Shown: positions 1 through 64,000 of the stretch, in pieces | Position numbering within the stretch: position 1 is the stretch's first letter | Layout of the letters: each line of letters starts with the position of its first letter | Sequence record: ON528725 | DNA from: Shigella phage ESh15 | Direction: 5' to 3' (one strand) | Length of the DNA: 64,000 nucleotides | Notes under the pieces: generated by a model | What the model saw: only the letters and a program-made list of their open reading frames with translations | What the model was told of the DNA's origin: nothing | The model's database searches: none | Translations under genes and position numbers: made by a program

Positions 1-698
1 CCAATTTGATTAGGCCATGCGCCTGGACTTGTTGCACCAGATTCTTTAAGCAAATCCGCCAATCGTTTTAAAAGGTCTTCACGATCTGAATCTGAATTAT
101 TCTTAGGCAGAACCAAACGAGATTCAATATCATCCCATGTGTGTACACGTTGTGCAGTACGAGGAATATCATCACGTTCACCACGGGCCAACCAATAAAT
201 CGGTACATTAAGAATTTCCGCCGCATGGTCACAGTGATGAGCTAAATCGTCAACATAACAAATCACGTTATATTTTGTTTTAGCTAGTTCGAATAATTGT
301 TCTTTTGAAGAATCATGACCACACATCATTACTTCAGAGAAAGCGCCTGGGAACAAAGCATTCAAATTAAATTGTCTATTCAATCGGGCATCAATTGAAT
401 CACCTAGCGCCGTCACGGCTACAAAATTATAGTCTTCTTTTAGTTTATTGATAACTCGAAGAGCATCCGAATAAGGCGCTAAGTAACGAATAAAATCAGA
501 GCGATTATATTTTTCTATTAATTGTTTACCAAGGTTATCGTCAGTATTGAACAGTTTACCAGGAGAAATAAATTTTTCGTCCTGAATCATTTTTAAAATA
601 TGTTCTAATGGAAGATTATATTTTTGGGCAAAATAAGGAAGTCCAGATTGCCAGCTTAAACATACACCATCAATATCAGTCAAAATAGTAGGCTTCAT
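1..698 (-). CDS. HAD-superfamily hydrolase-like protein (3' end runs off window)
   Basis: ATG at 698 overlaps upstream stop (ATGA); N-terminal ILTDIDGV fits HAD motif I (DxDGx); open frame continues to position 1. Confidence 0.45.
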   Translation of the reverse strand, partial: MKPTILTDIDGVCLSWQSGLPYFAQKYNLPLEHILKMIQDEKFISPGKLFNTDDNLGKQLIEKYNRSDFIRYLAPYSDALRVINKLKEDYNFVAVTALGDSIDARLNRQFNLNALFPGAFSEVMMCGHDSSKEQLFELAKTKYNVICYVDDLAHHCDHAAEILNVPIYWLARGERDDIPRTAQRVHTWDDIESRLVLPKNNSDSDREDLLKRLADLLKESGATSPGAWPNQI

Positions 699-1162
699 AA
701 AGAGTCTCTTAATAGGTTTAACACATCAATAAATTCAGCTTCGGTTAGTATTGTATCATCTTTTGTTAGGTGGCTAGCCATGCTGTGCTTCAAAATTTTT
801 CCTTTAGAGGCTTGTAAGGCATCACGAAACCCCTTATTTTGGATCGCGGCTTCAAAATATGCATTTGTGTATAATTCTTTCCACGCTTCAGAGTATCTTG
901 AAAATGGAACTCCTAACCAGAAGAGAGTTCCACGGTCCTGAGCTCTTGCATAAGACCTTCCAGCTTGCTGTGCAGCCAATCCAGACAACCCAAATATACG
1001 TCTTTGTTGTTCAACATTTTTCACCTTACATCCTTGGAGAAATCCTTCAAGACCTCCGAATTGAATACCATCCATAACAAAAGGCCATTGAGCAAAGTTA
1101 CTTAATGCACATGACGGCCACTTGAAATTACTTCTTATTTCTAATTCAGACATCTTTAACAC
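695..1162 (-). CDS. NADAR (YbiA-like) domain protein
   Basis: 155 aa; ALSNFAQWPFVMDGIQF..GFLQGCKV resembles the NADAR N-terminal signature (FSNF..WP..DG..E.YFQA.K); coupled to downstream HAD-like gene. Confidence 0.45.
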   Translation of the reverse strand: MLKMSELEIRSNFKWPSCALSNFAQWPFVMDGIQFGGLEGFLQGCKVKNVEQQRRIFGLSGLAAQQAGRSYARAQDRGTLFWLGVPFSRYSEAWKELYTNAYFEAAIQNKGFRDALQASKGKILKHSMASHLTKDDTILTEAEFIDVLNLLRDSL

Positions 1163-1358
1163 TTATAATTTCAACATCAGCCCAATGACCGTAACTAGGC
1201 AGACGGTCTTCAATAGATAAACCACCGTCATTTTTAAGCATTTTAATTGTCTTGATAAACGGTTCATCCTGTGGATGAATAGGCGAGCAGTCAGTTACAC
1301 GATAAGTAACTTCAATCATTTCCGTACCAAACAATTTCTGGATTAATTTATTCAACAT
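1146..1358 (-). CDS. hypothetical protein (70 aa)
   Basis: Track ORF in tightly packed minus-strand early array; no recognisable motif. Confidence 0.3.
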   Translation of the reverse strand: MLNKLIQKLFGTEMIEVTYRVTDCSPIHPQDEPFIKTIKMLKNDGGLSIEDRLPSYGHWADVEIISVKDV

Positions 1359-1545
1359 GTTTTAACCCTTTAATAGGAGACAGCTCTTTACCCATACGTA
1401 TGTCAGAAGTCCCATCAACCCATTGAACCGCATACGCTTCATTGATAATACCTGCGCTAGTTTTAAATTCATGGAGAACTTTAAAAATCATCCCAGGGAT
1501 TCCAACACCTTTTAATTGGACTGTTTGTGCTATTAAAAATTTCAT
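1348..1545 (-). CDS. hypothetical protein (65 aa)
   Basis: Track ORF; early promoter-like element (GTTTAC/TATAAT) at 1570-1600 upstream. Confidence 0.3.
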   Translation of the reverse strand: MKFLIAQTVQLKGVGIPGMIFKVLHEFKTSAGIINEAYAVQWVDGTSDIRMGKELSPIKGLKHVE

Positions 1546-1599
1546 ATTTTTCCACTTACTAAAGAAATCATTATACTCTAATCCATCCTTGGATGTAAA

Positions 1600-2217
1600 C
1601 TACTTAACGAAATTAATTTCTACCGGATGAACAACAGGTTGAGCAGTGATATATTGAGTAATTGCTTTCATGACTAGAGCTTCAGAACCAGGATTTTTCT
1701 CAACGAATTCACGTGCTTGGTTATGAGCTTCAAGTTCACTTAGTAAACCGCTTCGTTGGCATCCACGGTCTTGAGTACCCTGTTCAGATAAAAAGACGAC
1801 GATGTATTTTTCGTCATCATCATACGGTTTAGACGGTTGAGCAAATGTTCCTTTACTTCCGAAAGGAGAGTTATGCCGCCACATATCACCGTGAGGAGTT
1901 TCAACCTTCGTGTATTCATGCGGTCCATTTTTCTTAGTTTCTTTCCATGGAACTTCATGGACCTTAGGGTTAGGACATTCAATAAAATGCTCATCTAAAT
2001 CGGTAGAGAATATTAAAGTAAAACAATTACTGAATTTACCAGCACCTGCCTGATAAATTTTACCTTCAGAAGTTCTAATTTCACAAACTGAGCCGGCATC
2101 AGTAACTTCTAAAACTTCAAAAGGCTCGATAAGGTCATATGAGAACATGTTTTTAAGGCGTGGAGTAATATCCCCATTTTTAAAATTCATTTTATAAAAA
2201 GTATTAACTTTAAACAT
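1600..2217 (-). CDS. hypothetical protein (205 aa)
   Basis: Track ORF; RBS GAGGAAA directly upstream of ATG at 2217, preceded by a GGGAGC-UUCG-GCUCCC hairpin. Confidence 0.5.
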   Translation of the reverse strand: MFKVNTFYKMNFKNGDITPRLKNMFSYDLIEPFEVLEVTDAGSVCEIRTSEGKIYQAGAGKFSNCFTLIFSTDLDEHFIECPNPKVHEVPWKETKKNGPHEYTKVETPHGDMWRHNSPFGSKGTFAQPSKPYDDDEKYIVVFLSEQGTQDRGCQRSGLLSELEAHNQAREFVEKNPGSEALVMKAITQYITAQPVVHPVEINFVK

Positions 2218-2252
2218 AATTTCCTCAGTGGGAGCCGAAGCTCCCAGTTAAA

Positions 2253-2618
2253 TTAGATATCAAATTCATTAAGAACTACATCAAAGATTGCTTCGAGATG
2301 TTCAGGTTTAGCTCGGTTGCTCAGGATATGACGAATCCAAGTTTTAACCAGAAGTTTACGATTATCACCATTCCAGCAAGGATGAGTACCTAAATCACGC
2401 TGACGGAAATCATCATCTAATGCAATTTTAAAATTTGAACCTTCCATCGTGATTGAAACCGTGATACCATTTTCAAATCGCATATAAACGTAATTAGGAG
2501 TCATGCACTGTTCGATTTCACAAACTGTACCGTTTTTGTGTTTCCATAAGCAAATAACTTCAGAAGAACCAGCGATACCGTTAGAAACATATTTACGTTC
2601 GAAGTTGATGTAGTTCAT
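2253..2618 (-). CDS. hypothetical protein (121 aa)
   Basis: Track ORF with own early promoter-like element; shares a C..CMTP motif with the next ORF upstream. Confidence 0.45.
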   Translation of the reverse strand: MNYINFERKYVSNGIAGSSEVICLWKHKNGTVCEIEQCMTPNYVYMRFENGITVSITMEGSNFKIALDDDFRQRDLGTHPCWNGDNRKLLVKTWIRHILSNRAKPEHLEAIFDVVLNEFDI

Positions 2619-2659
2619 TTTATTCTCCAGATGTTTAAGTTGTTTGTTGGTACAGGTCT

Positions 2660-2688
2660 ATAATAACATAACCTGTACCAAAGTAAAC
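2660..2688 (-). promoter_or_regulatory. early promoter within a 10-bp inverted repeat (PeSL-like)
   Basis: TGGTACAGGT at 2648-2657 and ACCTGTACCA at 2671-2680 flank the -10; gtaaac at 2683-2688. Confidence 0.45.
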
Positions 2689-2692
2689 TGTT

Positions 2693-3061
2693 TTATGCAA
2701 CTTTAATCCAATTGTCTAAATTTAAAACACCTTTGGCTTTCATTTTTTCGATCAGGTTATCTGCTGTAATGCGTCCATTTTGATACCATGTAACATCTTC
2801 AGAGTAACCAGTTTCTTCGTCAACATATGTTTCTGAACGAATTTTACCGGTAATAATAGTTTTTAATTCGTATGTGTCACCTGTGAAAAAGTTTGCTAAC
2901 ACAATTTTCCAAGAGAAATCATCAGAAGGACCTTCAGGGGTCATACAACTTACGATCTCAAATTGCTCTTTGTATAACATCCACTGGAATTCTTTAATTT
3001 CGATAGCTTTATAACCGTCGTGGTCTTTACATTTGATGTATGAGTTCAGATTGATTTTCAT
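2693..3061 (-). CDS. hypothetical protein (122 aa)
   Basis: Track ORF with own early promoter-like element at 3104-3132; CMTP motif. Confidence 0.45.
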   Translation of the reverse strand: MKINLNSYIKCKDHDGYKAIEIKEFQWMLYKEQFEIVSCMTPEGPSDDFSWKIVLANFFTGDTYELKTIITGKIRSETYVDEETGYSEDVTWYQNGRITADNLIEKMKAKGVLNLDNWIKVA

Positions 3062-3103
3062 TTTGTTCTCCAGTTTGTTTTATTGATTAGGTGGTACAAG
3101 TCT

Positions 3104-3132
3104 ATAGTAACACATCCTACAGGAGAGTAAAC
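3104..3132 (-). promoter_or_regulatory. early promoter (GTTTAC-N17-TACTAT)
   Basis: Plus-strand atagta at 3104-3109 and gtaaac at 3127-3132. Confidence 0.45.
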
Positions 3133-3160
3133 ATCTTTTTAAACTTTTTCTGCCCTAAAC

Positions 3161-3186
3161 GCACAAAAGGGAGACCGAAGTCTCCC
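3161..3186 (-). terminator. intrinsic terminator after the small basic protein gene
   Basis: GGGAGAC-UUCG-GUCUCCC hairpin followed by UUUUGUG. Confidence 0.6.
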
Positions 3187-3191
3187 TAAAA

Positions 3192-3371
3192 TTATGCAAC
3201 AACCTTTCCAAAACGAGAAGCATCATCTCGAAGAACTGCACGTGCTCTGCGCATGATCTTCTCAACTGTTTGATTAATACGAGAGTTCGACCCACGCTTG
3301 TATCCAGCGCGTTTAGAGATACCATCAACTTTCTTTTCAACTGCTTTCTTTGCTTTAGCTTGTTTTGCCAT
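3192..3371 (-). CDS. small basic protein (59 aa, MAKQAKAKKAVEKK...)
   Basis: Hand-translated ORF below the 60-aa track cutoff; Lys/Arg-rich; followed by a hairpin plus U-tract terminator. Confidence 0.3.
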   Translation of the reverse strand: MAKQAKAKKAVEKKVDGISKRAGYKRGSNSRINQTVEKIMRRARAVLRDDASRFGKVVA

Positions 3372-3536
3372 TATAAATTCTCTTTAAATGAAAATGCAGG
3401 ACTTATTGACATTGCCTGCGCAAGCCCTCAAGGGGAACATAGGTTTTTGGATATTTAACGACCAGGATAACCATAAACCCGTCATCATACCAACCACGAC
3501 TTAGACAGATAACCTTTTTCTGACGCGTGATAGCAA

Positions 3537-3785
3537 TTATTTCAAAGTAATAACAAAATGACGAACTGCTTTACGAGCTGCTGAAGCCAAAGGCTTAGCA
3601 TATTTCAGTTCATCTTTTGCTTCCAGTTCAGCAGCCAGAGTAGCCTGAGCAGGATTCAGATGTTTGAAATAACGCAGGATTTCCAGTGCTTCGGCTTCAA
3701 CATCAATTGAAGCGCCGTAGTTTTCGTGACCGTTATTCCATGCGTTGCGTTGCAGTTCAAGAGCGTGTTGTAATTGTTTAATCAT
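3537..3785 (-). CDS. rIII: rIII lysis-inhibition accessory protein
   Basis: 82 aa, same length and strong resemblance to T4 rIII as I recall it; position next to gene 31. Confidence 0.75.
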   Translation of the reverse strand: MIKQLQHALELQRNAWNNGHENYGASIDVEAEALEILRYFKHLNPAQATLAAELEAKDELKYAKPLASAARKAVRHFVITLK

Positions 3786-3901
3786 TTTAAATTCTCAATT
3801 CGAGATAATATTTAGTAGCCACGTTCTTCTGAATTTCACCTTCTTTCGACAAGTCTCTCAGTTGTAGGCTACCGCTTAGAAGAGTGTTCTCTTCATATAG
3901 T

Positions 3902-3909
3902 TATTTATA
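3902..3909 (-). promoter_or_regulatory. late promoter TATAAATA upstream of rIII
   Basis: Exact TATAAATA on the minus strand just after the gene 31 stop. Confidence 0.4.
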
Positions 3910-4242
3910 TCACTTATAAAGACACGGAATAGCTTTATAGTGGCATGTTACGAATTTCTGTTTAATTTCTTTAGGTTGTTTAAGTCCCAAAGCCACAAAT
4001 GGATGTGGAACATTTCGAATTTGTCCAACTGGTAGTGGAGTCAAATCACCGACTTCAACAAAACCTTCAGGAACATCAGGACCTACAGAATGAACTACAC
4101 ATAGTTCAGGAACTTCACCTTGAACACGTTTACCAATCACAAGTCCTGATTCGGTAACTTCTTCATCACCTGCTTGAGCAGGTTCAGAAACCAGAATGAC
4201 ATATTCACCAACAGCACGAATTGGGAGTTGTACTTCAGACAT
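3910..4242 (-). CDS. 31: gp31 co-chaperonin (GroES analogue)
   Basis: 110 aa; [34 protein letters not shown]... near-identical to my recollection of T4 gp31. Confidence 0.9.
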
Positions 4243-4299
4243 CTTATTTCCTTGTTGTTTGACGATAGATTAATAATACCATACTATTCGTAAAGCATA

Positions 4300-4608
4300 T
4301 TACATAAGAAGCAAACGTTCTACCGGAGTACCATCAACCGAAATTACTTTATCAAGGCGGAAAGAACGCCACTGACCTAACTTGGTATCGAATGCTCGAA
4401 CTGATTCACGAGGTTCATAACGAACTTCTGTTGCCGGATTGTTATTTTCATATTTGACTTCAAGTTCATCGCGCGAAGCAAACATAGTGCGTACCTCACC
4501 GTTAGCCTTTTCAAATACAACACAATGAACGCCTACAGACAGAATAGTTTTAATACGTTCACGAAGAACCATAGTTTCTTGTTCAGTTAAAATCATATTA
4601 TTCACCAC
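4300..4608 (-). CDS. hypothetical protein (102 aa, 31.1 position)
   Basis: Track ORF between cd and 31. Confidence 0.45.
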   Translation of the reverse strand: MVNNMILTEQETMVLRERIKTILSVGVHCVVFEKANGEVRTMFASRDELEVKYENNNPATEVRYEPRESVRAFDTKLGQWRSFRLDKVISVDGTPVERLLLM

Positions 4609-5179
4609 AAAAGTTTCGAATTTGTTCCCAATTCAGAGAACGAAGATTATTACGAGAGTACTGAATTACTTCAATACCAGCTTGTTTAAGAATGTCTGCC
4701 CAATTTTCAGGAGATCGGTCATATAATTCTGCATATACAACCTTTTTAATACCTGACTGCGTAATAGCTTTAGTGCAATCAGGACACGGAGAAAGCGTCG
4801 TATATAACGTAGCACCTTCAATAGAATTACCTTTACGAGCTGCAAACAAAATTGCGTTCAGTTCCGCATGGATTTCGTTATTAGCAGACCATGCACTATG
4901 AGCGGCCCGGTGTTCTTTAGCCAAAACAAAATTATCGGCCCGTCCAAATGCTGTAGTGCCTTCTTTATGTCCAGCAACGATGACCGGACTTGGTTTATTC
5001 TTCAACCAGCCTTGTTCAGTAGCATGGTCACAACAGTTTATACCACCTGAAGGAGAGCCATTATATCCAGTAGAGATAATGCGTCCATCTTTTTCAATGA
5101 CTGCGCCAACTTTCCATGAACAACATTTTGATTCTTGAGAAATCAGATATGCAATCTGAAGGTATGTGCTAGCTTTCAT
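4598..5179 (-). CDS. cd: dCMP deaminase
   Basis: 193 aa; cytidine/dCMP deaminase zinc motifs (HAE...PCxxC) and close match to recalled T4 Cd. Confidence 0.9.
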   Translation of the reverse strand: MKASTYLQIAYLISQESKCCSWKVGAVIEKDGRIISTGYNGSPSGGINCCDHATEQGWLKNKPSPVIVAGHKEGTTAFGRADNFVLAKEHRAAHSAWSANNEIHAELNAILFAARKGNSIEGATLYTTLSPCPDCTKAITQSGIKKVVYAELYDRSPENWADILKQAGIEVIQYSRNNLRSLNWEQIRNFCGE

Positions 5180-6171
5180 TATTGAACCTTATTAATATAA
5201 GTTAACAGCTCTTTAGTTTGTTCCCAACTGATGCACGCATCGGTAATGGAAACGCCATAGGACATATTATCAGAAATTTTTTGATTTCCTTCATGTAGGA
5301 ACGATTCTATCATAATTCCTTTGACCAAATCATTAGCTGCTAAATTTTTACCAATACCAATTTGATTGCTATAATGCCCATCAGCGTTTGCATGGCTACA
5401 GTCAACCATTACATAATGATTCAGACCTACTGCCCTTGCTTTGTTAGAAGCTTCTTGAATATCAGAAGAATGATAGTTTGGGCCATTGGTCCCACCACGC
5501 AATACGATATGCGTATTCTGATTACCTTCAGCTTCAACAATGCCTACAGTACCATCGACGTCCATACCCATATACCGATGAGGCCAGGCGGCACTATACA
5601 TCGCGTCTGTAGCTACTTTAATAGAACCATTGGTTGCGTTCTTAAAGCCTACGCACATCGGTAGACCTGAAGCAATTTCACGATGTGTCTGACTTTCAGT
5701 CGTACGGGCGCCAATAGCAACCCATGAGAAAATACCAGAAAGATACTTAATCGTGAATGGGTCTAATACTTCAGTTGCTAATGGAAGTCCCATACGTAGA
5801 AGTTTACGACACAATGTTCGTGCAACTATAAGACCGTGGTTCATATCAAAACTTCCGTCAAGATATGGATCATTTACAAGACCTTTCCAACCTACGGTAG
5901 TTCGAGGCTTTTCAAAATAAACGCGCATCACTAACAGAACATTAGGAAGACGAGTTTGAAGTTCAGCCAGACGTTTGCCGTATTCAACAGCAGCAATAGG
6001 GTCATGAATTGAACAAGGACCTACAACAATAAGTTTGCGTGGGTCTTCACCGTTCATAATCGAATTAACTTGTTCGCGATGAGAAGCCACTTGTGATGCG
6101 TAAGCTTCCGACAAAGGAATAATCTCAGCCAGTTCTTTTGGAGAAATAAGTTTTCCGACGACAGGTAACAT
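5179..6171 (-). CDS. 3-deoxy-7-phosphoheptulonate (DAHP) synthase, class I (AroG/AroF/AroH-like)
   Basis: 330 aa; VVGPCSIHDP, VMRVYFEKPRTTVGWKGL, IGARTTESQ motifs as in E. coli AroG; RBS AAGGA; stop overlaps cd start. Confidence 0.85.
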   Translation of the reverse strand: MLPVVGKLISPKELAEIIPLSEAYASQVASHREQVNSIMNGEDPRKLIVVGPCSIHDPIAAVEYGKRLAELQTRLPNVLLVMRVYFEKPRTTVGWKGLVNDPYLDGSFDMNHGLIVARTLCRKLLRMGLPLATEVLDPFTIKYLSGIFSWVAIGARTTESQTHREIASGLPMCVGFKNATNGSIKVATDAMYSAAWPHRYMGMDVDGTVGIVEAEGNQNTHIVLRGGTNGPNYHSSDIQEASNKARAVGLNHYVMVDCSHANADGHYSNQIGIGKNLAANDLVKGIMIESFLHEGNQKISDNMSYGVSITDACISWEQTKELLTYINKVQ

Positions 6172-6291
6172 AACAATCCTTAGGAGATATAAACAGATTC
6201 TGATTCAACAATACCTTTAACCGGATTAGACAGGCTAAGTTGGTAGTGCTCAGATTTATGACCATTCTCTATAGTAATGAGATAGCTCTCA

Positions 6292-6528
6292 TTATAGTGT
6301 TCCATATACTCGAGTTGCTTCAACAAGACCATCACTGCCTAATTTAAGATTAGTAATTTGGTCACCATCTTTAGGATTAACGATTATGAGAAAAGAACGT
6401 GGAGATTCTTGAATAACTCGTAATGTTGCATCCTGGAAACGTTCAGACACTTTATTGATGAGTGCTTGAGCAAATTCTTTTACTTTAATCTGAAATTCGT
6501 GTACTGTAATTGGATTTTCACTTAGCAT
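6292..6528 (-). CDS. hypothetical protein (78 aa)
   Basis: Track ORF between DAHP synthase and pseT. Confidence 0.4.
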   Translation of the reverse strand: MLSENPITVHEFQIKVKEFAQALINKVSERFQDATLRVIQESPRSFLIIVNPKDGDQITNLKLGSDGLVEATRVYGTL

Positions 6529-6588
6529 TTCGATTTCCTCATTTGTTGGTAGAGTTATAGTACCACAACTCCACCATGTTGTAAACCA

Positions 6589-6864
6589 TTAAATTGCTTT
6601 GCATTCAATTTTTTGTGTACCGAAATTGATATCACATTGGATAACTAAATCGCCGTCAAGATCAAATACCACTATGACGTGTGCAGACCCAGGGAGAAGA
6701 GTAATAGCAATAGAATCTACTTGGTCTGGGAGCAAAGCATTGAGTACATGAGTTAGTTGAGCATGAACTCTGAGTTCGGCTGCATTATCAAGCACTTCAA
6801 ACATATTATTAGCAATAATCTGACTGAAGACTACCTTTACAATTTCAGAATAAGTTGGGAACAT
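6589..6864 (-). CDS. hypothetical protein (91 aa)
   Basis: Track ORF. Confidence 0.4.
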   Translation of the reverse strand: MFPTYSEIVKVVFSQIIANNMFEVLDNAAELRVHAQLTHVLNALLPDQVDSIAITLLPGSAHVIVVFDLDGDLVIQCDINFGTQKIECKAI

Positions 6865-6871
6865 AATTACC

Positions 6872-7096
6872 TCAGTGCACAGTATTTACTTTAACTCGAA
6901 CAACAAATCGCTCGGTTGGTTCACCTACAGGAACAAACTCTACATGATATTCGCCTTTGTAACGAGTATTCAGATCATTACGAATTCCTGCGAGTTTGTT
7001 GATTAATGTAGGACTCATATTAAGTCCCACTAGTTTACGAAGCATTTTGTATGCTTCATCTTCGATTTCATGATGTTTATCGTACATAGTTTTCAT
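6872..7096 (-). CDS. hypothetical protein (74 aa)
   Basis: Track ORF. Confidence 0.4.
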   Translation of the reverse strand: MKTMYDKHHEIEDEAYKMLRKLVGLNMSPTLINKLAGIRNDLNTRYKGEYHVEFVPVGEPTERFVVRVKVNTVH

Positions 7097-7267
7097 TTAA
7101 CCATTCAATTGCCTGGTCGACGTTATCAAATATACCACCGTCCAAACGTTCTTCATGCTCATAGTCCAGCACATCAATACCGAACTGTCCATTTACTAAA
7201 GGCCAGGCTACAAACAAATATTCTTTATGCTGTTCGACGGCCTCAATCACTTCATATAATCGTTTCA

Positions 7268-7268
<1 letters not shown>
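7077..7268 (-). CDS. hypothetical protein (63 aa)
   Basis: Track ORF directly downstream of pseT. Confidence 0.4.
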
Positions 7269-8354
<1,086 letters not shown>

Positions 8355-8355
<1 letters not shown>

Positions 8356-8654
8356 TATTTTATTCCTAAGAAAGCTTCAAGAATACGAATGTTATGTTCG
8401 CGCCGGTCTTTATTAATTTCAGCAACGTTTTTATTAATTGACGTGCTTCTAACGTTTGAAGAAATAAATTTAATCATATGACTTTTGAGTTGTTGCAAAT
8501 CCAACCCTTTTTCTTTAGCCGCTTTACGAAGAGCTTTACCTGCTTCATCTAGTGCCTTTGCAGCATCTTTGTCATAATTGTCGAGTGACATTCCATGGCA
8601 GATATCAATATACTCATCAGAACGTTTGATGTAATTCTCTAGTAATGTTTTCAT
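8355..8654 (-). CDS. hypothetical protein (99 aa)
   Basis: Track ORF with early promoter-like element at 8683-8712. Confidence 0.4.
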
Positions 8655-8711
8655 TTAGATTTCCTCAATTATCCATAGGAGCATTATACTCTGCTCCCGA
8701 GAGTTTGTAAA

Positions 8712-8936
8712 CTATTTTACTAAAGATTCAATATACTCATGAAGAGCTTTAGTCGCTACTGCCCATTTGTTTTGGTATTCATTTTTCAGATTAGCACGAG
8801 ACTGAACTAACAAGCGGTCATTAGTCGGAGGCAAAGATTCTAATCGTTGAATCTGGCGCCCATAAATCATAGCCGCCATTTCAGATTCATAGATAAGCCC
8901 TTTAATGTATTCATACTGTTCTTTAGTCATTGGCAT
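8712..8936 (-). CDS. hypothetical protein (74 aa)
   Basis: Track ORF. Confidence 0.4.
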   Translation of the reverse strand: MPMTKEQYEYIKGLIYESEMAAMIYGRQIQRLESLPPTNDRLLVQSRANLKNEYQNKWAVATKALHEYIESLVK

Positions 8937-9217
8937 TTTTCCTCTTTTAAACCACTACGATAATAACATAACATAGACTTCTGGTCATGTACATATCTTT
9001 TTACGTCGTTTAACCAGATACGAAATTCTTGAGAGTCTTCAAATGGCATTCCAACCCATGGATTACCATCAATAACCTTTACTTGCCATTTCTGGTTATA
9101 TTCAACAATAGATTCAGGCCATGGCGGATGTAAAGTTTCTTTAGGGCTTAAGGGCACATCCTGGGCACATCCAGCCAAAATGCCAATAGATAATACAACT
9201 GCGGTTAATTTAATCAT
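8927..9217 (-). CDS. outer-membrane lipoprotein, probable o-spanin
   Basis: Signal peptide with lipobox LAGC, paired Cys near C-terminus; follows an N-terminal-TM coiled-coil protein (T4 pseT.2/pseT.3 arrangement). Confidence 0.6.
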   Translation of the reverse strand: MIKLTAVVLSIGILAGCAQDVPLSPKETLHPPWPESIVEYNQKWQVKVIDGNPWVGMPFEDSQEFRIWLNDVKRYVHDQKSMLCYYRSGLKEEKCQ

Positions 9218-9570
9218 TCTGAGAGCTTCCTGAGGTCTTCTGCAAAGGAATCAAAGGACCTGTTGATTTGTTTTTCGACCAATCCTGGCTTACTTGCCAC
9301 CACGTTCTTCTTCTTCGAATCCTGACGGAGCTTTTCATTTTCGGCCTTAAGTTGGTCAACTAAAACACGGTTCTTATAAGTCATTTCTTCGATTGACTGA
9401 TATTGAACTTTGAAGTCGTCTAATACTTTAGCATTGTTTTTAGCAGTCTCTTTAACAGAAGCCAATTCAGTATTCAACGAATCAACTTTGTTGTTTAAGA
9501 CAACTATTGTTACAGTAGAAACTAGAGCAAAAGCTGCTACTATAGCGTAAATCGGATTTACTTTAAGCAT
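9214..9570 (-). CDS. type-II inner-membrane coiled-coil protein, probable i-spanin
   Basis: N-terminal TM (IYAIVAAFALVSTVTIVVL) then charged helical region; stop overlaps lipoprotein start. Confidence 0.6.
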   Translation of the reverse strand: MLKVNPIYAIVAAFALVSTVTIVVLNNKVDSLNTELASVKETAKNNAKVLDDFKVQYQSIEEMTYKNRVLVDQLKAENEKLRQDSKKKNVVASKPGLVEKQINRSFDSFAEDLRKLSE

Positions 9571-10058
9571 GTTTTAATAATCTCAATGATTTCATCTCGG
9601 GACAATCCATTGATAAGAACGGTTTTCAAACCATCACACTGGATTTTGTACGATTCAAACAATACACACAACTCTTCTGCTGTATGATATGGACTTGAGA
9701 TTCCGAGGCGGTTGAATTTGTCGGTAAGAGGGTCACAAATAATGTAGAATTTTATACCTGCGATATGTACGTTGGGTTGACTAATATTAATGAACACATT
9801 AGCATCATATTTAGTCAAATTGTTTTGAAGAAATTCTACCATAGCATTAACTGCTTCTGGCATCGCTTCGCGTTTCTCTTCAGCATATCGGGTTGAATAT
9901 TCCTTTTGCTTTAACTTCTTTTTAGCATTTTTCGCTAGAGTAGTACGAAGGTCCGTAAGATAACCAACTGGACGGCCTTTCTTAAAGACCTGGATTCCAT
10001 CTGTAGAATCACCAAATGCTGCCACAACCATATCGTTAGTAATCAATTGCATATTCAT
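9558..10058 (-). CDS. alc: Alc (host transcription shutoff on cytosine DNA)
   Basis: Start placed at internal ATG 10058 with RBS AGGAGA (166 aa); resembles recalled T4 Alc; position between pseT.x and rnlA. Confidence 0.7.
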   Translation of the reverse strand: MNMQLITNDMVVAAFGDSTDGIQVFKKGRPVGYLTDLRTTLAKNAKKKLKQKEYSTRYAEEKREAMPEAVNAMVEFLQNNLTKYDANVFINISQPNVHIAGIKFYIICDPLTDKFNRLGISSPYHTAEELCVLFESYKIQCDGLKTVLINGLSRDEIIEIIKTCLK

Positions 10059-10088
10059 AATTTTCTCCTCGTGTTGTTGACAAAAGCC

Positions 10089-10118
10089 ATAGTAACACCA
10101 TCCTTGGTGTTTGTAAAC
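10089..10118 (-). promoter_or_regulatory. early promoter upstream of alc with ACACCA-tcc-TTGGTGT palindrome in spacer
   Basis: Plus-strand atagta at 10089-10094 and gtaaac at 10113-10118; predicted start falls upstream of the alc ATG at 10058. Confidence 0.5.
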
Positions 10119-10120
10119 CA

Positions 10121-11254
<1,134 letters not shown>

Positions 11255-11270
11255 TCAGTTAGTTTTTTTT

Positions 11271-11300
11271 AATTGTACCACAATCCTTGTGGTATGTAAA
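11271..11300 (-). promoter_or_regulatory. early promoter upstream of rnlA with TACCACAA-tcc-TTGTGGTA palindrome in spacer
   Basis: Plus-strand attgta at 11271-11276 and gtaaac at 11295-11300. Confidence 0.45.
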
Positions 11301-11711
11301 CTACTTTTTCTTATGTTGGATATTCCAAGGCGGGTTGAACTTTTTGATAAAAAGTGGTTCTTCAAGGTCCATTGTTGCGATGGTCATTGAACCAAGTTCG
11401 TTGGTGACTGAAAGGTCAAAACATTGGCGGGCCCAGAATTCAACCTTTTTGCCTTGCATTAAGGCATCCAAAATCATAAGTGATTTTCTTGAATCTGAAG
11501 TCTGGTCTTTTCGATTTATGGCTGTTCGATAATAGTTAATGCGTTTCTTTAAATTCTTGGTTTTACCAATATACACAAGTTCGTCATCTATAGCAATAGC
11601 GTATATGACATTTTTCTTATTAGGGACATCAACTGTTTTAATTGTTGCATCTTCTAATAGCTCCAATTCTGTATATTTAATAAAGGAATATTCGGCGGCA
11701 ATATCTTTCAT
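11301..11711 (-). CDS. denA: endonuclease II (GIY-YIG)
   Basis: 136 aa; NVIYAIAIDDELVYIGKTKNLKKRINYYR GIY-YIG core; near-identical to recalled T4 EndoII. Confidence 0.9.
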   Translation of the reverse strand: MKDIAAEYSFIKYTELELLEDATIKTVDVPNKKNVIYAIAIDDELVYIGKTKNLKKRINYYRTAINRKDQTSDSRKSLMILDALMQGKKVEFWARQCFDLSVTNELGSMTIATMDLEEPLFIKKFNPPWNIQHKKK

Positions 11712-11719
11712 AATAAAGT

Positions 11720-11733
11720 GGGACCGAAGTCCC
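11720..11733 (-). other. UUCG-tetraloop hairpin abutting the denA translation start
   Basis: GGGAC-UUCG-GUCCC ends 8 nt upstream of the denA ATG in the 26-nt nrdB-denA spacer. Confidence 0.5.
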
Positions 11734-11737
11734 GTCC

Positions 11738-12916
11738 TTAGAAATATTTTTTGTATGAATTGATTACATTTTGGTCTACATCATTATCAATTTGTGCGAC
11801 AAGATAAGAACTGATTTCAACTTCCTGAGGAGCTGCTTGAACTAAATCAGAGTTCAGATATTCACGAATCCAAGGATACGGATGCTTGGTCGGAGCATCA
11901 GTGATTGGGCATGGCAAACCACACTGTTTCATACGAGACACAGTCAAGTAATCAACAAAAGCGCACATGCTCTGCGTATTGATACCAGGGCATGTACCGT
12001 CTTTAAAGAGGTGTGCAGCCCATTCCTTCTCTTGACTATTTACTTCCATAAAAATGTCAACTGCTTCTTGTTCACATTCTTTAGCAATTTGAACCCACTC
12101 ATCACCGTCAGTACCAGATTGAAGTTGACGGATAATGTACTGAGTACCCTTAAGGTGGAGTTGTTCGTCACGAGCAATGAACTTCATAATCTTTGCATTG
12201 CCTTCCATAATTTCCATGTTTTTATGGAAGTTAAAGGTACATGCGAAAGATACATAAAAACGAATAGCTTCCAAGGCGTTAATTACATGAAGGCAAAGAT
12301 AAAGAGATTTCATTAGCTCACGCTTCCAATATGTCTCATGCCCAATAGCATCTTCAATAACGTCTTCGTCTGCATTAATTTCTTTTTGGTATTCGATATC
12401 AGCTTTAGCGTTTTCCCAATAACGAGTTTTAACCAGAACATCATCGTAATATTTACCTATTGATTCAGCTCGTTTCATGATTGCTTCGTCTAATACAATC
12501 TCATCAAATACCTTAGATGGATCGGTATAAAGATTTCGCATAATATGAGTATATGAACGAGAGTGAATAGTTTCACTGAATGTCCATGTTGCAACCCATG
12601 TATCTAATGAAGGGTCGGAAATCAATGCCATAAGTACCGCAGATGGGGCCCTGCCTTGGATAGAATCTAATAATGATTGATACTTAAGGTTGTTTGTAAA
12701 GATGTCCTGTTGGAACTGAGGAAGCTTATTGAACTGCGCAGAGTCCAACATCAAGTTTACCTCTTCTGGGCGCCAGAAAAACGACAATTGCTTTTCAATA
12801 AGTTCTTCAAAAACTTTATGACGCTGAATATCATACCGTGCAAGACCAAGGCCGGAACCAAAGAACATCGGTTCGTTCAAAACATCGACTTGCTGTGTAT
12901 TAAAAACTGTACTCAT
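11738..12916 (-). CDS. nrdB: ribonucleotide reductase small subunit
   Basis: 392 aa, uninterrupted (no intron); di-iron/tyrosyl radical family, close to T4 NrdB. Confidence 0.95.
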   Translation of the reverse strand: MSTVFNTQQVDVLNEPMFFGSGLGLARYDIQRHKVFEELIEKQLSFFWRPEEVNLMLDSAQFNKLPQFQQDIFTNNLKYQSLLDSIQGRAPSAVLMALISDPSLDTWVATWTFSETIHSRSYTHIMRNLYTDPSKVFDEIVLDEAIMKRAESIGKYYDDVLVKTRYWENAKADIEYQKEINADEDVIEDAIGHETYWKRELMKSLYLCLHVINALEAIRFYVSFACTFNFHKNMEIMEGNAKIMKFIARDEQLHLKGTQYIIRQLQSGTDGDEWVQIAKECEQEAVDIFMEVNSQEKEWAAHLFKDGTCPGINTQSMCAFVDYLTVSRMKQCGLPCPITDAPTKHPYPWIREYLNSDLVQAAPQEVEISSYLVAQIDNDVDQNVINSYKKYF

Positions 12917-12970
12917 TATATTTTCTCACTTAGTTATAACTCATCCATGAGTAAATTATAATCAAAAGTC

Positions 12971-15226
12971 TTAAAGCTTACAAGCAGAGCAATCTTCGGC
13001 TTTAGGTGTTTCTAATTCGTAGTCATCTGTACCTGACCCATCACGAGTGTTATGATAGTAGAGATTTTTTCCGCCAAAGTACCAGAAGTAAAGCAGATCG
13101 TCAAGCATTACTGACATTGGCACTTTACCTTTCTCAAATACTGCAGGGTCATAGTAAGTATTAGCAGAAGCAGATTGGCACACCCATTTCAACATGATAG
13201 CAACTTGGGTCAAATAAGGTTTATTACCTTTCTTAGCAAGTTTCCACGCGTAGTCGTAAAGACTCATGTTATGTTCGATATTAGGAACAACCTGTCGGAA
13301 GTTGCCTTCTTTAGATTCTTTAATACTTACAGGTCCACGAGGTGGCTCTATACCGTTTGTGCTATTTGAGACTTGACTGCTTGATTCGCATGGCATGAGT
13401 GCAGACAACGTTGAGTTACGAATTCCATGTTCTTTGAGTTCAGCTCGAAGTTCTTCCCAGTCACAGACGTAGTTCGGGGCTGCGATTTGGTCAATCTTTT
13501 TATTGTACCAGTCGATAGGTAATTCGCCTCTAGACCATTTAGTGTCTGAATAATACTCACAAGGTCCTTTTTCTTTGGCGAGTTTGATTGAAGCTTTGAT
13601 AAGGCCATATTGCAATCTCTCAAACAATTCATGAGTCAAATCGTTAGCGTCTTCATATGAAGCAAAGTTAGAAGCTAACCATGCAGCATAGTTCGTCACA
13701 CCAACACCGAGATTTCGACGCTTTTTAGCTTTTAAAGCTTCTGGAACCGGATAATCTTGATAGTCTAACAGGTTATCAAGTGCACGTACTTGTACTTCAG
13801 CAAGTTCATTAATTTTATCTTGGTCTTGCCAATCAAATTTATCTAATACAAAAGCAGATAACGTGCATAAACCAATTTCAGCATCAGGACCATTCACATC
13901 ATTAGTTGGAATAGCGATTTCACAACATAAGTTACTCTGTCGAATTGGAGCTTTTTCACGAATAAACGGAGTGTAGTTATTCGTATTATCAACAAACTGT
14001 GGATAAATTCGAGCAGTACCAGAACGTTCAGTCATGAACAGTTCAAAGAGTTCTAGTGCTTTGATTCTTTTCTTTCTGATTGTTGGGTCTTTTTCAGCTT
14101 TCTCATAAAGTTCACGGAATTTATCTTGATCTTCAAAGAAAGAGTAATATAGTTCGCCTGACATTTCGTGAGGGCTAAATAAAGTAATATAATCATTTTT
14201 ACCAAGGCGTTCCATCATGAGGTCATTAATCTGAATTCCGTAGTCCATATGTCGAATACGGTTTTCATCCACACCTTTGTTATTTTTCAGAACCAACAGG
14301 TTCTCTACTTCTAAGTGCCACATCGGATAATACGCCGTAGCAGCACCACCACGAATACCACCTTGAGAACAAGATTTTACTGCAGTTTGGAAATGTTTCC
14401 AGAATGGAATAACACCAGTATGACGAACTTCACCCATACCAATCTTAGAACCTTCTGCACGAAGCATACCAACGTTGATACCGATACCAGCTCGTTTAGA
14501 AATATATTCAATAATTGATGCTGAAGTTTTGTTAATAGATTTTAACGAATCACCGGCTTCAATAACTACACAACTAGAGAACTGGCGAGTTGGAGTACGA
14601 GCACCTGCCATAATTGGGGTAGGCAATGAAACTTGATGAGTAGAAACAGCATCATAAAAACGAATAATATGTTTCAAACGGTCATGAGTTTCGTCTTGAT
14701 GTAAGGCCATACCAATAGCCATGATAGCAAACTGTGGAGTTTCATAAATCTTCCCAGTTGTTTTATCTTTAACCAGGTATTTTTCTTTAAGCTGCATAGC
14801 ACCAGCATAAGTCAGGTCAAAATCTCGTTCATGTTTAATTTGAGAATCGAGATAAATGATTTCTTCTGCAGAATATCTAGACAATAACTCAGGGTCGTAT
14901 TTGCCTTCATTAACACAATATGAGATATGGTCGATAAAAGCAGGAGGTTCAAACTGTCCATATACGTCTTTACGAAGCGCAAACATTAATCCTTTAGCGG
15001 CAACATATTGATAATCAGGTTCTTCGACAGAAATCGAGTTAGCTGCAACTTTAATACAAATCTTCTGGATATCTTTGGTGCTCATCCCATCAACCAGATG
15101 AGTCTTAATTTCTTCATACAATTCGTATGGGTCAATTTGTGTTCCTTCACATTGCCAAGTTAATACTTGAATAATTTTCTGTGCATCAAAATTTTGGGAT
15201 ACCCCACTGCTCTTAGTTACTTGCAT
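12971..15226 (-). CDS. nrdA: ribonucleotide reductase large subunit
   Basis: 751 aa class Ia RNR alpha; active-site region NLCCEI and C-terminal Cys pair. Confidence 0.95.
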   Translation of the reverse strand: MQVTKSSGVSQNFDAQKIIQVLTWQCEGTQIDPYELYEEIKTHLVDGMSTKDIQKICIKVAANSISVEEPDYQYVAAKGLMFALRKDVYGQFEPPAFIDHISYCVNEGKYDPELLSRYSAEEIIYLDSQIKHERDFDLTYAGAMQLKEKYLVKDKTTGKIYETPQFAIMAIGMALHQDETHDRLKHIIRFYDAVSTHQVSLPTPIMAGARTPTRQFSSCVVIEAGDSLKSINKTSASIIEYISKRAGIGINVGMLRAEGSKIGMGEVRHTGVIPFWKHFQTAVKSCSQGGIRGGAATAYYPMWHLEVENLLVLKNNKGVDENRIRHMDYGIQINDLMMERLGKNDYITLFSPHEMSGELYYSFFEDQDKFRELYEKAEKDPTIRKKRIKALELFELFMTERSGTARIYPQFVDNTNNYTPFIREKAPIRQSNLCCEIAIPTNDVNGPDAEIGLCTLSAFVLDKFDWQDQDKINELAEVQVRALDNLLDYQDYPVPEALKAKKRRNLGVGVTNYAAWLASNFASYEDANDLTHELFERLQYGLIKASIKLAKEKGPCEYYSDTKWSRGELPIDWYNKKIDQIAAPNYVCDWEELRAELKEHGIRNSTLSALMPCESSSQVSNSTNGIEPPRGPVSIKESKEGNFRQVVPNIEHNMSLYDYAWKLAKKGNKPYLTQVAIMLKWVCQSASANTYYDPAVFEKGKVPMSVMLDDLLYFWYFGGKNLYYHNTRDGSGTDDYELETPKAEDCSACKL

Positions 15227-15261
15227 ATATTCCTCAGTATAGGTTGATAGACATTACTCCA

Positions 15262-15284
15262 AACGGGATAGTATTTATCCCGTT
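15262..15284 (-). other. perfect 9-bp inverted repeat hairpin upstream of nrdA
   Basis: AACGGGATA-gtatt-TATCCCGTT between nrdA.1-position ORF and nrdA start. Confidence 0.4.
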
Positions 15285-15313
15285 AATTTATTATATACTT
15301 TTAAACTGAAGCG

Positions 15314-15568
15314 TTAATTATTCTCAGCAATAATTTCTTTATATTCTTTAGGAGTCAAGACCGTGATATCGAAATAAACCAACGGTTCTTTTTCTATACC
15401 ATAACCACCACAAAATTCACGATATTCATAAATTCGTTCATGTGAATGGCAAATGAATCGTTCACCTTTAACTGTGATTTCACTATTTGGTGAAGGGATA
15501 TCCAGTTCACTTGGATTTTTCATTTCAAAAATTGTGGTGCCATATGAATTAATAAAACGTAAAATCAT
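15314..15568 (-). CDS. hypothetical protein (84 aa, nrdA.1 position)
   Basis: Track ORF between td and nrdA. Confidence 0.45.
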   Translation of the reverse strand: MILRFINSYGTTIFEMKNPSELDIPSPNSEITVKGERFICHSHERIYEYREFCGGYGIEKEPLVYFDITVLTPKEYKEIIAENN

Positions 15569-15569
15569 T

Positions 15570-17265
<1,696 letters not shown>

Positions 17266-17275
17266 TTTATTCTCC

Positions 17276-17344
17276 TTAACAAGCTTTAATCAAAAGATAT
17301 AAACAAACTAACATAACCACTGCCATAATATAAGGTGCTAACAT
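17276..17344 (-). CDS. 22-aa hydrophobic micro-ORF (MLAPYIMAVVMLVCLYLLIKAC)
   Basis: Hand-translated; RBS GAGGAAA; stop lies inside the RBS of the frd.1-position gene; downstream of a promoter cassette. Confidence 0.25.
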   Translation of the reverse strand: MLAPYIMAVVMLVCLYLLIKAC

Positions 17345-17405
17345 TTTGATTTCCTCTCATTTGTTTTGATAGGACTACTATAACATAGCCCTATCTTGTT
17401 GTATA

Positions 17406-17795
17406 CTACTTTTTAAAAGTTTTTTGCAAAAGTTCGATGATTTCGTCGACGTTAGTTTCATCTACTACACAATGAATTTTTGTTACACCTAAAACTATGC
17501 CTTCGTTAACCGGTTGAGGCTTTTCTAAAGTTACCTCGTTGAAGTATTTGAATTCTTCAGGGTAAAGTTCAAAATATGTCTCTTCCGGACCACCAGCAGA
17601 ACATTCTGTGCCATCTTCCATGGTTACACATACTACGTTTAGGCATCCATCATAATCATGTTCCATTCCATTTACAACAAAACTTGGACCATGCTTCTCA
17701 AGCAAATCTAGCATAAAGCCGTTATTGTACGGGGCCTCTTCGATGAATTCATCTTTAAATAAAGGGTTAAAGATATAAGTTTTTCCGATTTCCAT
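17406..17795 (-). CDS. hypothetical protein (129 aa), paralogue of next ORF
   Basis: Shares M(E/K)IGKTYI.NP, LHGPSFVV, YFELY..EFK.F blocks with 17825-18187. Confidence 0.5.
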   Translation of the reverse strand: MEIGKTYIFNPLFKDEFIEEAPYNNGFMLDLLEKHGPSFVVNGMEHDYDGCLNVVCVTMEDGTECSAGGPEETYFELYPEEFKYFNEVTLEKPQPVNEGIVLGVTKIHCVVDETNVDEIIELLQKTFKK

Positions 17796-17824
17796 TTTGA
17801 TTTCCTCGTTTGTTGATTAATAAA

Positions 17825-18187
17825 TTATTTTATTCCAAAAATTTCTTTAATTTCTGCAATCACATCTCGAGCATTTTCTACAGTAACTTCAAAGATGAGT
17901 GACTGTTTAGAAATAGACTCTGGAGATACCTCGATGAAGTGTTTGAACTCATCATCGTAAAGCTCAAAATATGAACCTGGAGGACCATCAAAACCAAATT
18001 CAGTACCGTCTTGCATAGTTACGCTGGTTACGCATTTATCATCATCGTACTCAGTGTTCATGTCCTTTACAACAAAACTAGGACCATGGAGCTCAATCAA
18101 ATCCAACATATCAGCATTTTGTGGGCATTCATTGGCAAATGCAGCTTTACATTCTGGATTGATGATGTACGTTTTTCCAATTTTCAT
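17825..18187 (-). CDS. hypothetical protein (120 aa), paralogue of previous ORF
   Basis: Tandem duplicate, each copy with its own promoter cassette. Confidence 0.5.
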   Translation of the reverse strand: MKIGKTYIINPECKAAFANECPQNADMLDLIELHGPSFVVKDMNTEYDDDKCVTSVTMQDGTEFGFDGPPGSYFELYDDEFKHFIEVSPESISKQSLIFEVTVENARDVIAEIKEIFGIK

Positions 18188-18217
18188 TTCGATTTCCTCA
18201 TTTGTTTTGATAGGTCT

Positions 18218-18246
18218 ATAGTATCATATCTCAAGGAGAAGTAAAC
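18218..18246 (-). promoter_or_regulatory. early promoter for the frd.3-position paralogue
   Basis: Plus-strand atagta at 18218-18223 and gtaaac at 18241-18246. Confidence 0.45.
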
Positions 18247-18269
18247 AACTTTTTCGGTAATTTACAGAT

Positions 18270-18295
18270 ACTCAAAAGGGAGACCGAAGTCTCCC
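18270..18295 (-). terminator. intrinsic terminator downstream of gene 32
   Basis: GGGAGAC-UUCG-GUCUCCC hairpin followed by UUUUGAG on the minus-strand transcript. Confidence 0.7.
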
Positions 18296-18301
18296 GATTT
18301 A

Positions 18302-19204
18302 TTATAGACCGGCTAACAGGTCATCGAGGTCACCATCATCAGAGGATGAGGTAGAGCTCATGAAGTCATCTTCAGTTTTTGCAGAGCTAAAGGCTTCCAT
18401 GTCTTTATCAAAATCGTCAAGGTCAGAAGCAACTTTATCTGCAACAGAAGCTGCTGCGGCTGCTGCACCACCAAGAGCGGCAGTACCAAGAACCTTAGCG
18501 AAAGATTCATTTAATTTTTCAAAGGATTTGAACTGGTCTTTAGCCGTCAAAGTAGTAAGGTCTACCATCTGGTCATATAGTTCTTTCTGGAATGCTTCGT
18601 CATTAATACGAGGAATTTCAGATTGACCCAAGAATTTAGATTCGTCATAGTTGCTAAAACCGGAAACCTGCTTAGCTTTCAGAACGAAGTTAGCACCTTC
18701 AAACGGACAAGTAACATCAACTGGAGTTTCACCCATTTCGGTATCAACTGCAATCATTGCATTGATTTTGTCCCAAATCTTTTTACCGAAACGATATTTA
18801 AATACTTTACCTTCGTTATCTGGAGCTTGAGGGTCTTTAACAACCAGAATATTAGCCCAATAAGAAGTTTTACGTTTCAGTTGAGAATATTCAGTTTTGT
18901 TTGTATTGTACAGGTCATTTTTACTAATGTACTGACATACAGGACAAGAGTCGTAATCACCATGTGTAGAAGAGCAATTTTCAATATACCATTTACCATT
19001 TTTCTTGAAACCGTGGTTAACAAGAATTGCAAATGGTAGTGCATCATCAGTTTTTGCTGGCAAGAAACGAATTACCGCTTGACCATTACCTGATGCATCT
19101 AGCTTCAGCTTCCATTCGCCTTTATCTTCTGAAGAGAAACCTTTGTTACCGTTCAGTTTAGCCATTTGAGCAGCGAGGTCAGCAGTAGATTTACGTTTAA
19201 ACAT
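18302..19204 (-). CDS. 32: single-stranded DNA-binding protein gp32
   Basis: 300 aa; near-identical to recalled T4 gp32 including acidic C-terminal tail. Confidence 0.95.
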
Positions 19205-19270
19205 TATATTTACCTTTATTTAGATTATTTAATTTATTTACAGTTGGTTGCTACGACACTTATACCTCGT
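19205..19270 (-). promoter_or_regulatory. gene 32 5' leader / probable translational operator
   Basis: Long A/U-rich leader with UUAAA-type repeats immediately upstream of the gene 32 ATG, as in T4 autoregulation. Confidence 0.5.
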
Positions 19271-19273
19271 AGC

Positions 19274-19281
19274 TGGTATGA
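19274..19281 (-). promoter_or_regulatory. late promoter TATAAATA upstream of gene 32
   Basis: Exact TATAAATA on minus strand about 70 nt upstream of the gene 32 start. Confidence 0.5.
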
Positions 19282-19320
19282 TTTATTTATAAAGTAATTT
19301 TAACACACAAGAAATAAAGC

Positions 19321-19974
19321 TTAATACTTACATGATTTGATTGTTTCTATGAACAATTTCTTAGCAGCATTTCCATCGATTTGAAGTATTTTTCGATATG
19401 CCTTTAATTTGGTAGAATAATTTTGCCAGACTAAATTGTCAGTAAGTTCGTCATGCTTATCTATAATATTCAAGAATGAATCCAACAACAAGAAGGTTTC
19501 AAATGAAATTATATTGCTTTGTAGCAATTTAAATATGTAGCTCGACTGAACTTTATTATTATAATCAAATATCTCTTGAAGCGCACTAACTTCCACTTTC
19601 TTACTAAAATAGTAGATGTTACGTACATCTTCAGCAAACGTCTCCTTGGCTTGTTTGAGACGTCCAATATATTCCCTATAGAAAACTAATGCATCAGCGT
19701 CTGATATCTCACCAATCCATGCATCTTGGTTAGCAACTAAGTTGCTTATGAATATTAAGGTGAGTTCCTTTAACTTATATTTCTCTGCTAGTTTCTCAAA
19801 GAAATATTTATCTCGGCGTTTTTGATACGCATTATCCGAAACACGCATGCACCAGTTATATTTGATTACGTCATACCGACCATTAAAATGTTGTTTGCAC
19901 ATCAAGTATAGTTTGTATACCGATTTTCCGTTAATATAACGTTCTCCATCAGGAGGCATGCGTATTTTAATCAT
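19321..19974 (-). CDS. 59: helicase loader gp59
   Basis: 217 aa; close to recalled T4 gp59. Confidence 0.92.
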   Translation of the reverse strand: MIKIRMPPDGERYINGKSVYKLYLMCKQHFNGRYDVIKYNWCMRVSDNAYQKRRDKYFFEKLAEKYKLKELTLIFISNLVANQDAWIGEISDADALVFYREYIGRLKQAKETFAEDVRNIYYFSKKVEVSALQEIFDYNNKVQSSYIFKLLQSNIISFETFLLLDSFLNIIDKHDELTDNLVWQNYSTKLKAYRKILQIDGNAAKKLFIETIKSCKY

Positions 19975-20309
19975 AATAAGAAATCTAACGTATTAGTTTT
20001 TTCACCACGAGCAACTGATGGGCGAAGCATGTTTTCGTCAATTGCTTCACTTGTAATTTTTTCAACAATTCCTGTAGGAATAAATTTAGCGAATTGTGTT
20101 TCTGGAATAGAATTTTCTTCCAAGAAAGCAGTTGTTGCTTCTAAATAAGACATACCAAATTGTTCAACCATGGATTCGATAATGAACCCGTTTTCTTGAC
20201 GGTCAAGCAATTTAGCGATATCATCTTTATCATGTTTTACTGCTAATTCTTGTTCAGATAAACCGGCCTCATCAACCGGTTTAATATCACTTAGTGAAAA
20301 CTGTGTCAT
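19971..20309 (-). CDS. 33: late transcription co-activator gp33
   Basis: 112 aa; close to recalled T4 gp33; overlaps gene 59 start. Confidence 0.9.
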   Translation of the reverse strand: MTQFSLSDIKPVDEAGLSEQELAVKHDKDDIAKLLDRQENGFIIESMVEQFGMSYLEATTAFLEENSIPETQFAKFIPTGIVEKITSEAIDENMLRPSVARGEKTNTLDFLL

Positions 20310-20556
20310 AAAGCTCGACTACCTCTTCGTTTTCAGCTTCAAATTGGTCACGAGCATCTTTATGATAAAGAGCTAACAAACGATTAAACATTTTTCCATC
20401 AACGCCAAGCTCTTCTTTAGCACGAGTACGAATGTCTTTAATCAGTTCATTATAACCAGAAATTTTAAGTTTGTTATCGGAAGCTTCCTTGACTAGTTTA
20501 GCCAGTTCTTCACCATGCACATCTTGATTAAATTCAACTGCTTCTTTCTTAGCCAT
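20287..20556 (-). CDS. dsbA: dsDNA-binding protein DsbA
   Basis: Start placed at MAKKEAVEF (89 aa) as in T4 DsbA. Confidence 0.85.
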   Translation of the reverse strand: MAKKEAVEFNQDVHGEELAKLVKEASDNKLKISGYNELIKDIRTRAKEELGVDGKMFNRLLALYHKDARDQFEAENEEVVELYDTVFTK

Positions 20557-20563
20557 GTTTACC

Positions 20564-21481
20564 TCAGAATTCATTAATTACACTTGTTAATTTAGAAAGA
20601 CCAGATTTTACAAAGTATGAATAAATCTTGCCTTTAGGTTGTTGTTTATATGAGTTATAATACTCTATAATGGTTGAAGCAATATTATCAGGGATATAAT
20701 CAAAATCAATGAGAACCAAATTTTCTTGGTACCGTTTATATTCTTCTGCACTTAATAATACTTTAGCTTGAGAACGGTCATTAGCAATTGCTTCAATAAT
20801 CGTTGTTTTCATGCTCGGAGTTCGTTCACCTTCAACTCGAGTAAACCAGAAATCACCACGAACTCGAACAGACGCAACACCATCCTTACGGTCGCCTTTA
20901 AGAATTTTAGTCATGCAATCAATTTCAGCAGAACCGTTCTTAATTTTAACCCATTTTTTCTGTGGTGGCGACCACTGTTTAACGTTAGGATATTTGTGTA
21001 ATTGTGTAAAGTCACCATCTGATGCAACAATACATACCTTATGACCAGCTAATGACAAATATTTAGTTAATACACCAATATGGTCATCCGCTTCATACTT
21101 GTCAATATCCATTACAACGTATGGCATGTATTTCTTAATCTCATCAACAACTTGATGGAGTGCAGTAAAATATCCTTCCCAATCCCACTTTGAAGCTTCA
21201 CGATCGGTTTTACGATTTTTCTTATAATAGTAAGCAAAGTCACGTCGCCAATAACCTGAAGTAGCATTATCCATACACAATACAAATTTTGTATAGCCTT
21301 GCTTACGGAACATCACTACGTTTTTACGAATTGAATTCAAGATTACATGCCGAACCATTGGAACAGTAATTTTATCGCCGTCTTCAAAGTTGTTTAATGC
21401 GGCGGCCAATGCAATGTTACTAAAGTCGGCAAGTGCAATACCTTCTTTGTAATCTTCATCCAACATCATTTCTAAATCCAT
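20564..21481 (-). CDS. rnh: RNase H (5'-3' flap endonuclease)
   Basis: 305 aa; FEN-family acidic motifs; close to recalled T4 RNase H. Confidence 0.92.
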   Translation of the reverse strand: MDLEMMLDEDYKEGIALADFSNIALAAALNNFEDGDKITVPMVRHVILNSIRKNVVMFRKQGYTKFVLCMDNATSGYWRRDFAYYYKKNRKTDREASKWDWEGYFTALHQVVDEIKKYMPYVVMDIDKYEADDHIGVLTKYLSLAGHKVCIVASDGDFTQLHKYPNVKQWSPPQKKWVKIKNGSAEIDCMTKILKGDRKDGVASVRVRGDFWFTRVEGERTPSMKTTIIEAIANDRSQAKVLLSAEEYKRYQENLVLIDFDYIPDNIASTIIEYYNSYKQQPKGKIYSYFVKSGLSKLTSVINEF

Positions 21482-21546
21482 ATGAACCTCTTGTTCAGTT
21501 AGTCAACTTGACTATAGTAACACACTCATTTGAAAGCGTAAACTGG

Positions 21547-21554
21547 TATAAATA
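21547..21554 (+). promoter_or_regulatory. late promoter TATAAATA for gene 34
   Basis: Exact TATAAATA about 30 nt upstream of the gene 34 ATG in the divergent rnh/34 intergenic region. Confidence 0.7.
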
Positions 21555-21584
21555 AGTATTATTGAAACAATAAAGGAAAAACGA

Positions 21585-24500
21585 ATGGCCGACATCAAAC
21601 GTAAGTTCAGAGCCGAAGACGGTCTGGACGCCGGTGGCGACAAGATTGTTAACGTAGCATTAGCCGACCGTACAGTAGGTACTGATGGCGTAAACGTTGA
21701 CTTCCTTGTACAAGAAAACACCGTTCAAGTATATGATTCTACGCGTGGATATAACAAAGGATTTGTTGTTCTTTATGACAACCGTTTATATCAAGCAATA
21801 AATGATATCGTGTCTCCTTCCGGGGCATTTAACCTTTTACAATGGCGTGCAGTTCGTACTGATGCACAATGGATAACTGTAGCTTCTGGGGCTTATCAAC
21901 TTTCTTCAGGTGAATCGATTTCGGTTAACACTGGTGCCGGCAATGATATGGTTTTCACGTTGCCAAATACTCCGGTTGATGGTGATACTGTTGTTTTGGC
22001 TGATATTGGTGGACGAACCGGGACAGTTAAAGTACAGATTAACGCGTCTGTACAGAGTATTTTAAACTTTAGAGGTGAACAAGTTCGTACAGTTTTAATG
22101 ACGCGCCCACGTTCACAACTATTGTTTGTGTTTAGTAATCGTTTGTGGCAGATGTATATTACCGATTATGGTAAAGAATCAATCACTGTTACACCTGCGA
22201 CACCATATCAAGCACAAGCAAATGATTTTATCGTTCGTCGTTTTACTAGTGCAGCACCAATCAACATTACACTTCCACGTAATGCTAACAATGGTGATAT
22301 AATCAGCCTAGTCGATTTAGATAGATTAAACCCACTGTATCATACATTTGTTAAAACATTTGATGATACAACGTCTATTGGTGAAGTCGGGACTCATATT
22401 GCCGAAGGCAGAAATGACTCTGACGCGTTTTTTGTTTTTGATGCTGCAAATAGTTTATGGCGTATATGGGAAGGAGACCAGAAATCGCGTCTTCGTATTA
22501 TCCGTGCGGATTCAAATATTCGACCAAATGAAGAAGTTCTTATTTTTGGCACAAATAACGCTACACACGGAACTATTAATCTTACGCTGCCTTCCGGAAT
22601 TTTGAGCGGTGACACTGTTAAAATTTCAATGAACTACATGCGTAAAGGCCAAACGGTAAAAATTAAAGCTGCCGAAGGTGATACAATTGCTTCTTCTGTC
22701 GCATTACTTCAGTTCCCTAAACGTTCTGAATATCCACCTGATGCTCAATGGGTCTCTGTTACTGAACTAGAATTCAATGGTACTACTTCATATGTTCCTG
22801 TATTAGAATTAGCGTATATCGAAGACACCGTTGCTGGTACACGCTATTGGGTTGTTCAACAAAACGTCCCAACTGTAGAACGTGTCGATGCTGGAACTGA
22901 TACAACTAGAGCTCGTGTAGGTGTTATTGCTCTTGCAACTCAGGCACAGGCAAATGTTGATTTTGAAAATTCTCCGGCTAAAGAAGTTGCTATTACTCCG
23001 GAAACATTGGCAAATCGTACAGCAACTGAAGCTAGACGTGGTATCGCTAAAATTGCTACAACAGCACAAGTTAACCAGAATTCCACAGCATCATTTGTGG
23101 ACGATACTATTGTTACGCCTAAAAAACTAAATGAGCGTACAGCAACTGAAACTCGTCGTGGTCTTGCTGAAATTGCTACTCAGGTTGAAACCGATGCTGG
23201 TCTTGATGACACAACGATTATTACACCTAAGAAATTACAGGCACGTCAGGGTTCTGAAACACTATCTGGTATAGTTAAATATGTATCAACTACTTCTGCT
23301 ACTCCTGCTGAAACTCGTGGGGCCGCAGGCACTAATGTTTATAATAAAACCGTAAATAATTTAACTATTTCTCCTAAAGCCCTTGACCAATATAAAGCAA
23401 CTTATGCTCAACAAGGTGCAGTAATTTTAGCTGTTGATAGTGAAGTAATTGCTGGTCAATCTCAAGCAGGTTATTCTCATGCTGTAGTAACTCCTGAAAC
23501 ACTACATAAGAAAACTTCTACTGATGGACGTATTGGTTTAATTGAAATTGCTACGCAAGCAGAAACTAATGCTGGGACTGATTATACACGTGCAGTAACG
23601 CCTAAGACGTTAAATGATAGGAAAGCTACGGAAGGATTATCCGGCATAGCCGAAATTGCTACGCAAGTTGAATTTGATACTGGAACTGATGATACTCGTA
23701 TCTCGACTCCACTGAAAATTAAAACTCATTTTGATTCTTCTGACCGTACCAGTGTTAATTCTGATTCCGGACTTATTGAAGAAGGAACCTTGTGGAACCA
23801 TTATACTCTTGATATTTCTAAAGCAAATGAAACACAACGTGGTACACTTCGCGTAGCGACCCAGGCAGAATCTAATGCAGGAACTTTAGATGATGTTCTT
23901 ATTACTCCTAAAAAGCTTTTAGGGACTAAGTCCACTGAAACGTCTGAAGGTGTAATTAAGGTTGCTACTCAGGCTGAAACTGTAACAGGAACTTCTACTA
24001 ATACTGCTGTATCTCCTAAGAATTTAAAATGGATTGTCCAGAATGAACCAACATGGGCTGCTACCACAGCAATTCGTGGATTCGTTAAAACTTCATCCGG
24101 TTCTATTACATTTGTTGGTAATGATACAGTCGGTTCAACGCAACCTTTAGAATCATATGAAAAAAATAGCTATGCTATATCTCCATATGAATTAAACCGT
24201 GTACTTGCTAACTATTTGCCATTAAAAGCAAAAGCTGCTGACGCAAATTTATTAGATGGTCTAGATTCATCTCAGTTCATTCGTAGGGATATTGCACAGA
24301 CGGTTAATGGTTCACTAACCTTAACCCAACAAACGAATCTGAGTGCCCCTCTTGTATCATCTAGTACTGCTACGTTTGGTGGTTCAGTTTCGGCAAATAG
24401 TACATTAACTATTTCTAATACCGGAACAGCTACTCGTCTGATTTTTGAGAAAGGACCTCAAACTGGAACTAACCCAGCGCAGACGATGAGTATCAGAGTT

Positions 24501-25460
24501 TGGGGAAATCAGTTTGGTGGCGGTTCAGATACAACACGTTCTACTGTATTTGAAGTTGGCGATGAAACGTCTAATCATTTTTATTCTCAACGTAATAAAG
24601 ATGGGAATATAGCGTTTAGCATTAATGGCACTGTAATGCCAATAAACATTAATGCTTCCGGCTTGATGAATGTGAATGGTGTTGCAACATTCGGCCGTTC
24701 AGTTACAGCCAATGGTGAATTCATTAGCAAGTCTGCAAATGCTTTCAGAGCAATAAGTGGTGATTACGGATTCTTTATTCGTAATGATGCTGCTAATACC
24801 TATTTTATGCTTACTGCATCTGGTGATCAGACCGGTGGATTTAATGGATTACGTCCTTTGGCTATTAATAATGCATCTGGCCAAGTAACGATTGGTGAAA
24901 GCTTAATCATTGCTAAAGGTGCTACTATAAATTCAGGTGGTTTAACTGTTAACTCGAGAATTCGTTCTCAGGGTTCTAAAACTGCTGATTTATACACTCG
25001 TGCTCCTACTGCTGATACAGTCGGATTCTGGTCAATCGATATTAACGATTCAGCCACTTATAATCAGTTCCCGGGTTATTTTAAAATGGTTGAAAAAACT
25101 AATGAAGTGACTGGGCTTCCATACTTAGAACGTGGTGAAGAAGTTAAATCTCCTGGTACATTGACTCAATTTGGTAATACGCTTGATTCTCTTTACCAAG
25201 ATTGGATTACTTATCCAACGACACCAGAAGCGCGTACCACTCGCTGGACACGTACATGGCAGAAAACCAAAAACTCATGGTCGAGTTTTGTTCAGGTATT
25301 TGATGGTGGAAACCCTCCTCAACCTTCTGATATTGGTGCTTTACCTTCCGATAATGCAACAATCGGAAACTTGACAATAAGGGATTTCTTAAGGATTGGT
25401 AATGTTCGCATTATTCCAGACCCTGTGAATAAATCTGTTAAATTCGAGTGGATTGAATAA
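21585..25460 (+). CDS. 34: long tail fibre proximal subunit gp34
   Basis: 1291 aa; N- and C-terminal regions nearly identical to recalled T4 gp34; internal TPKKL/TPETL repeat units. Confidence 0.95.
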   Translation: MADIKRKFRAEDGLDAGGDKIVNVALADRTVGTDGVNVDFLVQENTVQVYDSTRGYNKGFVVLYDNRLYQAINDIVSPSGAFNLLQWRAVRTDAQWITVASGAYQLSSGESISVNTGAGNDMVFTLPNTPVDGDTVVLADIGGRTGTVKVQINASVQSILNFRGEQVRTVLMTRPRSQLLFVFSNRLWQMYITDYGKESITVTPATPYQAQANDFIVRRFTSAAPINITLPRNANNGDIISLVDLDRLNPLYHTFVKTFDDTTSIGEVGTHIAEGRNDSDAFFVFDAANSLWRIWEGDQKSRLRIIRADSNIRPNEEVLIFGTNNATHGTINLTLPSGILSGDTVKISMNYMRKGQTVKIKAAEGDTIASSVALLQFPKRSEYPPDAQWVSVTELEFNGTTSYVPVLELAYIEDTVAGTRYWVVQQNVPTVERVDAGTDTTRARVGVIALATQAQANVDFENSPAKEVAITPETLANRTATEARRGIAKIATTAQVNQNSTASFVDDTIVTPKKLNERTATETRRGLAEIATQVETDAGLDDTTIITPKKLQARQGSETLSGIVKYVSTTSATPAETRGAAGTNVYNKTVNNLTISPKALDQYKATYAQQGAVILAVDSEVIAGQSQAGYSHAVVTPETLHKKTSTDGRIGLIEIATQAETNAGTDYTRAVTPKTLNDRKATEGLSGIAEIATQVEFDTGTDDTRISTPLKIKTHFDSSDRTSVNSDSGLIEEGTLWNHYTLDISKANETQRGTLRVATQAESNAGTLDDVLITPKKLLGTKSTETSEGVIKVATQAETVTGTSTNTAVSPKNLKWIVQNEPTWAATTAIRGFVKTSSGSITFVGNDTVGSTQPLESYEKNSYAISPYELNRVLANYLPLKAKAADANLLDGLDSSQFIRRDIAQTVNGSLTLTQQTNLSAPLVSSSTATFGGSVSANSTLTISNTGTATRLIFEKGPQTGTNPAQTMSIRVWGNQFGGGSDTTRSTVFEVGDETSNHFYSQRNKDGNIAFSINGTVMPININASGLMNVNGVATFGRSVTANGEFISKSANAFRAISGDYGFFIRNDAANTYFMLTASGDQTGGFNGLRPLAINNASGQVTIGESLIIAKGATINSGGLTVNSRIRSQGSKTADLYTRAPTADTVGFWSIDINDSATYNQFPGYFKMVEKTNEVTGLPYLERGEEVKSPGTLTQFGNTLDSLYQDWITYPTTPEARTTRWTRTWQKTKNSWSSFVQVFDGGNPPQPSDIGALPSDNATIGNLTIRDFLRIGNVRIIPDPVNKSVKFEWIE

Positions 25461-25468
25461 GAGGTATT

Positions 25469-26596
25469 ATGGAAAAATTTATGGCTAAGTTTGGACAAGG
25501 ATACGTCCAAACGCCATTTTTATCGGAAAGCAATTCAGTACGATTTAAATTAAGCATAGCGGGCTCTTGTCCGCTATCAACATCTCCTACTTATATTAAG
25601 TTCCAAGATAATCCACTTGGGTCTCAGGTTTTTTCTGTTGGATTAAATGTTCGTGTAATAAATCCTACAACAGGTGCAGTAGTTGAATCTAAGTCATATA
25701 ATTTCTCTACTGAAAACGACGCCACGTCAAGTGCATTTGTTACTTACATGGACACATATGCTTCTAATTTTATATTTGCTCTTGTTACTAACGCTAAAAC
25801 AAACTTTCCTCCTGAAGTTCTTGCATGGTTTACTAAAGCTGGAAGTTCTGTTATTCCATTAGCACAACAAGTTTTAAATATAGTGGACATTTCTTATTCG
25901 GCATTTTATATTTCCGGTAAGAATGCTATAGCACTAGAACATATTAAGTATAGTAATAAGAAAACTTCAACTGACTATAGTACACCACTTGATGTTGTGT
26001 ACGACACTATCAATGATATTGGTGCTACCGGCTTCCCTAGTCGTACGTATGAATCGACAGACACATTTTTATCTGCTGTTGGTGGTACTAATAATGAAAT
26101 TAAAAGGATGCCTACAACGTCCATTATTACACCTCTCGCTGGGTATAAATTGAAGCCTGGAGATTTCCTTTATATGAAATTCCAACTAATGGCCGATGCT
26201 GATTTGTTAGCACAAGGGACGACACGACTTTCTATTCGTTTCTTTAAATCTCCTTCTACTTCACCTATTTCATTTAAGGATATAAACTTTGATGGGGATG
26301 CAGGTGAATGGAAGATATATGAAGACTACATAGAAATTCCTGCTGGTGCTGACGGGTTCACGATTTATTGTTATCGTACAGCTCCAGTCGGGCAAGGCGG
26401 ATTAAGAAACGTTATATTCACTGAAGTATCATGTAATGGAAGCGTTTCAAAACCTGCTGAGTTTGGTATAAATGGTATTCGTGTAAATTATGTTTCAGAA
26501 TCTTTAAGTGCCCCGGACATAATGTCATTACCTACTCAATCTTCAACCGATACTGGTAAGGTATTTGGACAAGAATTTAAAGAAGCATCAGAATAA
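25469..26596 (+). CDS. 35: long tail fibre hinge gp35
   Basis: 375 aa; position and size as T4 gp35; RBS AAGAGG. Confidence 0.85.
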   Translation: MEKFMAKFGQGYVQTPFLSESNSVRFKLSIAGSCPLSTSPTYIKFQDNPLGSQVFSVGLNVRVINPTTGAVVESKSYNFSTENDATSSAFVTYMDTYASNFIFALVTNAKTNFPPEVLAWFTKAGSSVIPLAQQVLNIVDISYSAFYISGKNAIALEHIKYSNKKTSTDYSTPLDVVYDTINDIGATGFPSRTYESTDTFLSAVGGTNNEIKRMPTTSIITPLAGYKLKPGDFLYMKFQLMADADLLAQGTTRLSIRFFKSPSTSPISFKDINFDGDAGEWKIYEDYIEIPAGADGFTIYCYRTAPVGQGGLRNVIFTEVSCNGSVSKPAEFGINGIRVNYVSESLSAPDIMSLPTQSSTDTGKVFGQEFKEASE

Positions 26597-26601
26597 ATTT
26601 A

Positions 26602-26626
26602 GGGAGACTTCGGTCTCCCATTTTTG
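26602..26626 (+). terminator. intrinsic terminator after gene 35
   Basis: GGGAGAC-UUCG-GUCUCCC hairpin followed by AUUUUUG. Confidence 0.7.
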
Positions 26627-26634
26627 TATAAATA
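26627..26634 (+). promoter_or_regulatory. late promoter TATAAATA for gene 36
   Basis: Exact TATAAATA immediately after the terminator, 25 nt upstream of gene 36 ATG. Confidence 0.7.
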
Positions 26635-26658
26635 TGGTATACATATAAGGAGACAACT

Positions 26659-27324
26659 ATGGCCGATTTAAAAGCTGGTAGTACAACTGGCGGTGCCGTT
26701 ATATGGCATCAAGGTAATTTCCCTTTAATGCCAGCAGGTGATGACGTCCTGTATAAAACGTTTAAACTCTATTCAGAATATAATAAACCACAAGCTGCTG
26801 ATAACGATTTCGTTTCTAAAGCTAATGGTGGTACGTATGCCGCTCGAGTAACATTTAATAACGGTGTGCAAATACCTTATGCCATAAATAACACAAATCA
26901 AAGTGGTATTTTCCCAGGCAACGGTGACAATGCAACATATGATATGGCAAACATCGATATTGTTTCATGGTATGGCATTGGATTTAAATCTTCTCAAGGT
27001 TCTGCATTACGTACTGTGGTTATTAACACTCGTACCGGTGATATCAGCACTAAGGGCGGTCTTTATGCAACTGGTCCTGTCCGTTCTAACGCTACTGCTC
27101 CTATAGCAGCAAATGACCTTACTCGTAAAGATTATGTTGATGGACGAATAAATATTGTTACGGATAACGCAAATTCCCGTGTATTGCGTAAAGGCGATAC
27201 CATGACTGGTACTTTAACAGCACCAAACTTTTTCTCACAGAATCCGGCCTCCGAGGCTAATCATGTTCCTCGTTTCGACCAGATTGTAATTAAAGATTCT
27301 GTTCAAGATTTCGGCTATTATTAA
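26659..27324 (+). CDS. 36: long tail fibre distal connector gp36
   Basis: 221 aa; position and size as T4 gp36. Confidence 0.85.
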
Positions 27325-27332
27325 GAGGACTT

Positions 27333-30300
27333 ATGGCTACATTAAAACAGATACAATTTAAAAGAAGCAAAGTAGCAGGAGTTAATCCTACTGCAGCACA
27401 ATTAGCCGAAGGCGAATTAGCGATAAACTTAAAAGATCGAACTCTTTTTACTAAAGATGACCTCGGTAATATTATTAGCCTAGGCTTTGCTAAGGGTGGT
27501 GATATTAACGGTAATGTAACTCAAACCGGCGATTATTTACAAAACGGCACATATAATCTTAATGGAAATCAGTTCGTTTATGCAGGAAAGTATATTGAAT
27601 TTTTGCCAAAAACTGCTGGAAATGGCGCTTGGGCTAACCAACACACAAATAAAGCCCCTATCTTTACAGATTTGAGTTCAACTACTTCAACTTCTGAATA
27701 CCACCCTTTGATTAAGCAACGTTATAAAGACGGTACTTTTTCAGTAGGTACATTAGTAAGCGAAGGCTCATTTAGAGTTCATTATATTGATTCTACAGCT
27801 CCAGACAATTCTAAACACTGGGTCTTTAACCGTAATGGTAATTTTATTGTAGATTCTGGTAGTATTGAGGTCCGCGCAGGTAATATTTCTGCGTCAGGCA
27901 ATATTAACTCCGCTAATGGTATAGTTTCTGCTCCACAAGTTAATACGAAAACCATTGTTTTAGACACAAAAGCATTCGGACAATATGATTCACAGTCATT
28001 AGTTCAATATGTTTATCCTGGAACAGGTGAAGAAAACGGTATAAACTATCTTCGTAAAGTTCGAGCTAAATCAGGCGGAACTATTTACCATGAAATCGCT
28101 TCGGCTCAAACTGGTAAGAATGATGAAATTTCTTGGTGGACCGGAAATACACTTACTACTAAATTAATGGGTCTTCGTAATGATGGCGCAATGGTATTAC
28201 GTCGTTCACTTGCTATTGGCACAATTACCACTGATGAAAATACTAACAACTACGGTTCTCCTACTCCAATGGGAGAAAGATATATTGCTTTGGGCGATGC
28301 TGCAACCGGTTTAAAATACATTAAGCAGGGTGTTTATGATTTAGTAGGTAATTGGAATTCTGTTGCGTCTATTACTCCAGATAGTTTCCGTAGTACTCGT
28401 AAAGGTATATTTGGTCGTTCTGAGGACCAAGGCGCAACTTGGATAATGCCTGGTACAAATGCTGCTCTCTTGTCTGTTCAAACACAAGCTGATAATAACA
28501 ACGCTGGAGACGGTCAAACTCATATTGGGTACAATGCTGGCGGCAAAATGAGTCATTATTTCCGCGGTAAAGGCAAAACTAATATTAATACTCAGGAAGG
28601 TGTAGACGTTAACCCAGGTATATTGAAGTTAACCACCGGCGGTGAAAGTATTAGCTTTAATGCCGCAACTGGAAGTATTAATTCTACATTAGCTTTTCGT
28701 CTTAATAAAGGCATAATTATTGATGGACCTGATAATCAGGGATTCCAGTTTAACGCTCCGACGGCTGCAGATGGTACTAGAAGTATATACTGGAACAGTG
28801 GTACTCGCCCAGGTCAAAACAAAAGCCCTGTTACAGTTAAAGCATGGGGTAATTCATTTAATGCCACCGGTGATAAATCTCGTGAAACCATTTTTGAAAT
28901 TGGTGACGGCCAAGGGTATCATTTTTACTCTCAACGTGCCGCGCCTACAAATGATGAAACTGTTGGCCCTGTATTAATGCAAGTTTCAGGTTCTTTAAAT
29001 GCAAAAGGAACATTGACCGCCACTGGCAACCTTTATGTGGGAGGATTGAGTACACATGAAGGTGCTGTGACCATGAATAATGGACTTAATTTAACTGGTG
29101 GTTCTTCTATTACTGGCCAAGTTAAAATCGGTGGAACAGCAGATGCATTGAGAATTTGGAACGCTAAATACGGTGCTATTTTCCGTCGTTCAGAAGATTC
29201 GTTGTATATAATTCCAACTCCGCGGGATGCTGGTGAATCAGGTGGTATTTCTAATTTGCGTCCGTTCTATATTTCATTAAGTGATGGTAAAGTCAGCATG
29301 GATCATGATGTTGATATCGGTGGTGGAAGATTTAAAGTAGAAACTAGTGGAACAACATCAGGGCAACGTATTACAGTTAATACTGCCTCCGATGCTATTA
29401 GAATAAATGCCCCAACACAAGAATCTTCTAACTTCATCCAAGGACGTAAAGCAGATGTTCCGAAATGGTATTTAGGTATTGGCGATGGCGGCAACGTCGT
29501 TCGTATGCACAGTTACACCTACTCCCATGGTATTGCATTAAACTCTGATACGGTTGATATAGCTAAACCTCTTAGAATAGGTTCAACCCAGATTGGTACT
29601 GATGGTAACATAACTGGCGGCACTGGTAATTTTGCTAACTTGAATACCACAATAAATAACCTTAAGACAGATATCGTCTCGAGTTACCCAATTGGTGCTC
29701 CGATTCCTTGGCCTACTGATACACCTCCTGAAGGTTATGCCATAATGGAAGGTCAAACATTTGATGCTGGCTTGTATCCTAAGTTAGCTGCGGTGTATCC
29801 TTCCGGCGCTCTGCCTGATATGCGTGGACAAACGATTAAAGGTAAACCATCTGGGCGTGCTGTATTAAGTACAGAAGCAGACGGTGTTAAGTCACACACT
29901 CATAGTGCAAGTGCATCAAGCACAGATTTGGGTACTAAGACCACTTCTAGTTTTGATTACGGTAGCAAAACGACTTCAAGCTTTGATTATGGTACTAAGA
30001 CCAGTAATACCACTGGCAACCACAACCATACAGTGAGTGGTAATACTAGTTCAGCAGGAGCTCACCAACACGCTCGTTCAGGCCCTCAAATGCAAGGCGG
30101 CATACCCACTAGCATATTCTATGATGGATACAATAGCGCGGGTCCAAACGGCAACGCTAAAATCACTGGAACCGTGAGTGGTGCTACTGCATCGTCGAAT
30201 ATGGCCAAAACTTCTTCAGACGGTGCCCACACCCATAGTTGGTCAGGAACTACTAGCTCTACGGGTAACCATGCTCATACTGTGGGTATTGGTGCTCATA

Positions 30301-30440
30301 CCCATTCGGTAGGTATTGGTGCTCATTCTCATACTGTTGCAATTGGTTCCCATGGACATACAATAACTGTAAATGCCACAGGAAATACAGAAAACACAGT
30401 TAAAAACATTGCTTTTAACTATATCGTTCGTTTAGCATAA
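27333..30440 (+). CDS. 37: long tail fibre distal subunit gp37 (receptor-binding)
   Basis: 1035 aa; C-terminal region with seven His-x-His boxes and ...[11 protein letters not shown] terminus as I recall for T4-type gp37. Confidence 0.92.
29931..30005 (+). repeat. 30-nt tandem repeat (about 2.5 copies) inside gene 37
   Basis: Encodes G(T/S)KTTSSFDY twice plus a partial GTKTS unit just upstream of the His-box tip. Confidence 0.7.
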
Positions 30441-30446
30441 GGAGAA

Positions 30447-30466
30447 GGGACTTCGGTCCCTTTTTA
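30447..30466 (+). terminator. hairpin plus U-tract between genes 37 and 38
   Basis: GGGAC-UUCG-GUCCC followed by UUUUU, 5 nt before the gene 38 ATG. Confidence 0.55.
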
Positions 30467-30470
30467 TAAT

Positions 30471-31022
30471 ATGAAACTCTATCACTATTATTTTGACACT
30501 AAAGAATTTTACAAAGAAGAAAATTATAAACCATTAAAAGGCGTAGGATTTCCGGCTCATTCGACACCAAAAAAACCTTTAGACCCTAAAGAAGGCTATG
30601 CTGTTGTATTTGACGAACGCGAACAAGAATGGGTATATGTTGAAGACCATCGTGGAAAAACAGTATGGACATATGATAAGCAAAAAATTGTTATTGACAC
30701 TCCAGGTGCTCTTCAAAATGTTACTACAGAAGAACCTGGTGAATTTGACATTTGGACCGACGACGGGTGGAAGGAAGATGAAGCATATAAACGCGTAGTT
30801 CAACGTGATAAGAAAATTCATGAACTCTATAAATTATTCAGTGTTTTAAGTTCTCTTATTGACGCAGAGGTTGCTAATAGAGAAGAAAAACGAAAATTTA
30901 AAGAGCTCAAAAAATTCTTTGCCCTTTTAGAAAAACATGAACATCTTGGCGGCGAATTCCCTAAATTCCCTGACCTTGAAAACAAATCTATTGTCAAAGC
31001 GATTATAAATATCTTTAAGTAA
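30471..31022 (+). CDS. 38: gp38, T4-type tail fibre assembly chaperone
   Basis: 183 aa; MKLYHYYFDTKEFYKEENYKP... and C-terminal FFALLEKHEHLGGEFP match recalled T4 gp38. Confidence 0.9.
   Translation: MKLYHYYFDTKEFYKEENYKPLKGVGFPAHSTPKKPLDPKEGYAVVFDEREQEWVYVEDHRGKTVWTYDKQKIVIDTPGALQNVTTEEPGEFDIWTDDGWKEDEAYKRVVQRDKKIHELYKLFSVLSSLIDAEVANREEKRKFKELKKFFALLEKHEHLGGEFPKFPDLENKSIVKAIINIFK
31004..31011 (+). promoter_or_regulatory. late promoter TATAAATA for holin gene t
   Basis: Exact TATAAATA inside the 3' end of gene 38, about 25 nt upstream of the t start and its RBS AAGGAGG. Confidence 0.65.
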
Positions 31023-31031
31023 GGAGGTATT

Positions 31032-31691
31032 ATGGCAACACCAAAAGTGTCATTTTCGCCTAGTGATATTCTATTTGGGTTGCTAGATCGTATTTTCAAA
31101 GATAACGCTACTGGAAAGGTTTTAATGTCCCGAGTAGCGGTAATTATTCTTTTGTTCCTAATGGCACTAATATGGTACAAAGGAAGTATTTTGCTGGATT
31201 ATTATGTAAGATCTAAGTATGATACTTATACTGAAATAATCCAAAAAGAACGAGCTTTACGTTTTGAATCTGCGGCTCTAGAACAACTGCAAATAGTTCA
31301 TATCTCATCTGGTGCAGATTTTAGTGCTGTGTATTCTTTCAGACCTAAAAACTTAAATTATTTCGTCGACCTTATAGCTTATGAAGGCAAACTACCTAGC
31401 ACAATTTCTGAAAAGTCTCTTGGTGGATTCCCGGTGGATAAAACGGCCAATGAATATATAATTCATTTAAGTGGCCGTCATTTCTCGTCTAAATCAGAAT
31501 TTGCATTTTTGCCTACAAAATCTAAGACTGCCGAACTTTCTTATATGTATAGTTGTCCATACTTTAATTTGGATAACATCTATGCTGGAACTGTGACGAT
31601 GTATTGGTATAAGGGGAATAATATACTTGAGGAAGACCGCTTAGCGGCTATATGCAACCAAGCGGTCCGAATACTAGGAAGGGCTAAATAA
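31032..31691 (+). CDS. t: holin T
   Basis: 219 aa; single N-terminal TM and large periplasmic domain; close to recalled T4 T holin. Confidence 0.92.
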   Translation: MATPKVSFSPSDILFGLLDRIFKDNATGKVLMSRVAVIILLFLMALIWYKGSILLDYYVRSKYDTYTEIIQKERALRFESAALEQLQIVHISSGADFSAVYSFRPKNLNYFVDLIAYEGKLPSTISEKSLGGFPVDKTANEYIIHLSGRHFSSKSEFAFLPTKSKTAELSYMYSCPYFNLDNIYAGTVTMYWYKGNNILEEDRLAAICNQAVRILGRAK

Positions 31692-31964
31692 TTAGTTGTT
31701 AGAATACATCGCTAAATGACGATAAATATTTTCAAAACCTTCATTGAATTCACTAATCAGTGTTTTCTTTTCTTCGGCAGTTAAATTTGTAATTAGTTTT
31801 CTGAACGAATTCTGATTTAGCTGCCGACCATCTTTTTTAATTCCAATCTCATTCAAGAATCCGATGAAACTTGCTCGGTCTTCAACAATATCTTCCCTAG
31901 AGAATTTAATCAAAATAGAAGCAATAGTAATAATTTCACGTACGATTTCAATATCTTTATTCAT
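31692..31964 (-). CDS. asiA: anti-sigma-70 factor AsiA
   Basis: 90 aa; close to recalled T4 AsiA; convergent with t. Confidence 0.9.
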   Translation of the reverse strand: MNKDIEIVREIITIASILIKFSREDIVEDRASFIGFLNEIGIKKDGRQLNQNSFRKLITNLTAEEKKTLISEFNEGFENIYRHLAMYSNN

Positions 31965-32010
31965 AACGTTTTATTCATTCCACTTAATTGATAGGAGTAT
32001 AATACCATTA

Positions 32011-32226
32011 TCAGTGTTGATTGTAAACGGCTTTTTCTACGCTTTTAACGTAATCAATGTAGTCTTCCTGTTCGTACGAGTTTAAGGCTAAAAACGAGGC
32101 TAATAGTTCATTATAGACTAAAGCCTCACGCTCACGTTCGGCCTCTACTACGTTCTGAAGATTATGACTCATATCGTTCCTTATAACTATCAATGTAGTC
32201 CTGTATGTCAAAGAATGACATTTCAT
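32011..32226 (-). CDS. hypothetical protein (asiA.1 position; true start probably internal)
   Basis: Track ORF overlapping the 3' end of the upstream ORF. Confidence 0.3.
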   Translation of the reverse strand: MKCHSLTYRTTLIVIRNDMSHNLQNVVEAEREREALVYNELLASFLALNSYEQEDYIDYVKSVEKAVYNQH

Positions 32227-32461
32227 ATTCTAGGACATTAAGAGCCCGTTCTTCAGTATAGTCAGAACCAAAGACGATAGTTATTTCACCAGGCTTCATA
32301 TGGTTGAAATCAACACTAAAAGGAATACGAGAACATACTTCGTCTGCCATATCTACGATAACACTACGACACACTTCTCGGTTAACCTGATAAAGCTCTG
32401 CAAGTTCTTCACAACGAATAACAAGTTCAGTGGCAGGATTTTCTTTGATTTTAGTAAGCAT
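32162..32461 (-). CDS. acidic protein at arn position (possible anti-restriction Arn)
   Basis: 99 aa acidic protein in the position of T4 arn between asiA and motA; sequence identity not confirmed. Confidence 0.35.
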   Translation of the reverse strand: MLTKIKENPATELVIRCEELAELYQVNREVCRSVIVDMADEVCSRIPFSVDFNHMKPGEITIVFGSDYTEERALNVLEYEMSFFDIQDYIDSYKERYES

Positions 32462-32535
32462 AGTCTTTACCCTTATGTTTTTGTTTGCGTTTAGATTGAA
32501 GTTCTGATTTCTTCTTGTCCTTATGGACAGAAGCC

Positions 32536-32763
32536 TTATTGAAATCGTGTTTTGCTACAAGATTGTTCATAATGATTTATAACCTCATTTAAACATTTGT
32601 CTGTGAAAGAAAACTTTTTAGCCACAGAACATTCGATAATGTGCTCTTTCAAATCTTTAGAGTCAGTATAACCCATCTCAGTAATAAAGTGGCGAATTAA
32701 AGCTTTATTCTTATCATTAACAGAATTAAAATAATCTGCTTTAGAATCAATTATTCTCATCAT
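32536..32763 (-). CDS. hypothetical protein (75 aa)
   Basis: Track ORF, arn.x position. Confidence 0.4.
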   Translation of the reverse strand: MMRIIDSKADYFNSVNDKNKALIRHFITEMGYTDSKDLKEHIIECSVAKKFSFTDKCLNEVINHYEQSCSKTRFQ

Positions 32764-33028
32764 CTAATTTCCTTAATTGATATTGCAACGAGCTAATAAT
32801 TTCTTCGTTCATTTTAATATACATGTCGCGCAAGAAAGGTTTTAACCCATCACGAATAATTGCTAACGTATCACCTTTACATAAATTAACCAAATAAGGA
32901 TGGTCTAAAGCGTCCCAACCAGGCTGATTAGCGTACATACCATAATTTTCTTCCATCATAGCATTCAGGCGTTTGATATGATTAATGTGGGCTTCAATAG
33001 CATCAATCTGGAGTTGTTTAAGATTCAT
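32747..33028 (-). CDS. hypothetical protein (93 aa)
   Basis: Track ORF, arn.x position. Confidence 0.4.
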   Translation of the reverse strand: MNLKQLQIDAIEAHINHIKRLNAMMEENYGMYANQPGWDALDHPYLVNLCKGDTLAIIRDGLKPFLRDMYIKMNEEIISSLQYQLRKLDDENN

Positions 33029-33489
33029 TAGTAAAGGTCCTCAGAGTAAAGTTCTTTTTCATTACCACCACGTTCAATACGTACTTGTCCAGCGTAAGTT
33101 GCAATAATCATTGCTTCTTCACGTGTCCAATAATTACTATATTGGTCAATAAACCCTTGGTCATCATCACAAACTTGTTGAGTAACTAATTGAGGTTTAA
33201 CTACATCTAAAACTTCTGCCATATCTTTAGAATAATGACGAGCACCTGGAATAATAAGAGTTCGTCCATCTTTTAATTTAAAACGGTTGGCTGCACAGAC
33301 AATTCGTCGTTGATACTTTTGGTTTTCATCCCAATACAAAGTCTGCCAACAGATTTCAGGAACTTCATCTAAAACATTTTGTTCTGTATATTCACCACCA
33401 TAAGAAGCTAATTTAGCAGCCAGACTTTCCGGGGTCTCACGCGACAAAGCTTTATCTAACAGAGCTAAACGTTCTTTAAAAGTTTTCAT
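33028..33489 (-). CDS. hypothetical protein (153 aa)
   Basis: Track ORF, arn.x position. Confidence 0.4.
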
Positions 33490-33815
33490 TTAAACCATCC
33501 TTTAATACGTTGCCAAATAGATTTTTGTGATTGTTTATTTACACCAATCGAACGAATAACCGGTTGTGACTGCTGATATTCTTTATAATCTTCTTTATAG
33601 ATTTCGTAAGCTGCATCAACAAATGAACTGATCGCTGCCATGTAGTTTTTACGAAGGCCAAATGGCGCGTCATTATTTTCACGAATAACCGTATATTGGC
33701 CTGCTTTAATCTTTACAATTGTCCCTAAATAAGCCCCGTGGTACCAAATATCCCATCCTTCCTGAGTAGGTTCTGCACATTTACGAAGTTCGTTAATAAT
33801 ATTCAGCTTATTCAT
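33486..33815 (-). CDS. hypothetical protein (109 aa)
   Basis: Track ORF, arn.x position. Confidence 0.4.
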
Positions 33816-33825
33816 TATGTATTCC

Positions 33826-34458
33826 TCACAGTACGTTAGTTACAAGGGTAATGATTTCTTTGGACACATTAGGGAAGTCAATGTAAGTATATTTACCACC
33901 GATTTTAATCTTAACATCATTTTCAAGAGAAGTAAACAGCTTTGATTCAGTTTCTGACATGTTGTATGCAAAGATTCTAAGAGCGCCATCTCGTCGAATT
34001 TCAATTTGGCGAATACCTAGAACTCGTTTTGCAAATCGAACTTCCAAGTTACTACGGTTTTCACCAATTTCTTTAACTTCAACTTTATCTTTAATATTTT
34101 CAAAAACAAAGTTTGCTAATTCATGCATTTCAGGAGTAACTCCACGTGCTTTTCTGGTGTTACGTTTCTGAAGAAGTTCTGGAGCATTTTCTTGGGCAAA
34201 GAGGTCTGCAGCTTTTTGGATAATATCCATTGCTTCGCCTGTTGCTACAAGTCCATCACCGGATTTTTCGACTAAACCTTTCTTAATCAATACACCAATG
34301 TTAGAGTTAACAACTGATGCATTGTATTCTGCTTCCAGAGCTTCACGGACATTGGCAGCAGTGGTGAAGTTGTTCTTAATGATATAAACCATTATTGCAG
34401 CAGTTTTTTCATTCAGAGCGTTTTCAGAAGCTTTGATGATGTAAGTAACTTTAGACAT
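33826..34458 (-). CDS. motA: middle-transcription activator MotA
   Basis: 210 aa; close to recalled T4 MotA. Confidence 0.9.
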   Translation of the reverse strand: MSKVTYIIKASENALNEKTAAIMVYIIKNNFTTAANVREALEAEYNASVVNSNIGVLIKKGLVEKSGDGLVATGEAMDIIQKAADLFAQENAPELLQKRNTRKARGVTPEMHELANFVFENIKDKVEVKEIGENRSNLEVRFAKRVLGIRQIEIRRDGALRIFAYNMSETESKLFTSLENDVKIKIGGKYTYIDFPNVSKEIITLVTNVL

Positions 34459-34495
34459 TTTATTTCTCCAAATTAGTATTTGTTTTGATAGGTCT

Positions 34496-34524
34496 ATAAT
34501 ATCATGTTTGAAGCAAAAGTAAAC
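34496..34524 (-). promoter_or_regulatory. early promoter (GTTTAC-N17-TATTAT) for motA
   Basis: Plus-strand gtaaac at 34519-34524 and ataata at 34496-34501 read as -35/-10 on the minus strand. Confidence 0.5.
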
Positions 34525-34561
34525 TTTATTTTGGGCTCTTTTTCAAAAGCCCTGGTAAAAT

Positions 34562-34777
34562 TTACAAACTCATTTCTTTAATAAGGCTAATAAGTTTTGC
34601 CTTTTTAGAACGAAGCTTTTCTAAATGATGTCCATTTGAACCGCGAACAACTAAAGAATTGATTTCAACTTCTAAGAAATTTAATTCTTCAACAAGTGCT
34701 TTACGTAGAGCATTCATACCAGGTTTAACTTTACCGAAACGAGTAGTTGTGTTTTGGGTTAATTTCATTTTAGACAT
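34562..34777 (-). CDS. hypothetical protein (71 aa, motA.1 position)
   Basis: Track ORF preceded by a near-duplicate of the motA promoter cassette. Confidence 0.4.
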   Translation of the reverse strand: MSKMKLTQNTTTRFGKVKPGMNALRKALVEELNFLEVEINSLVVRGSNGHHLEKLRSKKAKLISLIKEMSL

Positions 34778-34826
34778 TTTATTTCTCCAATTTGGTTGTT
34801 TTGTTTTGATAGGTCTATAATATCAT

Positions 34827-34855
34827 GTTTGAAGCACATGTAAACTGTTTTGTGA
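34827..34855 (-). promoter_or_regulatory. early promoter, near-identical copy of the motA promoter cassette
   Basis: About 45 bp TTGTTTTGATAGGTCTATAATATCATG...GTAAAC repeated at 34479-34524 and 34809-34855. Confidence 0.5.
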
Positions 34856-34861
34856 GAAAAA

Positions 34862-34886
34862 ATGCACAAAAGGGAGCCGAAGCTCC
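34862..34886 (-). terminator. intrinsic terminator downstream of gene 52
   Basis: GGGAGC-UUCG-GCUCCC hairpin followed by UUUUGUG. Confidence 0.65.
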
Positions 34887-34963
34887 CTAATCGCGATTGT
34901 CCAACCAATACAGCCAAATCACTAGTACAGCTATTGCACCGAGAAATCCTAAGGCTAGGGCAC

Positions 34964-36289
34964 TCAAAGTGCCTCCAAGTCTTTAGTGTACTCTGTCACA
35001 ACATCAGTAGACTTCCAATACTCATTTTCTTCTTTCTTAGCTTTAGCTTCTTCTGCTAGTTTACGTGCTTCATCGGAAGTGATATGGAAGATGTTAAGAC
35101 CTACCAGTTTATCGACATGTTCTTTATACATTTCTATTTGTGCTAGCTCTTCAGTCAAAGCTTTACGAGTCTTGCCCTGAATCACAATTTCGCCATTGAT
35201 AACTTTTTTGATGAAGTGTGCCTTAGCAAAAGCAAGTTTAAATGCTTTTTCAGATTCAAGGATTTTGTTGTCAATACGTTTCTGAACGTAAGTCTTACGG
35301 ACTTCAACAAAATCTTTGATTAAGTCTACTACATTATCGTAGACCGCTAATTTACCCTTTTCATTAATCACTGTGATGTTTTGTGAACGACGTTCGATGA
35401 GGCTAAAATCTTTCATGATTTTTTCATGACGTAGCTCTTCATCGTCTGGAAGCGAGTACTCTTTACGGAACTTCACCTTAAACCCAAAGCCGTGTTCACC
35501 ACAATCATCTTCCCATGAGATTAGACCTTTATCTTCTAATGGGTCAAGAACCTTACTCACATACGTTTCACGGTCGAATTTATATGGTATTTCGGTTATC
35601 TGCATTTGAGTACGAGATGTGAACTTATATGTTCCGTGAATCTCATAACGCCCATCAACTTCATGCACTTCACCACGGAATTCTGGAAATTCAACTTTTG
35701 GCTTAGCGACATTTTTACCTTGAAGAGCTTGTAATACAGCCTTTTTGACAGATTTAAAACTATGAGGCAGAATATTTGTTGCGTAACCGGTTGCAATACC
35801 AGAGACACCATTCAAAAGAACTGTCGGAATAATAGGAAGATAGAATTTTGGTGGAACGTGTTCTTTATCTTCATGAGCTGGAGCATATTCAGTATCTTTA
35901 TAGACATTATAGAAATTTTTACTTACACGAGCAAAAATATAACGAGATGCTGCAGCTTTTTGGACTGTTCGAGAACCAAAGTTGCCTTGACCATCTAATA
36001 GTGGATAGTTGTTATTCCATGTGTTAGCCATCAATGCACCTGCATCTTGTGCAGAAGATTCACCATGGTGATAACCTAAATCTGCAACACCGCCTGCAAT
36101 TGACGCAAGTTTATGAAATTTTTCTTTATTACCACGAGCCAAATCTAATGCACGATGAACCACAAAACGTTGAACCGGCTTAAATCCATCAATCATATTT
36201 GGGATTGCACGGTTTTCAACGGTGTACATCGCATATGCTAAGGCTTCGTTATCAATAATACTTTTTAGATTACGAGAATTCAATTGCAT
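34964..36289 (-). CDS. 52: DNA topoisomerase II medium subunit gp52
   Basis: 441 aa; close to recalled T4 gp52 (GyrA-like breakage-reunion domain). Confidence 0.95.
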   Translation of the reverse strand: MQLNSRNLKSIIDNEALAYAMYTVENRAIPNMIDGFKPVQRFVVHRALDLARGNKEKFHKLASIAGGVADLGYHHGESSAQDAGALMANTWNNNYPLLDGQGNFGSRTVQKAAASRYIFARVSKNFYNVYKDTEYAPAHEDKEHVPPKFYLPIIPTVLLNGVSGIATGYATNILPHSFKSVKKAVLQALQGKNVAKPKVEFPEFRGEVHEVDGRYEIHGTYKFTSRTQMQITEIPYKFDRETYVSKVLDPLEDKGLISWEDDCGEHGFGFKVKFRKEYSLPDDEELRHEKIMKDFSLIERRSQNITVINEKGKLAVYDNVVDLIKDFVEVRKTYVQKRIDNKILESEKAFKLAFAKAHFIKKVINGEIVIQGKTRKALTEELAQIEMYKEHVDKLVGLNIFHITSDEARKLAEEAKAKKEENEYWKSTDVVTEYTKDLEAL

Positions 36290-36293
36290 ATTT

Positions 36294-36434
36294 TCACCAT
36301 ATTAATGAACGAATATCCATTATAACATCTGAAATGAAAAGCACTACTTGGATTAGTCCAAACATCACACCGTAGTACAGAACCGTAAGCAACAACAAGA
36401 GCCCGAAGGCTCCTGCTAAGATTTTCTTAATCAT
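36294..36434 (-). CDS. 46-aa membrane peptide at ac position (acridine-sensitivity-like)
   Basis: Hand-translated MIKKILAGAFGLLLLLTVLYYGVMF...; stop 5 nt before gene 52 ATG; ATG overlaps upstream stop (TAATG). Confidence 0.4.
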   Translation of the reverse strand: MIKKILAGAFGLLLLLTVLYYGVMFGLIQVVLFISDVIMDIRSLIW

Positions 36435-36580
36435 TACTCGCCTTTTAACACGTTAAAAAGAGCTAAGACCGCTAAGGTGCCTTGTGATACGGCCTGTTGA
36501 AATACCGTTGTTTCGCCTGTAACTAAAGTGTTAACGAATAAAAACGACCAACACAACAATGCAATAATCCATGATACCAT
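36434..36580 (-). CDS. 48-aa hydrophobic peptide
   Basis: Hand-translated MVSWIIALLCWSFLFVNTLVTGE...; RBS GAGGT. Confidence 0.3.
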   Translation of the reverse strand: MVSWIIALLCWSFLFVNTLVTGETTVFQQAVSQGTLAVLALFNVLKGE

Positions 36581-36632
36581 TTTAATTACCTCAAAAATAA
36601 ATTAAAGGCCTAACTTAATAGGCCTGTATAAA

Positions 36633-37079
36633 TTAGTAACTCTGCAGAATGAATTTGAAATTATCGGCCAGAAGACGGTTCATTTCAGTGAGTGTTTGAT
36701 ATTCTGATGTATGGTTGCGAGTGAACGCTAGAGCCAATTGTCCTTTACCATAACCAGTAGTCAGAGGTTTCATGTTCTTAGCTGAAACAAAGATTACATC
36801 GTATTCAATATTGTTAGTGCCCATGGTACGAGCCAGTTGTGAACGGCCTTGACGAATGTGAGAAAGAATTGCATCCAACCCTTGTTTAGAACGTTGACGT
36901 CCTACAAAGAATCGTGCTGCTACTTGACGCCAGTCAGATGAACCTTTAACAAAGAAGTAAAAACCTTCACGAGAACGAAACTCTTTAGAAACTTCAGAAC
37001 CATATTCGCCATTACGAACTACTGCAACAACTTCACCGCCAACTGCCAGAAGGTCTTTACGAGTTAAATATTTGGTCAT
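36633..37079 (-). CDS. ndd: nucleoid disruption protein Ndd
   Basis: 148 aa; C-terminal [38 protein letters not shown] matches recalled T4 Ndd. Confidence 0.85.
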
Positions 37080-37155
37080 GCTAATTTCCTCAATTGATTA
37101 ATGTTTTTGTAATCCATGAGAGCATTATACTCTGCTCTCAAGAGTTTGTACAATT

Positions 37156-37356
37156 TTATTCAGTAATATCAGAACGTTCAAAAAGCTCTTCAACAGTTAA
37201 ACATTCGGTGTCATCTTCAATAAAGAATCGAGTCCAACACGTTGGGGCGATACAGTTATGAGTTTGTCCTGCGATAGAAGCTACACGAATAAGCTGCTGA
37301 CCATTATTCAGAACAAATTTTTCACCAATTTCAACATCTTTAAAAAGCTTAGCCAT
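37156..37356 (-). CDS. hypothetical protein (66 aa)
   Basis: Track ORF, ndd.x position. Confidence 0.4.
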   Translation of the reverse strand: MAKLFKDVEIGEKFVLNNGQQLIRVASIAGQTHNCIAPTCWTRFFIEDDTECLTVEELFERSDITE

Positions 37357-37416
37357 TTTGTGTTCCTCATGTTTTGATAGGACTACTATACCATAATCCT
37401 ACCGTAATGTAAACAA

Positions 37417-37527
37417 TTAAATTACGTTAAAATATGTTAAAGCCAACCATGTTCCAGTGAACGAACATGCAATGTAAAAACCAGTATCACAAATTGTTCT
37501 TAGTACAATAAGAAGTGCATTTTTCAT
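37417..37527 (-). CDS. 36-aa hydrophobic micro-ORF
   Basis: Hand-translated MKNALLIVLRTICDTGFYIACSF...; ATG overlaps upstream stop (ATGA). Confidence 0.25.
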   Translation of the reverse strand: MKNALLIVLRTICDTGFYIACSFTGTWLALTYFNVI

Positions 37528-37610
37528 AAGTACCTCAATGCAATTGAAAATATTATACAAATCATAGGGATACTAAGCAACCATATTCCGATCCACATTT
37601 TAGAACTCAT
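37524..37610 (-). CDS. 28-aa hydrophobic micro-ORF
   Basis: Hand-translated MSSKMWIGIWLLSIPMICIIFSIALRYL; ATG overlaps stop of 37607-37870 (ATGA). Confidence 0.25.
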   Translation of the reverse strand: MSSKMWIGIWLLSIPMICIIFSIALRYL

Positions 37611-37870
37611 ATCTCAACTTCCGCGAGTTCCATATATCCTTTGTTGATAACCTCTTTAAGGTCTTTAGAAAGAATAACACCAAAATGGTCGTTCATATGT
37701 CCATTAACCAGACGAGTTATTTCGGCTTCAGATGACATATAAGGCACGTCCGAGTCCCAATGAGATAGACCTAAATGGGTATAAATCATCCCTTCGTCAT
37801 CTGCGGTGTTGTACATTGAAACAAATTCGCCGGTTACTTTATGTTTTGCGTAGAAAAATTTAAATTTCAT
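37607..37870 (-). CDS. hypothetical protein (87 aa)
   Basis: Track ORF, ndd.x position. Confidence 0.4.
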   Translation of the reverse strand: MKFKFFYAKHKVTGEFVSMYNTADDEGMIYTHLGLSHWDSDVPYMSSEAEITRLVNGHMNDHFGVILSKDLKEVINKGYMELAEVEI

Positions 37871-37938
37871 GATGTTATCCTCTTTTAGATAGGACTACTG
37901 TATCATAGTCCTACTTAGTTGTAAACACTTTTATGAAA

Positions 37939-38559
37939 TTAAAGTTGAAGATACCATCCGTTGTAGTTGCTCTTGCGGACGATTTTCTTTAGGTCTTCAT
38001 GGTCTCCCACGAACTTTATAGAATAAGAGAAGACGTCAGGTGAGGTTTCTTTGACATTCAATATAATAATACAGTCTGCAACTCGATGATTCAGGAAGGG
38101 CCCTATGTTGATTCCGTTGCCACCTGGATAATCACCGCTGTATCCTGTGGTAACAGAAATCCATTTAGAATCCATCTGATGTGTCTTGACTTCTACACGA
38201 ATTCCACAATATTTAGGATGGGCTAACACGTCCCACGCATATGTGTACGGGTCTTCTACGTCTTCATTACCTTTATTAACATATCCGTCTAGCCAATTTG
38301 CTACTACATACTCTGCAAAGACTGCAACCTTACAACGTCGAACTACATCTTCTTTGTTTTGGTCTGGATTTTGGCTCAGGGAATACCGAGCAGTGTCAGC
38401 AATCTTCACTTTCATTTCACTAGTCAAAAACTCATTCGACAGGATAAATGTCGGAAGATTCTTCAGTCTCAACAGTCCCAAGTTCGTCTTTACCATAGAT
38501 ACCTCTGATGTGTAGTTCGCCAAAATAAATGCGGTCACCTTCTTCAAGATATTCAGCAT
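37939..38559 (-). CDS. protein at denB position (possible endonuclease IV; start uncertain)
   Basis: Position between ndd.x ORFs and rIIB as T4 denB; internal Met at 38496 would give 185 aa; sequence identity not confirmed. Confidence 0.35.
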   Translation of the reverse strand: MLNILKKVTAFILANYTSEVSMVKTNLGLLRLKNLPTFILSNEFLTSEMKVKIADTARYSLSQNPDQNKEDVVRRCKVAVFAEYVVANWLDGYVNKGNEDVEDPYTYAWDVLAHPKYCGIRVEVKTHQMDSKWISVTTGYSGDYPGGNGINIGPFLNHRVADCIIILNVKETSPDVFSYSIKFVGDHEDLKKIVRKSNYNGWYLQL

Positions 38560-38758
38560 CTACAGGTGGAATTTCATTAACAACTTCGTCACATTCTAAC
38601 CAGCCATAGTGTGCATCACCAGGATGTTTTACTAATTTAGCACAATAAACTGATTTACACTTATGATGACCACGAAGATTAGCAATTTTGGATTCTGATA
38701 CGTCAAATGGATGAATCATAATTACCCCTAAAGAAAAAAAGGGGACCGAAGTCCCCAA
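38432..38758 (-). CDS. hypothetical protein (denB.1 position)
   Basis: Track ORF directly downstream of rIIB. Confidence 0.35.
   Translation of the reverse strand: MGTSVPFFSLGVIMIHPFDVSESKIANLRGHHKCKSVYCAKLVKHPGDAHYGWLECDEVVNEIPPVDAEYLEEGDRIYFGELHIRGIYGKDELGTVETEESSDIYPVE
38731..38756 (-). terminator. intrinsic terminator downstream of rIIB
   Basis: GGGGAC-UUCG-GUCCCC hairpin followed by UUUUUUUCUU. Confidence 0.7.
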
Positions 38759-38761
38759 TTA

Positions 38762-39709
38762 TTATTCTGCAAATAATTCAGTAACGTCTGAAATTACTTC
38801 ATAACGACAAGTACGCATCTTAGCATCACCGTAGTCAACCGGGATTGATACAACATCACGTGGATGAACTTTAACCTTAACAACTTTATCTGAGCTTGAA
38901 CCAAAGTGGCGAATATAAGATTTAGCACAAACATGTAGACCACGGGAACAAGTTTGAGTATCATCATCGTTAACACGAGTACGAGGCATTGAAACAACTT
39001 TACCTGGGGAGTTATCAAATGTACCACTATAACAGTCTAAATAGTCCTTACGAACTACTTTCCACGCATAGAAATACCCATCTTCAGTGATTTCAATATC
39101 ATTTGCAACCAAGAAGTCGAATAAACGTTGTACAGCTTTTTCGCTTGGGTTTTCTAACAGGTTTTCAAGGAACGGCAGATAGAATTTAAAGTCTTCGCCT
39201 TTTTCCATGGAATCAATAATACGATTAACCAGTCCTGAACGAATTTCTATACCTTGATAAAATAAACTACCACCTTCAATAGTAACATTACCATCAACAA
39301 ACTTACTAATAGCTTTCTTGATGTTAATAAGTTCGACAGCTTTACTAAGGTTTCCTGCGACCAGATTAGCTTTAATTTCTTCAAAATTTGCATGGCTTGA
39401 TGGGGTCGCATTGTATGCTACGCGTCCTTCAATAATTGAAATAAATTTAGATGACGCGTTCCATACGATTTCAGGACGATGTCCGCCGATAATAGGTTCA
39501 TCATTTTCTGGAACTTCTTCGATTACATAAGAGGCATCGTTTGCTTCAGGGACAACGCCTTCTGCTTTAAAATTCTTAACAATCTTACGAAGAGTATCTG
39601 TTGAAATGTCGAAGTAATCGGCAATTTCTTTACGAGTCCATTTGCCTGATTCAACCAGGCCGTAAGCTTCTAACTGTTCTTCTTGGGACAAGCATTTGAT
39701 ATTGTACAT
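38762..39709 (-). CDS. rIIB: rIIB
   Basis: 315 aa; C-terminal half near-identical to recalled T4 rIIB. Confidence 0.92.
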   Translation of the reverse strand: MYNIKCLSQEEQLEAYGLVESGKWTRKEIADYFDISTDTLRKIVKNFKAEGVVPEANDASYVIEEVPENDEPIIGGHRPEIVWNASSKFISIIEGRVAYNATPSSHANFEEIKANLVAGNLSKAVELINIKKAISKFVDGNVTIEGGSLFYQGIEIRSGLVNRIIDSMEKGEDFKFYLPFLENLLENPSEKAVQRLFDFLVANDIEITEDGYFYAWKVVRKDYLDCYSGTFDNSPGKVVSMPRTRVNDDDTQTCSRGLHVCAKSYIRHFGSSSDKVVKVKVHPRDVVSIPVDYGDAKMRTCRYEVISDVTELFAE

Positions 39710-39718
39710 AATGTTTCC

Positions 39719-41932
39719 TTATTTGGCCGCTTCTACGGCCTTCATGAATTTAACGATTTGAGCGACCTGTTCTTTAGAAAGAGTACCACGTCGTCCCATG
39801 TATTCTGACACAATATGATAATTGGTTTCGAATTCAATAACCATTTTATCATCATTATCGTAAGCATTATCTTTAAGCTTATCGAAAATTTTAGCACACA
39901 ATTCTAACTTCCTGTTAAGGTCTCTGTTATCAGCACCTGCGAATCGATTCCATCCCCAACGATTATTTACTGTTGAGAGTTTTGCAAAATCTTTACTGAT
40001 TTCTTTGTTTTTAGAGCTAAAATACTTACTAAGGAAGTTAAGCTCTTCATTACGAGTAATATGATTCAAATAAGGTTGAGCTCTACGACTTGGTGATACA
40101 TACTCATCATAATCCACTTTATCGATTAGCGTAATATAGTCATTAATTGATTTTTCGAACAAGCATTCTACTTCACCAAGTTTACGAACTTTCTTAGCAA
40201 TCTGTGGACGAACTACAGTGAACTCTTTAATACCTGACAAATCAGCAATACGAGTCAAGAAATTGGAGTCATAGTTCAACCAACCTTTATCTGCATCAAG
40301 ACATTCAGCATTAGAACGATTACGAACTATAGCATAACCTTGGATTTCATCTGCTTCACTCGCCGGAATAAAGAGGTCTTCTGATACCCAAACATTGTTT
40401 TCATTCTTAAAGAATCGATGAGCACTTGGCGATTTAGGACGAGGCTCATTAGTCCGTTTCCTGACTTCAATCCATGGCTTAACGATTTGTAAAAGCTCTG
40501 AAGTCTTGTACATGTTAATGTTGTCGCCATCAAAGATAACTTTAAGGCGTTCCAGAAGTTTCATTGCATCTTCGTCTGTAGGGTCAACGAATAGTACGCT
40601 TTTACCAAAACCGCGTGGAACTTTACCAGTTAATTTAACCTCGTCTTTAGACATTTCAATTGAATTAAGAGCTCGCATTAATGGAACGCGTCCCTTAACG
40701 TCGTCAATAACAATTTCAACATTTTTAATGTTAATGCCAATCAGACTGTTAATTGAAATGGTTGCCGTTGAGCTACCGCTTTCACGAATACGACGAAGAC
40801 GAGGGGATTCAACGATATCGTATACGACACCAAGATTACACCACTCAGGCCCCATTTTAAAACGTTTATACAACTCAGAATAAGTTAGTTGTTCTTTAGA
40901 GTATTTCAGTGATTCAATATTAGACCCGGCCTTTTCCATGTATTTACGAGCGGTATAGCCAAGAGAATCAATTTCACGGAACACATGACGTGGGTATTTA
41001 CAATCAATCCATTTCTTAGAATCTTCAGCGAACAATTTAGCATCGATTTCTGCAACGCGTTTATGGATATTTGCTACTGTACGTTTATCAAATGACAATG
41101 CTTCACGAGACGGAGCTACATCTAGTTCACCCATAGGGAATTTAATATAAGCTGTAGTGCATCGTGTCATCATCCATGTTTGTTCTTTAATAACACTTCC
41201 GATTGGATATACAATACCGCCATAAACAGCCATGATATTACCACGTTCACCCCATGGAGCTTCCTTGGCCAAATATACATCGTCAAATTCAGGGAAGTAT
41301 TTAATATCTTTAACACCACGAACTTCTGCAATATCACCTAGAGGACGCATAACATATGCAATTTCGGATGCGAACTTTTCAAAATCTTCTGGGTTAACCG
41401 GTACAACTACTTCTACACCTGTACGGTCGTCAGGACCCATCTTATCTACAAAGGTCGGCTTAATTTGTGGACCTGTGTCATCTTGGTAGATTACGTAACC
41501 ACGAACTTCACCGTTGTGATAAGACGTAAGGTTAAACGTATCGGTATATGCTAGCGGAGCTTTAGAACCGAGTCCGAATCCACCAATGAAATCGTTACTA
41601 GATGTTTTAGTTGAAGCAAAATATGAGTTATAGATTCCTGGCTCTTCGTCATTACCTCTAATGGTGAAATCGCTCATACCAGGACCAAAGTCTCGAACTA
41701 CAAAGCGTGGGTCTAAACGACCTGGAGCCTGAACAATAAACTTATCAGTGCAACCATTAAGAATTTGTCCATCAATACAGTTTGTGATTAATTCACGTAC
41801 ACAAGCCAATTCTTTGTTTGTATAAAGGTCATTAGACAAAATCTTATAAACTTTGCTATTGCCTTGAATAGTGAATGCTGTGCTCTTACCGCCTGAACCA
41901 ATAATCGTTTCTTTAGACGTTTCAATAATCAT
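39719..41932 (-). CDS. rIIA: rIIA
   Basis: 737 aa; N-terminal GHKL-type ATPase-like region; size and position as T4 rIIA. Confidence 0.93.
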   Translation of the reverse strand: MIIETSKETIIGSGGKSTAFTIQGNSKVYKILSNDLYTNKELACVRELITNCIDGQILNGCTDKFIVQAPGRLDPRFVVRDFGPGMSDFTIRGNDEEPGIYNSYFASTKTSSNDFIGGFGLGSKAPLAYTDTFNLTSYHNGEVRGYVIYQDDTGPQIKPTFVDKMGPDDRTGVEVVVPVNPEDFEKFASEIAYVMRPLGDIAEVRGVKDIKYFPEFDDVYLAKEAPWGERGNIMAVYGGIVYPIGSVIKEQTWMMTRCTTAYIKFPMGELDVAPSREALSFDKRTVANIHKRVAEIDAKLFAEDSKKWIDCKYPRHVFREIDSLGYTARKYMEKAGSNIESLKYSKEQLTYSELYKRFKMGPEWCNLGVVYDIVESPRLRRIRESGSSTATISINSLIGINIKNVEIVIDDVKGRVPLMRALNSIEMSKDEVKLTGKVPRGFGKSVLFVDPTDEDAMKLLERLKVIFDGDNINMYKTSELLQIVKPWIEVRKRTNEPRPKSPSAHRFFKNENNVWVSEDLFIPASEADEIQGYAIVRNRSNAECLDADKGWLNYDSNFLTRIADLSGIKEFTVVRPQIAKKVRKLGEVECLFEKSINDYITLIDKVDYDEYVSPSRRAQPYLNHITRNEELNFLSKYFSSKNKEISKDFAKLSTVNNRWGWNRFAGADNRDLNRKLELCAKIFDKLKDNAYDNDDKMVIEFETNYHIVSEYMGRRGTLSKEQVAQIVKFMKAVEAAK

Positions 41933-41944
41933 ATTTTTCTCTCA

Positions 41945-42145
41945 TCACAAGTTACGTTTAAAAATTTCTGCTACTTCAAGAAGTTCTTCTTTAGTAGCTG
42001 TATCGGTTTGTATTTTATATCGAATTTCTTTAAAGCGTTCTTTAAAGGACTCTGCTGACTCGATATCAAAAAATCTTTGGATAAGCCGGAATTCCCGGAG
42101 TACTGCTTTATCAAAAAGTTCCAAGTCCACGTTATATGTTCTCAT
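41945..42145 (-). CDS. hypothetical protein (66 aa, rIIA.1 position)
   Basis: Track ORF. Confidence 0.45.
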   Translation of the reverse strand: MRTYNVDLELFDKAVLREFRLIQRFFDIESAESFKERFKEIRYKIQTDTATKEELLEVAEIFKRNL

Positions 42146-42165
42146 AATATTCTCTTCAGTAGATT

Positions 42166-42226
42166 CCTAGGGCACTATTACTAAAGACCATATAATCTAT
42201 CATCTTATGTGTAATAGTGCCTCAGG
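42166..42226 (-). other. 16-bp near-perfect inverted repeat stem-loop with 29-nt loop
   Basis: CCTAGGGCACTATTAC ... GTAATAGTGCCTCAGG between the glycosyltransferase gene and the rIIA.1-position ORF. Confidence 0.5.
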
Positions 42227-42237
42227 CTATTCAGGAT

Positions 42238-43338
42238 TTACGCTGTGAAGATTTTATCCCACATCGCAACAACTGCATCTCGGTTATACTTCTTCCATAC
42301 GGCTTCAGCACGTTTAACTCGAGCTTCGTATGTGTCAGTGAATTCTAATACAGCTTTTGTGTAAAGCGCAACTACTTCTTTCTTAGGAGTAGAGGAATCA
42401 ATTTCTACACGCACAGTATCTGGGTCATATTCGAATGTCGCGTGCGGATAATCCTTAAAAACTAACTGAATCACAGGTACACCTTTAGAGATGGCTTCAA
42501 TAGAACTATTCTCTACCGTACCCGTGTCAGGACACGTATTGATAAGTGCTTTAGCTGTTTTAAGACGTTCCATAATTTCACTGTGTGGAGCATCAATAAT
42601 AACAGGATACTTGGCCGGTGGTGCCCATTTGCTTGGACAGTATCCTGCGCCATTTTCGCCTAATGCTTTAATCGCTTCAAGAGCAACATCAGTACGACGC
42701 ATCTTAGTGTCATAACGTTGAGCACTAATAATCAAATCAGTTGCTGGAAGAACTTCAGGTTTCTCATTCAAACAAATAACCGGATAATCTTCGGCTTCAA
42801 ACAACGGATTTGCTCGCCAATAATCATAATCAATTTTGTCAGTCAGTCCTGAAGTCATATAACAATATTTGCGTTCAAATTCACGGAAGGCTTTAGTAGG
42901 AGCATAACTCTTACCACCGTTCTTATGAATTTGAATAGTCTGGTCCCAAATTTGAACAATGCCACGAGATACCGGTTCAAATGGTGTCGCCATAAAATTC
43001 TTATGAACTTTAGAGAGACCTGCGTCTTTAATTGCCTGAACGGTTAGTTTGGTCGGTTCCATTGTAACAACGAAATCGTACTCATTGATGCCGGCTAGTT
43101 CAACAATCTTACGAGCCATAGTATAACTCATACCTAGACTGAATTTAGTCAGATGACCAACAGGATGATGATTAACCTTCCAGTCACCAAACGTGTCATT
43201 ATCAAAACCGATATAATCAATATCAGCACCGATGGACACAAGATATTTCAATACATTTAAATGTACTGCTTCAAGACCACCTTGTACACGTTCAGGATTA
43301 AATGGGACTGCACGAGATGGGATAAACATAACTTTCAT
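42238..43338 (-). CDS. GT-B fold glycosyltransferase (GT4-like), candidate DNA hydroxymethylcytosine sugar transferase
   Basis: 366 aa; C-terminal TGTVENSSIEAISKGVPVIQ fits the GT4 E-x7-E motif; occupies the slot between rIIA.1 and gene 39. Confidence 0.6.
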   Translation of the reverse strand: MKVMFIPSRAVPFNPERVQGGLEAVHLNVLKYLVSIGADIDYIGFDNDTFGDWKVNHHPVGHLTKFSLGMSYTMARKIVELAGINEYDFVVTMEPTKLTVQAIKDAGLSKVHKNFMATPFEPVSRGIVQIWDQTIQIHKNGGKSYAPTKAFREFERKYCYMTSGLTDKIDYDYWRANPLFEAEDYPVICLNEKPEVLPATDLIISAQRYDTKMRRTDVALEAIKALGENGAGYCPSKWAPPAKYPVIIDAPHSEIMERLKTAKALINTCPDTGTVENSSIEAISKGVPVIQLVFKDYPHATFEYDPDTVRVEIDSSTPKKEVVALYTKAVLEFTDTYEARVKRAEAVWKKYNRDAVVAMWDKIFTA

Positions 43339-43354
43339 AATTAAGCCTTATTAA

Positions 43355-43381
43355 AATTAAAATGAAGCTCCCGAAGGAGCT
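43355..43381 (-). terminator. hairpin plus U-rich tract at the 3' end of gene 39
   Basis: AAGCUCC-UUCG-GGAGCUU hairpin overlapping the gene 39 stop, followed by a U-rich stretch. Confidence 0.4.
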
Positions 43382-45198
43382 TAGGACATCCATTCTTTAC
43401 GAAGTTCTGAATCATCACCCATCAACATTTCAAAGAGTTCTTTCCAATTTTCAGGAAGTTTAACTACGTCGTACACAGGGTTCTGAATCATTTCACGATA
43501 TTCTGACTTTTCAAGGGAGCCTAATCCCTTGATGTATCGAATACTATGCTTAGGCAGCGTATCTTTAGCTTCTTCGTACTCAGCTACAGTATAAAACCAT
43601 TTTTGAGTTTTGCCGATTTGTGCAATAATTACAGGTGTTTTAACAAAGCGAATACGTCCTTGTTCAAACAATTCAGGCCAATTACTAAAGAAAGCAAGCA
43701 AAGCCGGATAGATACTTCCAAGACCGTCATGATCGGCATCGGTCATAATTGCAATATTACGATAGTTCGTATTCTCTGCTTTTTCACCAAGAATAAGACC
43801 TGTGATAGCACAGATATCAAAGAGCTCTTTGTTCTTCATCATATCAGCATATGACATACCCCAGCTATTCATCACCTTACCACGTAATGGGAATCCGCCA
43901 TGTAGTTCACGGTCACGAACATCAATGAGATATCCAATTGCCGAATCACCTTCTGTTAAGAACAATGTCGTATCTGCGTCTTTACCGCATTGGTTAGCTT
44001 TAATATGCTTATGAACCTTAGCTTTAGTGGCCTTTTTAGCTGCTTTAGTTTCTGCAGCCTTTTCTGCTGCCAATTTACGAGCTAATGCTGCTTCAACAAT
44101 AGGCATAATCAAGGCTTCGTTTTTAAGAAGTGCCTGAGCAATTTTCTTAGCATCTAATTGGATATGATTACGAATATCACCATATGTTGACGTTAAACGT
44201 TCTTTAGTCTGAGAATCAAAACGCATGTTACTCATGTCTCTAATAAACATCAACATTGTGAGGCATTCTTTAACACGAGCTTTAGTGACTTCAATACCCT
44301 TATATTTCTTTTTAATACCTGGCAAAAGATGTTCGCAGATATCGTCCATTACACATTCAACATGATGTCCACCATTTTTAGTATGGATGTTATTCACATA
44401 AGTTAAATGACGGAAGCCATCTGGTGATGTTGTGAATGCTATAGAGACTTTATCATTTTCTTGAATGATGTTATCTTCACCAAATTGTTTAGCAAATCGT
44501 TTAAAATTACCATCAACCTTTTTACCATTAAATGTGAACTTGATATCAGGATAAACGACTGCCAATGTTTGAAGTCGGTCTAAAGTAATATCTAAATAAA
44601 TTTGAGATAAATTATGCTCTTCAAATGAAGAGAAATCAGGAGTGAAGATTACTTTAGTGCCTTTACCTTTAGATTTCTTAGAAGACCATGATTTGTTTTC
44701 CATTCCGTTTGAACAGTTAACAGTGATTTCATTTTCGCCATCTGACGTGATGCCTGTAAACAACGTAGAGAAGATATTAGTTAAACTACTCCCGACGCCG
44801 TTCATACCACCAGTCTTGCGTTCAGAGTCATCACCAAAGTTACCACCGGCCTTTGGAATAGTCCAGGCTGCTACAGGCCCAGGAATTTGTTCACCTGTTT
44901 GGTCGGTAACTAAACCTTGAGGAATACCACGTCCGTTATCTTCCACAGAAACTTGATTATTTTTAATTTGCACATCAATTTTATTTGCAAACTTAAATGA
45001 TGTACGAATAGCTTCATCAACCGAGTTGTCAATAATCTCATCGATTAATTTAACCAGACCAGGAACATATTCAACTTGTTGATATTTACCAAACAAAAAA
45101 CGCTCATGTGCTTCTTTGGCCGAAGAACCAATATACATACCACTACGTTTCTTAATATGTTCTACATCCGACAATACCTTAATTTCATTTTTAATCAT
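43381..45198 (-). CDS. 39: DNA topoisomerase II large subunit, unsplit gp39 (39 plus 60 equivalent)
   Basis: 605 aa; GyrB-like ATPase and TOPRIM; C-terminal part corresponds to T4 gp60 without interruption. Confidence 0.92.
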   Translation of the reverse strand: MIKNEIKVLSDVEHIKKRSGMYIGSSAKEAHERFLFGKYQQVEYVPGLVKLIDEIIDNSVDEAIRTSFKFANKIDVQIKNNQVSVEDNGRGIPQGLVTDQTGEQIPGPVAAWTIPKAGGNFGDDSERKTGGMNGVGSSLTNIFSTLFTGITSDGENEITVNCSNGMENKSWSSKKSKGKGTKVIFTPDFSSFEEHNLSQIYLDITLDRLQTLAVVYPDIKFTFNGKKVDGNFKRFAKQFGEDNIIQENDKVSIAFTTSPDGFRHLTYVNNIHTKNGGHHVECVMDDICEHLLPGIKKKYKGIEVTKARVKECLTMLMFIRDMSNMRFDSQTKERLTSTYGDIRNHIQLDAKKIAQALLKNEALIMPIVEAALARKLAAEKAAETKAAKKATKAKVHKHIKANQCGKDADTTLFLTEGDSAIGYLIDVRDRELHGGFPLRGKVMNSWGMSYADMMKNKELFDICAITGLILGEKAENTNYRNIAIMTDADHDGLGSIYPALLAFFSNWPELFEQGRIRFVKTPVIIAQIGKTQKWFYTVAEYEEAKDTLPKHSIRYIKGLGSLEKSEYREMIQNPVYDVVKLPENWKELFEMLMGDDSELRKEWMS

Positions 45199-45242
45199 GT
45201 TGTCTCCTCGTTATGAAGGTATTCTATCATCCGAAATCTAAA

Positions 45243-45261
45243 GCAAAAAGGGCCGGAGCCC
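45243..45261 (-). terminator. intrinsic terminator upstream of gene 39
   Basis: GGGC-UCCG-GCCC hairpin followed by UUUUUGCUU. Confidence 0.5.
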
Positions 45262-45708
45262 TTATTTAAATTTAATTTTCTGAAGTGTATCAATTGCAGC
45301 TAAACGCCCTTGTTCACTTTTAACCGTAATGACCACATCACCTGATACGATCACCGAACCATCAACAAATTCTATAGAGCCTTTTTTGAAATCGACAGCT
45401 GTATCTGGTTCCGGAACTTCTTCAAAGAATTTAAATTCTGCACCATAAATCAGAATATCACCTTGCATACTATGAATAGTTCGGCCATAATCGCCTACGG
45501 CTTCTACAGCAATCACTGAAACACCATAACCAATCATCTCTTCCACAATAAAATCTTTAGACAATAAAGTAGTATGCAGATTAGTATTAAGACGTTTACC
45601 AGTCGTATTAAGAATTCTCAAGAAATTATCTTCCTGTCCTTTGATAATACGATATTTCTTACCAACTTCAAAACCTTTAAAACCTTTAAAAGACGTATTA
45701 AAAGCCAT
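45262..45708 (-). CDS. hypothetical protein (148 aa, 39.1 position)
   Basis: Track ORF. Confidence 0.45.
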   Translation of the reverse strand: MAFNTSFKGFKGFEVGKKYRIIKGQEDNFLRILNTTGKRLNTNLHTTLLSKDFIVEEMIGYGVSVIAVEAVGDYGRTIHSMQGDILIYGAEFKFFEEVPEPDTAVDFKKGSIEFVDGSVIVSGDVVITVKSEQGRLAAIDTLQKIKFK

Positions 45709-45710
45709 AA

Positions 45711-45890
45711 TTAACCCTTCTTAAGTAAGTCGTAAAAACCACCGTTCACATGTTTAGGAGCAGAAACCCGACGAGTAGACAGACGATGACATTCAGGGCA
45801 AACATCGTTTTCTCGTTCAGAAATCCTTTTAATTTTTTCATATTCATGACCACAATCTTCAGATTGACATTTATAGTCGTATAACGGCAT
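45711..45890 (-). CDS. FmdB-type zinc-ribbon protein (59 aa)
   Basis: Hand-translated MPLYDYKCQSEDCGHEYE...CPECH; two CxxC pairs with the MP.Y.Y.C..CG..FE signature. Confidence 0.45.
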   Translation of the reverse strand: MPLYDYKCQSEDCGHEYEKIKRISERENDVCPECHRLSTRRVSAPKHVNGGFYDLLKKG

Positions 45891-45892
45891 TA

Positions 45893-46321
45893 TTATTCCT
45901 TAAAATGTGCTTTCAACATTTGATACAAAGACCATGCCTGGTCGTTATTTTCGATAGTAATCGTCATCACAGGAAATTCAGACAATTCGTCAAGTTCACT
46001 AGAATCTTGCTCTTCAGACGCTTGATATGGATTTCCAACTTCGTCAAAGAACTCTGCTTCATTCGTGGAGAGCCAGATAAAGTTTTCATCAAGAATATCA
46101 CCGCCTGTTGCGTATCCAACCATACCAGTAGATGTCACAATTTTAGTAGGTCGTCCAAGATGGTCAACATCTAATACTTTAAATGGTTCCATGCCAAGAC
46201 GTCGTGCATAAATCCCATTATCAGTGTGGTTTTTAATAAACTCTTCTTGGGCACGTTTATCTTTAAATTGGTACCATGAGTTAACGCGGAATTTATTAGC
46301 CATTAGTAAGTTTCCTTCCAA
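45893..46321 (-). CDS. hypothetical protein (goF position)
   Basis: 142-aa track ORF in the position of T4 goF; identity not confirmed. Confidence 0.4.
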
Positions 46322-46575
46322 TAAGTTGTACCATTTTCAGTGATTTCACGGAAGATACCATAGATAGGCATTTCATCACCGAGTTTTTCGTAAACGTAAA
46401 CCACTTCAGTGTAGCATAAAAATTCAGTCCAGTTTTTCTGTACAACAACTAAATCAGGATTAAACAGAACATCTTCAAACTCATCGATGTTTGAATCAGT
46501 AGTTACGTTTTTAATGATTTGACGTTTCATAATATTCTCCTCTTGTTTTGATAGGTCTATAGTATCATAGACCAT
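46303..46575 (-). CDS. hypothetical protein (cef position)
   Basis: Track ORF; real start probably an internal Met. Confidence 0.35.
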
Positions 46576-46587
46576 AGTTGTTGTACA

Positions 46588-47112
46588 TCATTTTAGCAAA
46601 ATAAAATCAACTTGTTCTGCCAATGAACGTCTGAACATTAATTGACAACTTCCGAGGATGAAATCAGGTGCTTCATAGACCGCGATGTAGTATCCTTTAG
46701 CTTTCAAGAGTTCAACATCCACCTGGTCATCAAACCATGCATAAACCGCGTCAACACTTTCAAATCCAAAATAGAACCCTTGAGCCCAATCTTCACTCAA
46801 TTCAAATGTGTGCTCAATTCTATAGTATCTTAAGATATTTTGTTCAAGGAGTTTATCTTCATTTACTGTAGGACGATTAGGGACATTATAGTTGTCGCCG
46901 TGATGGTAGAAATTACCTGAGAGTATTCCATGTTTATCAAGGAACTCCCATGTTTCTTCAGAGTTGTCGGTGCCTGACCAACCGTAAGGTGAGCGAGGTT
47001 CTTTATTCCAAGAGGTTTCCCAAATTCTGACGGCTTTACCGTCTTCGATGGCAATTCCTGGTAATGATTCACGTTGAGTACAAAAACTACGTTCTACGCG
47101 GTAAACTAACAT
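46588..47112 (-). CDS. hypothetical protein (motB position)
   Basis: 174-aa track ORF in the position of T4 motB; identity not confirmed. Confidence 0.4.
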   Translation of the reverse strand: MLVYRVERSFCTQRESLPGIAIEDGKAVRIWETSWNKEPRSPYGWSGTDNSEETWEFLDKHGILSGNFYHHGDNYNVPNRPTVNEDKLLEQNILRYYRIEHTFELSEDWAQGFYFGFESVDAVYAWFDDQVDVELLKAKGYYIAVYEAPDFILGSCQLMFRRSLAEQVDFILLK

Positions 47113-47138
47113 ATTATTCTCCTCTAGTCGATAGATTT

Positions 47139-47168
47139 ATAGTATCAAAACTAGAGGAGAAGTAAACA
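47139..47168 (-). promoter_or_regulatory. early promoter embedded in a 9-bp inverted repeat (PeSL-like cassette)
   Basis: CTCCTCTAG ... CTAGAGGAG arms at 47119-47127 and 47151-47159 flank the -10 region; GTTTAC at 47163-47168. Confidence 0.45.
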
Positions 47169-47171
47169 ACT

Positions 47172-47591
47172 TTATGCAAAAGATGCTGGACAATATTTTT
47201 TGATTTGGAACTCAGGAACTACCATGAACTGTCCAGCGAAAACGATGTTATAAAGCTTAACACCATCTTCTACCCATTGGTCGCTAATAAATCCGGCGAT
47301 TTGCTTAGTTTTCCATGGCGTTCCATCAGTTGCAGAAGCAATAGTAAATTCATGGTCTTTTACAACTAAAACAGACCTGCATAGTCCCCATTTGAACGCT
47401 TTTTCTTCTGGTTCAATGAATTGGCTTGAGACGTAGCCAATGTTGCCATCAGCATCACGAACTTTAACTTGATGCGGACTAAAGAGTCCACAACTTACAG
47501 AAAGAACTTCAACCAACTTCCCAGCAACTTTAGAGCGAGAAGCAACAGGTACATATACGTAATCACCTGTAGAGAGATTTGCAATATTCAT
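47172..47591 (-). CDS. paralogue family member 1 (139 aa)
   Basis: Shares SRSKVAGKLVEV, FKWGLC and C-terminal GFISDQWVEDG.KLYNIVF.G.F.VV blocks with the next two ORFs. Confidence 0.5.
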   Translation of the reverse strand: MNIANLSTGDYVYVPVASRSKVAGKLVEVLSVSCGLFSPHQVKVRDADGNIGYVSSQFIEPEEKAFKWGLCRSVLVVKDHEFTIASATDGTPWKTKQIAGFISDQWVEDGVKLYNIVFAGQFMVVPEFQIKKYCPASFA

Positions 47592-47600
47592 AATAATTCC

Positions 47601-48149
47601 TTAAGCTTTACGAGGAGACACATAGCGAGTGATTTCAGATTCTTCAACAACTCGGAAGTCACCTAAGAATACAATATTGTATAGCTTTTTACCATCTTCA
47701 ACCCATTGGTCGCTGATGAAGCCGCACATAGTATCAGTTTTGCTTGGATAACCATATTCGTCGATGAAATCAAATTCTTTATCAGTCTGGAATTCAACGC
47801 CTTTGCAAAGGGCCCATTTGAACTGTGCATTATGCTCTGTAGATTCAACTTTTTCTCTTGAAGCAAAAGCACTACTCACAGGCGTTTCCAAGAACTTTGC
47901 ACGAACATAAGCAAATTGGGTTTCCTGTGTCCCAAAACTAGGAATAATACGAACTTTTACCTCAGAATCTTCATCTTTAACGCCTTCTTTAAGTTGAATA
48001 CTTACAACTTCGACCAATTTTCCTGCGGCTTTAGAACGAGATTTGTTAGATACGCGAACGATTTCACCAATAATACCAAGATTCATAATTTCTCTCTCTT
48101 TGTTTAAATTGAATTCACTATACTCCATCCATCCTTGGATGTACAACAT
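47601..48149 (-). CDS. paralogue family member 2 (start probably internal, about 161 aa)
   Basis: Same conserved blocks as 47172-47591. Confidence 0.5.
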   Translation of the reverse strand: MLYIQGWMEYSEFNLNKEREIMNLGIIGEIVRVSNKSRSKAAGKLVEVVSIQLKEGVKDEDSEVKVRIIPSFGTQETQFAYVRAKFLETPVSSAFASREKVESTEHNAQFKWALCKGVEFQTDKEFDFIDEYGYPSKTDTMCGFISDQWVEDGKKLYNIVFLGDFRVVEESEITRYVSPRKA

Positions 48150-48640
48150 TAATTTAGAATATTAACCACAGCACTACGTGGAACTACACTAAAATCACCG
48201 GCATGAACAACGTTCAGAAGTTCAACCCCATCTTCAATCCACTGGTCAGTTACCCAGCCACTTACTGGACCAGCGAATGGGCGTCGAATTGAAACAGCTT
48301 TACACAACAAATCAGTAGGCTCAATAGGCTTAATCAGAGTACCATACATACAAGCGATATCCATATCAAAGATGTCTTTAACTGGTTCTACTTCTTCAAT
48401 CAACAGTTCAAAGTCGGTGCTTGGAAGGGCGGTAGTAGAAATTGTACCGTATGAATTTTTAATTTCTAAGAATAACCAAGGGCCTTCAGCTTGTTTGATG
48501 AAGTTAACAATAGTGAAACTATTACCTTGAGTGGCACCTAAAATTTCACAAAACTTTTCGTAAGCTCGCACTGAAGCACCGTACCAGTTGATTTGTTTTT
48601 CGTCTTTCAGGATGTAAGTAGCCATAGCAGTGATATTCAT
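48149..48640 (-). CDS. paralogue family member 3 (163 aa)
   Basis: Shares the C-terminal GWVTDQWIEDGVELLNVVHAGDFSVVP block. Confidence 0.5.
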   Translation of the reverse strand: MNITAMATYILKDEKQINWYGASVRAYEKFCEILGATQGNSFTIVNFIKQAEGPWLFLEIKNSYGTISTTALPSTDFELLIEEVEPVKDIFDMDIACMYGTLIKPIEPTDLLCKAVSIRRPFAGPVSGWVTDQWIEDGVELLNVVHAGDFSVVPRSAVVNILN

Positions 48641-48671
48641 AATGTTTTTCCTGTTTGGTTAAGATAGATTC

Positions 48672-48701
48672 ATTATACTCCAACCATCCTTGGTTGTAAA
48701 C
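48672..48701 (-). promoter_or_regulatory. early promoter (GTTTAC-N18-TATAAT) with CAACCA-tcc-TTGGTTG palindrome in spacer
   Basis: Plus-strand attata at 48672-48677 and gtaaac at 48696-48701. Confidence 0.45.
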
Positions 48702-48706
48702 TGTTT

Positions 48707-49384
48707 TTATCGCTGTTTTACACTTAACGGGTCAGGATTCTCAGGGACATCTTCAAGGCCAAGCGCATAACGCTGAGCATATTTTAACATCAAAATATCT
48801 TTAGCACAATCGTGAATACTATCATGGGCAACGAATCCTTTTAGCGCACCCATCGGTAATGGACACATACTTAATCCTCGTGTCAACGAGTAAGCTTCGA
48901 TTGCCGTACGAATATCGCGTTGAGCCCAGAATTTAACAGGTTCTAATTTATCAGTATCAATATCTGGTTCAAGAACACCTTCATCACGATAGAGGTCACG
49001 AATCAAATCGACCAATATCGGGAAGTCAAAGCTCATACCACGGCACCACATCTGTGATTTCCATTGGTCAACTTTATTAGCTCGACAATAATCTAAAAAG
49101 ATTTTAATGCCTTCAAGCGTAGTGACATCGTCTTCAGACGGAGCCAGGTTTTTACGTGCTTCTGCTGATTGTTCTTTCCACCATTTCATAGTGGATTTAG
49201 CGAAAACTCGCTTCCCTTTCTGAGAAGCTAAATTAAATTTAATTCGCTTACCTCGTTGAACAAGTTCTTCGAATGTTTCAACAACTTCAGGGTCGGAATT
49301 ATATGCAATAACCGCCAGGTCAATAACAGCCGCTTTTGATGTATTGCCGAATGTTTCAAAATCTATAATAACATCAGTGCTCAT
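48707..49384 (-). CDS. dexA: exonuclease A (DEDD family)
   Basis: 225 aa; N-terminal IIDFETFG exonuclease motif; size and position as T4 DexA. Confidence 0.85.
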   Translation of the reverse strand: MSTDVIIDFETFGNTSKAAVIDLAVIAYNSDPEVVETFEELVQRGKRIKFNLASQKGKRVFAKSTMKWWKEQSAEARKNLAPSEDDVTTLEGIKIFLDYCRANKVDQWKSQMWCRGMSFDFPILVDLIRDLYRDEGVLEPDIDTDKLEPVKFWAQRDIRTAIEAYSLTRGLSMCPLPMGALKGFVAHDSIHDCAKDILMLKYAQRYALGLEDVPENPDPLSVKQR

Positions 49385-49393
49385 AATTTTCTC

Positions 49394-50707
49394 TCAAATA
49401 AAATGGACGTCAAAACGACCACGAGTCGTGCCGACATACAATAACTGTTTAGCTAATTCTGAATCGGCATAATGGATACACGGTGTATAAACAAAGGCCG
49501 TGTCAACAGACATACCCTGGGCCTTATGGAAGGTTGATACTGGTAGTGCCTTTACCTTAGTGAACATACGTTTAGCATCCCAGAATTCACTCCATGGAGC
49601 TTTACCACCTTTATTCCAGAATTTGTATGTTTCTGCTGTCTTAGCCAAAAACAAATTGAATTTATAAAGCTCTTCTTCAGAAGAAATAACCTTTATATCC
49701 TCGCGGACGTATTCTTCATCATCACCGTATGTTTCTACTGTAAGATTCCAGTATCGTATCATATATTCGCCTGAAACACCACGTGCTTTAACGAATGTAG
49801 ACGTTTCTACAGCGTCTCGAATACGAACGAATTGCCCGTTATTGAAAAGCATTTCGGTCATATTTTTGCCATCTAGCTTATATGTCTTAGTAAATGGCTC
49901 TTGTAGAACAATGACTTCGTCTTTAATAAATGGTTTTTCTGTTTCAAGAAGTTTTCGGCGAATAATTGAATTTAACTTGTCCACCGACTTATTTGTGAAT
50001 GCCATCATTCGATTTTCGAAAAGGTCTTCAGGAGTTTTAACGACATTAAAATAGTTCATCATATACGATTTAAGGTCTGTATATCTATGAACACCGTGCC
50101 CGTCAACTACTTTATCGTAAATCCATTTGCCATTACGAATATCAGTCGCAACATCAATAATTGGTGCATTGCTACGTTTAACTTCTGTAAGGTTGCATTG
50201 CACGAAGTCTTTGTGAGTGAAGAAAGGACTTAGATACGCAGTTGATTCGCCTGGGTCTACCGGTCGAATCTGGCATCTGTCGCCGATTCCAATTACTGTA
50301 CACCATTTAGGGATACTAGCTAACATTATTTTAAACAGAGAACGGTCACACATTGACGCTTCATCAAATAACAGTACACGGCACAAGGCTAAGTCTGGAA
50401 CCTTTTTCTGTTCAAATAATACGTTTTCTTCGTATGTAGTTGGGTTGATTTTAAGAATGCTATGAATAGTCGATGCTTCTTGACCTGCAAGTTTGCTTAG
50501 AACCTTTTTAGCAGCGTGTGTTGGTGCTGCTAAAATAATACCTGATTCTCCAGAAGAAATAAGGGCTTCAACGATGAATCTAGTAAGGGTTGTTTTACCT
50601 GTACCTGCAGGTCCATTAATAGTTACGTGATGTTTCTTTTCTTTAATAGCTTTCATAACAACGTTGAAGGCGTTTTTCTGGCCTTCAGTCAAGTCATCAA
50701 ATGTCAT
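49394..50707 (-). CDS. dda: Dda DNA helicase (SF1B)
   Basis: 437 aa; Walker A GPAGTGKTT; near-identical N-terminus to recalled T4 Dda. Confidence 0.95.
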   Translation of the reverse strand: MTFDDLTEGQKNAFNVVMKAIKEKKHHVTINGPAGTGKTTLTRFIVEALISSGESGIILAAPTHAAKKVLSKLAGQEASTIHSILKINPTTYEENVLFEQKKVPDLALCRVLLFDEASMCDRSLFKIMLASIPKWCTVIGIGDRCQIRPVDPGESTAYLSPFFTHKDFVQCNLTEVKRSNAPIIDVATDIRNGKWIYDKVVDGHGVHRYTDLKSYMMNYFNVVKTPEDLFENRMMAFTNKSVDKLNSIIRRKLLETEKPFIKDEVIVLQEPFTKTYKLDGKNMTEMLFNNGQFVRIRDAVETSTFVKARGVSGEYMIRYWNLTVETYGDDEEYVREDIKVISSEEELYKFNLFLAKTAETYKFWNKGGKAPWSEFWDAKRMFTKVKALPVSTFHKAQGMSVDTAFVYTPCIHYADSELAKQLLYVGTTRGRFDVHFI

Positions 50708-51015
50708 CGTAAAGTCCCTGCAATTGGAATACTAACAATACGGCCGGTATCTAGAATTCGTTGATACAATCTTTGCGTCTCTGCATCTAGTTTAACGTGT
50801 TTCATTTCAAGCTTATTAAACCAGAACTTACGCGGAGTTTCGACCATTCTTAGAACTCCCATTTTTAAATCTGTTTTATACTGTGTTTTCAAAGTATCGA
50901 AAACTTTATCTGCAATATCCTTTCTAAAAAATACTGCAGGACGATGTTCATCAAGTGGAACCGGGACAGTAAATCCTTCCATATCTCGATAAACTATTGC
51001 ATATACATAAACCAT
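50704..51015 (-). CDS. hypothetical protein (103 aa, dda.1 position)
   Basis: Track ORF overlapping dda start by 4 nt. Confidence 0.45.
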   Translation of the reverse strand: MVYVYAIVYRDMEGFTVPVPLDEHRPAVFFRKDIADKVFDTLKTQYKTDLKMGVLRMVETPRKFWFNKLEMKHVKLDAETQRLYQRILDTGRIVSIPIAGTLR

Positions 51016-51017
51016 AA

Positions 51018-51764
51018 TTAACCTTTAATCAGTTGGAATAATGATGCGCTAAGTGGTAAGCCACGTTTCAATTTTAATTTACCAATGAAACCAATCTTTT
51101 CAAAACGTTGCAGACCTTGGATAACTTTATCATATGTATCGAAAAGCGATTCAGCGTCAGTTAATTTAGTTTTAGTTTTCCAGTCAGAGCCTTTAAGAAG
51201 AACGTTGAGTTTAGTAAGTTCATGGCCTTCTGCTTGGTGTGAGCCATTAATGCGTGCTTTCAAAGCAACAATTCTAAGTTTAGATTCGTTGGATAAAGGT
51301 TGATTTTTCATCATGTTCGCCATATGCTTAACACGATTTTCACGTTTTGCTCGGATTTTTAAAATAGTGCCATAAACCTTTTTAATTTGGGCCCATTTCT
51401 TCTCGTCGAGATTAAGTTTCTCTACTTTACGGACAGAAGGATTAGCGATACGTCTTGCAATGGCATCACGTTTCTCAATAAGTTCTTCTAATGTTAAATC
51501 AGAACGGGCCGTGTTATATTTTTTCTTAACTGGGATAACATTACCTTTAATGTAGCCGATATCGTTATCAAAACGTTCTAAGGATAATTTCTCACCTTCA
51601 ACAGAGTTATTGAAAGATTCACCTGAGTAAGCGCAGACCTTTTGATCAAGAATGTTTTTAAGGTAATTAAAGTCTAAGTTAAAATCCTTAGAGCGTCTCT
51701 TCGCAGAAGCTCTGGTGTGGTCAAGACGACGATTGATTTTGTTAATTTTATTATTTGATAACAT
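51018..51764 (-). CDS. srd: Srd-like protein
   Basis: 248 aa basic protein in the T4 srd position between dda.1 and mod; identity by position and size only. Confidence 0.5.
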   Translation of the reverse strand: MLSNNKINKINRRLDHTRASAKRRSKDFNLDFNYLKNILDQKVCAYSGESFNNSVEGEKLSLERFDNDIGYIKGNVIPVKKKYNTARSDLTLEELIEKRDAIARRIANPSVRKVEKLNLDEKKWAQIKKVYGTILKIRAKRENRVKHMANMMKNQPLSNESKLRIVALKARINGSHQAEGHELTKLNVLLKGSDWKTKTKLTDAESLFDTYDKVIQGLQRFEKIGFIGKLKLKRGLPLSASLFQLIKG

Positions 51765-51915
51765 AATATTTTCCTCTGTCTTACGGACGTTAGGTCATTT
51801 AGCTGATAAGCTTATAATATCATGCCCTCAGGTAGTGTACACTCTTTTTCGTAAAATGCTTTAATTTTTTATGTGTTATAATGGTTCTGAGTTCCATCCG
51901 GTTATTCCAATCCAG

Positions 51916-52524
51916 TCAGTAACTGACAATAGTCAGATTCCAGATTGTATAATTTCCGTCTTGAATAATAGAATCTACACGCAGTGTAGTCCCTATAGGG
52001 AGCATAAATTCACATTCGTCAGATATAAGTCTAGCATTAGACCGTCTTGTCGCTTCAGGGAAAGCTCCATTGAACTCACAAGATGGCGCAGCCAGAATCA
52101 TGTTAAGCATATGTTCACGGAAGTTGAAAGCAAATGGTGCATCTTTGATACAGAACATATTAAATGTTCCGTAAAAATTATACGAAGCGAAGTTACGTGC
52201 TACACCGAACACCGGGCTGAAGCTCATTACTCTGTCAAATTTAATAATACTACCAATGCCTTTATCAACGAGTGTGGCCATAGTTTTCTTAGAGATTCCA
52301 CGATACATTGTCTCAGGAACAGAAGACGTCCAATTTCTACGAACGATTGAACTTAACTCCTGTTGAATACAGTCTGGCTTGTTTTCCATACACTGCCACA
52401 GTATACTTTGTTCAATGTCGCTGAATTGACTATCAATTTCGTACTGCAATACATCTTGATATTCGGGGTTTTGAGCACGACGAACCATTTCTTCAATTTC
52501 ACACTCGTTATACGGCATAAACAT
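51916..52524 (-). CDS. ModA/ModB-type ADP-ribosyltransferase (single copy)
   Basis: 202 aa in mod position; YRGIS and ECEFMLP resemble the R-S-E ART signature. Confidence 0.6.
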   Translation of the reverse strand: MFMPYNECEIEEMVRRAQNPEYQDVLQYEIDSQFSDIEQSILWQCMENKPDCIQQELSSIVRRNWTSSVPETMYRGISKKTMATLVDKGIGSIIKFDRVMSFSPVFGVARNFASYNFYGTFNMFCIKDAPFAFNFREHMLNMILAAPSCEFNGAFPEATRRSNARLISDECEFMLPIGTTLRVDSIIQDGNYTIWNLTIVSY

Positions 52525-52932
52525 TTAGGTTTCTCCTGTGGTTGATAAAGGTATAGTATCATCATCGGAAGAGTTTGTACACTAAAAATTCAACATTTTT
52601 AAATGAATGATTTTGTATAATCGAGATAAAGGGTCATATTCTAAGTCTTCAATTTCCACAATCTCAAATCGAGAGATGCCTGAGACCATGTACTCTTGTT
52701 CAGATTGACATGTCATGATAGACCTCCATTTAAAGATAAGCCTATCATAACACGAGAGGAGGGAATGTAAACTACTTTTTAAGCTTTCCGACTAAAGGTC
52801 CATCAGGGCCAGGTTGTTCTATCATGAATAAGGATGCTTTAAGAAGCAATGCTAACCCTTTCACCATTCGATACCATATCTCAAAGTCCTTTTTCTTGGT
52901 TTCCACTAAGAATTGCTCTTTCAAATGCTCTT

Positions 52933-53121
52933 TCATTTCCAAGGACTCCATGGTGGTGGGTCGTCATAATAAGAGGCTAGGTCTTTCAGGACTTCTAATG
53001 GTAAACTAAAACCATGGCGTTGTATAATACTATCAATTTCATTGACAAGATCACCACGTTGTTCTTTAGGAGCCTTGACTTCAGGCTCATCAAACATACT
53101 CATCAAGTCCATATTATTCAC
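52933..53121 (-). CDS. hypothetical protein (62 aa)
   Basis: Track ORF. Confidence 0.35.
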   Translation of the reverse strand: MNNMDLMSMFDEPEVKAPKEQRGDLVNEIDSIIQRHGFSLPLEVLKDLASYYDDPPPWSPWK

Positions 53122-53578
53122 CGAGATAAAAACTAGCCGGTTCAGAGAATGTTTCTAGTGCTATACCTTTTGTCTTAAAAAATTTCCAAATAGCTCGTTG
53201 CAAATGGATTAAATCTGCTAATGATGTAATAAAGTATTTTTTGGCAAAATACTTATGGTCTCGCTTTTCAAACAGGTCTAAACGCTTTTCAGGATTCACA
53301 TAAACAGCATTTTCTGTAGATTCGTACCCTAAATCCTTTATGCCTTCTTCAAGACTAAACGGAGAATTTTTAGAATGAGTAATAGCTCCAACTCGCTCTA
53401 CACGAATTTTGTAACCTTTAGGAATCTGCAATTTGCAGAATTCTTCTACGATATATTGCGGATTATTTAGACTTTTGTTAATGAGAATAGCTATTTCTAG
53501 TGGAGTCTTATCTTCTACTGGTATATGTTTAAATGACTTGGCTTCAAGCAAATACATTTTAAATAACATAGCATCCAT
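53114..53578 (-). CDS. hypothetical protein (154 aa, mrh position)
   Basis: Track ORF. Confidence 0.4.
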   Translation of the reverse strand: MDAMLFKMYLLEAKSFKHIPVEDKTPLEIAILINKSLNNPQYIVEEFCKLQIPKGYKIRVERVGAITHSKNSPFSLEEGIKDLGYESTENAVYVNPEKRLDLFEKRDHKYFAKKYFITSLADLIHLQRAIWKFFKTKGIALETFSEPASFYLGE

Positions 53579-53784
53579 TATAATTTCCTCAATGGTTCAC
53601 CCATATAAAGTTTTACAATACGTTCGCCTTCATCTTCGACGAGCTTTTCTTCATGTTTCTGGAATTCTTTAGCCATATTCTCTTCAATAACATCCAGCCA
53701 ATCTTCTGGACCGACACCATCGTCCCAGCTTTTAAACCATTTAACTATCTTGTTCATTCGCAGCTCCCTGAGCTTGAACCACAA
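53578..53784 (-). CDS. hypothetical protein (68 aa)
   Basis: Track ORF. Confidence 0.35.
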   Translation of the reverse strand: MWFKLRELRMNKIVKWFKSWDDGVGPEDWLDVIEENMAKEFQKHEEKLVEDEGERIVKLYMGEPLRKL

Positions 53785-53954
53785 TCAGAATAACTTGACC
53801 CGGAATCACCAGGCCAAGACGATACGTATGAATGATTATAACTTGAAGAGCTTGAAGCATTAACCTGTTTTGTTTTTGGACGAATAACTTCTTCCATCAT
53901 GCCGTCACCAATGTATTCCCAACTTTTTTCATGTGTATCAGGAATAGGCATCAT
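53754..53954 (-). CDS. Ser-rich small protein with C-terminal Cys pair (about 67 aa)
   Basis: Start placed at internal MM to avoid overlap with the upstream gene; ...SSSSSYNHSYVSSWPGDSGSSYSDCGSSSGSCE. Confidence 0.3.
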   Translation of the reverse strand: MMPIPDTHEKSWEYIGDGMMEEVIRPKTKQVNASSSSSYNHSYVSSWPGDSGSSYSDCGSSSGSCE

Positions 53955-53967
53955 CCCTTCGCCTGGT

Positions 53968-54195
53968 TTAACAGCAAACAACTTCTTCAGTATCGTAAGC
54001 ATTAATTGTTCCTCGAACAAAACGAACACCACCATCATCCCAACGGATTTCGGCATTAAATTTGACGTCTTCACCATCCATCATGAATGAGTGTACGACT
54101 ACATCATCGTAATATCCAAGACCGTATTTCAACGAAACTTCTTGAGCAATCAAAGCACCTAATGTGTTATTAGGTTTAATCCAACGATTTAACAT
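53968..54195 (-). CDS. hypothetical protein (75 aa)
   Basis: Start placed at internal Met with RBS AGAGGAG. Confidence 0.4.
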   Translation of the reverse strand: MLNRWIKPNNTLGALIAQEVSLKYGLGYYDDVVVHSFMMDGEDVKFNAEIRWDDGGVRFVRGTINAYDTEEVVCC

Positions 54196-54260
54196 ATTGT
54201 TCTCCTCTTGAGTAAGTAAGAATATCTTAACACAGTTTTTAGTGGTTGTAAACTGTAGAA

Positions 54261-54288
54261 ACAAAAAAAGGAATCCCGAAGGATTCCT
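54261..54288 (-). terminator. intrinsic terminator downstream of soc
   Basis: AGGAAUCC-UUCG-GGAUUCCU hairpin followed by UUUUUUGU. Confidence 0.65.
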
Positions 54289-54296
54289 TAAATTAT

Positions 54297-54533
54297 TTAA
54301 CCACTTACTGGTGTAGGGGTAAACATTGCAGCGTTCTTAGTTTTCCAAGTTGCTGCATCAGAAACGACATCAGAATACGCTGCCTTTTCTGATGGAAAGA
54401 TTTGGTAATGAGAATCTGCAATCCGATGTTCGTTTGAATAAATCTCAAACGGAACAGAAACTTCCATACCTTTAACTTCTTTGCCTTCACCAGCAGGATG
54501 CGTAAAGGTTTTGATGTTTACATAACCACCCAT
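54297..54533 (-). CDS. soc: small outer capsid protein Soc
   Basis: 78 aa; GYVNIKTF and YQIFPSEKAAYS match recalled T4 Soc; RBS AAGGAG. Confidence 0.8.
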   Translation of the reverse strand: MGGYVNIKTFTHPAGEGKEVKGMEVSVPFEIYSNEHRIADSHYQIFPSEKAAYSDVVSDAATWKTKNAAMFTPTPVSG

Positions 54534-54565
54534 AATTAACTCCTTTGTTGTTTAATTACAGGTGT

Positions 54566-54573
54566 ATTTATAA
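54566..54573 (-). promoter_or_regulatory. late promoter TATAAATA for soc
   Basis: Exact TATAAATA on the minus strand about 30 nt upstream of the soc ATG. Confidence 0.65.
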
Positions 54574-54578
54574 CTTAA

Positions 54579-55100
54579 TTAGTAACCATTATCCTGACGT
54601 TCAAAGTTGTGTTGGTTTTTCAAGTAATACAGTTTAAAGATTTCTTCAGCCGAAAGACCTAGACCTTGGAACATATTCAGAACAAAGTGGAGGATATCAA
54701 TCATCTCGAATTTAATTTCAAGCTGGTCTTCAGGAGACAGTTCATCGATACGTCGATTTCGATATTCAGCATGTTGTGCTTTCCAAGGCTTCCATACACT
54801 GCTGGCGGCTTTTTCACCATTGCTCATACCACCAAGTGAAGTCAGCAGTTCACGGAATTCATCATCAATATAATCTTTCTGATTACGCAGCCAATCAACA
54901 ACATCACCAGCAGTAGCCAATTCATCAGGATGTTTGTTATGTTCAGGCTTGTCATTTGCCAGACGAACCTGTAAAGATTTCTGCATATCAAGCATAACTT
55001 GCAGTGGGTCTTTATCTTCGTGAATCAGAGCATTAAAATAAGCTTCTTCTGCTTTATCAACACCAGAAATAAGTTGTGAACATTCGTTAAAGTGTGCCAT
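54579..55100 (-). CDS. 56: dCTPase/dUTPase gp56
   Basis: Start placed at MAHFNEC (about 172 aa); close to recalled T4 gp56. Confidence 0.9.
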   Translation of the reverse strand: MAHFNECSQLISGVDKAEEAYFNALIHEDKDPLQVMLDMQKSLQVRLANDKPEHNKHPDELATAGDVVDWLRNQKDYIDDEFRELLTSLGGMSNGEKAASSVWKPWKAQHAEYRNRRIDELSPEDQLEIKFEMIDILHFVLNMFQGLGLSAEEIFKLYYLKNQHNFERQDNGY

Positions 55101-55189
55101 TATTTTTCCTTTCAATTCAGTAATAAGTGAGTTAATTCTAACATTAATTTTATAAAGCGTAATAAATAATAGGTAACTAAGGAGATATT

Positions 55190-55387
55190 ATGTTTAAACT
55201 TCCATCGTTAATCAACGCTATTAAAGGCAATAAAAAGAAAACTGCTATCGCTGCAATAGTTGTAGGCGGCATTATTTCATGGAACTTCGGGATTGCACCA
55301 TTGTTAGTTGCCCATGGTGTTATAGTTCCTTCTGTTCCATTGGATACTGTAGTTGATTTGGCCTTTGCTATTATAGGGCTTGTTTAA
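55190..55387 (+). CDS. small hydrophobic membrane protein (65 aa), opposite strand to neighbours
   Basis: Strong RBS TAAGGAGA 6 nt before ATG; hydrophobic core AIAAIVVGGIISWNFGIAPLLVAHGVIV; sits between 56 and 61. Confidence 0.4.
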   Translation: MFKLPSLINAIKGNKKKTAIAAIVVGGIISWNFGIAPLLVAHGVIVPSVPLDTVVDLAFAIIGLV

Positions 55388-56406
55388 ATCTTCGAATAAC
55401 GAGATAATCTCATTTTAGCATGCAACCCACTTGAAATATTCTGTTTCATATATTCTAAAATTTCTTGTGGTGTTGCATTTTCTTTCATTACCATATCATT
55501 CACATCCTTTGATCTCCACGGAGCTCGGTCCCAGAACATGACACGTTCGCCTGCATCAACTAATCGCTTCATGCGAGCTATAGTATCCGGATGCCTAGGT
55601 TCATTATCCATTACCCATACCCGACGTTCTTTAAATGGTACCACATCTAAATCTATTGAGCCGCCTGTAATAGCGATTGCATTGGGTATGAATAAACTAT
55701 CAATAGGGCCTTCCATTACCCAGACGTCTCCTTCCTTAACACGTTCAACACCATAAATTTTTGTTGCAGACTCAAACGCTTTAATAGTGATATATTTTTG
55801 AGGAGCATCTTTGCGAAGTGCACGTCCTTGGAATGACTCGGCCTTCCCGTCTTTATTAAAAATAGGAATCACTAAACGTGGTTCGGGAATCTCTTTCTTA
55901 TACGTACCAGGTTGAATCTTGTTGACCAATTTAGGCCATTCTAGTGTGAACCATAATCTGTTCCACGATTCTTTAGGAATACACCGAGACTTAACATATT
56001 TCACAATAGGATGCTCTTCAGGCAGCTTGTCCAGACGAGAACAAGACGGCAAAGAATTTATAGTCTTTTTCTCCGGTTCTGGTTTATGTTCAGGAACCTT
56101 TTCAATCTTTGGTTCCATTCTAGCTTTTTCTTTACGAACTTCCATTAGATACTCACGATAAAGCTCTTCATCATACTCTTTTAAGTATCCGGAAATCGTA
56201 TTATGATATTGGCAGTTATAGCAATGCACATTACCTGGAGTACCGCCATAATACCATCCGCGAGCTTTCATTGCATCTGTCTGGGAGTCGCCACAAACTG
56301 GACATCGAAATGTTAATTTAAATGTGCTTGAATTATTGATTTGTCTAAAACGAGGTAGGTGAGAAAACGCACGATAAGCAAATTCATTATCTATCCATTC
56401 AGCCAT
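55384..56406 (-). CDS. 61: DNA primase gp61
   Basis: Start placed at MAEWIDNEFAYRA (about 340 aa); zinc ribbon CPVCGDS...CYNC and TOPRIM; close to recalled T4 gp61. Confidence 0.92.
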   Translation of the reverse strand: MAEWIDNEFAYRAFSHLPRFRQINNSSTFKLTFRCPVCGDSQTDAMKARGWYYGGTPGNVHCYNCQYHNTISGYLKEYDEELYREYLMEVRKEKARMEPKIEKVPEHKPEPEKKTINSLPSCSRLDKLPEEHPIVKYVKSRCIPKESWNRLWFTLEWPKLVNKIQPGTYKKEIPEPRLVIPIFNKDGKAESFQGRALRKDAPQKYITIKAFESATKIYGVERVKEGDVWVMEGPIDSLFIPNAIAITGGSIDLDVVPFKERRVWVMDNEPRHPDTIARMKRLVDAGERVMFWDRAPWRSKDVNDMVMKENATPQEILEYMKQNISSGLHAKMRLSRYSKI

Positions 56407-56443
56407 AGTATTCTCCAGAGGCCTTATTAATAAGGCCATCATA

Positions 56444-56938
56444 TCACAACTTATTGATATTTACTTTAATTCGCTTTCTTTTCTTGGAAGGAATTTGTTC
56501 TGGACCTTTATTTACGACTGCACCTGTAGTTGTTCCTGATGCAATAGCTTGAGGGCTGCCACCTGAATCGCCAGCAACCATATCCTCAAATAAAGGGAGT
56601 TCTTTAAATATTTCTTTCTGCTGTTCTTCTGTAATGTTATAGCGGGATGCTACAGCACTCCAGGCAGACATCATTGAGGCCATTCCATTAAGACCAGGAA
56701 CAGTACTCATCATTCGCTTCATTGAACGAACTGAAGCATGAAAAGGTGTATAAGCCGCTTTCTCTTCAGGAGTAGAAGGACGTTTAAGAACACTTCCACG
56801 TTCGTCGATTATTTTGGCTTCGTACGCTTTCCATTCTGTAAAAGGTTTTTGCATTAGTCGAATAAACTTATACGCATAAACTGAATCTATTGCAGTGTTA
56901 ATAATACCCATAGGTACCTCCTGAGTATATTTAATCAA
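56444..56938 (-). CDS. hypothetical protein (164 aa, 61.1 position)
   Basis: Track ORF immediately upstream of primase. Confidence 0.45.
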   Translation of the reverse strand: MIKYTQEVPMGIINTAIDSVYAYKFIRLMQKPFTEWKAYEAKIIDERGSVLKRPSTPEEKAAYTPFHASVRSMKRMMSTVPGLNGMASMMSAWSAVASRYNITEEQQKEIFKELPLFEDMVAGDSGGSPQAIASGTTTGAVVNKGPEQIPSKKRKRIKVNINKL

Positions 56939-57128
56939 TCACAAAGATCGCTTTATCACCGTTCGCATCTGTGACTTCATATGTAGTGTCTTCATAGTGT
57001 GGAATATTCCAAATTACACCATCATTAGCTTTTACGCTAATATGGCATTGGTGTTTTGAAACAACTTCATAATCTTCAAAACTTGTAAAAACACTAATTT
57101 TAGAACCAGTGCAAATTGCAGTAGTCAT
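56931..57128 (-). CDS. hypothetical protein (65 aa)
   Basis: Track ORF. Confidence 0.35.
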   Translation of the reverse strand: MTTAICTGSKISVFTSFEDYEVVSKHQCHISVKANDGVIWNIPHYEDTTYEVTDANGDKAIFVID

Positions 57129-57129
57129 T

Positions 57130-57789
57130 TTAACCTCGATTCATAAATGCATTAAATATTTGGTCATCAACAGAAATTTCTAATTCGACTTCAATTGCTT
57201 CAGCCTTTTCTTCAGGTGGTAATTCGTATCCACACACTACAATTTTTTCATCGATATCAAAATATACAGAAGCAATACGATTAATGTTACTTTCAGTTAA
57301 GTCTAAATCAACATCAACATCTTTTTGACCTACACTTAAAGGATAACTAATACGAGTTATTTTATTATCTTTAACAAAGAGTCCACCAACATACTCTGTA
57401 CTACGTTTGAAGTTTACACGTTTCCGAATTGAAAGATATGATACATCTTTACCGTGAGCTCGGCTCATAGGACATAATGAATAACTAGAATAAGAGATAT
57501 CAAATCCTACGCCTTCAACATGTGCCAGAGTATCATGAGTAAACCAATTATAGTCGTATGCCAAATCCATTAAATTATAATATGTGAACGGAACTGGATT
57601 AACGTCATACGTTGTACCTTTAAAATCTGCCCAGGCAACGATTTCGTTATCTTTAACAATTACAAAAATTACACCAATATGGTATCCGTTATTATTTTCA
57701 TTCGGCGTTATATTATAACATTGTGCATTAGGAAATTTACCATATTTAAACGGTGCGTTTTTGTGCATATAATAAAGCATATTATTCAC
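57130..57789 (-). CDS. protein at 61.2 position (possible AdfA anti-DarT factor homologue)
   Basis: 219 aa ORF immediately downstream of spackle, the position of T4 61.2; assignment by synteny and size only. Confidence 0.4.
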   Translation of the reverse strand: MNNMLYYMHKNAPFKYGKFPNAQCYNITPNENNNGYHIGVIFVIVKDNEIVAWADFKGTTYDVNPVPFTYYNLMDLAYDYNWFTHDTLAHVEGVGFDISYSSYSLCPMSRAHGKDVSYLSIRKRVNFKRSTEYVGGLFVKDNKITRISYPLSVGQKDVDVDLDLTESNINRIASVYFDIDEKIVVCGYELPPEEKAEAIEVELEISVDDQIFNAFMNRG

Positions 57790-58075
57790 CTGTGATTTCG
57801 GTTACGATATCTTTGTTATCGAAATTAGGGTCACAATACAAAACATAGTTGTACTGCATGATACCACCAGACTTAAGTTGTTCAACAACTTTATTAACCA
57901 TATTAGGACGGTCTCGTTTAGTGATGTTCATGATATCAGAGAAGATTTGTTGTTCAACATCTTCTTGATTTGCAGTCATTGACCACTCACAGAGGTCTTT
58001 ATCATAACCTGCCGTAACTGGAGCCGGTGCACATGATACTGCAAGTAAGATTGCTGCCAATGATAACTTTTTCAT
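57782..58075 (-). CDS. sp: Spackle periplasmic protein (61.3)
   Basis: 97 aa with signal peptide; GYDKDLCEWSMTA, DIMNI.KRDRP and LKSGG.MQYNYVLYCD match recalled T4 Sp. Confidence 0.75.
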   Translation of the reverse strand: MKKLSLAAILLAVSCAPAPVTAGYDKDLCEWSMTANQEDVEQQIFSDIMNITKRDRPNMVNKVVEQLKSGGIMQYNYVLYCDPNFDNKDIVTEITGE

Positions 58076-58104
58076 TTTAACTCCTTAGTTGATTTGATAG
58101 GACT

Positions 58105-58134
58105 ACTATACTATAGTCCATCTATAATGTAAAC
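58105..58134 (-). promoter_or_regulatory. early promoter for sp
   Basis: Plus-strand actata at 58105-58110 and gtaaac at 58129-58134. Confidence 0.45.
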
Positions 58135-58138
58135 AAGT

Positions 58139-58387
58139 TTATTCTTTTTCGCGAATAATAATTACTTGTTGAGGCTGCTGAGCAGATTTCTTTTCGGCAA
58201 CGATAGACCAAATTAAAGTTCCAATCCAACCAACCATCGTCCAGTTAAAGAGCAAAGATACAAAGAAGATTGCTGTTGTGCTTTTTGTGCCACGAATAAG
58301 TGCGATTACCCAAGGCAACATGTAAATAATGATTGAACCAATACCTGCGATTAAAACTGCTACTGAACTAGCTACGAATAATTCCAT
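58139..58387 (-). CDS. Imm-like superinfection immunity family membrane protein
   Basis: 82 aa, two hydrophobic segments; LPWVIALIRG...LLFNWTMVGWIGTLIWSI resembles the GWT..GW signature of that family. Confidence 0.5.
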   Translation of the reverse strand: MELFVASSVAVLIAGIGSIIIYMLPWVIALIRGTKSTTAIFFVSLLFNWTMVGWIGTLIWSIVAEKKSAQQPQQVIIIREKE

Positions 58388-58415
58388 GTTAATTTCCTCT
58401 TGATTTGTTATGTTT

Positions 58416-58445
58416 ATAATATCTTGTTTTAACTTTGATGTAAAC
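58416..58445 (-). promoter_or_regulatory. early promoter for Imm-like gene
   Basis: Plus-strand ataata at 58416-58421 and gtaaac at 58440-58445. Confidence 0.45.
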
Positions 58446-58448
58446 CAA

Positions 58449-58817
58449 TTAATTAAATTTGTTTAAACGTTCAATACACTGGACGTAGTTATTCGCGATT
58501 TGTTTCTGGGTAGGCTCTTTACCAGTTGTTTCAACATAGCGAATGAATGCGATTTCAGTAGCCTGTAAGCAATGTTCTTTAACGCGTTGTTCTTTTGACA
58601 ATGCTACAGTATCAGAATCACGATAACGTTGAGCATGGGCATCAGCTTGAATCATTCGATTACCTACAGTAACCGGGTCTTCCACTTCAACTTTAGGTTG
58701 GTTGTACTGTTTAACATTCGGGTTATAAATCAATTGGCCGACGTTATTAGGGATAAAGCCATGAGCACCACATCCAGTTAATCCGAATACCATTGCTAAA
58801 GCGATTAATTTTTTCAT
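58449..58817 (-). CDS. lipoprotein (122 aa)
   Basis: Signal peptide with lipobox LTGC (MKKLIALAMVFGLTGC); own promoter at 58846-58875. Confidence 0.55.
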   Translation of the reverse strand: MKKLIALAMVFGLTGCGAHGFIPNNVGQLIYNPNVKQYNQPKVEVEDPVTVGNRMIQADAHAQRYRDSDTVALSKEQRVKEHCLQATEIAFIRYVETTGKEPTQKQIANNYVQCIERLNKFN

Positions 58818-58845
58818 TTCAATTTCCTCTGTAGTTGATAGAAAG

Positions 58846-58875
58846 ATAGTAACACAGTATGTGGTGCTTGTAAAC
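58846..58875 (-). promoter_or_regulatory. early promoter for lipoprotein gene
   Basis: Plus-strand atagta at 58846-58851 and gtaaac at 58870-58875. Confidence 0.45.
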
Positions 58876-58888
58876 AGCTATTTTAAAA

Positions 58889-59098
58889 TTATCGAAAATC
58901 TGCTTCAAAAACTTTCTCGTCATTAATAAATGCTTTAACTAACGCGTTGTTCACTTCAGCAAGTTGTACCGTAACCCACTCGATTTCTTCACGATCACCT
59001 GATAACATGATATCTTTAGTGAACATCTCACCGCTTTTAAACCAGCCAATAAAAGTAACTTTAGTTAATTTGCCCATATTTCCTCGCAAAATGCCCAT
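58889..59098 (-). CDS. hypothetical protein (about 62-69 aa)
   Basis: Track ORF overlapping the 3' end of the Arr-like gene; start probably internal. Confidence 0.3.
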   Translation of the reverse strand: MGILRGNMGKLTKVTFIGWFKSGEMFTKDIMLSGDREEIEWVTVQLAEVNNALVKAFINDEKVFEADFR

Positions 59099-59391
59099 TC
59101 AGCATGATAAACTGTAGCACCTTTAGTATCATTCATTTGAACTACGTCTACCGGAGAAATTACTCGATAGAGACGTGGTTCGCCTCCATAAGAGCGTGCT
59201 GCTCGTCCTGCATAAATCTTTGCTAAACCGATATCTTCAGTAAAAAATACACGATTCAAGTTTTTCTTACGCCCGGTTTCAGACAGAACTCCTGTTTCTT
59301 CAGGAGGACAAAGCATGTTTTTGATGTTAGCTGAACTACTTGAACCGTGATAAAAAATCTTAAATTCTGCTTTACAATCGATGGTTTTCAT
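59065..59391 (-). CDS. minimal Arr-like (H-Y-E class) ADP-ribosyltransferase fold protein
   Basis: 108 aa; FYHGS, RVFFTEDIGLAKIYAGRAA and RLYRVISPVD align with my recollection of Arr blocks FYHGT, HIYFSALMEPAVWGAELA, GYIYIVEPTG; RBS GGAGA. Confidence 0.5.
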   Translation of the reverse strand: MKTIDCKAEFKIFYHGSSSSANIKNMLCPPEETGVLSETGRKKNLNRVFFTEDIGLAKIYAGRAARSYGGEPRLYRVISPVDVVQMNDTKGATVYHAEWAFCEEIWAN

Positions 59392-59409
59392 TTTGTTCTC
59401 CAGTAGTTG

Positions 59410-59446
59410 ATAGGTCTATAATAACACAACTACTGGAGAAGTAAAC
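59410..59446 (-). promoter_or_regulatory. early promoter inside a perfect 10-bp inverted repeat (PeSL-like cassette)
   Basis: CCAGTAGTTG at 59400-59409 and CAACTACTGG at 59427-59436 flank the -10; gtaaac at 59441-59446. Confidence 0.5.
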
Positions 59447-59821
59447 TTAAAAACGTAATTTATATATATCTGCGTTGATTTCGTTTTGGTTTGCGTCGTA
59501 TGCAATTAAACGAACCGCTTTAAATGGGTCATTCAATGCATAGAAATGATGGAACATTGCTCGAACGATATCACCATTTACGAGTTCTACCTGGATAGGA
59601 GAACCTTTTTCGAGTTGGAAATGTTCATAAGCTTTGATGGTTCGCAGATAATCAAGTTTTTGATTTCCGGCTCCAACGATTTGTACGATACGTTTGCCCA
59701 TGTTTTCCATACGAGATACAATAGTTTTAGGAGCAAGAATAACGTAGGTTGCCAATGGAGAAACTACTTCAACAGTTGTGTTTTCGGTGATTGCAGTAAA
59801 AATTGCTTGAGACATATTCAT
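59447..59821 (-). CDS. hypothetical protein (124 aa)
   Basis: Track ORF; RBS AAGAGGAAA; own promoter cassette at 59851-59880. Confidence 0.45.
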   Translation of the reverse strand: MNMSQAIFTAITENTTVEVVSPLATYVILAPKTIVSRMENMGKRIVQIVGAGNQKLDYLRTIKAYEHFQLEKGSPIQVELVNGDIVRAMFHHFYALNDPFKAVRLIAYDANQNEINADIYKLRF

Positions 59822-59883
59822 AATGTTTTCCTCTTGGTTGGTGTAAGTACATCATATCATGCCTAGAGGAAGATGTAAACCCC

Positions 59884-59903
59884 GAAAGGAGACCGAAGTC
59901 TCC
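59884..59903 (-). terminator. hairpin downstream of gene 41 (weak U-tract)
   Basis: GGAGAC-UUCG-GUCUCC hairpin 7 nt after the gene 41 stop. Confidence 0.4.
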
Positions 59904-59909
59904 TTTTTA

Positions 59910-61352
59910 TTAAAATTTTAACTCATTGGCTAAGCTATCTAGGTCAGCACGTGTTGCTTTGGCTTTACCTACGCGTTCCGTACGATTCACCTCTGCCTGA
60001 CGCATCTGAGCACCTGCGTTTTCATTTACTGTGTTAGGTGTGTTCATGCCTTCTTGCTCAATCTCAACCCATTTCTGATTGCCTTTACGTACACCCATCA
60101 AGAACTTGTTCCACTTATTCTTATCACCGTATCGTGATTTGATTTGTTTGATAAGTTGTTGTTCAGCTTGTGCAAGTTCTTCGGTTTCAATTACGGCCAA
60201 CATGAAATCTGCCGTTGCTGGTAAACCTGCTGATTCTGCAATATCACTCATGTTCATGTCTGAAGCATCCCATGCTGCACGTCCTACTTGAGCTGCAGTC
60301 CATAGAACTGTTTCAGATTCTACTGCTAATGCACGAAGTTCTTCTGCGATAGCTTTAACTAATGTGTAACTATTTTCAGTGTAAACTCTGATACGACAAG
60401 ACCCACAAATACCCAAGTAATCGACTATGATTACAGACGGCACAAAGTTCTTCTTGAGTTTCAATTCATTAAGCAATGCACGGAATGTATTAGCATTAGC
60501 TCCGCCAGTAGGATACTGTTTGACTACTAAACGTCCTAATGTGGATTTTGAACGCCATTTTTCCATCTTGGCTTTATATTCAGCATAAGATACGTTACCA
60601 TCATCGATATCATCGAGTGATACGTCAAGCATGTTTGCATCTATACGCTTAGCACAAACTTCTTCAGCCATTTCCATGGAAATATAAAGAACATTATGTC
60701 CTGTTTGAAGATAATCTGCAGCAAGTGAACAAAGGCCTAAAGATTTACCAACGTTAACACCGGCCATTAAAACGTTCAGTGTACCGGTTTCAGCACCACC
60801 TTTAGTGATTTTATTCAGAATGTTTAATTTGAACGGGACCTTACGTGCTTTATTTAGATAAGAAAGCCAGCGTGCTTCATAGTCTTCCATCCAGTCGTGA
60901 CCAACATAACTATCAAACGAAATTGAAAGTGCTTGACGCATAATATCAGGAATAGCTCCTACGTCAGGCATTTTCTTGTTACGTTGTTCTGGAGGTAGTT
61001 CAGCATTAGTCTGAATCTCAATGATTTTGGACGTGGCATTATACATTGCTTTTTGCTGGACATATTTCTCAGTTTCTTTAACCAACCATTCGTGGTCTTC
61101 AGGAGTATCAGCCAATTTTTCAATTAAGTCTGAAGTTCCTTTATATTCGGCTTCAGTTAAAGAACTGTTATCTAAAGCCACCTTTAATGCATTAATGGAT
61201 GGCATTGCATTATATTCGTTAACGTGGCTCTTTATAATTTTAAAGACGTTTTTTGCCGGTCCACGCTCAAAATACTCAGAATCCATATAAGGCCAGACCT
61301 TAGAAAAATAAGCCTGGTCGTATACGAGATGAGACAAAATAATTTCTACCAC
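59910..61352 (-). CDS. 41: replicative DNA helicase gp41 (DnaB-like)
   Basis: 480 aa; Walker A GVNVGKS; near-identical to recalled T4 gp41. Confidence 0.95.
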   Translation of the reverse strand: MVEIILSHLVYDQAYFSKVWPYMDSEYFERGPAKNVFKIIKSHVNEYNAMPSINALKVALDNSSLTEAEYKGTSDLIEKLADTPEDHEWLVKETEKYVQQKAMYNATSKIIEIQTNAELPPEQRNKKMPDVGAIPDIMRQALSISFDSYVGHDWMEDYEARWLSYLNKARKVPFKLNILNKITKGGAETGTLNVLMAGVNVGKSLGLCSLAADYLQTGHNVLYISMEMAEEVCAKRIDANMLDVSLDDIDDGNVSYAEYKAKMEKWRSKSTLGRLVVKQYPTGGANANTFRALLNELKLKKNFVPSVIIVDYLGICGSCRIRVYTENSYTLVKAIAEELRALAVESETVLWTAAQVGRAAWDASDMNMSDIAESAGLPATADFMLAVIETEELAQAEQQLIKQIKSRYGDKNKWNKFLMGVRKGNQKWVEIEQEGMNTPNTVNENAGAQMRQAEVNRTERVGKAKATRADLDSLANELKF

Positions 61353-61361
61353 GATAACTCC

Positions 61362-61724
61362 TTAAAAGAATTTAAATTTTTTCTTGGTTCGTTCATTAAA
61401 AGCTTGTTGTACCTGCATTGTAACACATTTTTCAACATGTGGTGCAAGTTCTGCTTTTCTGTCCTGGTCAAGAACTGCAAAGTCCATTACGATTTTACCA
61501 TCAACCCAATCTAGTTTTGTAATATAGACTATATGATGGGAACCGTCTTCAAGCGTAATCAGAATCTCTTGAATGACATTTTCCATTGCTGAACGGATAA
61601 TTTTAAGAGATTCATTAAACACTCGTTCTTTGCGAATGTCCTCCCCTTCCGAAGAAGGGGATTCATCAACGATTTCTAGATTTAAATCATCGAGATTATT
61701 CATCGAAATCTTCCATTTCGTCAA
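61362..61724 (-). CDS. 40: gp40 head vertex assembly protein
   Basis: 120 aa in gene 40 position between uvsX and 41; overlaps uvsX 3' end. Confidence 0.65.
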   Translation of the reverse strand: MTKWKISMNNLDDLNLEIVDESPSSEGEDIRKERVFNESLKIIRSAMENVIQEILITLEDGSHHIVYITKLDWVDGKIVMDFAVLDQDRKAELAPHVEKCVTMQVQQAFNERTKKKFKFF

Positions 61725-62868
61725 GGTCGTTTTCTATATCTGCTGCAGATGGAGCATCAGAAGTTTTAACCGGAACTTTAGTTGTTGCTTTGCAATTAAT
61801 AAGGTCGTTAACAGCGTCATCAACTTCTTTAATAGAAGAGATAGCGCCTAGTTTATATTTAGTTTCAATTGCATCTCGGAAAGGTTTGTGTTTAAACAAC
61901 GGTCCCCAGAATTCTACGCAATCAGTAGCTTTAGCACGCCATGATTTCTCTTCACGAATCATTTCACCTGTTTCTTCGTCAAGGAATTCACGAGCATACC
62001 AACCGGCTTTAGGTTTAACTACAAAACCAATTTCAGTTGCCATTTCTAGCAAGCCACTGAATGGGTCGATACCACCATCAAAATTAACCGTGATTGGGAA
62101 AGTAGATTTTTCTTTAACAGTACGAGATTTTTCTGCTTTCAACGTGAAGTCATAACCGGTCAATTCTGTACCTTCTTTAACCTGACGTTTAGAGATAAAG
62201 AATACAGTGTTAGCAGAGTAAAGAATACCTGTACCACCACCCATAATCTCTTTAGGATATAATCCGCCGATTTCCATTGCTGTATGGTTGATTGCAACAC
62301 ATGGAATATCTTTAATAGTCAGATACGGGGTTACAATACGGAAAAGAGATTTAAGTGCCTTAGCACGAGACATATCACCTACGACTTTCTCGTTCAATGC
62401 ATCTTCGGTTTCTTTCTTAGATGCAGTATTACCGATTGAATCGATAAAGATAATAACTTTATCACCGCGTTCAATAGCATCAAGCTGATTAGTCATATCA
62501 ACTTTAAGTTGTTCGACCGATTGAATTGGTGTATGAACTACACGGTCTAAATCAACACCCATTGAACGAAAATAAGATTCTGAAGCACCAAATTCCGAAT
62601 CATAGAACAAACAGATTGCATCTTTATATTTCTTCATATACGCTGCAACCATAGTTAGTCCAAACAATGTTTTAAAATGTTTAGAAGGTGCAGCAAAAAT
62701 AGTTAAGCCTGATTGCAATCCTGCATTCAGAGCACCACCTAGTGCAATATTCAACATCGGAATACGAGTAGGGACTTCATCACGATTATTAAACAGCTTA
62801 GACTTAGTCAAGTCTGCAGTCATTTTAGAAGTAGAAGCTTTAATCAGACGAGATTTTAAATCAGACAT
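61696..62868 (-). CDS. uvsX: UvsX recombinase (RecA-like)
   Basis: 390 aa; RecA-fold motifs and acidic C-terminus; close to recalled T4 UvsX. Confidence 0.95.
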   Translation of the reverse strand: MSDLKSRLIKASTSKMTADLTKSKLFNNRDEVPTRIPMLNIALGGALNAGLQSGLTIFAAPSKHFKTLFGLTMVAAYMKKYKDAICLFYDSEFGASESYFRSMGVDLDRVVHTPIQSVEQLKVDMTNQLDAIERGDKVIIFIDSIGNTASKKETEDALNEKVVGDMSRAKALKSLFRIVTPYLTIKDIPCVAINHTAMEIGGLYPKEIMGGGTGILYSANTVFFISKRQVKEGTELTGYDFTLKAEKSRTVKEKSTFPITVNFDGGIDPFSGLLEMATEIGFVVKPKAGWYAREFLDEETGEMIREEKSWRAKATDCVEFWGPLFKHKPFRDAIETKYKLGAISSIKEVDDAVNDLINCKATTKVPVKTSDAPSAADIENDLDEMEDFDE

Positions 62869-62967
62869 TGTATTTTTCCATAGGCATCATTATATTTTAC
62901 TCATGTTTAAAAGATAAGATGATTATATACTAAGAGTTATACAGCATTTAAAACTTTAAACAGGCTC

Positions 62968-63516
62968 TTAACGAGCCCATTTGATGATTTCTGTAATCAA
63001 ACCATTACGTTCGCTTGCATTAAATCCTATAACTTTGTTAGCACCATCATGATTAAGTAATTGATACGTTTGGATTTTGTTATGAATTGCAAACTCTTCA
63101 AAATGTGAAATGACTGTATTAAAACCGAATGAAGACAAAGTAATAAGGTCGTCTTCAAAACTTTCAGTCATTTCATTACGTGTTAAAATAATTGTGAACA
63201 CATCATGGTTTTGGCAAAGACGAACATAGTCCTGTTCATAAACGTCAAGAATCGAGTCCGCATCTTGTCGAATACGTCCATAAACCCAGTTACTAATATA
63301 TCCACGGTCTAACAGATAAATCTTAGTAGGGTCTAAATAATTCAACATCGTTTCGAAACAGCCAACTTCATTTCGAGACTTAACATCGAAACGTCCATCA
63401 ACTGTTCGTTTAGGGAAATCAATCTTCACATATCTTTCACTAATTTCCATTATGTCATTAATGAAAGTTGTTTTACCGGCATTATCCGGGCCATCTACTA
63501 AAATAATTTTAGCCAT
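62968..63516 (-). CDS. P-loop nucleotide kinase, thymidylate-kinase-like fold
   Basis: 182 aa; Walker A VDGPDNAGKTT and LLDRGYISNWVYG fitting the D-R-x-x-x-S-x-x-x-Y element of dTMP/dNMP kinases. Confidence 0.55.
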   Translation of the reverse strand: MAKIILVDGPDNAGKTTFINDIMEISERYVKIDFPKRTVDGRFDVKSRNEVGCFETMLNYLDPTKIYLLDRGYISNWVYGRIRQDADSILDVYEQDYVRLCQNHDVFTIILTRNEMTESFEDDLITLSSFGFNTVISHFEEFAIHNKIQTYQLLNHDGANKVIGFNASERNGLITEIIKWAR

Positions 63517-63517
63517 T

Positions 63518-63982
63518 TTATTCCTCGATTACGACATCTTCGTATTTAGGTATATTATACGGTGAAGAAATTAAAGCATTAAAGTAGATGAACTCACCAA
63601 GACCTGGATGGAATACTTCTTCAGGATTTTCGAAATATTGAATTTTCGGACGTCCTTTAAGAATTTGATAGTACTCAGTTTTAGTTGGTTTAAAAATTCG
63701 AATCAGTGCTTCTTCAGGATACTTATTTCTGTCGAAGCTATTATTTGGATCGGTTATATAAAGCGGTTGACCTAATTGAATTGCACATTCAACCACTTGT
63801 TCAAAACGATAACATGGGTCACTAATTCGAAATGGATGAAAAATACCATCTACATGAATAGGAGCCAAATCACCTACAAGACGCTGCATGATGGAAGGAC
63901 GTATAACTTTCTGCGTTACGATAATCTTATTACCATCTGCACCTGCGTTAACCAGCACTTCTTTTTGACGTTCATTCAACAC
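63518..63982 (-). CDS. hypothetical protein (154 aa)
   Basis: Track ORF upstream of the kinase-like gene. Confidence 0.4.
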   Translation of the reverse strand: MLNERQKEVLVNAGADGNKIIVTQKVIRPSIMQRLVGDLAPIHVDGIFHPFRISDPCYRFEQVVECAIQLGQPLYITDPNNSFDRNKYPEEALIRIFKPTKTEYYQILKGRPKIQYFENPEEVFHPGLGEFIYFNALISSPYNIPKYEDVVIEE

Positions 63983-64000
63983 AGTAGTTTGAAGTGAACG

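Follow-up and report, generated by a model that had tools for sequence, protein, structure and literature searches.

A full-length adfN (gene 30.3) ortholog and its HAD-like neighbor, gene 30.2, in Shigella phage ESh15

At the left end of a 64,000-nucleotide stretch of Shigella phage ESh15 DNA (ON528725; hereafter, the window), two open reading frames overlap at an ATGA, one resembling the NADAR/YbiA domain and the other carrying a HAD-like motif. The initial annotation presented them as a translationally coupled pair that adds to an ADP-ribosylation theme in this phage, which raises the question of what the two genes encode and whether they work together. In our reading, to which we give a probability of about 0.9, the upstream gene is 30.3, encoding AdfN, the downstream gene is its HAD neighbor 30.2, and the two are held together by ordinary gene packing rather than forming a two-enzyme system.

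The ORF list and the translations place the coding sequences of region 1–1162 on the minus strand. The first frame (ORF A, positions 695–1153, minus strand) encodes 152 amino acids from an ATG that is also the start used in T4, the previously given length of 155 amino acids being a count from an in-frame GTG at position 1162. The second frame (ORF B, positions 1–698, minus strand) is cut by the left edge of the window, which retains codons 1–232 of 274; an identical full-length version of the protein (P0108, 274 amino acids) was found. Read from the sequence, the overlap occupies positions 695–698 on the minus strand and is 4 nt long, the TGA stop of adfN being the reverse complement of 695–697 and the ATG start of 30.2 that of 696–698. 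An identical ATGA junction links 30.3 and 30.2 in T4 and in phage 348Ecol098PP. On the other side, an ortholog of gene 30.4 (positions 1146–1358, minus strand, from the ORF list; PHROG 2042) belongs to the same tightly packed transcription unit and, according to the junction sequence, shares 8 nt (1146–1153) with the start of adfN. The peptides ALSNFAQWPFVMDGIQF..GFLQGCKV (ORF A) and ILTDIDGV (ORF B) were both found in the translations. The family matches of the two predicted proteins (Pfam PF08010, E = 1.8e-69, for ORF A; PHROG 420, E = 3.7e-75, for ORF B) indicate that these are real genes and not chance ORFs, and the dN/dS ratio relative to T4 was 0.05 for the former and 0.09 for the latter. 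The description of the ORFs, the overlap, and the peptides in the initial annotation was thus accurate, but the T4 gene names, the minus-strand orientation, and the truncation of ORF B at the window edge had been missed.

T4 also has an annotated internal out-of-frame ORF in this gene, 30.3', of 75 amino acids. Its counterpart inside the window adfN (positions 913–1017, minus strand) begins at the same ATG and stops after 34 codons. We considered 30.3' as a conserved feature of the locus and rejected it because of this in-frame stop; judging by its interrupted frame, 30.3' is probably not a real gene.

Over its first 3 kb, the window is 97–98% identical to Mosigvirus-type T-even coliphages such as ATK47, LH01, and 348Ecol098PP. 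In the last of these, the gene pair is located between 30.4 and 30.1/DNA ligase, and the two products are annotated as "ybiA-like protein" (the adfN ortholog) and "HAD-like protein" (the 30.2 ortholog). Both T4 and RB69 are syntenic with the window locus. The comparison with the T4 30.x ORFs that had been proposed was informative, as the pair corresponds to T4 genes 30.3 (152 amino acids) and 30.2 (278 amino acids), found at the same positions; T4 gp30.3 is identical to ORF A at 147 of 152 residues (97%), and T4 gp30.2 is 83% identical to ORF B. We read the two ORFs as adjoining early genes of a T-even phage of the Mosigvirus type, with leftward transcription, in the packed cluster that runs from 30.9 to 30.1 and the ligase gene 30. 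Conservation was uneven along this segment: amino acid identity with T4 was 97% for AdfN and 83% for gp30.2, phage records at least 95% identical to the window protein numbered 597 for AdfN versus 148 for gp30.2, and 30.4, with about 40–50% amino acid identity in related genera, was less conserved than AdfN.

By homology, ORF A is an ortholog of T4 gp30.3/AdfN. Its match to the Phage_30_3 family (PF08010) scored 232.3 bits against a gathering cut-off of 36 and spanned model positions 1–138 of 138. The link to the wider NADAR superfamily appeared at the level of the family and of the fold. The window AdfN alone had no match to the Pfam NADAR model (PF08719) at E ≤ 1 and none in a search of NCBIfam, and a single-sequence phmmer search of the PDB was empty, so that a family profile and a fold search were needed. 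Among the 55 homologs of the AdfN family alignment, which extends down to 35% identity, 19 matched PF08719 (best E = 1.5e-7). In a search of the PDB, the family profile matched E. coli YbiA (2b3w; E = 0.0031), with an alignment covering the SNF...E...K motif, precisely the segment singled out in the initial annotation, in which E36 and K43 of AdfN align with the YbiA motif. The AlphaFold2 model of ORF A (pLDDT 93.6) includes a helix at residues 138–151, and its top three Foldseek matches in the PDB were 2b3w (E = 4.8e-4, TM 0.68), 8bau, and 8bat, corresponding to YbiA, a Phytophthora NADAR with ADP-ribose, and a Geobacter lovleyi DarT-associated NADAR, respectively; the next match after these three NADAR structures had an E-value above 4. 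Family-level profile and predicted fold are thus consistent in placing ORF A in the NADAR superfamily, which bears out the resemblance first noticed in its N-terminal region.

The residues expected of an active enzyme are also present. The catalytic glutamate E36 (codon GAA, positions 1046–1048, minus strand), the catalytic lysine K43 (AAG, 1025–1027, minus strand), and H123 (CAC, 785–787, minus strand) were invariant in the alignment of 55 homologs. H123 adjoins the strand formed by residues 120–122 of the model; since phage NADARs are defined by a histidine in the last strand (PMC11125620, PMC11543638), we take it to be the mark of the phage gp30.3 subfamily. The window protein shares its fold and the Glu/Lys catalytic pair with the NADAR antitoxins of the DarG1/BC4488 type (G. 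lovleyi 8bat, E. coli C7) and with YbiA (2b3w), and probably also their guanine-ADP-ribose hydrolysis, to judge from its T4 ortholog. It differs from them in being shorter and at the last-strand position, where AdfN has His, DarG1 has Asp, and YbiA has Glu. Unlike those antitoxins, it is not accompanied by a DarT toxin: no DarT ADP-ribosyltransferase gene lies adjacent to the window adfN, whose neighbors are 30.4 and the HAD-like 30.2. The gene is thus an orphan antitoxin-like gene, as already described for phage adfN (PMC11257639).

The function of AdfN has been established in T-even phages. Johannesman, Carlson, and LeRoux mapped T-even resistance to DarTG1 to gene 30.3, renamed it adfN, and reported that the T4 and T2 proteins are necessary and sufficient against DarTG1, that the E36A and K43A substitutions abolish the function of T4 AdfN, and that purified AdfN takes ADP-ribose off DarT1-modified DNA (PMC11257639). 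A second group observed hydrolysis of guanine-linked ADP-ribose in vitro by the T4 protein (PMC11125620). Independent confirmation came from a transposon sequencing study of T4, in which 30.3 was dispensable on K-12 and insertions in it were lost in the presence of DarTG1 (10.1101/2025.11.20.689424); on the sheet of its supplement that we assigned to DarTG1 by inference from the sheet order, the text of the paper, and the value for 30.3 itself, the log2 fold change of 30.3 insertions was -7.25 (q = 0). On the same DarTG1 sheet, insertions in 30.4 were also depleted (log2 fold change -1.79, q = 0.014), which is most simply explained by a polar effect on adfN. The association of NADAR proteins with the reversal of guanine ADP-ribosylation by DarT-type toxins, raised in the initial annotation, is therefore well documented for the T4 ortholog; the idea was correct but already known, as adfN has been characterized.

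Applied to this phage, the mechanism would run as follows. The host DarTG1 system would sense infection, DarT1 would ADP-ribosylate guanine in the phage DNA, and replication would be blocked; AdfN, as a phage-type NADAR, would then hydrolyze the N-glycosidic linkage that joins ADP-ribose to guanine by means of E36, K43, and the subfamily histidine H123, and removal of ADP-ribose would restore the DNA and allow the phage to replicate. This mechanism was shown for the T4/T2 protein, and we infer it for the 97%-identical window allele from sequence. A different target has been considered for these enzymes: in vivo, the main substrates of NADAR proteins might be soluble derivatives of ADP-ribose, or immune signals, rather than DNA. 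Contextual arguments for phage NADARs that predate the work on DarT point in this direction (PMC9503650), as does the observation that AdfN does not detoxify DarT1 in uninfected cells: outside infection, E. coli was not rescued from DarT1 by AdfN (PMC11257639, PMC11125620), and AdfN cannot substitute there for DarG1. This failure means that the substrate preference of AdfN is only partly understood. However, the purified protein clears both DarT1-modified DNA and guanine-ADP-ribosylated oligonucleotides, and the phenotype is seen specifically with DarTG1 and requires the catalytic residues (PMC11257639, PMC11125620; transposon sequencing supplement), so that a mainly soluble target appears very unlikely to us, and DNA-bound ADP-ribose is retained as the probable substrate.

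Is the window allele itself likely to be functional? It resembles T4/T2 AdfN in its orthologous position, its length, its E36/K43/H123 residues, its intact C-terminal helix, and its ATGA junction with 30.2, and differs from the T4 protein by five substitutions (K11R, E89P, I120V, M125I, and H128G). The phages differ in their background as well, T4 DNA carrying glucosyl-hmC while the window phage has a Mosigvirus-like background (arabinosyl-hmC in RB69). RB69, the type Mosigvirus, offers the closest genomic background, with a shared gene order, and is sensitive to DarTG1, an extra T having shortened its AdfN by 15 residues (PMC11257639). In our four-way DNA alignment of the window, T4, 348Ecol098PP, and RB69, this extra T was present in RB69 only; it brings the stop forward by 15 codons and separates adfN from 30.2 by 42 nt, and the window has neither the extra T nor the gap. 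The window adfN encodes a full-length protein, including the C-terminal helix that the inactive RB69 allele lacks. With its catalytic residues all kept, ORF A is therefore presumed to be an intact, functional adfN, its activity being that expected from the 97%-identical ortholog.

The window also contains a homolog of AdfA (T4 gp61.2) at positions 57133–57780 on the minus strand, 97% identical to the AdfA of RB69. At the residue corresponding to RB69 position 164, where T4 has His, the window protein has Arg, and the Arg allele has been reported as unable to neutralize DarT1 (PMC11257639). Because AdfA carries this non-neutralizing allele, AdfN is predicted to be the only working anti-DarTG1 factor, and by analogy with phages Bas46 and Bas47, the window phage probably relies on AdfN alone for DarTG1 resistance. 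Such sole reliance would be relevant to the choice or engineering of T-even phages against E. coli strains bearing DarTG1.

The second gene was recognized by other means. The PHROG 420 family to which ORF B belongs is annotated as "unknown function", and sequence models were of little help: no Pfam HAD model reached its gathering score for gp30.2 (HAD_2, 16.1 bits versus 23.8, E = 0.013), an NCBIfam search gave only noise (TIGR01428, 12.6 versus a cut-off of 125.4), and the precomputed Pfam field was "-" for nearly all homologs, with PF11243 for one. The assignment therefore rests on motifs and fold. Conservation of the four HAD motifs was scored on 47 homologs of gp30.2, down to 39% identity. 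In motif I (D8-I-D10-G-V, positions 663–677, minus strand), which contains the nucleophilic aspartate and a second aspartate at +2, D8, D10, and G11 were invariant in all 47. K132 of motif III (AAA, 303–305, minus strand) was also invariant, and T96 of motif II (ACG, 411–413, minus strand) and D150-D151 of motif IV (GAC GAT, 246–251, minus strand) were conserved in at least 90% of members. An aspartate at +2 of motif I distinguishes phosphoryl-transfer HADs from dehalogenases. The AlphaFold2 model of gp30.2 had a pLDDT of 89 overall and was of high confidence over residues 1–195; a C1 cap is made up of helices at residues 16–86, inserted between motifs I and II, and a test of the model for the HAD core fold found the Rossmann-like core with its cap. 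A Foldseek search with this model gave 114 PDB matches at E ≤ 1e-3, and among the best 50 of these 114, nearly all were HAD-superfamily proteins, one being a computationally designed esterase (3u13). By its motifs and its modeled fold, ORF B is thus the gp30.2 ortholog and a C1-capped HAD-superfamily hydrolase, a predicted phosphatase, and the HAD-like character proposed from the ILTDIDGV peptide has been extended to all four motifs and to the fold.

Compared with T4 gp30.2 and PHROG 420, the window protein is an ortholog that lies between 30.3 and 30.1/30, with 83% identity over the catalytic domain, but the family tail beyond about residue 200 is variable, modeled with low confidence, and partly outside the window. 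The C1-capped HAD phosphatases cdN/mdN (2jao, 1mh9) and YfnB (3i76) have in common with gp30.2 the Rossmann-like core, motifs I–IV, the aspartate at +2, and the helical cap inserted after motif I; identity is only 12–18%, gp30.2 has no Pfam or NCBIfam model at threshold, and the substrate-binding residues of these phosphatases have no assignable counterparts in it. An exhaustive profile search enlarged the gp30.2 family to 1,138 cluster representatives. In two members, P0262 (591 amino acids) and P0307 (660 amino acids), a 30.2-like HAD domain is fused to a long N-terminal region; Pfam scans of fused or distant members detected no informative partner domain, the N-terminal regions of P0262 and P0307 being unmatched. 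Our literature search found no biochemical data on gp30.2 homologs, its broader form being swamped by the numeric string "30.2".

With this architecture, gp30.2 would be a HAD enzyme of the aspartyl-phosphatase type, dependent on Mg and covered by a helical C1 cap. Since a C1 cap usually implies a small-molecule substrate, the most likely target of gp30.2 is a small phosphorylated metabolite, and our best guess would be a nucleotide or a sugar phosphate. A more specific possibility is a nucleotide phosphatase resembling 5'(3')-deoxyribonucleotidases, which would adjust the nucleotide pools of the infected cell without any involvement of AdfN. At the sequence level, gp30.2 had a single PDB match, mouse cytosolic 5'(3')-deoxyribonucleotidase (2jao), with which the DGV...W/F-x-SGL segment following motif I aligns; Pfam NT5C (PF06941) was matched weakly by 7 of the 47 family members; the best target-normalized TM-scores were those of the deoxyribonucleotidase-like 3bwv (0.70) and of cdN/mdN (0.62–0.64); and depositors have named homologs "5'(3')-deoxyribonucleotidase" or "5' nucleotidase". 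Against this, the E-values were not significant (0.16 for the family profile versus 2jao in the PDB, and at best 0.002 for NT5C), the structural similarity to deoxyribonucleotidases was no better than to other C1-capped HADs, and T4 30.2 had no phenotype in LB, in M9, or in the defense conditions that we read. We therefore hold this assignment as tentative, and doubtful rather than probable.

It remained to be decided whether adfN and 30.2 are more than neighbors. Through the ATGA overlap, 30.2 may be translationally coupled to adfN; overlaps of this kind, however, are the local norm. In T4, genes overlap by 4 nt at five of the eight junctions between alt.1 and 30.6, and a crude gene set for the minus strand of the window (87 junctions) included six overlaps of 4 nt, seven of 1 nt, two of 8 nt, and three of 11 nt. 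The ATGA at 695–698, correctly reported at the outset, is thus ordinary gene packing. The association of the genes was then counted within ±4 kb windows of 73–80 loci. Of the 80 viral loci centered on AdfN, only those of close T-evens and a single more distant one have a 30.2 homolog directly next to it; in six others the distance is 0.7–1.2 kb, and in most no 30.2 homolog occurs within 4 kb. Of the 73 loci centered on 30.2 and complete on both flanks, 35 have 30.3 within 4 kb, including 15 in which it abuts, and 30.2 stays closer to the DNA ligase gene than to 30.3 (see below). In at least 10 complete genomes of about 170 kb that are represented in both sets, the contig ranges place the two genes approximately 55–60 kb apart. 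We also considered their phyletic co-occurrence: 30.3 was found in 1,510 phage records and 30.2 in 1,439, with a nearly identical genus breakdown. This was rejected as evidence for a functional link, as both genes are near-universal in T4-like phages.

The interpretation closest to the initial annotation is a two-step ADP-ribose module, in which AdfN would release ADP-ribose or a phosphorylated form of it, gp30.2 would dephosphorylate or otherwise detoxify this product, and the coupling would set their stoichiometry. YbiA and YigB both act on riboflavin intermediates, which we counted for this proposal. The ATGA overlap is kept in Tequatrovirus, Mosigvirus, and related genera, and also at a locus (L017) with 47% identity; 30.3 and 30.2 abut across several T-even genera, and they share their phyletic spread; and one source names a 30.2 homolog "FMN phosphatase YigB". 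These points are outweighed by the genetics. Plasmid-expressed AdfN alone restored the plaquing of RB69 on DarTG1 (PMC11257639), and 30.2 is intact in RB69 even though this phage has a broken adfN and has lost the overlap. In the T4 transposon data, 30.2 was non-essential, with 72 of 72 sites hit, and its insertions were neutral under DarTG1 (log2 fold change -0.12, q = 1), where those in 30.3 were lost, and in LB versus M9 (-0.10). Together with the generic nature of tight overlaps across the cluster and the loss of adjacency in most relatives, up to the separation by tens of kilobases mentioned above, these results make such a module improbable. A related proposal concerns the ancestral order 30.3-30.2-(30.1)-30, which might represent a DNA damage-reversal cassette, AdfN stripping ADP-ribose, gp30.2 cleaning a phosphorylated DNA end or disposing of a phospho-ribose product, and the ligase sealing the strand; alternatively, gp30.2 might be a counter-defense phosphatase acting on a nucleotide-derived immune signal under conditions other than those screened so far. 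Either version seems to us a long shot. We argue instead that the two genes stand side by side because their order was inherited within a packed early transcription unit, and that they do not constitute a two-enzyme system. The functional pairing first proposed is thus not supported, nothing links gp30.2 to ADP-ribose, and a contribution of the HAD protein to the ADP-ribosylation theme is not supported either.

The locus is ordinary and readily annotatable, and this region can be annotated with confidence as adfN, predicted to be an intact enzymatic anti-DarTG1 counter-defense gene, followed by 30.2. The loose ends of interest are the substrate of gp30.2, a catalytically intact enzyme conserved in about 1,400 sequenced T4-like phages, yet one that had no phenotype in the screens that we read, and what, if anything, its lasting closeness to the DNA ligase gene means. 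In the 30.2-centered loci (L086–L158), ligase gene 30 lies at most 700 nt downstream in 63 of 73, a position far more constant than that of 30.3, which may reflect either function or backbone synteny. At another locus (L027, positions 4001–5732), a DNA-ligase homolog (33% identity) comes immediately after an AdfN homolog (41% identity), without an intervening 30.2. Finally, elsewhere in the window, an ORF of 205 amino acids (positions 1600–2217, minus strand; PHROG 17531, unknown function), in common with 348Ecol098PP, sits where T4 and RB69 have gene 30.6, of about 95 amino acids.

Follow-up and report, generated by a model that had tools for sequence, protein, structure and literature searches.

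The closest described system is the PeSL, a composite of an early promoter with a stem-loop. The stem-loop lies mostly between the elements at -35 and -10 or overlaps the -10, and the composite runs from the upstream stop codon, at its 5' end, to the Shine-Dalgarno (SD) sequence and start codon, at its 3' end (PMC2839356; PMC4122927). Hairpins with a nested promoter that block translation on long transcripts have been published, and early promoters of phage RB69 were predicted by Nolan et al. 2006. Here, we analysed a window of 64,000 nt from Shigella phage ESh15 (ON528725), which is an RB69-like (Mosigvirus) T-even phage, a relative of T4. The window is about 96% identical to ATK47/48, JS09 and HX01. 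Its repeated motif is the already catalogued early-promoter set, and its stem-loop/promoter composites fit the published definition of PeSL, as had been proposed from the sequence; nothing in this arrangement is new.

The window was scanned with a two-block weight matrix, seeded with 23 GTTTAC sites. Twenty-seven strong early-promoter sites, scoring 21-46 bits, were found, all on the minus strand, and the same matrix found zero sites on the plus strand. In 20 dinucleotide shuffles, the top score was 16.9 bits, with 0.1 sites per shuffle at >=15 bits. Two weaker sites with a TTGTAC -35, at 48146 and 37153, both match literature-predicted RB69 promoters and bring the total to 29; these two were absent from the original prediction, whose count of more than twenty minus-strand sites with T4 early-promoter architecture is borne out. 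The -35 hexamer is GTTTAC at 23 sites. The spacer measures 17-18 nt, or 19 nt at one site, and the -10 is TAnnnT, often with TG directly before it. Each site is followed by a gene start at a distance of 18-45 nt, and the -10 and the ATG are regularly spaced, by 24-32 nt in most cases. The conserved leader that had been described was overstated, as the 13-mer CCTATCAAAACAA is exact at 5 sites only and has one mismatch at 2 more. The promoters and the hairpins next to them are the following, where z is the folding score against shuffled sequence.

1570..1600, minus strand: P1600, spacer 19, upstream of a 65-aa ORF; spacer hairpin ATCCA-AGGA-TGGAT
2648..2688, minus strand: P2688, upstream of 30.7; perfect 10-bp stem (2671-2680/2648-2657) around -10; z=-4.3
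3104..3132, minus strand: P3132, upstream of 30.8; matrix scan
3168-3187, minus strand: UUCG terminator preceding P3132; family D7
6547..6586, minus strand: P6586, upstream of cd.2; 9-13-bp stem GGTGGAGTT/AACTCTACC around -10; z=-3.9
8677..8712, minus strand: P8712, upstream of the ORF231c orthologue; GGGAGCA/TGCTCCT around -10; family D3
10089..10118, minus strand: P10118, upstream of alc; spacer hairpin ACACCA-AGGA-TGGTGT
11272..11301, minus strand: P11301, upstream of rnlA; spacer hairpin ACCACAA-GGA-TTGTGGT
17368..17406, minus strand: P17406, GTATAC, upstream of a 22-aa micro-ORF and frd.1; AGGGCTA/TAGTCCT around -10; z=-6.2
18218..18246, minus strand: P18246, upstream of a frd.2 paralogue; matrix scan
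18278-18295, minus strand: gene 32 terminator preceding P18246
21514..21543, minus strand: P21543, upstream of rnh, first promoter of the leftward early block; RB69 Pe:149309
31999..32028, minus strand: P32028, upstream of asiA, overlapping the 3' end of the ORF258c orthologue; RB69 Pe:160217
34479..34524, minus strand: P34524, upstream of motA
34533-34552, minus strand: hairpin GGGCTTTTGAAAAAGAGCCC preceding P34524
34479..34845, minus strand: motA.1 cassette, two near-identical promoter/leader/SD units around a 71-aa ORF (34562-34777)
34800..34845, minus strand: P34845, upstream of motA.1; family D2
34872-34887, minus strand: gene 52 terminator GGGAGCTTCGGCTCCC preceding P34845
37117..37153, minus strand: P37153, weak-matrix, TTGTAC-18-TATAAT, upstream of ndd; 8-bp stem TGAGAGCA/TGCTCTCA around -10; family D3; RB69 Pe:165022
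37376..37414, minus strand: P37414, upstream of ndd.1; AGGATTA/TAGTCCT around -10; z=-3.3
37889..37926, minus strand: P37926, upstream of the ORF270c orthologue; AGGACTA/TAGTCCT around -10; z=-2.6
46554..46588, minus strand: P46588, ATGTAC, upstream of cef; GGTCTA/TAGACC stem around -10
47117..47167, minus strand: P47167, upstream of motB.2 (ATG 47112); z=-4.7
48117..48146, minus strand: P48146, weak-matrix, TTGTAC-18-TATAGT, upstream of motB (probable ATG 48086); spacer hairpin ATCCA-AGGA-TGGAT; RB69 Pe:8387
48672..48701, minus strand: P48701, upstream of motB.1; spacer hairpin AACCA-AGGA-TGGTT
51814..51842, minus strand: P51842, GTGTAC, upstream of srd; matrix scan; RB69 Pe:12088
52553..52582, minus strand: P52582, GTGTAC, upstream of modA; matrix scan; RB69 Pe:12829
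52714..52772, minus strand: P52772, upstream of the modB remnant; z=-4.2
54224..54253, minus strand: P54253, upstream of mrh.2; matrix scan
54268-54289, minus strand: soc terminator hairpin preceding P54253, UUCG loop then T-run
58096..58134, minus strand: P58134, upstream of sp; GGACTA/TAGTCC stem around -10; z=-2.3; family D1
58416..58445, minus strand: P58445, upstream of imm, without stem; matrix scan and folding
58846..58875, minus strand: P58875, upstream of imm.1, without significant stem; matrix scan and folding
59396..59446, minus strand: P59446, upstream of the ORF040c orthologue (ATG 59391), -10 at 59418-59423; z=-5.6
59851..59880, minus strand: P59880, GTTTAC-18-TATGAT, upstream of the RB69 ORF041c orthologue (ATG 59821); RB69 Pe:20971
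59885..59906, minus strand: stand-alone C(UUCG)G terminator hairpin AAAGGAGACTTCGGTCTCCTTT, after gene 41; family D7

All sites except P34845 and P1600 could be matched to the early promoters predicted for RB69 (Nolan et al. 2006). T4 has promoters at the same junctions at motB.2, motB, the motB-cef gap, modB, srd, mrh.2, sp and dmd, and for many of the window promoters the gene driven is a conserved T4 gene and not an orphan ORF. The 29 sites are probably sigma-70-type early promoters that would be used by the host RNA polymerase right after infection, with transcription predicted to begin some 20 nt, and at most about 43 nt, upstream of the early gene.

The stem-loops are of two main kinds. 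About 11 wrap the -10 and 5 are spacer hairpins, while about 11 promoters lack any meaningful internal stem, so that the "many" of the original prediction was too strong. The three inverted repeats that it named are real and perfect, with arms of 10 bp (P2688), 12 bp (P47167; 5' arm 47150-47161, 3' arm 47117-47128, in 47117-47161) and 14 bp (P59446; 5' arm 59427-59440, 3' arm 59396-59409), its coordinates being those of the cores. A CCA-tcc-TTGG palindrome had been assigned to four spacers. The sequence CCAAGGATGG occurs exactly four times, in three of these spacers and at 48146, whereas 11301 has a variant only.

Inverted repeats are enriched over shuffled sequence. The mean folding z of the promoters is -1.76, and 10 of 28 have z<=-2, compared with 4.7% of 150 control windows (Mann-Whitney p=2.7e-5). 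Duplexes between spacer and leader have an energy of -9.28 kcal/mol in native pairs and -6.78+-0.45 kcal/mol in chimeric pairs (p<5e-5), and the same test on T4 promoters gave -13.1 and -7.1 kcal/mol, respectively (p=8e-4). In a fixed-register covariation analysis of 36 promoters, both sides changed in 37 cells as opposed to 22.8+-4.3 in shuffles, a value matched by 2 of 500 shuffles; as the consensus is partly self-complementary, 54% of cells pair even in shuffles in the main register, and part of the weak stems comes for free. The stems could be a functionless by-product of this partly palindromic consensus and of recent promoter duplication, the promoters themselves being real. Several stem-bearing promoters are mutually paralogous (families D1, D3, D5), and adjacent promoters are more alike than distant ones (p=7e-4). 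The evidence already weighs against this reading, which we regard as quite improbable. Native pairs beat chimeric ones, though chimeras of paralogues also pair well, and the arms of the perfect 10-14-bp stems of P2688, P47167 and P59446 have unrelated sequences. T4 orthologues retain hairpins with different sequences: in both phages the SD of motB.2 is sequestered by a hairpin, the hairpin of the cef junction encloses the -10, and the -10 of modB pairs with the AUG. Compensatory changes are present in relatives at P47167 (A-T to G-C) and in the AGGA-loop subfamily. At P17406, relatives differ by G.U to G-C and by C-G to U.G, with the pairing kept. As the arms differ from site to site, the stems are not a shared protein operator.

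The hairpins are organized around gene boundaries. A hairpin is found at 22 of 28 gene junctions, and none at 6, and it sits 0-30 nt past the upstream stop codon. Intergenic spacers are often only about 60 nt long, and in several cases the stop codon TAG provides the G of GTTTAC. Where the stop codon is at most 13 nt from the -35, the promoter holds an embedded hairpin (16 of 19 junctions). Roomier junctions (>13 nt) have a separate upstream hairpin of the UUCG terminator type in 6 of 8 cases. The whole is probably best explained by a combination of early promoters, gene-boundary hairpins and homology-driven recombination. The stem-loops would close or insulate the upstream transcription unit; because room is short and TAG shares the G of GTTTAC, the boundary hairpin would be superimposed on the next promoter, and at roomy junctions a separate C(UUCG)G terminator with its T-run would fill the same role.

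A narrower possibility, which we hold more tentatively, is the original PeSL proposal, in which the stem-loops are only terminators or attenuators of upstream units and the small genes are transcribed almost only from their own promoter. Their position after stop codons fits this proposal, and an RB49 PeSL stem-loop cut lacZ expression as much as rrnB T1 did (PMC2839356). Furthermore, internal hairpins and stand-alone UUCG terminators never co-occur: strong internal hairpins (<=-9.5 kcal/mol) are found at 11 promoters, strong upstream stand-alone ones (<=-10) at 6 and both at none, an exclusivity that is only marginally significant (hypergeometric p ~0.04). However, what follows the embedded hairpins is ATCAAAAC-type sequence and not a U-tract, so that they are not canonical intrinsic terminators, whereas the stand-alone ones are followed by T-runs. 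The stems are also A/T-rich and mostly of 6-8 bp, unlike the G-run/C-run type tested in RB49.

At every site the 5' arm is upstream of the predicted start, so that the hairpin would form only in RNA that reads through, and not in the promoter's own transcript. The SD or AUG is inside the 3' arm at four sites. The SD GGAG of the ORF040c orthologue (P59446) and the SD GAGGAG of motB.2 (P47167) are in the arms given above. At P59880, the spacer CTTCCTCT (~59865-59872) pairs with the SD segment AGAGGAAA (59829-59836), and at P52772 the region of the -10 (52734-52749) is paired with that of the SD and AUG (52714-52727), as is arranged likewise in T4 modB. At these four sites, the downstream gene would be untranslatable in read-through RNA and translatable in promoter-proximal RNA. 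Translational gating cannot be the general role of the embedded hairpins, as just 4 of the roughly 16 involve the SD or the AUG.

The stems might instead act as DNA, as cruciforms or single-strand hairpins that are recombination hot spots (for example, endonuclease VII substrates) or modulators of promoter melting, with a selective value in genome plasticity or promoter tuning and no RNA function. We consider this unlikely. It agrees with the 8 wrap-type sites, where the entire hairpin is upstream of the predicted start and missing from the promoter's own RNA, and with the mapping of an RB49 mini-circle crossover within the loop of a PeSL stem-loop (PMC2839356). Sense and antisense strands fold about equally overall, which does not separate RNA-level from DNA-level roles. 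On the other hand, the G.U-dependent stems of P37414, P17406, P6586 and P52772 would have A.C mismatches on the other strand, and conservation of the SD-containing 3' arms between the window and T4 speaks for an RNA role at the sites concerned. Moreover, the sole clean recombination event, at motA.1, involves two stem-less promoters (z ~-0.3), and is accounted for by their identity of 44/46 and their shared SD and start.

In this cassette, the copies 34479-34533 and 34800-34854 are 91% identical over 55 nt, the 44/46 being counted from the -35 onward; the near-identical copies had been recognized from the outset, with the second interval placed about 10 nt off. The loss of motA.1 is that of one 321-bp unit, clean from promoter to promoter, with two junction haplotypes. 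The unit is missing in RB69, mar005, HY126 and ESh27, and in about half of the Mosigvirus records, and is found at the same locus in Dhakavirus (JS98). From these comparisons, motA.1 looks ancestral and then lost, not transposed.

The proposal that the promoter cassettes mark small ORFs as individually shuffled units is only partly supported by the comparison of indels and ORF content in six Mosigvirus genomes. Apart from the one clean promoter-to-promoter indel, four further events touch or are close to a promoter or leader on one side (17811-18204, 17276-17353, 58888 and 52706), but 6 of about 11 indels are free of promoters at both ends (aldolase, 3537, 17024, 15237, 54578 and 1361-2211). 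Most promoter-flanked ORFs, such as imm, imm.1, sp, motB.1, ORF270c and rnlA, are kept in 6/6 genomes. Under the combined reading that we favour, the repeated 50-70-bp promoter/leader/SD consensus would provide dispersed homology for unequal recombination, and such recombination would have removed the motA.1 unit in many relatives.

The window was placed by megablast with the RB69-like T-even phages of the genus Mosigvirus; along its whole length it shares about 96% identity with ATK47/48, JS09, HX01, FP43 and many others. Its gene order, taken from annotated relatives, comprises three blocks.

1-21.5 kb: leftward early and middle genes (30.x, rIII, 31, cd, pseT, alc, rnlA, denA, nrdB, nrdA, td, frd, 32, 59, 33, dsbA, rnh)
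21.6-31.7 kb: rightward tail-fibre genes and holin
31.7-64 kb: leftward genes again (asiA, arn, motA, 52, ndd, denB, rIIB, rIIA, 39, goF, cef, motB, dexA, dda, srd, modA, mrh, soc, 56, 61, sp, imm, dmd, 41, uvsX)

The orthologue of gp34, the proximal tail-fibre gene, contains internal direct repeats of about 50-67 nt at 22993-23699 on the plus strand (families D4 and D6 of an independent repeat finder). A scan of the whole window against Rfam at gathering thresholds found no family.

The hexamer GTTTAC alone is not over-represented in the window, with 53 exact copies against 41 ± 6 expected. Twenty-three of the minus-strand copies are intergenic and carry a TAnnnT hexamer 17-19 nt downstream, and a two-block weight matrix was trained on these 23 sites. 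Throughout the window, 27 sites scored 21-46 bits, all 27 on the minus strand and none on the plus strand; the highest score in dinucleotide shuffles was 16.9 bits. Two sites with TTGTAC as the -35 element, 48146 (before motB) and 37153 (before ndd), fall below the matrix cut-off and have the same spacer, -10 and leader as the strong promoters. The resulting 29 sites, named here by P and their window coordinate, are all on the minus strand, which is the coding strand in the early blocks; the plus-strand tail-fibre block has none. The -35 element is an exact GTTTAC at 23 sites and a one- or two-base variant at 6, the spacer is 17-18 nt long (19 once), and the -10 element is TAnnnT, often after TGn (matrix consensus TGTGgTActAT). 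Directly 5' of GTTTAC there is a UP-like A-rich block with the consensus tttcAtAAAgca. The overall consensus thus runs from the A-rich block through GTTTAC(A), the spacer and TG-n-TAnnAT to AG-n-CCTATC around the predicted start, and at most sites a Shine-Dalgarno sequence (SD) and an ATG follow 24-32 nt past the -10 (full range 24-49 nt). In their -35/spacer/-10 organization, A-rich upstream region, placement 5' of early genes and orthology, the sites are predicted T4-type early promoters. A generic TTGACA/TATAAT scan was uninformative (67 sites against 66 expected). At about 4270-4300 on the minus strand, upstream of gene 31, there is a candidate MotA-dependent middle promoter, in which a MotA box, ATGCTTTA, is followed after 12 nt by TATTAT; having this box in place of a -35 element, the site at about 4300 is probably a middle promoter.

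Early promoters of this type have been listed before. Nolan et al. (2006, PMC1524935) predicted 58 in RB69 and deposited the coordinates in their Additional file 3; the C-rich positions at -3 to -1 are already visible in their promoter logo. Through the RB69 annotation, 13 RB69 sites at 6.8-21 kb correspond one-to-one with 13 window sites at 46.6-59.9 kb, and 13 of the 15 RB69 sites at 131-166 kb match window promoters, including both weak TTGTAC sites. The single motA promoter of RB69, Pe:162713, is the counterpart of the pair P34524/P34845. P34845 and P1600 are located in sequence that RB69 lacks, and no counterpart of the low-scoring RB69 site Pe:136969 was recovered in the window. Because of this site-by-site match, the window promoters are already catalogued by orthology, although stem-loops are not described in that study. 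The feature as such is not new: a catalogue of the RB69 promoters dates from 2006, and the composite of promoter and hairpin, the promoter-early stem-loop (PeSL), was named and tested in 2010 and 2014. As both are published, the finding adds little as a discovery.

The original prediction had described more than twenty such promoters, many with the -10 wrapped in an inverted repeat, and this observation was confirmed with minor corrections. The three inverted repeats that it singled out are all perfect, with arms of 10, 12 and 14 bp, and three tests show that the stem-loops are enriched. When a stretch of fixed length (58 nt), reaching from the -35 element to the start codon, was folded and compared with dinucleotide shuffles, the mean z was -1.76, and z was -2 or lower at 10 of 28 sites as against 4.7% of 150 same-strand control windows (Mann-Whitney p = 2.7e-5, promoters against controls). 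Sense and antisense folding did not differ overall (p = 0.78), the 'strong only' subset being biased by its own selection, and this comparison therefore does not separate action of the stems as RNA from action as DNA. Native spacer/leader duplexes had a mean of -9.28 kcal/mol, compared with -6.78 ± 0.45 for chimeric pairs (p < 5e-5), and seven of the native duplexes reached -12 or lower where 1.6 were expected. Since the chimeric-pair control keeps composition and consensus, this effect is one of site-specific complementarity. Covariation was scored in fixed register, positions -24 to -16 with -7 to +2, over 36 promoters from the window and T4. The dominant register has 37 cells changed on both sides, against 22.8 ± 4.3 after shuffling (matched in 2 of 500 shuffles), and it pairs at 57.7%, compared with 31-45% in slid registers; shuffled columns still pair at 54%, so the promoter consensus itself is partly self-complementary.

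The hairpins that overlap a promoter, hereafter embedded hairpins, fall into three classes, all at minus-strand promoters.

Stem wraps the -10 (n = 11): P59446, P47167, P2688, P6586, P17406, P37414, P37926, P37153, P58134, P46588, P8712
AGGA-loop hairpin within the spacer, CCAAGGATGG motif (n = 5): P48701, P48146, P10118, P1600 and, as a variant, P11301
Long-range pairing to the translation start (n = 2): P59880, spacer with SD; P52772, -10 with AUG

About 11 promoters have nothing significant inside them; at 6 sites a hairpin is located just upstream of the promoter, and at about 6 a hairpin is altogether absent. The promoter subfamilies D1, D2, D3 and D5 rank among the top families of the independent repeat finder, as do the UUCG terminators (D7). 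A shared protein operator was ruled out as an explanation of the stems, the arm sequences varying from site to site.

The hairpins are also found in T4, whose RefSeq record has no promoter features and whose promoters were re-predicted over 1-26 kb with the window-trained matrix. Eight minus-strand promoters were found; seven are at junctions whose orthologues in the window also have a promoter, and one precedes dmd. Native spacer/leader duplexes in T4 average -13.1 kcal/mol against -7.1 for chimeras (p = 8e-4). At the orthologous junctions the hairpins recur and their sequences differ: in both T4 and the window, the SD of motB.2 is buried in a long stem, the -10 at the motB-cef junction is wrapped, and the -10 region of modB is paired with the AUG region. 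Among Mosigvirus genomes, an A-T pair of the P47167 stem is exchanged for G-C in a compensatory change, and the pairing at P17406 survives changes of G.U to G-C and of C-G to U.G, while the remaining stem changes are neutral or mildly disruptive. A locus search with MotB.2 returned only three near-identical loci, which are of no use for covariation. What the present check adds is numbers: hairpins occur more often than chance would give, and their conservation extends beyond one genus.

Boundary anatomy, in which upstream ORF ends were combined with hairpin energies, indicates where a hairpin is embedded. At 19 junctions the spacing between the upstream stop codon and the -35 is at most 13 nt, and 16 of these contain an embedded hairpin. 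The stop codon overlaps the -35 at seven of the 19, and in five of the seven a TAG stop supplies the G of the -35 (52772, 17406, 11301, 8712 and 1600; GTTTAC, or GTATAC at 17406). The same TAG/-35 overlap occurs at T4 gene 41/dmd and illustrates how tightly such boundaries are packed. Six of the eight roomier junctions have a separate hairpin between the stop codon and the promoter, five of these being C(UUCG)G terminators, and an internal hairpin is present only at P37414 and, weakly, at P59880. A strong upstream and a strong internal hairpin never occur together (0/6 against 11/23, hypergeometric estimate p ~ 0.04). Four of the C(UUCG)G hairpins are near-identical and are followed by T-runs.

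59885-59906 (-): C(UUCG)G hairpin and T-run upstream of P59880
54268-54289 (-): C(UUCG)G hairpin and T-run upstream of P54253
18278-18295 (-): C(UUCG)G hairpin and T-run upstream of P18246
3168-3187 (-): C(UUCG)G hairpin and T-run upstream of P3132
Upstream of P34845: fifth C(UUCG)G hairpin

This terminator family, of the type GGGAGAC-TTCG-GTCTCCC, sits at the ends of longer transcription units. With their U-tracts and their position apart from the promoter, the stand-alone hairpins are of the same type as the C(UUCG)G intrinsic terminators of T4 intercistronic regions, whereas the embedded stems have neither a UUCG loop nor a U-tract. Canonical intrinsic termination at the embedded stems is therefore unlikely, and they may instead attenuate transcription, protect 3' ends or insulate translation. 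All strong cases have their 5' arm upstream of the predicted start, and RNA begun at the promoter itself would thus be unable to form the hairpin. Hairpin position follows one rule, the hairpin being embedded only at boundaries that leave no space for a stand-alone one. On the simplest reading, each gene boundary has one hairpin, which in tightly packed DNA is laid over the following promoter; this is the composite terminator/promoter idea of the PeSL papers.

Comparison with the published PeSLs reveals both agreement and divergence. Like those of RB49/phi1 (Arbiol et al. 2010, PMC2839356), the window elements are repeated many times and consist of a strong early promoter of sigma-70 type preceded by A/T-rich sequence, a stem-loop mostly between the -35 and -10 or over the -10, an upstream stop at the 5' edge, and an SD and start codon at the 3' edge. 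They differ in that the RB49/phi1 elements have a TTGACA -35 and stems of G-runs and C-runs, whereas the window has GTTTAC and varied A/T-rich stems, and in that many window promoters precede conserved T4 genes and not orphan ORFs. The T4/PST elements (Comeau et al. 2014, PMC4122927) have the promoter consensus TTTACW-N17-TAYWAT, which is that of the window, and stems that are often AGNA...TCNT, which fit the AGGACT/AGTCCT family of the window; our scan of T4 1-26 kb likewise places hairpins at orthologous T4 junctions. A figure legend of that study puts the stem-loops just upstream of the promoter, whereas in the window and in our T4 scan they mostly wrap the -10 or lie in the spacer. That study did not cover phages of the RB69 type. 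PeSL stem-loops are sorted into five positional subclasses, within the early promoter or next to it. Judged by sequence features, namely the early promoter, the position of the stem-loop, and the stop and SD/ATG bounds, the window elements are predicted PeSLs. The preference of PeSLs for hyperplastic regions and their association with indels are found only in part. Promoter sites crowd beside small ORFs at 52-60 kb and 1-9 kb, and they also precede the conserved genes rnlA, alc, motA, asiA, rnh, srd, modA, cef and ndd.

For indels, the two early blocks of the window were aligned with ATK48, RB69, mar005P1, HY126 and ESh27 by anchored MAFFT. Among about 11 events in the six genomes, one (motA.1) has both junctions in promoters, four have one junction in, or at most 30 bp from, a promoter or leader, and six have no promoter at their ends (the aldolase segment, 3537, 17024, 15237, 54578 and 1361-2211). 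The motA.1 ORF (71 aa, 34562-34777) is flanked by promoter/leader/SD units with 91% identity over 55 nt, which also have the SD and first three codons in common, and exactly one unit of 321 bp is missing in four relatives. This resembles ORF192 of RB49/phi1, which two PeSL copies flank in one phage and in whose place a close relative has just one copy (PMC2839356); in the window it is the one clean two-copy indel among six genomes. The hybrid junction of RB69 differs from that of the other three deletants, so more than one exchange took place at motA.1. The full arrangement is present in 76 records of the phage collection and a 260-bp deleted form in many, while the protein occurs in 93 records, including Dhakavirus (JS98). 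In the JS98-like CLB_P2 the ORF is next to the motA homologue, a position that suggests loss and not transposition.

Other events involve a promoter or leader at one end or lie between promoters. Tandem frd.2-like paralogues of 120 and 129 aa (17406-18187, minus strand) have leader, SD and N-terminus in common (MKIGKTYIINP / MEIGKTYIFNP). The upstream paralogue is missing in mar005P1, HY126 and ESh27 and different in RB69, and the lost stretch is bounded by the P18246 leader and by frd.2's similar leader and N-terminus. A 77-bp insertion that starts in the P17406 leader contains a hydrophobic micro-ORF of 22 aa (MLAPYIMAVVMLVCLYLLIKAC; 17276-17344, minus strand) with its own SD between P17406 and frd.1. 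This ORF is absent from five Mosigvirus relatives, and its full arrangement is found in 26 phage records, including the T4-like Yersinia phage fPS-65 at about 86% identity. The gp61.4 deletion has an end 12 bp upstream of P58875. The modB gene is largely deleted by a gene-internal gap of 447 bp at 52706/52707 relative to ATK48, RB69 and mar005P1, leaving a 44-aa ORF between two early promoters (52582-52772); ESh27 has the same gap and HY126 a separate deletion of 508 bp. Away from promoters, a 1.1-kb segment (5182-6295) with a DAHP synthase gene (phospho-2-dehydro-3-deoxyheptonate aldolase, 5179-6171) is absent from RB69 and mar005P1, with a junction overlap of about 19 bp by BLAST, and at 1361-2211 a 205-aa ORF (1600-2217) with its flanks is replaced by shorter, unrelated sequence in RB69 and ESh27.

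Promoters next to each other agree at more positions than random pairs do (18.6 against 16.4 of 39, p = 7e-4), a pattern consistent with local exchange or duplication. Relative to T4, the 41-sp interval has four extra single-gene units with a promoter each (ORF041c, ORF040c, imm.1 and imm), so promoter-led units differ at genus scale. Among members of the genus, shuffling mediated by promoters occurs occasionally and is not the rule. The original prediction was thus right to regard the elements as PeSL-type early promoters and overstated their shuffling, with one clean event in about 11 indels; in this lineage, the case for a mobile cassette is far weaker than the name implies.

Two subsets of the hairpins deserve separate description. 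The first is the AGGA-loop spacer hairpin, whose motif CCAAGGATGG has four exact copies, all in early-promoter spacers and each forming a 5-6-bp hairpin with an AGGA loop.

1583-1592 (-): exact copy
10098-10107 (-): exact copy
48129-48138 (-): exact copy
48684-48693 (-): exact copy

In other T-even contigs, the AGGA loop is carried by the stems ATCCA/TGGAT, AACCA/TGGTT and TTCCA/TGGAG, i.e. with compensatory stem changes. A scan of viral contigs for GTTTAC-N1-6-CCAAGGATGG gave 107 stretches, mostly chance matches; about ten are in T-even promoter-like contexts, five of them at 15 bits or more. The hairpin, at five window sites, could be bound by an unknown RNA-binding or DNA-binding factor.

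In the second subset, the 3' arm of the hairpin holds the SD or AUG, at P59446, P47167, P59880 and P52772 only, and the 5' arm lies upstream of the predicted start of the nested promoter. Hairpins of T4 e, soc, 49 and I-TevI conceal the ribosome-binding site when the transcript is long and have a promoter nested inside, which in these known cases is late or middle (PMC3014915). As in those genes, only the short transcript is predicted to be translatable at the four window sites. The arrangement concerns a minority of the window hairpins, and, unlike in those genes, the nested promoters, early-type by the matrix, are not of a later temporal class than the read-through. The same SD/AUG-in-stem arrangement is present at T4 motB.2 and modB, kept between T4 and RB69-type phages with different stem sequences. 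For motB.2, ORF040c, ORF041c and modB, the SD or AUG would be sequestered in RNA that reads through from upstream, and translation would occur only from RNA begun at the gene's own early promoter, so that expression would stop once the early promoters are shut off, despite continued transcription. We regard it as a tentative proposal, more doubtful than probable, that promoter choice gates translation in this subset and, separately, that the AGGA-loop hairpin is a factor recognition element. These two groups are the only leads that go slightly beyond the published descriptions consulted. The SD-sequestering subset offers a cheap and testable hypothesis, by which T-even phages may confine some proteins to the immediate-early window.

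Follow-up and report, generated by a model that had tools for sequence, protein, structure and literature searches.

A DAHP synthase of T4-like phages with a clade-specific change of the feedback-inhibitor site

Sequence profiles, PDB matches and the predicted fold of an AF2 model confirm that the open reading frame at 5179..6171, on the minus strand of the window (the whole stretch of 64,000 nucleotides of Shigella phage ESh15, record ON528725, that was analysed), encodes a type I-alpha DAHP synthase. DAHP synthase opens the shikimate pathway and governs how much carbon enters aromatic biosynthesis; its control in bacteria is almost wholly a matter of feedback inhibition. The likeliest reading of the phage gene, to which we would give a probability of about 0.6, is that of an early-expressed, feedback-insensitive DAHP synthase that would keep carbon flowing to chorismate.

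Family identity and active site

The coding sequence starts with ATG and comprises 330 codons for amino acids. No further in-frame start codon is available upstream in the open reading frame listing of the window, because in this listing each frame begins at the first start codon that follows an in-frame stop. The protein matches the Pfam family DAHP_synth_1 (PF00793; E=4.3e-75, 252.6 bits against a cutoff of 25.5) and exceeds the cutoffs of NCBIfam TIGR00034, aroFGH (427.9 bits versus 173.2), and PRK12755 (455.3 versus 343), but it does not reach those of the AroG equivalog NF006723 (363.4 versus 568) or the AroH model NF009396 (386.9 versus 463). Its closest solved relative in a PDB sequence search is E. 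coli AroF (6agm, E=7e-105). The AF2 model (pLDDT 93.3) is a (beta/alpha)8 barrel before which stand helices H11-17 and H22-39, and Foldseek superimposes it on the solved DAH7PS structures 4hso, 1gg1 and 1kfl with a TM of 0.96 and an rmsd of 1.3-1.5 Å. The beta6a/6b hairpin (E198-203 and E209-214) is kept in the model, as is most of the N-terminal extension, of which the first 8-9 residues are missing.

The initial annotation had called this protein a full-length AroG-type DAHP synthase and had quoted three motifs, all of which are found: VVGPCSIHDP at residues 49-58, VMRVYFEKPRTTVGWKGL at 81-98 and IGARTTESQ at 153-161. Its assignment to class I, here type I-alpha, stands on Pfam, NCBIfam, the PDB matches and the intact residues, but the N-terminus falls 8-9 residues short of those of AroG, AroF and AroH, and the nearest type is AroF, as indicated by the top PDB match and by a Gly at AroG position 211.

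Cys61, His268, Glu302 and Asp326, the metal ligands of AroG, correspond to C53, H260, E289 and D311 of the window protein, and are invariant in 29/29 phage-clade and 98/98 cellular sequences. The residues for PEP and E4P (AroG Arg92, Lys97-Pro98-Arg99-Thr100 or KPRT, Ala164, Arg165, Lys186 and Arg234) are likewise all present, as R83, K88, P89, R90, T91, A155, R156, K177 and R225, and do not vary in the phage clade. Loss of metal- or PEP-binding residues on alignment had been named as evidence against the initial assignment; none is lost, and all 13 catalytic and substrate positions (C61, R92, K97, P98, R99, T100, A164, R165, K186, R234, H268, E302 and D326 of AroG) are invariant across the 29 phage-clade proteins, which are 56-98% identical to that of the window. 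Purifying selection acts on the gene, with dN/dS of 0-0.34 between close relatives and pN far below pS across genera. We infer a catalytically competent, metal-dependent enzyme that would convert PEP and erythrose-4-phosphate into DAHP and Pi.

Feedback-inhibitor site and N-terminus

An unbiased scan of the alignment found that only six of the 330 columns tell phage-clade and cellular enzymes apart. These correspond to the AroG changes P150I, Q151K, D155G, S180P, F209Y and T223A, all in the feedback-inhibitor region, and four of them fall among 15 pocket positions listed beforehand (hypergeometric p=4e-5). According to the mapping of residues to AroG, the altered site is encoded at 5530..5751 (minus strand), where the window protein has I141 (P150), K142 (Q151), G146 (D155), P171 (S180), Y200 (F209), G202 (S211) and A214 (T223); the codons of I141 and K142 can be read directly in the sequence at 5751..5746. 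At the position of AroG Q151, 98/98 cellular enzymes have Q and 29/29 phage enzymes have K or R. S180 is replaced by P and F209 by Y in every one of the 29 phage-clade proteins, and P150 by I in 28 of them. The change F209Y is a conservative one.

The first N-terminal residues of the cellular enzymes (D6 and D7 in AroG) presumably take part in inhibition, and the AroF changes N8K and delta-Ile11, reportedly described by Jossek in 2001, are said to tie these residues to it. The N-terminus of the window protein (MLPVVGKLIS, encoded at 6142..6171, minus strand) lacks the equivalents of AroG 1-9, including D6 and D7, and that of AroF N8. None of the 29 phage-clade proteins has equivalents of AroG residues 6-8, and they have 8-12 residues before the equivalent of AroG P19 versus at least 16 in 98/98 cellular sequences. 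The Phe site of type I-alpha enzymes is formed by the N-terminal extension and the beta-hairpin (PMC4735112). Within the inhibitor site, Q151/Q152 and S180/S181 touch the main chain of the inhibitor, a D155/D156 salt bridge stabilises the site, and P150L, S180F, F209A/S and Gln151 variants are feedback-resistant (PMC9529685). An intact site for aromatic amino acids, with D6/D7, P150, Q151, S180 and F209 and the support of D155, is not found in the phage enzyme.

The changes can be arranged in a stepwise series. At AroG positions 150, 151, 155, 180, 209, 211 and 223, the sister lineage L023 has P-N-H-P-Y-G-S, with 16 residues before P19; P0022 has P-K-G-P-Y-G-A, with 12; and the core phage clade has I-K-G-P-Y-G-A, with 8-10. 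Within the clade the pocket is more conserved than the protein average (entropy 0.27 versus 0.98, 10 of the 15 positions being invariant), which fits a structural lock and a new ligand site equally well.

The suggestion in the initial annotation that the enzyme could escape host feedback control gains support from the location of the clade-specific substitutions and of the N-terminal deletion, all in the inhibitor-binding site, and the phage DAHP synthase probably runs without the normal feedback brake of the host. The catalytic barrel is untouched, but the machinery of allosteric control found in cellular enzymes has been rebuilt, by deletion of the lid that supplies AroG D6/D7 (AroF N8) and by replacement of inhibitor contacts (P150I, Q151K, S180P and F209Y, plus D155G and T223A), and the likeliest consequence would be that Tyr, Phe or Trp cannot switch the enzyme off. 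We consider it somewhat better than an even chance that T4-like phages evolved in this stepwise manner a type I-alpha DAHP synthase that is naturally deregulated or answers to a new effector, and which would take over the shikimate control point during infection, the six substitutions and the loss of the lid turning an aromatic amino acid sensor into an interface that is permanently 'on' or controlled by the phage.

Genomic slot, expression signals and distribution

In the window pseT precedes the gene, and cd and gene 31 follow it, all features given here with coordinates being on the minus strand. The gene had been placed between cd and pseT. It does adjoin cd (4598..5179), which encodes a dCMP deaminase of 193 aa (Pfam dCMP_cyt_deam_1, E=1e-25; so annotated in PhAPEC2), but it is not adjacent to pseT, the polynucleotide kinase/phosphatase gene at 7268..8167 (Pfam HAD_PNKP, E=1.4e-58, and AAA_33), from which it is separated by four small open reading frames (homologues of cd.2, cd.3, RB69ORF227c and cd.4) and a gene remnant of 112 nt. 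The cd.2 homologue (6292..6528; DUF7320, 78 aa) is 96% identical to RB69 Cd.2. The remnant (6180..6291; 34 codons plus stop) is the 3' part of a second, foreign-type cd.2 (DUF7320) and forms a recombination scar: its product, YLITIENGHKSEHYQLSLSNPVKGIVESESVYIS, aligns with the C-terminal end of the Entb_45 and F48 Cd.2 proteins, not with the RB69-type Cd.2 of the window itself. The blastn breakpoints against RB69 are at 6277 and 5182, and the foreign-type remnant probably travelled with the DAHP synthase gene as a cassette, which would have arrived in this Mosigvirus lineage via recombination between T4-like phages.

The stop codon of the DAHP synthase gene (TAA, 5181..5179) and the ATG of cd (5179..5177) share base 5179 in a TAATG overlap at 5177..5181, so that translational coupling of the gene to cd, as the initial annotation had it, is plausible. 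The junction is a property of the slot, since in RB69 the same TAATG links cd.2 to cd. A Shine-Dalgarno sequence, AAGGA (6177..6181), is found 5 nt before the ATG of the DAHP synthase gene and overlaps the TAA of the remnant frame. A probable early promoter of T4 type is located at 6557..6585, between cd.3 and cd.2, where GTTTACA and TACTAT are 17 nt apart and TG stands before TACTAT. This call rests on homology with the T4 spacer, since the total of matches in the promoter scan is not above the expectation for shuffled sequences, while the site aligns with the cd.3-cd.2 spacer of T4, home of the annotated early promoter Pe133295. No terminator-like site was found on the minus strand between the candidate promoter and cd, and inspection by eye of the 120 nt upstream of the DAHP synthase gene rendered no middle or late promoter motifs. 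The candidate promoter would probably drive cd.2, the DAHP synthase gene and cd, and expression from this conserved spacer would probably be early, together with that of cd.

The window protein is 100% identical to that of Mosigvirus PhAPEC2 (YP_009056797.1), and a homologue is intact in 212 phage records, about 190-200 of which are T4-like phages of at least six genera. Identity is 97.9-99.7% in about 139 records of E. coli and Shigella phages, and phages of Klebsiella, Serratia and Proteus also carry the gene. About one in seven of the sequenced genomes of T4-like phages has it. The T4-like homologues are reported always in the pseT-cd slot; we found this slot in Entb_45, F48, PM2 and X20 (four genera) and in 10/10 IMG/VR loci at 58% identity or more, while in L023 the gene is directly upstream of that for thymidylate kinase. 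In PhAPEC2 no other shikimate-pathway gene is annotated in the 137 kb inspected (1-100 kb and 129.8-167.3 kb), which lie on either side of the late structural block. T4 had been said to have no such gene, and the annotated T4 record indeed contains none, as is also the case for RB69, of the same genus as this phage. The gene is accessory, and any benefit is conditional, because T4 and RB69 do well without it.

The phylogeny and database comparison proposed in the initial annotation place the window protein, which bears the I-K-G-P-Y-G-A signature, in a phage-only clade that is monophyletic in 100/100 NJ bootstraps. None of 185,579 bacterial species genomes has the phage-clade gene, the closest bacterial match being 53% identical, and identity to the E. 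coli enzymes is 51% for AroF, 47% for AroG and 44% for AroH. The base composition, described earlier as phage-like, is so by GC3, which is 0.287 for the DAHP synthase gene, near that of cd (0.258) and far from that of E. coli aroF (0.504). The long residence deduced from it agrees with the monophyly of the clade, its spread over at least six T4-like genera and its constant slot. The clade probably derives from an AroF-like gammaproteobacterial gene and has long been settled in the pseT-cd early-gene slot. Other viral DAHP synthase matches in IMG/VR, including giant-virus MAGs, bear the cellular P-Q-S-F-G at AroG 150, 151, 180, 209 and 211 and were discarded as unrelated acquisitions or mis-binned cellular DNA.

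Readings of the gene and likeness to known systems

An early-expressed, feedback-insensitive enzyme would let the infected cell keep carbon entering the shikimate pathway. The host enzymes AroB through AroC would finish the route to chorismate, and this flow would persist even when the DAHP synthases of the host are feedback-inhibited and not derepressible after the shut-off of host transcription. It is unlikely that the phage merely adds dosage of an ordinary Tyr-sensitive isozyme of the AroF type, inhibited like that of the host. AroF is the top PDB match, the Gly at AroG-211 is shared with the aligned Tyr-type enzymes, the AF2 model has the regulatory hairpin and several GenBank records carry the label 'Tyr-sensitive', but such labels are automatic annotation transfer, P150, Q151, S180 and F209 are replaced and the lid is deleted in 28-29 of the 29 clade members, and single changes at these positions already abolish the inhibition of AroG (PMC9529685). 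It can also be the case, though we find it doubtful, that the allosteric site was re-tuned rather than lost, the conserved I-K-G-P-Y-A pocket binding another effector under phage-specific control. Near-invariance of the pocket in a clade that diverges to 56% identity argues for this, since a neutral site without function would be expected to drift, and so does the directional change of charge brought about by Q to K and by the missing D/N that cellular enzymes conserve at AroG position 7; given the new Lys and the absence of the acidic lid, an anionic ligand that is not an amino acid might serve as effector, for instance prephenate, chorismate, an arylpyruvate or a nucleotide. On the other hand, we know of no type I-alpha enzyme with a non-amino-acid effector, and the conservation is equally explained by packing of the tight-dimer interface once the lid was lost.

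The enzyme could be as in the preferred reading, that of an early-expressed and feedback-insensitive DAHP synthase, and yet be selected for chorismate-derived cofactors, above all folate, which we consider rather unlikely. T4-like phages use much folate (td, frd, dCMP hydroxymethylase), the PhAPEC2 genome has thymidylate synthase and dihydrofolate reductase, and the next gene downstream is that for dCMP deaminase in the T4-like clade and that for thymidylate kinase in L023. Chorismate is the precursor of folate and quinones (PMC9529685), and an unregulated enzyme would count most when aromatic amino acids are abundant and the host enzymes shut. Against this, the neighbourhood in the T4-like early region reflects timing of expression more than pathway, the need for folate is small in terms of carbon, no pabA/B/C or fol genes stand alongside in the PhAPEC2 annotation inspected, and the argument is purely inferential. 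Use of another sugar phosphate, e.g. arabinose-5-phosphate in the manner of KDO8P synthase, is very improbable and was rejected on substrate residues, equivalog score and gene distribution: PF00793 does span KDO8P synthases, and PhAPEC2 does encode arabinose-5-phosphate and phosphoheptose isomerases to which a link could be drawn in Mosigvirus, but the aroFGH equivalog cutoff is exceeded by 250 bits, the KPRT motif for E4P and every substrate residue are those of AroG, RB69 has homologues of the isomerase cluster (according to notes in the PhAPEC2 annotation) and no DAHP synthase, and phages of Klebsiella, Serratia and Proteus have the gene too. That the gene is a passenger in decay or without function, for which its dispensability in T4 and RB69 might speak, or that it was captured recently from E. 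coli, the host, is effectively refuted, the pseudogene by open reading frames intact in 212 records, invariant catalytic residues and dN/dS well under 1, and the capture by the distance from AroF and from any bacterial genome and by the fully phage-like GC3.

If true, the preferred reading implies that a virulent phage with a rewritten inhibitor pocket would override a metabolic control point of its host, beyond adding a dose of enzyme. Moreover, it would assign a function to a gene of many T4-like phages that are candidates for therapy or biocontrol, and would provide metabolic engineering with a natural, ready-made feedback-resistant enzyme. Deregulation is cheap to test, with one protein, three effectors and one triple mutant.

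The gene itself is already known and, annotated in about 200 phage genomes, is ordinary as a database entry. Annotated T4-like examples, besides that of PhAPEC2, include 'AroG' of Shigella phage Shf125875, 'aroF' of the O157 typing phages, ORF64 of phiC120 and the gene of the Klebsiella Kanagawavirus KLB31; they are the same gene as that of the window, with no difference at the sequence level. It has been named as a DAHP synthetase domain or an auxiliary metabolic gene (PMC8022965, PMC11845039), and a paper on coliphage genomics makes no mention of it. The phage literature searched holds such annotation-level mentions only, with nothing on activity, regulation or the allosteric-site pattern and neither assays of the enzyme nor data on expression or on knockout phages for any member of the clade, and within it the clade-specific pattern appears to be undescribed for any phage enzyme.

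Among characterised enzymes, E. coli AroF (6agm/6agl), AroG and AroH have the same type I-alpha fold and active site as the phage enzyme, which differs from them in its shorter N-terminus and the six inhibitor-site changes, and shares with AroF the Gly at AroG position 211. The engineered AroG and AroF alleles used for the production of aromatic compounds (P150L, S180F, F209A/S, Gln151 variants and AroF P148L) are a closer parallel, the phage changes sharing positions 150, 151, 180 and 209 with laboratory mutations that abolish inhibition (PMC9529685), while P148 of AroF is unchanged. The phage version differs from these alleles in being natural, multi-site and under purifying selection and in having the lid deleted, and its resistance would follow from sequence. 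PhzC (PA1901), the type II DAH7PS of the P. aeruginosa phenazine cluster, has lost elements of the aromatic amino acid site and is insensitive (PMC6435475). PhzC is bacterial, belongs to a secondary-metabolite cluster and lost its control by omission of helices, not by replacement of residues; it nevertheless shows that a dedicated copy of DAHP synthase can be freed of control by aromatic amino acids.

A DAHP synthase gene adjoining cd

The ORF at 5179..6171 of the minus strand (330 aa, ATG start) contains all three motifs quoted in the initial annotation, and its identification as a DAHP synthase (DAHPS) was borne out by the Pfam DAHP_synth_1 profile (252.6 bits), the NCBIfam aroFGH equivalog (427.9 bits versus a cutoff of 173), solved relatives, of which E. 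coli AroF is the closest (6agm, E=7e-105), and an AlphaFold2 model. The latter, computed from a 120-sequence alignment, was confident (pLDDT 93.3, pTM 0.92) and superimposed on solved type I-alpha DAH7PS structures with a TM of 0.96 and an rmsd of 1.3-1.5 A. The protein, which had been described as full-length, is an intact DAHP synthase, but its N-terminus is 8-9 residues shorter than those of AroF, AroG and AroH. Its location between cd and pseT is correct in that the gene adjoins cd, but four small ORFs, homologues of cd.2, cd.3, RB69ORF227c and cd.4, separate it from pseT. An AAGGA ribosome-binding sequence lies 5 nt upstream of the DAHPS start on the minus strand, and the DAHPS stop and cd start overlap in TAATG (5181..5177, minus strand), with one base common to the stop and the ATG. 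Downstream on the same strand are found the gp31.1 homologue, a WYL_2/SH3-barrel protein (4300-4608), and gp31, a Cpn10-like co-chaperonin (3910-4242), which is the usual T4-like arrangement.

A candidate early promoter (GTTTACA, 17 nt, (TG)TACTAT; 6557-6585, minus strand) is located in the cd.3-cd.2 spacer, which aligns with the T4 spacer at the position of the T4-annotated early promoter Pe133295; the site is conserved with T4 and RB69, GTTTAC, the 17 nt and TG-TACTAT being kept. No terminator-like site was found on the minus strand between this candidate promoter and cd, and, judging from the sequence, DAHPS is likely transcribed early together with cd.

Distribution and origin of the gene

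The phage DAHPS gene is already known and annotated; in Escherichia phage vB_EcoM_PhAPEC2 (Mosigvirus), an annotated protein shows 100% identity with the window protein. A tblastn search rendered full-length homologues in 212 phage records, including 139 with at least 95% identity from phages of E. coli and Shigella, 47 from phages of Klebsiella, Enterobacter, Edwardsiella, Serratia and Erwinia at 60-80%, and a group at ca. 58% from Proteus, Providencia and Shigella. Taking gp31, a T4-like phage marker present in 1,395 records, as a yardstick, about 1 in 7 T4-like genomes would therefore carry DAHPS. Among the GenBank labels for the homologues are phospho-2-dehydro-3-deoxyheptonate aldolase, AroG and 'aroF, Tyr-sensitive'. 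P0001, a cluster representative at 98% identity, bears the NCBI name '3-deoxy-7-phosphoheptulonate synthase [Escherichia coli]'; judging from the length of its contig (170,875 bp), which matches that of T4-like genomes, it is probably encoded by a phage contig filed under its host. In the literature searched, no functional study of a phage DAHPS was found, and the gene is named at annotation level only in two papers, on phiC120 (PMC8022965) and on Klebsiella Kanagawavirus KLB31 (PMC11845039).

In line with the initial annotation, T4 has no such gene, its region comprising cd, cd.1, cd.2, an early promoter, cd.3-cd.5 and pseT. RB69 (NC_004928), which belongs to the same genus as the window phage, also lacks DAHPS: at 10240-10260 cd.2 is joined straight to cd via TAATG, the same overlap as in the DAHPS-cd junction of the window, and translation of this junction gives a complete Cd N-terminus, MKASTYLQ... 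(cf. window 5177-5181 and 6290-6294). DAHPS is therefore an accessory gene, whose presence/absence polymorphism within one genus is documented here. The gene order in carriers is pseT, small ORFs, DAHPS, 0-2 small ORFs, cd, gene 31, and was found in Kanagawavirus, Marfavirus, Bragavirus and Winklervirus as well as in 10 of 10 IMG/VR loci with an identity of at least 58%; these neighbours are absent from all viral matches that are more distant.

The 120-nt interval between the intact RB69-type cd.2 of the window and the DAHPS start contains a scar (6180-6291, minus strand) consisting of the 3'-terminal 34 codons of a further cd.2/DUF7320 gene, which is closer to Cd.2 of Entb_45 and F48 (Kanagawavirus/Marfavirus type) than to the window's own Cd.2. 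This foreign-type remnant beside DAHPS indicates that the cassette (cd.2 fragment plus DAHPS) reached the window's lineage by recombination between T4-like phages. TAATGAGAGCTATCTCAT, which follows directly on the cd.2 stop, is similar to the start of cd, TAATGAAAGCTAGCACAT.

The phage-like base composition and long residence proposed initially are borne out by the GC3 of DAHPS (0.287, versus 0.258 for cd, 0.504 for E. coli aroF and 0.567 for aroG), by the grouping of 29 phage-type proteins in one clade (100/100 NJ bootstraps), and by the finding of no cellular DAHPS more than 53% identical among 185,579 bacterial and archaeal species (one genome each). The sister group in the NJ tree includes AroF together with Pseudomonadales and Pasteurellaceae sequences.

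In PhAPEC2 (NC_024794), a cluster between uvsX and gene 43 (23639-30191) encodes thymidylate kinase, a second thymidylate-synthase-like protein, a peptidase, phosphoheptose isomerase and arabinose-5-phosphate isomerase, and presumably corresponds to the module for arabinosyl-hmC DNA modification that has been described for RB69. No further shikimate genes were found across the 137 kb inspected of this genome.

Active site and inhibitor site

The 29 phage-clade proteins were aligned with 95 cellular homologues plus AroG, AroF and AroH (98 cellular sequences in all). The phage clade shows no variation at any of the 13 metal, PEP and E4P positions; dN/dS among close relatives is 0-0.34, and selection clearly acts on catalysis.

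Position 151 (AroG numbering) is Q in 98/98 cellular sequences, versus K or R in 29/29 phage proteins. All 29 also have P at position 180 (S in AroG) and Y at 209 (F in AroG), 28 have I at 150 (P in AroG), and the N-terminal segment with AroG D6, D7 and L8 is missing from every one of them, position 7 being N or D in 95/95 cellular homologues. When columns were scanned without bias for conservation within each of the two groups but with different residues, only 6 of 330 emerged (P150I, Q151K, D155G, S180P, F209Y and T223A), four of them within 15 pocket positions listed beforehand (p=4e-5). T223 is on the regulatory hairpin, adjoining V221, and D155 forms a salt bridge by which the inhibitor site is stabilised (PMC9529685). 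A review supports reading the changes as functional: the inhibitor main chain is bound by Q151/Q152 and S180/S181 (PMC9529685), feedback-resistant variants include P150L, S180F, F209A/S, V221A and Gln151 variants (PMC9529685), and the Phe site is provided by the N-terminal extension together with a beta-hairpin (PMC4735112). All clade-defining changes are located in the feedback site, which gives a testable hypothesis from this analysis. The Pasteurella multocida protein P0120 is the sole one of the 98 cellular sequences with Pro at 180, and keeps Q151, P150 and F209.

At positions 150, 151, 155, 180, 209, 211 and 223, the core phage clade reads I-K-G-P-Y-G-A, with 8-10 residues before AroG P19; P0022, from a T4-like contig, reads P-K-G-P-Y-G-A, with 12 residues, and L023, which is encoded on a viral contig of 261 kb and groups as sister of the T4-like clade in 46/50 bootstraps, reads P-N-H-P-Y-G-S, with 16. 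These intermediate forms suggest a stepwise path of inhibitor-site change. The L023/L024 contig (IMG/VR 3300028829_003504) carries DAHPS at 3956-5005, with Q151N, S180P, F209Y and a longer N-terminus, flanked by NUDIX, eukaryotic-type topoisomerase IB and an overlapping thymidylate kinase gene, and represents a second virus lineage with DAHPS among nucleotide-metabolism genes. In other viral contigs, giant-virus MAGs among them, the cellular P-Q-S-F-G is retained at 150, 151, 180, 209 and 211. Many IMG/VR contigs (L039, L043, L048, L054, L055, L058, L060-L062, L064, L066, L067 and L070-L073), about half of them labelled GVMAG, have DAHPS fused to an extra C-terminal region (ORFs of ca. 590-680 aa) with a normal cellular inhibitor-site signature.

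Proposed role in infection

The best-supported reading is that DAHPS is an early-expressed, active DAHP synthase with an aromatic amino acid sensor predicted to be disabled. DAHP production in the infected cell would then go on regardless of the Tyr, Phe and Trp pools, and host enzymes would take the phage-made DAHP onward to chorismate. A re-tuned inhibitor site with a new effector also fits, the remodelled pocket being strongly conserved within the phage clade. As for the product under selection, both the aromatic amino acids and cofactors derived from chorismate, for example folate, are candidates; the neighbouring cd in the window and thymidylate kinase in L023 weakly hint at the cofactors.

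Overall, the identification and interpretation of the initial annotation are upheld, and the feedback-site hypothesis, the recombination scar and the within-genus polymorphism are added to what was known from annotation. The insensitivity predicted from sequence for the phage enzyme has a precedent in PhzC, a dedicated, aromatic-insensitive DAH7PS (PMC6435475).

Follow-up and report, generated by a model that had tools for sequence, protein, structure and literature searches.

The three adjacent open reading frames (ORFs) at 47172-48640 of the window, the whole 64,000-nucleotide stretch of Shigella phage ESh15 (record ON528725) analysed here, very probably constitute the motB.1–motB–motB' cluster of an RB69-like (Mosigvirus/Carettavirus) T4-type phage, with the anatomy, expression and function proposed below. 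The family is already known, as are the C-terminal domain common to its members and the additional motB copy of RB69-type phages, since section 3.2 of Patterson-West et al. (2021; PMC7827196) describes a C-terminal domain that is shared among proteins with different N-terminal domains and, in RB69, two copies of motB plus one of motB.1. As a discovery, the three-gene cluster matters little; it is a real but ordinary feature.

The cluster is part of a block of early genes in a T4-type phage, and all genes in the region are on the minus strand:

45893-46321, minus strand: goF-like gene
46303-46575, minus strand: cef
46588-47112, minus strand: MotB.2 homologue, 174-aa ORF
47172-47591, minus strand: second MotB paralogue, 139-aa ORF
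47601-48149, minus strand: motB, mechanical ORF of 182 aa (the homologous start gives 47601-48086, 161 aa)
48149-48640, minus strand: MotB.1 orthologue, 163-aa ORF
48707-49384, minus strand: dexA
49394-50707, minus strand: dda

A sequence-only reading had reported three adjacent ORFs, in an early accessory region that adjoins dexA, and both points are borne out by the coordinates and the neighbouring genes: with cef, the goF-like gene, dexA and dda as its flanks, the cluster belongs to the early cef–dexA region of a Tevenvirinae-type genome. Between 46300 and 49400 the window shares 96.9% DNA identity with Escherichia phages phiE142 and phiC120, 96.4% with Mosigvirus ESh27 and 95.9% with Shf125875, another RB69-like phage. 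Gene order and annotation are the same in RB69 and phiE142, with RB69 reading motB.2, RB69p010, motB, RB69p012, motB.1, dexA, while T4 has a single motB and reads cef, motB, motB.1, motB.2, dexA; the synteny of the cluster holds with both RB69 and T4. A tblastn search across the 64-kb window returned no fourth copy of either domain.

Gene identities and start sites

The middle ORF is 58% identical to T4 MotB over its full length (E 1e-59) and matches Pfam motB (PF17613) at E 1.1e-53, which identifies it as the motB orthologue. The earlier placement of all three ORFs 'between motB and dexA' is thus mistaken, as the middle one is itself motB, and the gene presumed to be motB at 46588-47112 is, from its similarity to T4 MotB.2 (34% identity; phrog_1106), a MotB.2 homologue unrelated to the other three; its Smith-Waterman scores against them are at chance level. 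The 182-aa motB ORF is probably an over-call. We take the gene to be 47601-48086, encoding 161 aa, because T4 and RB69 MotB start at a methionine homologous to the ATG at 48086, because this ATG is preceded by GAGAGAG, and because a promoter-like site (described below) falls inside the 21-codon extension.

The 139-aa ORF matches Pfam motB at E 4.3e-21 and phrog_1671 at E 1.5e-49, is 36% identical to T4 MotB and has RB69p010 as its counterpart in RB69. Homology identifies it as a second MotB paralogue that is full-length but has a shorter loop and linker: a loop within its N-terminal domain is missing, as is most of the linker. The 163-aa ORF, in turn, shows 39% identity in a 127-column alignment with T4 MotB.1 (E ~4e-27) and aligns with phrog_2333 end to end (aa 1-163, E 5e-79), and by the same kind of evidence is the MotB.1 orthologue, in which an unrelated N-terminal domain is fused to a MotB-type C-terminal domain. 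The SRSK.AGK-bearing N-terminal KOW/SH3-like domain that characterizes MotB proper ('Category 1') is present in the 161/182-aa and 139-aa proteins, and neither BLASTP nor tblastn finds similarity between these and the N-terminus of the 163-aa protein, which is therefore classed as MotB.1-type and not as MotB proper.

The shared C-terminal domain and its history

The sequence-only reading had also claimed a common C-terminal block in all three proteins and further blocks, SRSK.AGKLVEV and FKW.LC, in the first two, and pairwise alignment supports both. In BLASTP comparisons the 139-aa and 182-aa proteins are 42% identical across 158 columns (E 4e-29), an alignment that includes the SRSK.AGKLVEV and FKW.LC blocks, while the 163-aa protein has 57% identity to the 139-aa protein in an alignment of 30 aa (E 2e-11) and 44% to the 182-aa protein in one of 36 aa (E 3e-10). 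The corresponding Smith-Waterman scores are 227, 107 and 97, as compared with means of ~28-29 (sd ~5) for shuffled sequences, and the observed score was reached in none of 2000 shuffles. All three proteins also pass the gathering score of 25 bits for PF17613 ('Modifier of transcription'), at 181.8 bits for the 182-aa ORF, 75.9 for the 139-aa ORF and 34.4 for the 163-aa ORF, the last through its C-terminal part only. Each carries the signature G(F/W)(I/V)(S/T)DQW(V/I)EDG..L.N(I/V)V, at these positions:

48182..48259, minus strand: shared block of the MotB.1 orthologue, GWVTDQWIEDGVELLNVVHAGDFSVV
47646..47723, minus strand: shared block of MotB, GFISDQWVEDGKKLYNIVFLGDFRVV
47217..47294, minus strand: shared block of the 139-aa paralogue, GFISDQWVEDGVKLYNIVFAGQFMVV

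The homology is wider than this 30-aa block, as the Pfam motB alignment covers ~66 residues of the 163-aa protein (aa 93-158), and a three-way alignment reveals an LC(K/R).V motif upstream of the block that is likewise common to all three. Core columns of the C-terminal domain, DQW.E.G..L.N.V, are invariant in three family alignments (A1, A2, A3).

AlphaFold2 (AF2) models built on family alignments, with mean pLDDT of 77 for MotB and 80 for the MotB.1 orthologue, each predict a pair of beta-rich domains with a low-confidence linker between them. For MotB these are an N-terminal barrel (aa 1-67) and a C-terminal beta domain (aa 88-161), with segment 70-86 below pLDDT 50; for the MotB.1 orthologue they are aa 1-85 and ~105-163, with residues 86-97 below 50. 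A linker motif was found in or beside the latter low-pLDDT segment:

48326..48370, minus strand: linker motif FDMDIACMYGTLIKP, aa 91-105 of the 163-aa protein

Of 265 family proteins, 94 have a D.D(I/V)..(M)Y-type motif, near the N-terminus in 72 and internally in 22; among these 265, MotB proper lacks it.

The modelled C-terminal domain has a short helix before its last strand, as in SH3-like barrels, and the models resemble Tudor/KOW-type SH3-like barrels, a suggestive likeness that draws on predicted structure. Sequence identity to the Tudor, KOW, PWWP and chromo SH3-like barrels concerned (for example the 53BP1 tandem Tudor, Spt5 KOW and NusG C-terminal domains) is only 10-20%, and the likeness is one of fold, which does not show that the proteins belong to these families or read methyl-lysine. 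Searched by sequence against solved structures, MotB alone gave nothing usable and the C-terminal profile gave one match, at E 1.3. An HHpred-based prediction in PMC7827196 assigns the MotB C-terminal domain an OB fold of the cold-shock, DNA-binding type, and that paper leaves undecided which of the domains binds DNA. An OB-fold domain is named in none of the 60 listed matches of either model, a suggestive difference from that prediction; since the fold searches used whole two-domain models, these matches are not attributable to one domain or the other. Taken together with the report of Kim et al. (2025; PMC12152347) that the N-terminal domain of MotB.1 is LSm-like and related in fold to GoF and Frd.2, we propose that MotB and its 139-aa paralogue would each consist of an N-terminal KOW/SH3-like barrel bearing SRSK.AGK, a flexible linker and a C-terminal beta domain, and that MotB.1 would carry a different N-terminal beta domain (LSm-like according to this literature) on the same C-terminal domain of ~60-75 aa.

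The C-terminal domain appears to be confined to few protein clusters, as a profile of the three copies, searched against 1.84 billion representative proteins, matched only 28; the 26 strongest clusters have it at or close to the C-terminal end of proteins 43-251 aa in length. The N-terminal parts, or heads, of 260 collected members fall by BLAST grouping into a KOW-like group (138 proteins), a long type of 158-251 aa (91 proteins) and a MotB.1 type (29 proteins), with a tandem pair of head modules in the members of 241-251 aa. MotB.1-type C-terminal domains also occur with KOW heads (P0059 and P0068), one protein (P0175) is a chimera of a MotB N-terminus and a 139-type C-terminus, and another (P0258) is a 43-aa deletion fusion that runs from the start of MotB.2 to the tail of MotB.1. 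Given this variety of heads, together with the chimera and the fusion, the comparisons identify the cluster as a place where duplication, deletion and recombination are active while the C-terminal domain stays constant. Such a variety of heads on one constant acidic C-terminal domain offers a testable idea of how these host-takeover proteins are built.

How the three genes came to share this domain can be read in several ways. Chance or low-complexity resemblance, for which only the short length (~30 aa) of the best-conserved stretch could be cited, has a vanishingly small probability and is refuted by the E-values of the two shorter alignments, the shuffled scores and the matches above the Pfam threshold. 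A recent tandem triplication of one small gene, diversifying toward different host targets, would fit three adjacent genes that lie on one strand, share a motif and sit in what in T4 is described, in section 3.2 of PMC7827196 and in PMC6070864, as dispensable early DNA. All paralogue pairs are however saturated in synonymous differences (pS 0.66-0.86), and the shared block is only 53-68% identical in nucleotides between copies, with dN of 0.22-0.53. As dS saturation leaves the dN/dS of the paralogues not computable, orthologues in phiE142 were compared instead, giving 0.17 for MotB.1, 0.10 for MotB and 0.12 for the 139-aa copy, similar to dexA (0.10). Saturated synonymous sites and orthologue ratios of 0.10-0.17 together argue that the paralogues are old and under ordinary purifying selection, which contradicts the diversifying expansion that had been suggested. 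Furthermore, MotB and MotB.1 are both present in T4 and are reported together in 40 other phage genomes (PMC7827196, section 3.2), and most phage records with a MotB-family match have two or more MotB-family places, so the split between the two must predate these genera. With the third copy also unrelated in its N-terminal domain, a recent triplication is highly improbable; what stands of the proposed triplication is that the C-terminal parts are true paralogues, of which only two belong to full-length copies and the third to a MotB.1 with a different N-terminal domain. Of the 777 phage records with a MotB-family match, 206 have a copy with 80% or more identity to the 139-aa protein, and the rest have only more distant members. 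A neighbour-joining tree places the 139-aa clade as the long-branch sister of the Mosigvirus MotB clade, which hints at a lineage-specific duplication; we do not rely on this tree because it is unbootstrapped and contains the chimera.

It might also be argued that the common C-terminal block is a mobile domain cassette, exchanged by recombination between otherwise unrelated genes and not inherited through whole-gene duplication. The KOW heads on MotB.1-type C-terminal domains, the chimera and the deletion fusion, with the active recombination they indicate, speak for such exchange, as do MotB.1-type C-terminal domains 76-88% identical to that of the window in proteins of 165-250 aa, whose N-terminal parts differ since they match the window protein only over their last third. 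Against it, homology between the 139-aa protein and MotB extends from end to end, which is plain duplication, and the three blocks in the window are too diverged in DNA for recent mutual exchange. We regard a cassette origin as improbable, though less so than a recent triplication; duplication and exchange are in any case not mutually exclusive, and at issue between them is the history of the cluster, not its function. The reading that we prefer remains a motB.1–motB–motB' cluster of RB69-like type.

Promoters and frameshifted reference genes

Two early-type promoters were found within the cluster:

48672..48700, minus strand: early-type promoter upstream of the MotB.1 orthologue (TTTACA, 17 nt, TATAAT; 11 of 12 consensus matches)
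48117..48145, minus strand: early-type promoter-like site upstream of motB (TGTACA, 17 nt, TATAGT; 9 of 12 matches)

The window contains just three strict GTTTAC-N16-19-TATAAT sites, of which the promoter of motB.1, with the full form GTTTAC...TATAAT, is one. The site of motB, which sits within the 21-codon extension of the mechanical ORF, aligns with the upstream region of T4 motB. The 139-aa gene starts 9 nt past the motB stop, with an AAGGA ribosome-binding site that overlaps this stop, and no promoter-like site on the minus strand was found in the interval between these genes. Only two of the three copies thus bear out the claim that each has a promoter of its own, and the 139-aa gene is most likely co-transcribed as the second gene of a motB transcript, given how closely its start follows the motB stop. 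No MotA-box middle-promoter pattern occurs in 46500-49450. We propose that the cluster would be expressed early, from two sigma-70-type early promoters.

The promoters of motB.1 and motB also contain a near-identical spacer, CCAAGGATGG, and co-duplication of promoter and gene was considered as its source. This was rejected: the same spacer is found in another early-type promoter, at 1600, that is unrelated to these two, and it therefore has no bearing on co-duplication.

The intact motB.1 of the window bears on how the reference genomes are to be read. In the T4 reference, motB.1 (119 aa) ends within the shared block owing to one extra G (ATTGGAAGATGG, as compared with ATTGAAGATGG in T4 GT7, the window and phiE142); the next frame continues with EDGVELLNVVHAGEYSVVPRSAVVAILN to a stop, and the motB promoter follows directly after that stop. 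In a 15-billion-protein collection the truncated form of T4 MotB.1 is found on 2 contigs and the intact 143-aa form on 256. In the RB69 reference, this domain of motB.1 carries two single-base insertions, which yield a 132-aa ORF and the 29-aa RB69p012, the 'Category 3 peptide' of the 2021 paper (PMC7827196). These comparisons identify the 119-aa T4 MotB.1 and the 29-aa RB69 peptide as frameshift products of an intact gene like that of the window. PMC7827196 and PMC12152347 make no mention of a frameshift. T4 motB.1 knock-outs had no phenotype, and an RNA reporter was unaffected by MotB.1 (PMC12152347). If the annotated 119-aa form was used (its 13.8 kDa equals the reported monomer size), the published MotB.1 experiments would have tested a protein without most of its C-terminal module. 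The reference annotations mislead here, and the intact 143-aa form is advisable for functional work on MotB.1.

Proposed function and likeness to known systems

By orthology with T4 MotB, the 161-aa protein would most likely bind DNA without sequence specificity. Son et al. 2021 (NAR) are said, by the title of their paper, to describe DNA compaction by MotB. By the same analogy, the 161-aa protein would compact the nucleoid and alter the binding and silencing activity of H-NS, with a modest gain in phage yield. PMC6070864 describes T4 MotB as toxic to E. coli, as binding modified and unmodified DNA non-specifically, as co-purifying with H-NS and StpA and as having a 2-fold effect on burst size, which doubled, and PMC7827196 adds an altered H-NS footprint and 75 up-regulated host genes.

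The N-terminal domain of T4 MotB has a net charge of +5, while the C-terminal domains range from acidic to approximately neutral (pI 4.7-8.1) with conserved acidic D..ED residues. This distribution of charge suggests that the basic N-terminal barrel may supply most of the DNA contact, and, as positive charge lies in that barrel, that the acidic-to-neutral C-terminal domain may serve all three proteins for docking or self-association. On this C-terminal module would sit variable heads, either KOW-like or LSm-like, which would be exchanged via duplication, deletion and recombination. A stronger version, that the acidic C-terminal barrel is not the DNA-binding part but a docking or oligomerization module through which MotB, its paralogue and MotB.1 assemble with one another or with a host partner such as H-NS, is offered as a speculation that we consider rather unlikely to be right. 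If true, heads of the KOW type (DNA) and of the LSm-like type (possibly RNA) would meet on the nucleoid, and the phage lineage would change function by exchanging or duplicating heads while the anchor stays constant.

Among known systems, the 161-aa protein is closest to T4 MotB (PF17613, phrog_1671), an early DNA-binding protein of nucleoid-associated-like type that alters H-NS binding; the two share the two-domain layout, the location between cef and dexA and the early promoter. The two differ in charge, the window MotB being net acidic (pI 5.4, net -3) and T4 MotB basic (pI 9.2), so a DNA affinity equal to that of T4 MotB should not be assumed. T4 also has no second copy of motB, unlike ESh15. 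The MotB.1 orthologue, like T4 MotB.1 ('Category 2' of Patterson-West et al., 2021; LSm-like family in Kim et al., 2025; phrog_2333), is encoded directly upstream of motB, but it is intact where the T4 reference is cut, and it carries the DMDIACMYGTLIKP linker motif that T4-type MotB.1 lacks. The RB69 cluster is identical in gene order and content, and differs in that motB.1 is an intact single ORF in both the window and phiE142.

Reading frames and starts of motB.1 and motB

Relative to both T4 GT7 and the Shigella phage window (48149-48260), motB.1 of the T4 reference (NC_000866, positions 1643-1870 of its locus) carries one extra G within the shared block, the C-terminal stretch conserved in all three MotB-family proteins, leaving a product of 119 aa. 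The intact 143-aa gene is carried by T4 GT7 and by 256 other contigs, and the 119-aa reference form by only two. Published experiments reported a MotB.1 monomer of 13.8 kDa, which matches the 119-aa form. The RB69 reference (NC_004928, positions 3377-3873 of its locus) has two 1-nt insertions in motB.1 compared with the window and the close relative phiE142, resulting in the annotated 132-aa motB.1 and the 29-aa RB69p012. Since these insertions split the gene and yield RB69p012, the published 29-aa 'Category 3' peptide (PMC7827196) is the out-of-frame tail of motB.1.

For motB, gene callers have added 21 codons (MLYIQGWMEYSEFNLNKEREI, 48087-48149) that span the gene's own promoter, and the extended call begins at a TAATG overlapping the motB.1 stop; database entries for the MotB orthologue are 151 to 197 aa long, and differing start calls account for part of this spread. 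Early-type promoters at 48701, 48145 and 1600 (minus strand) have in common an unusual conserved spacer, CCAAGGATGG(A/T)T..GAGTATA. The window's MotB orthologue (47601-48086) is acidic (pI 5.4, net charge -3), unlike T4 MotB, which is basic (pI 9.2, net charge +6). Such a net acidic charge is unexpected in a non-specific DNA binder.

A recurrent linker motif, a chimera and a fusion protein

The 163-aa MotB.1 orthologue contains a short motif that recurs within the family:

48326-48370: short motif FDMDIACMYGTLIKP, aa 91-105 of the 163-aa protein

The motif and its variants are found in 94 of the 265 MotB-family proteins collected, at one of two sites: N-terminal, ahead of a head module, or in the linker ahead of the C-terminal domain. 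This distribution is consistent with an origin in two-head proteins, the database protein P0049 being one example, followed by deletion; the motif could also be a peptide-binding motif. Among database proteins, P0175 is a chimera with the N-terminus of MotB and the C-terminus of the window's 139-aa paralogue type, and P0258, of 43 aa, has the start of MotB.2 fused to the tail of MotB.1; both seem to have arisen in other phages through recombination that deleted part of the motB cluster.

The MotB.2 homologue: upstream hairpin and gene order

The intergenic stretch that separates the 139-aa gene from the MotB.2 homologue holds a predicted RNA structure:

47117-47161, minus strand: hairpin with a 13-bp stem, about -20 kcal/mol, z -3.5

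The ribosome-binding site of the MotB.2 homologue, GAGGAG, falls within the 3' arm; GTTTAC stands immediately 5' of the stem and TATAAAT in the loop. This putative promoter escaped detection in a consensus scan. In some T4 genes the ribosome-binding site is hidden in read-through RNA and exposed in RNA begun inside the hairpin loop. Here, similarly, read-through RNA would hide the site, and RNA initiated within the loop would expose it.

The MotB.2 homologue (46588-47112) adjoins cef, downstream of the motB genes, as it does in RB69. In T4, by contrast, MotB.2 lies upstream, with dexA on one side and motB.1 on the other, a local gene-order rearrangement between the two phage groups.
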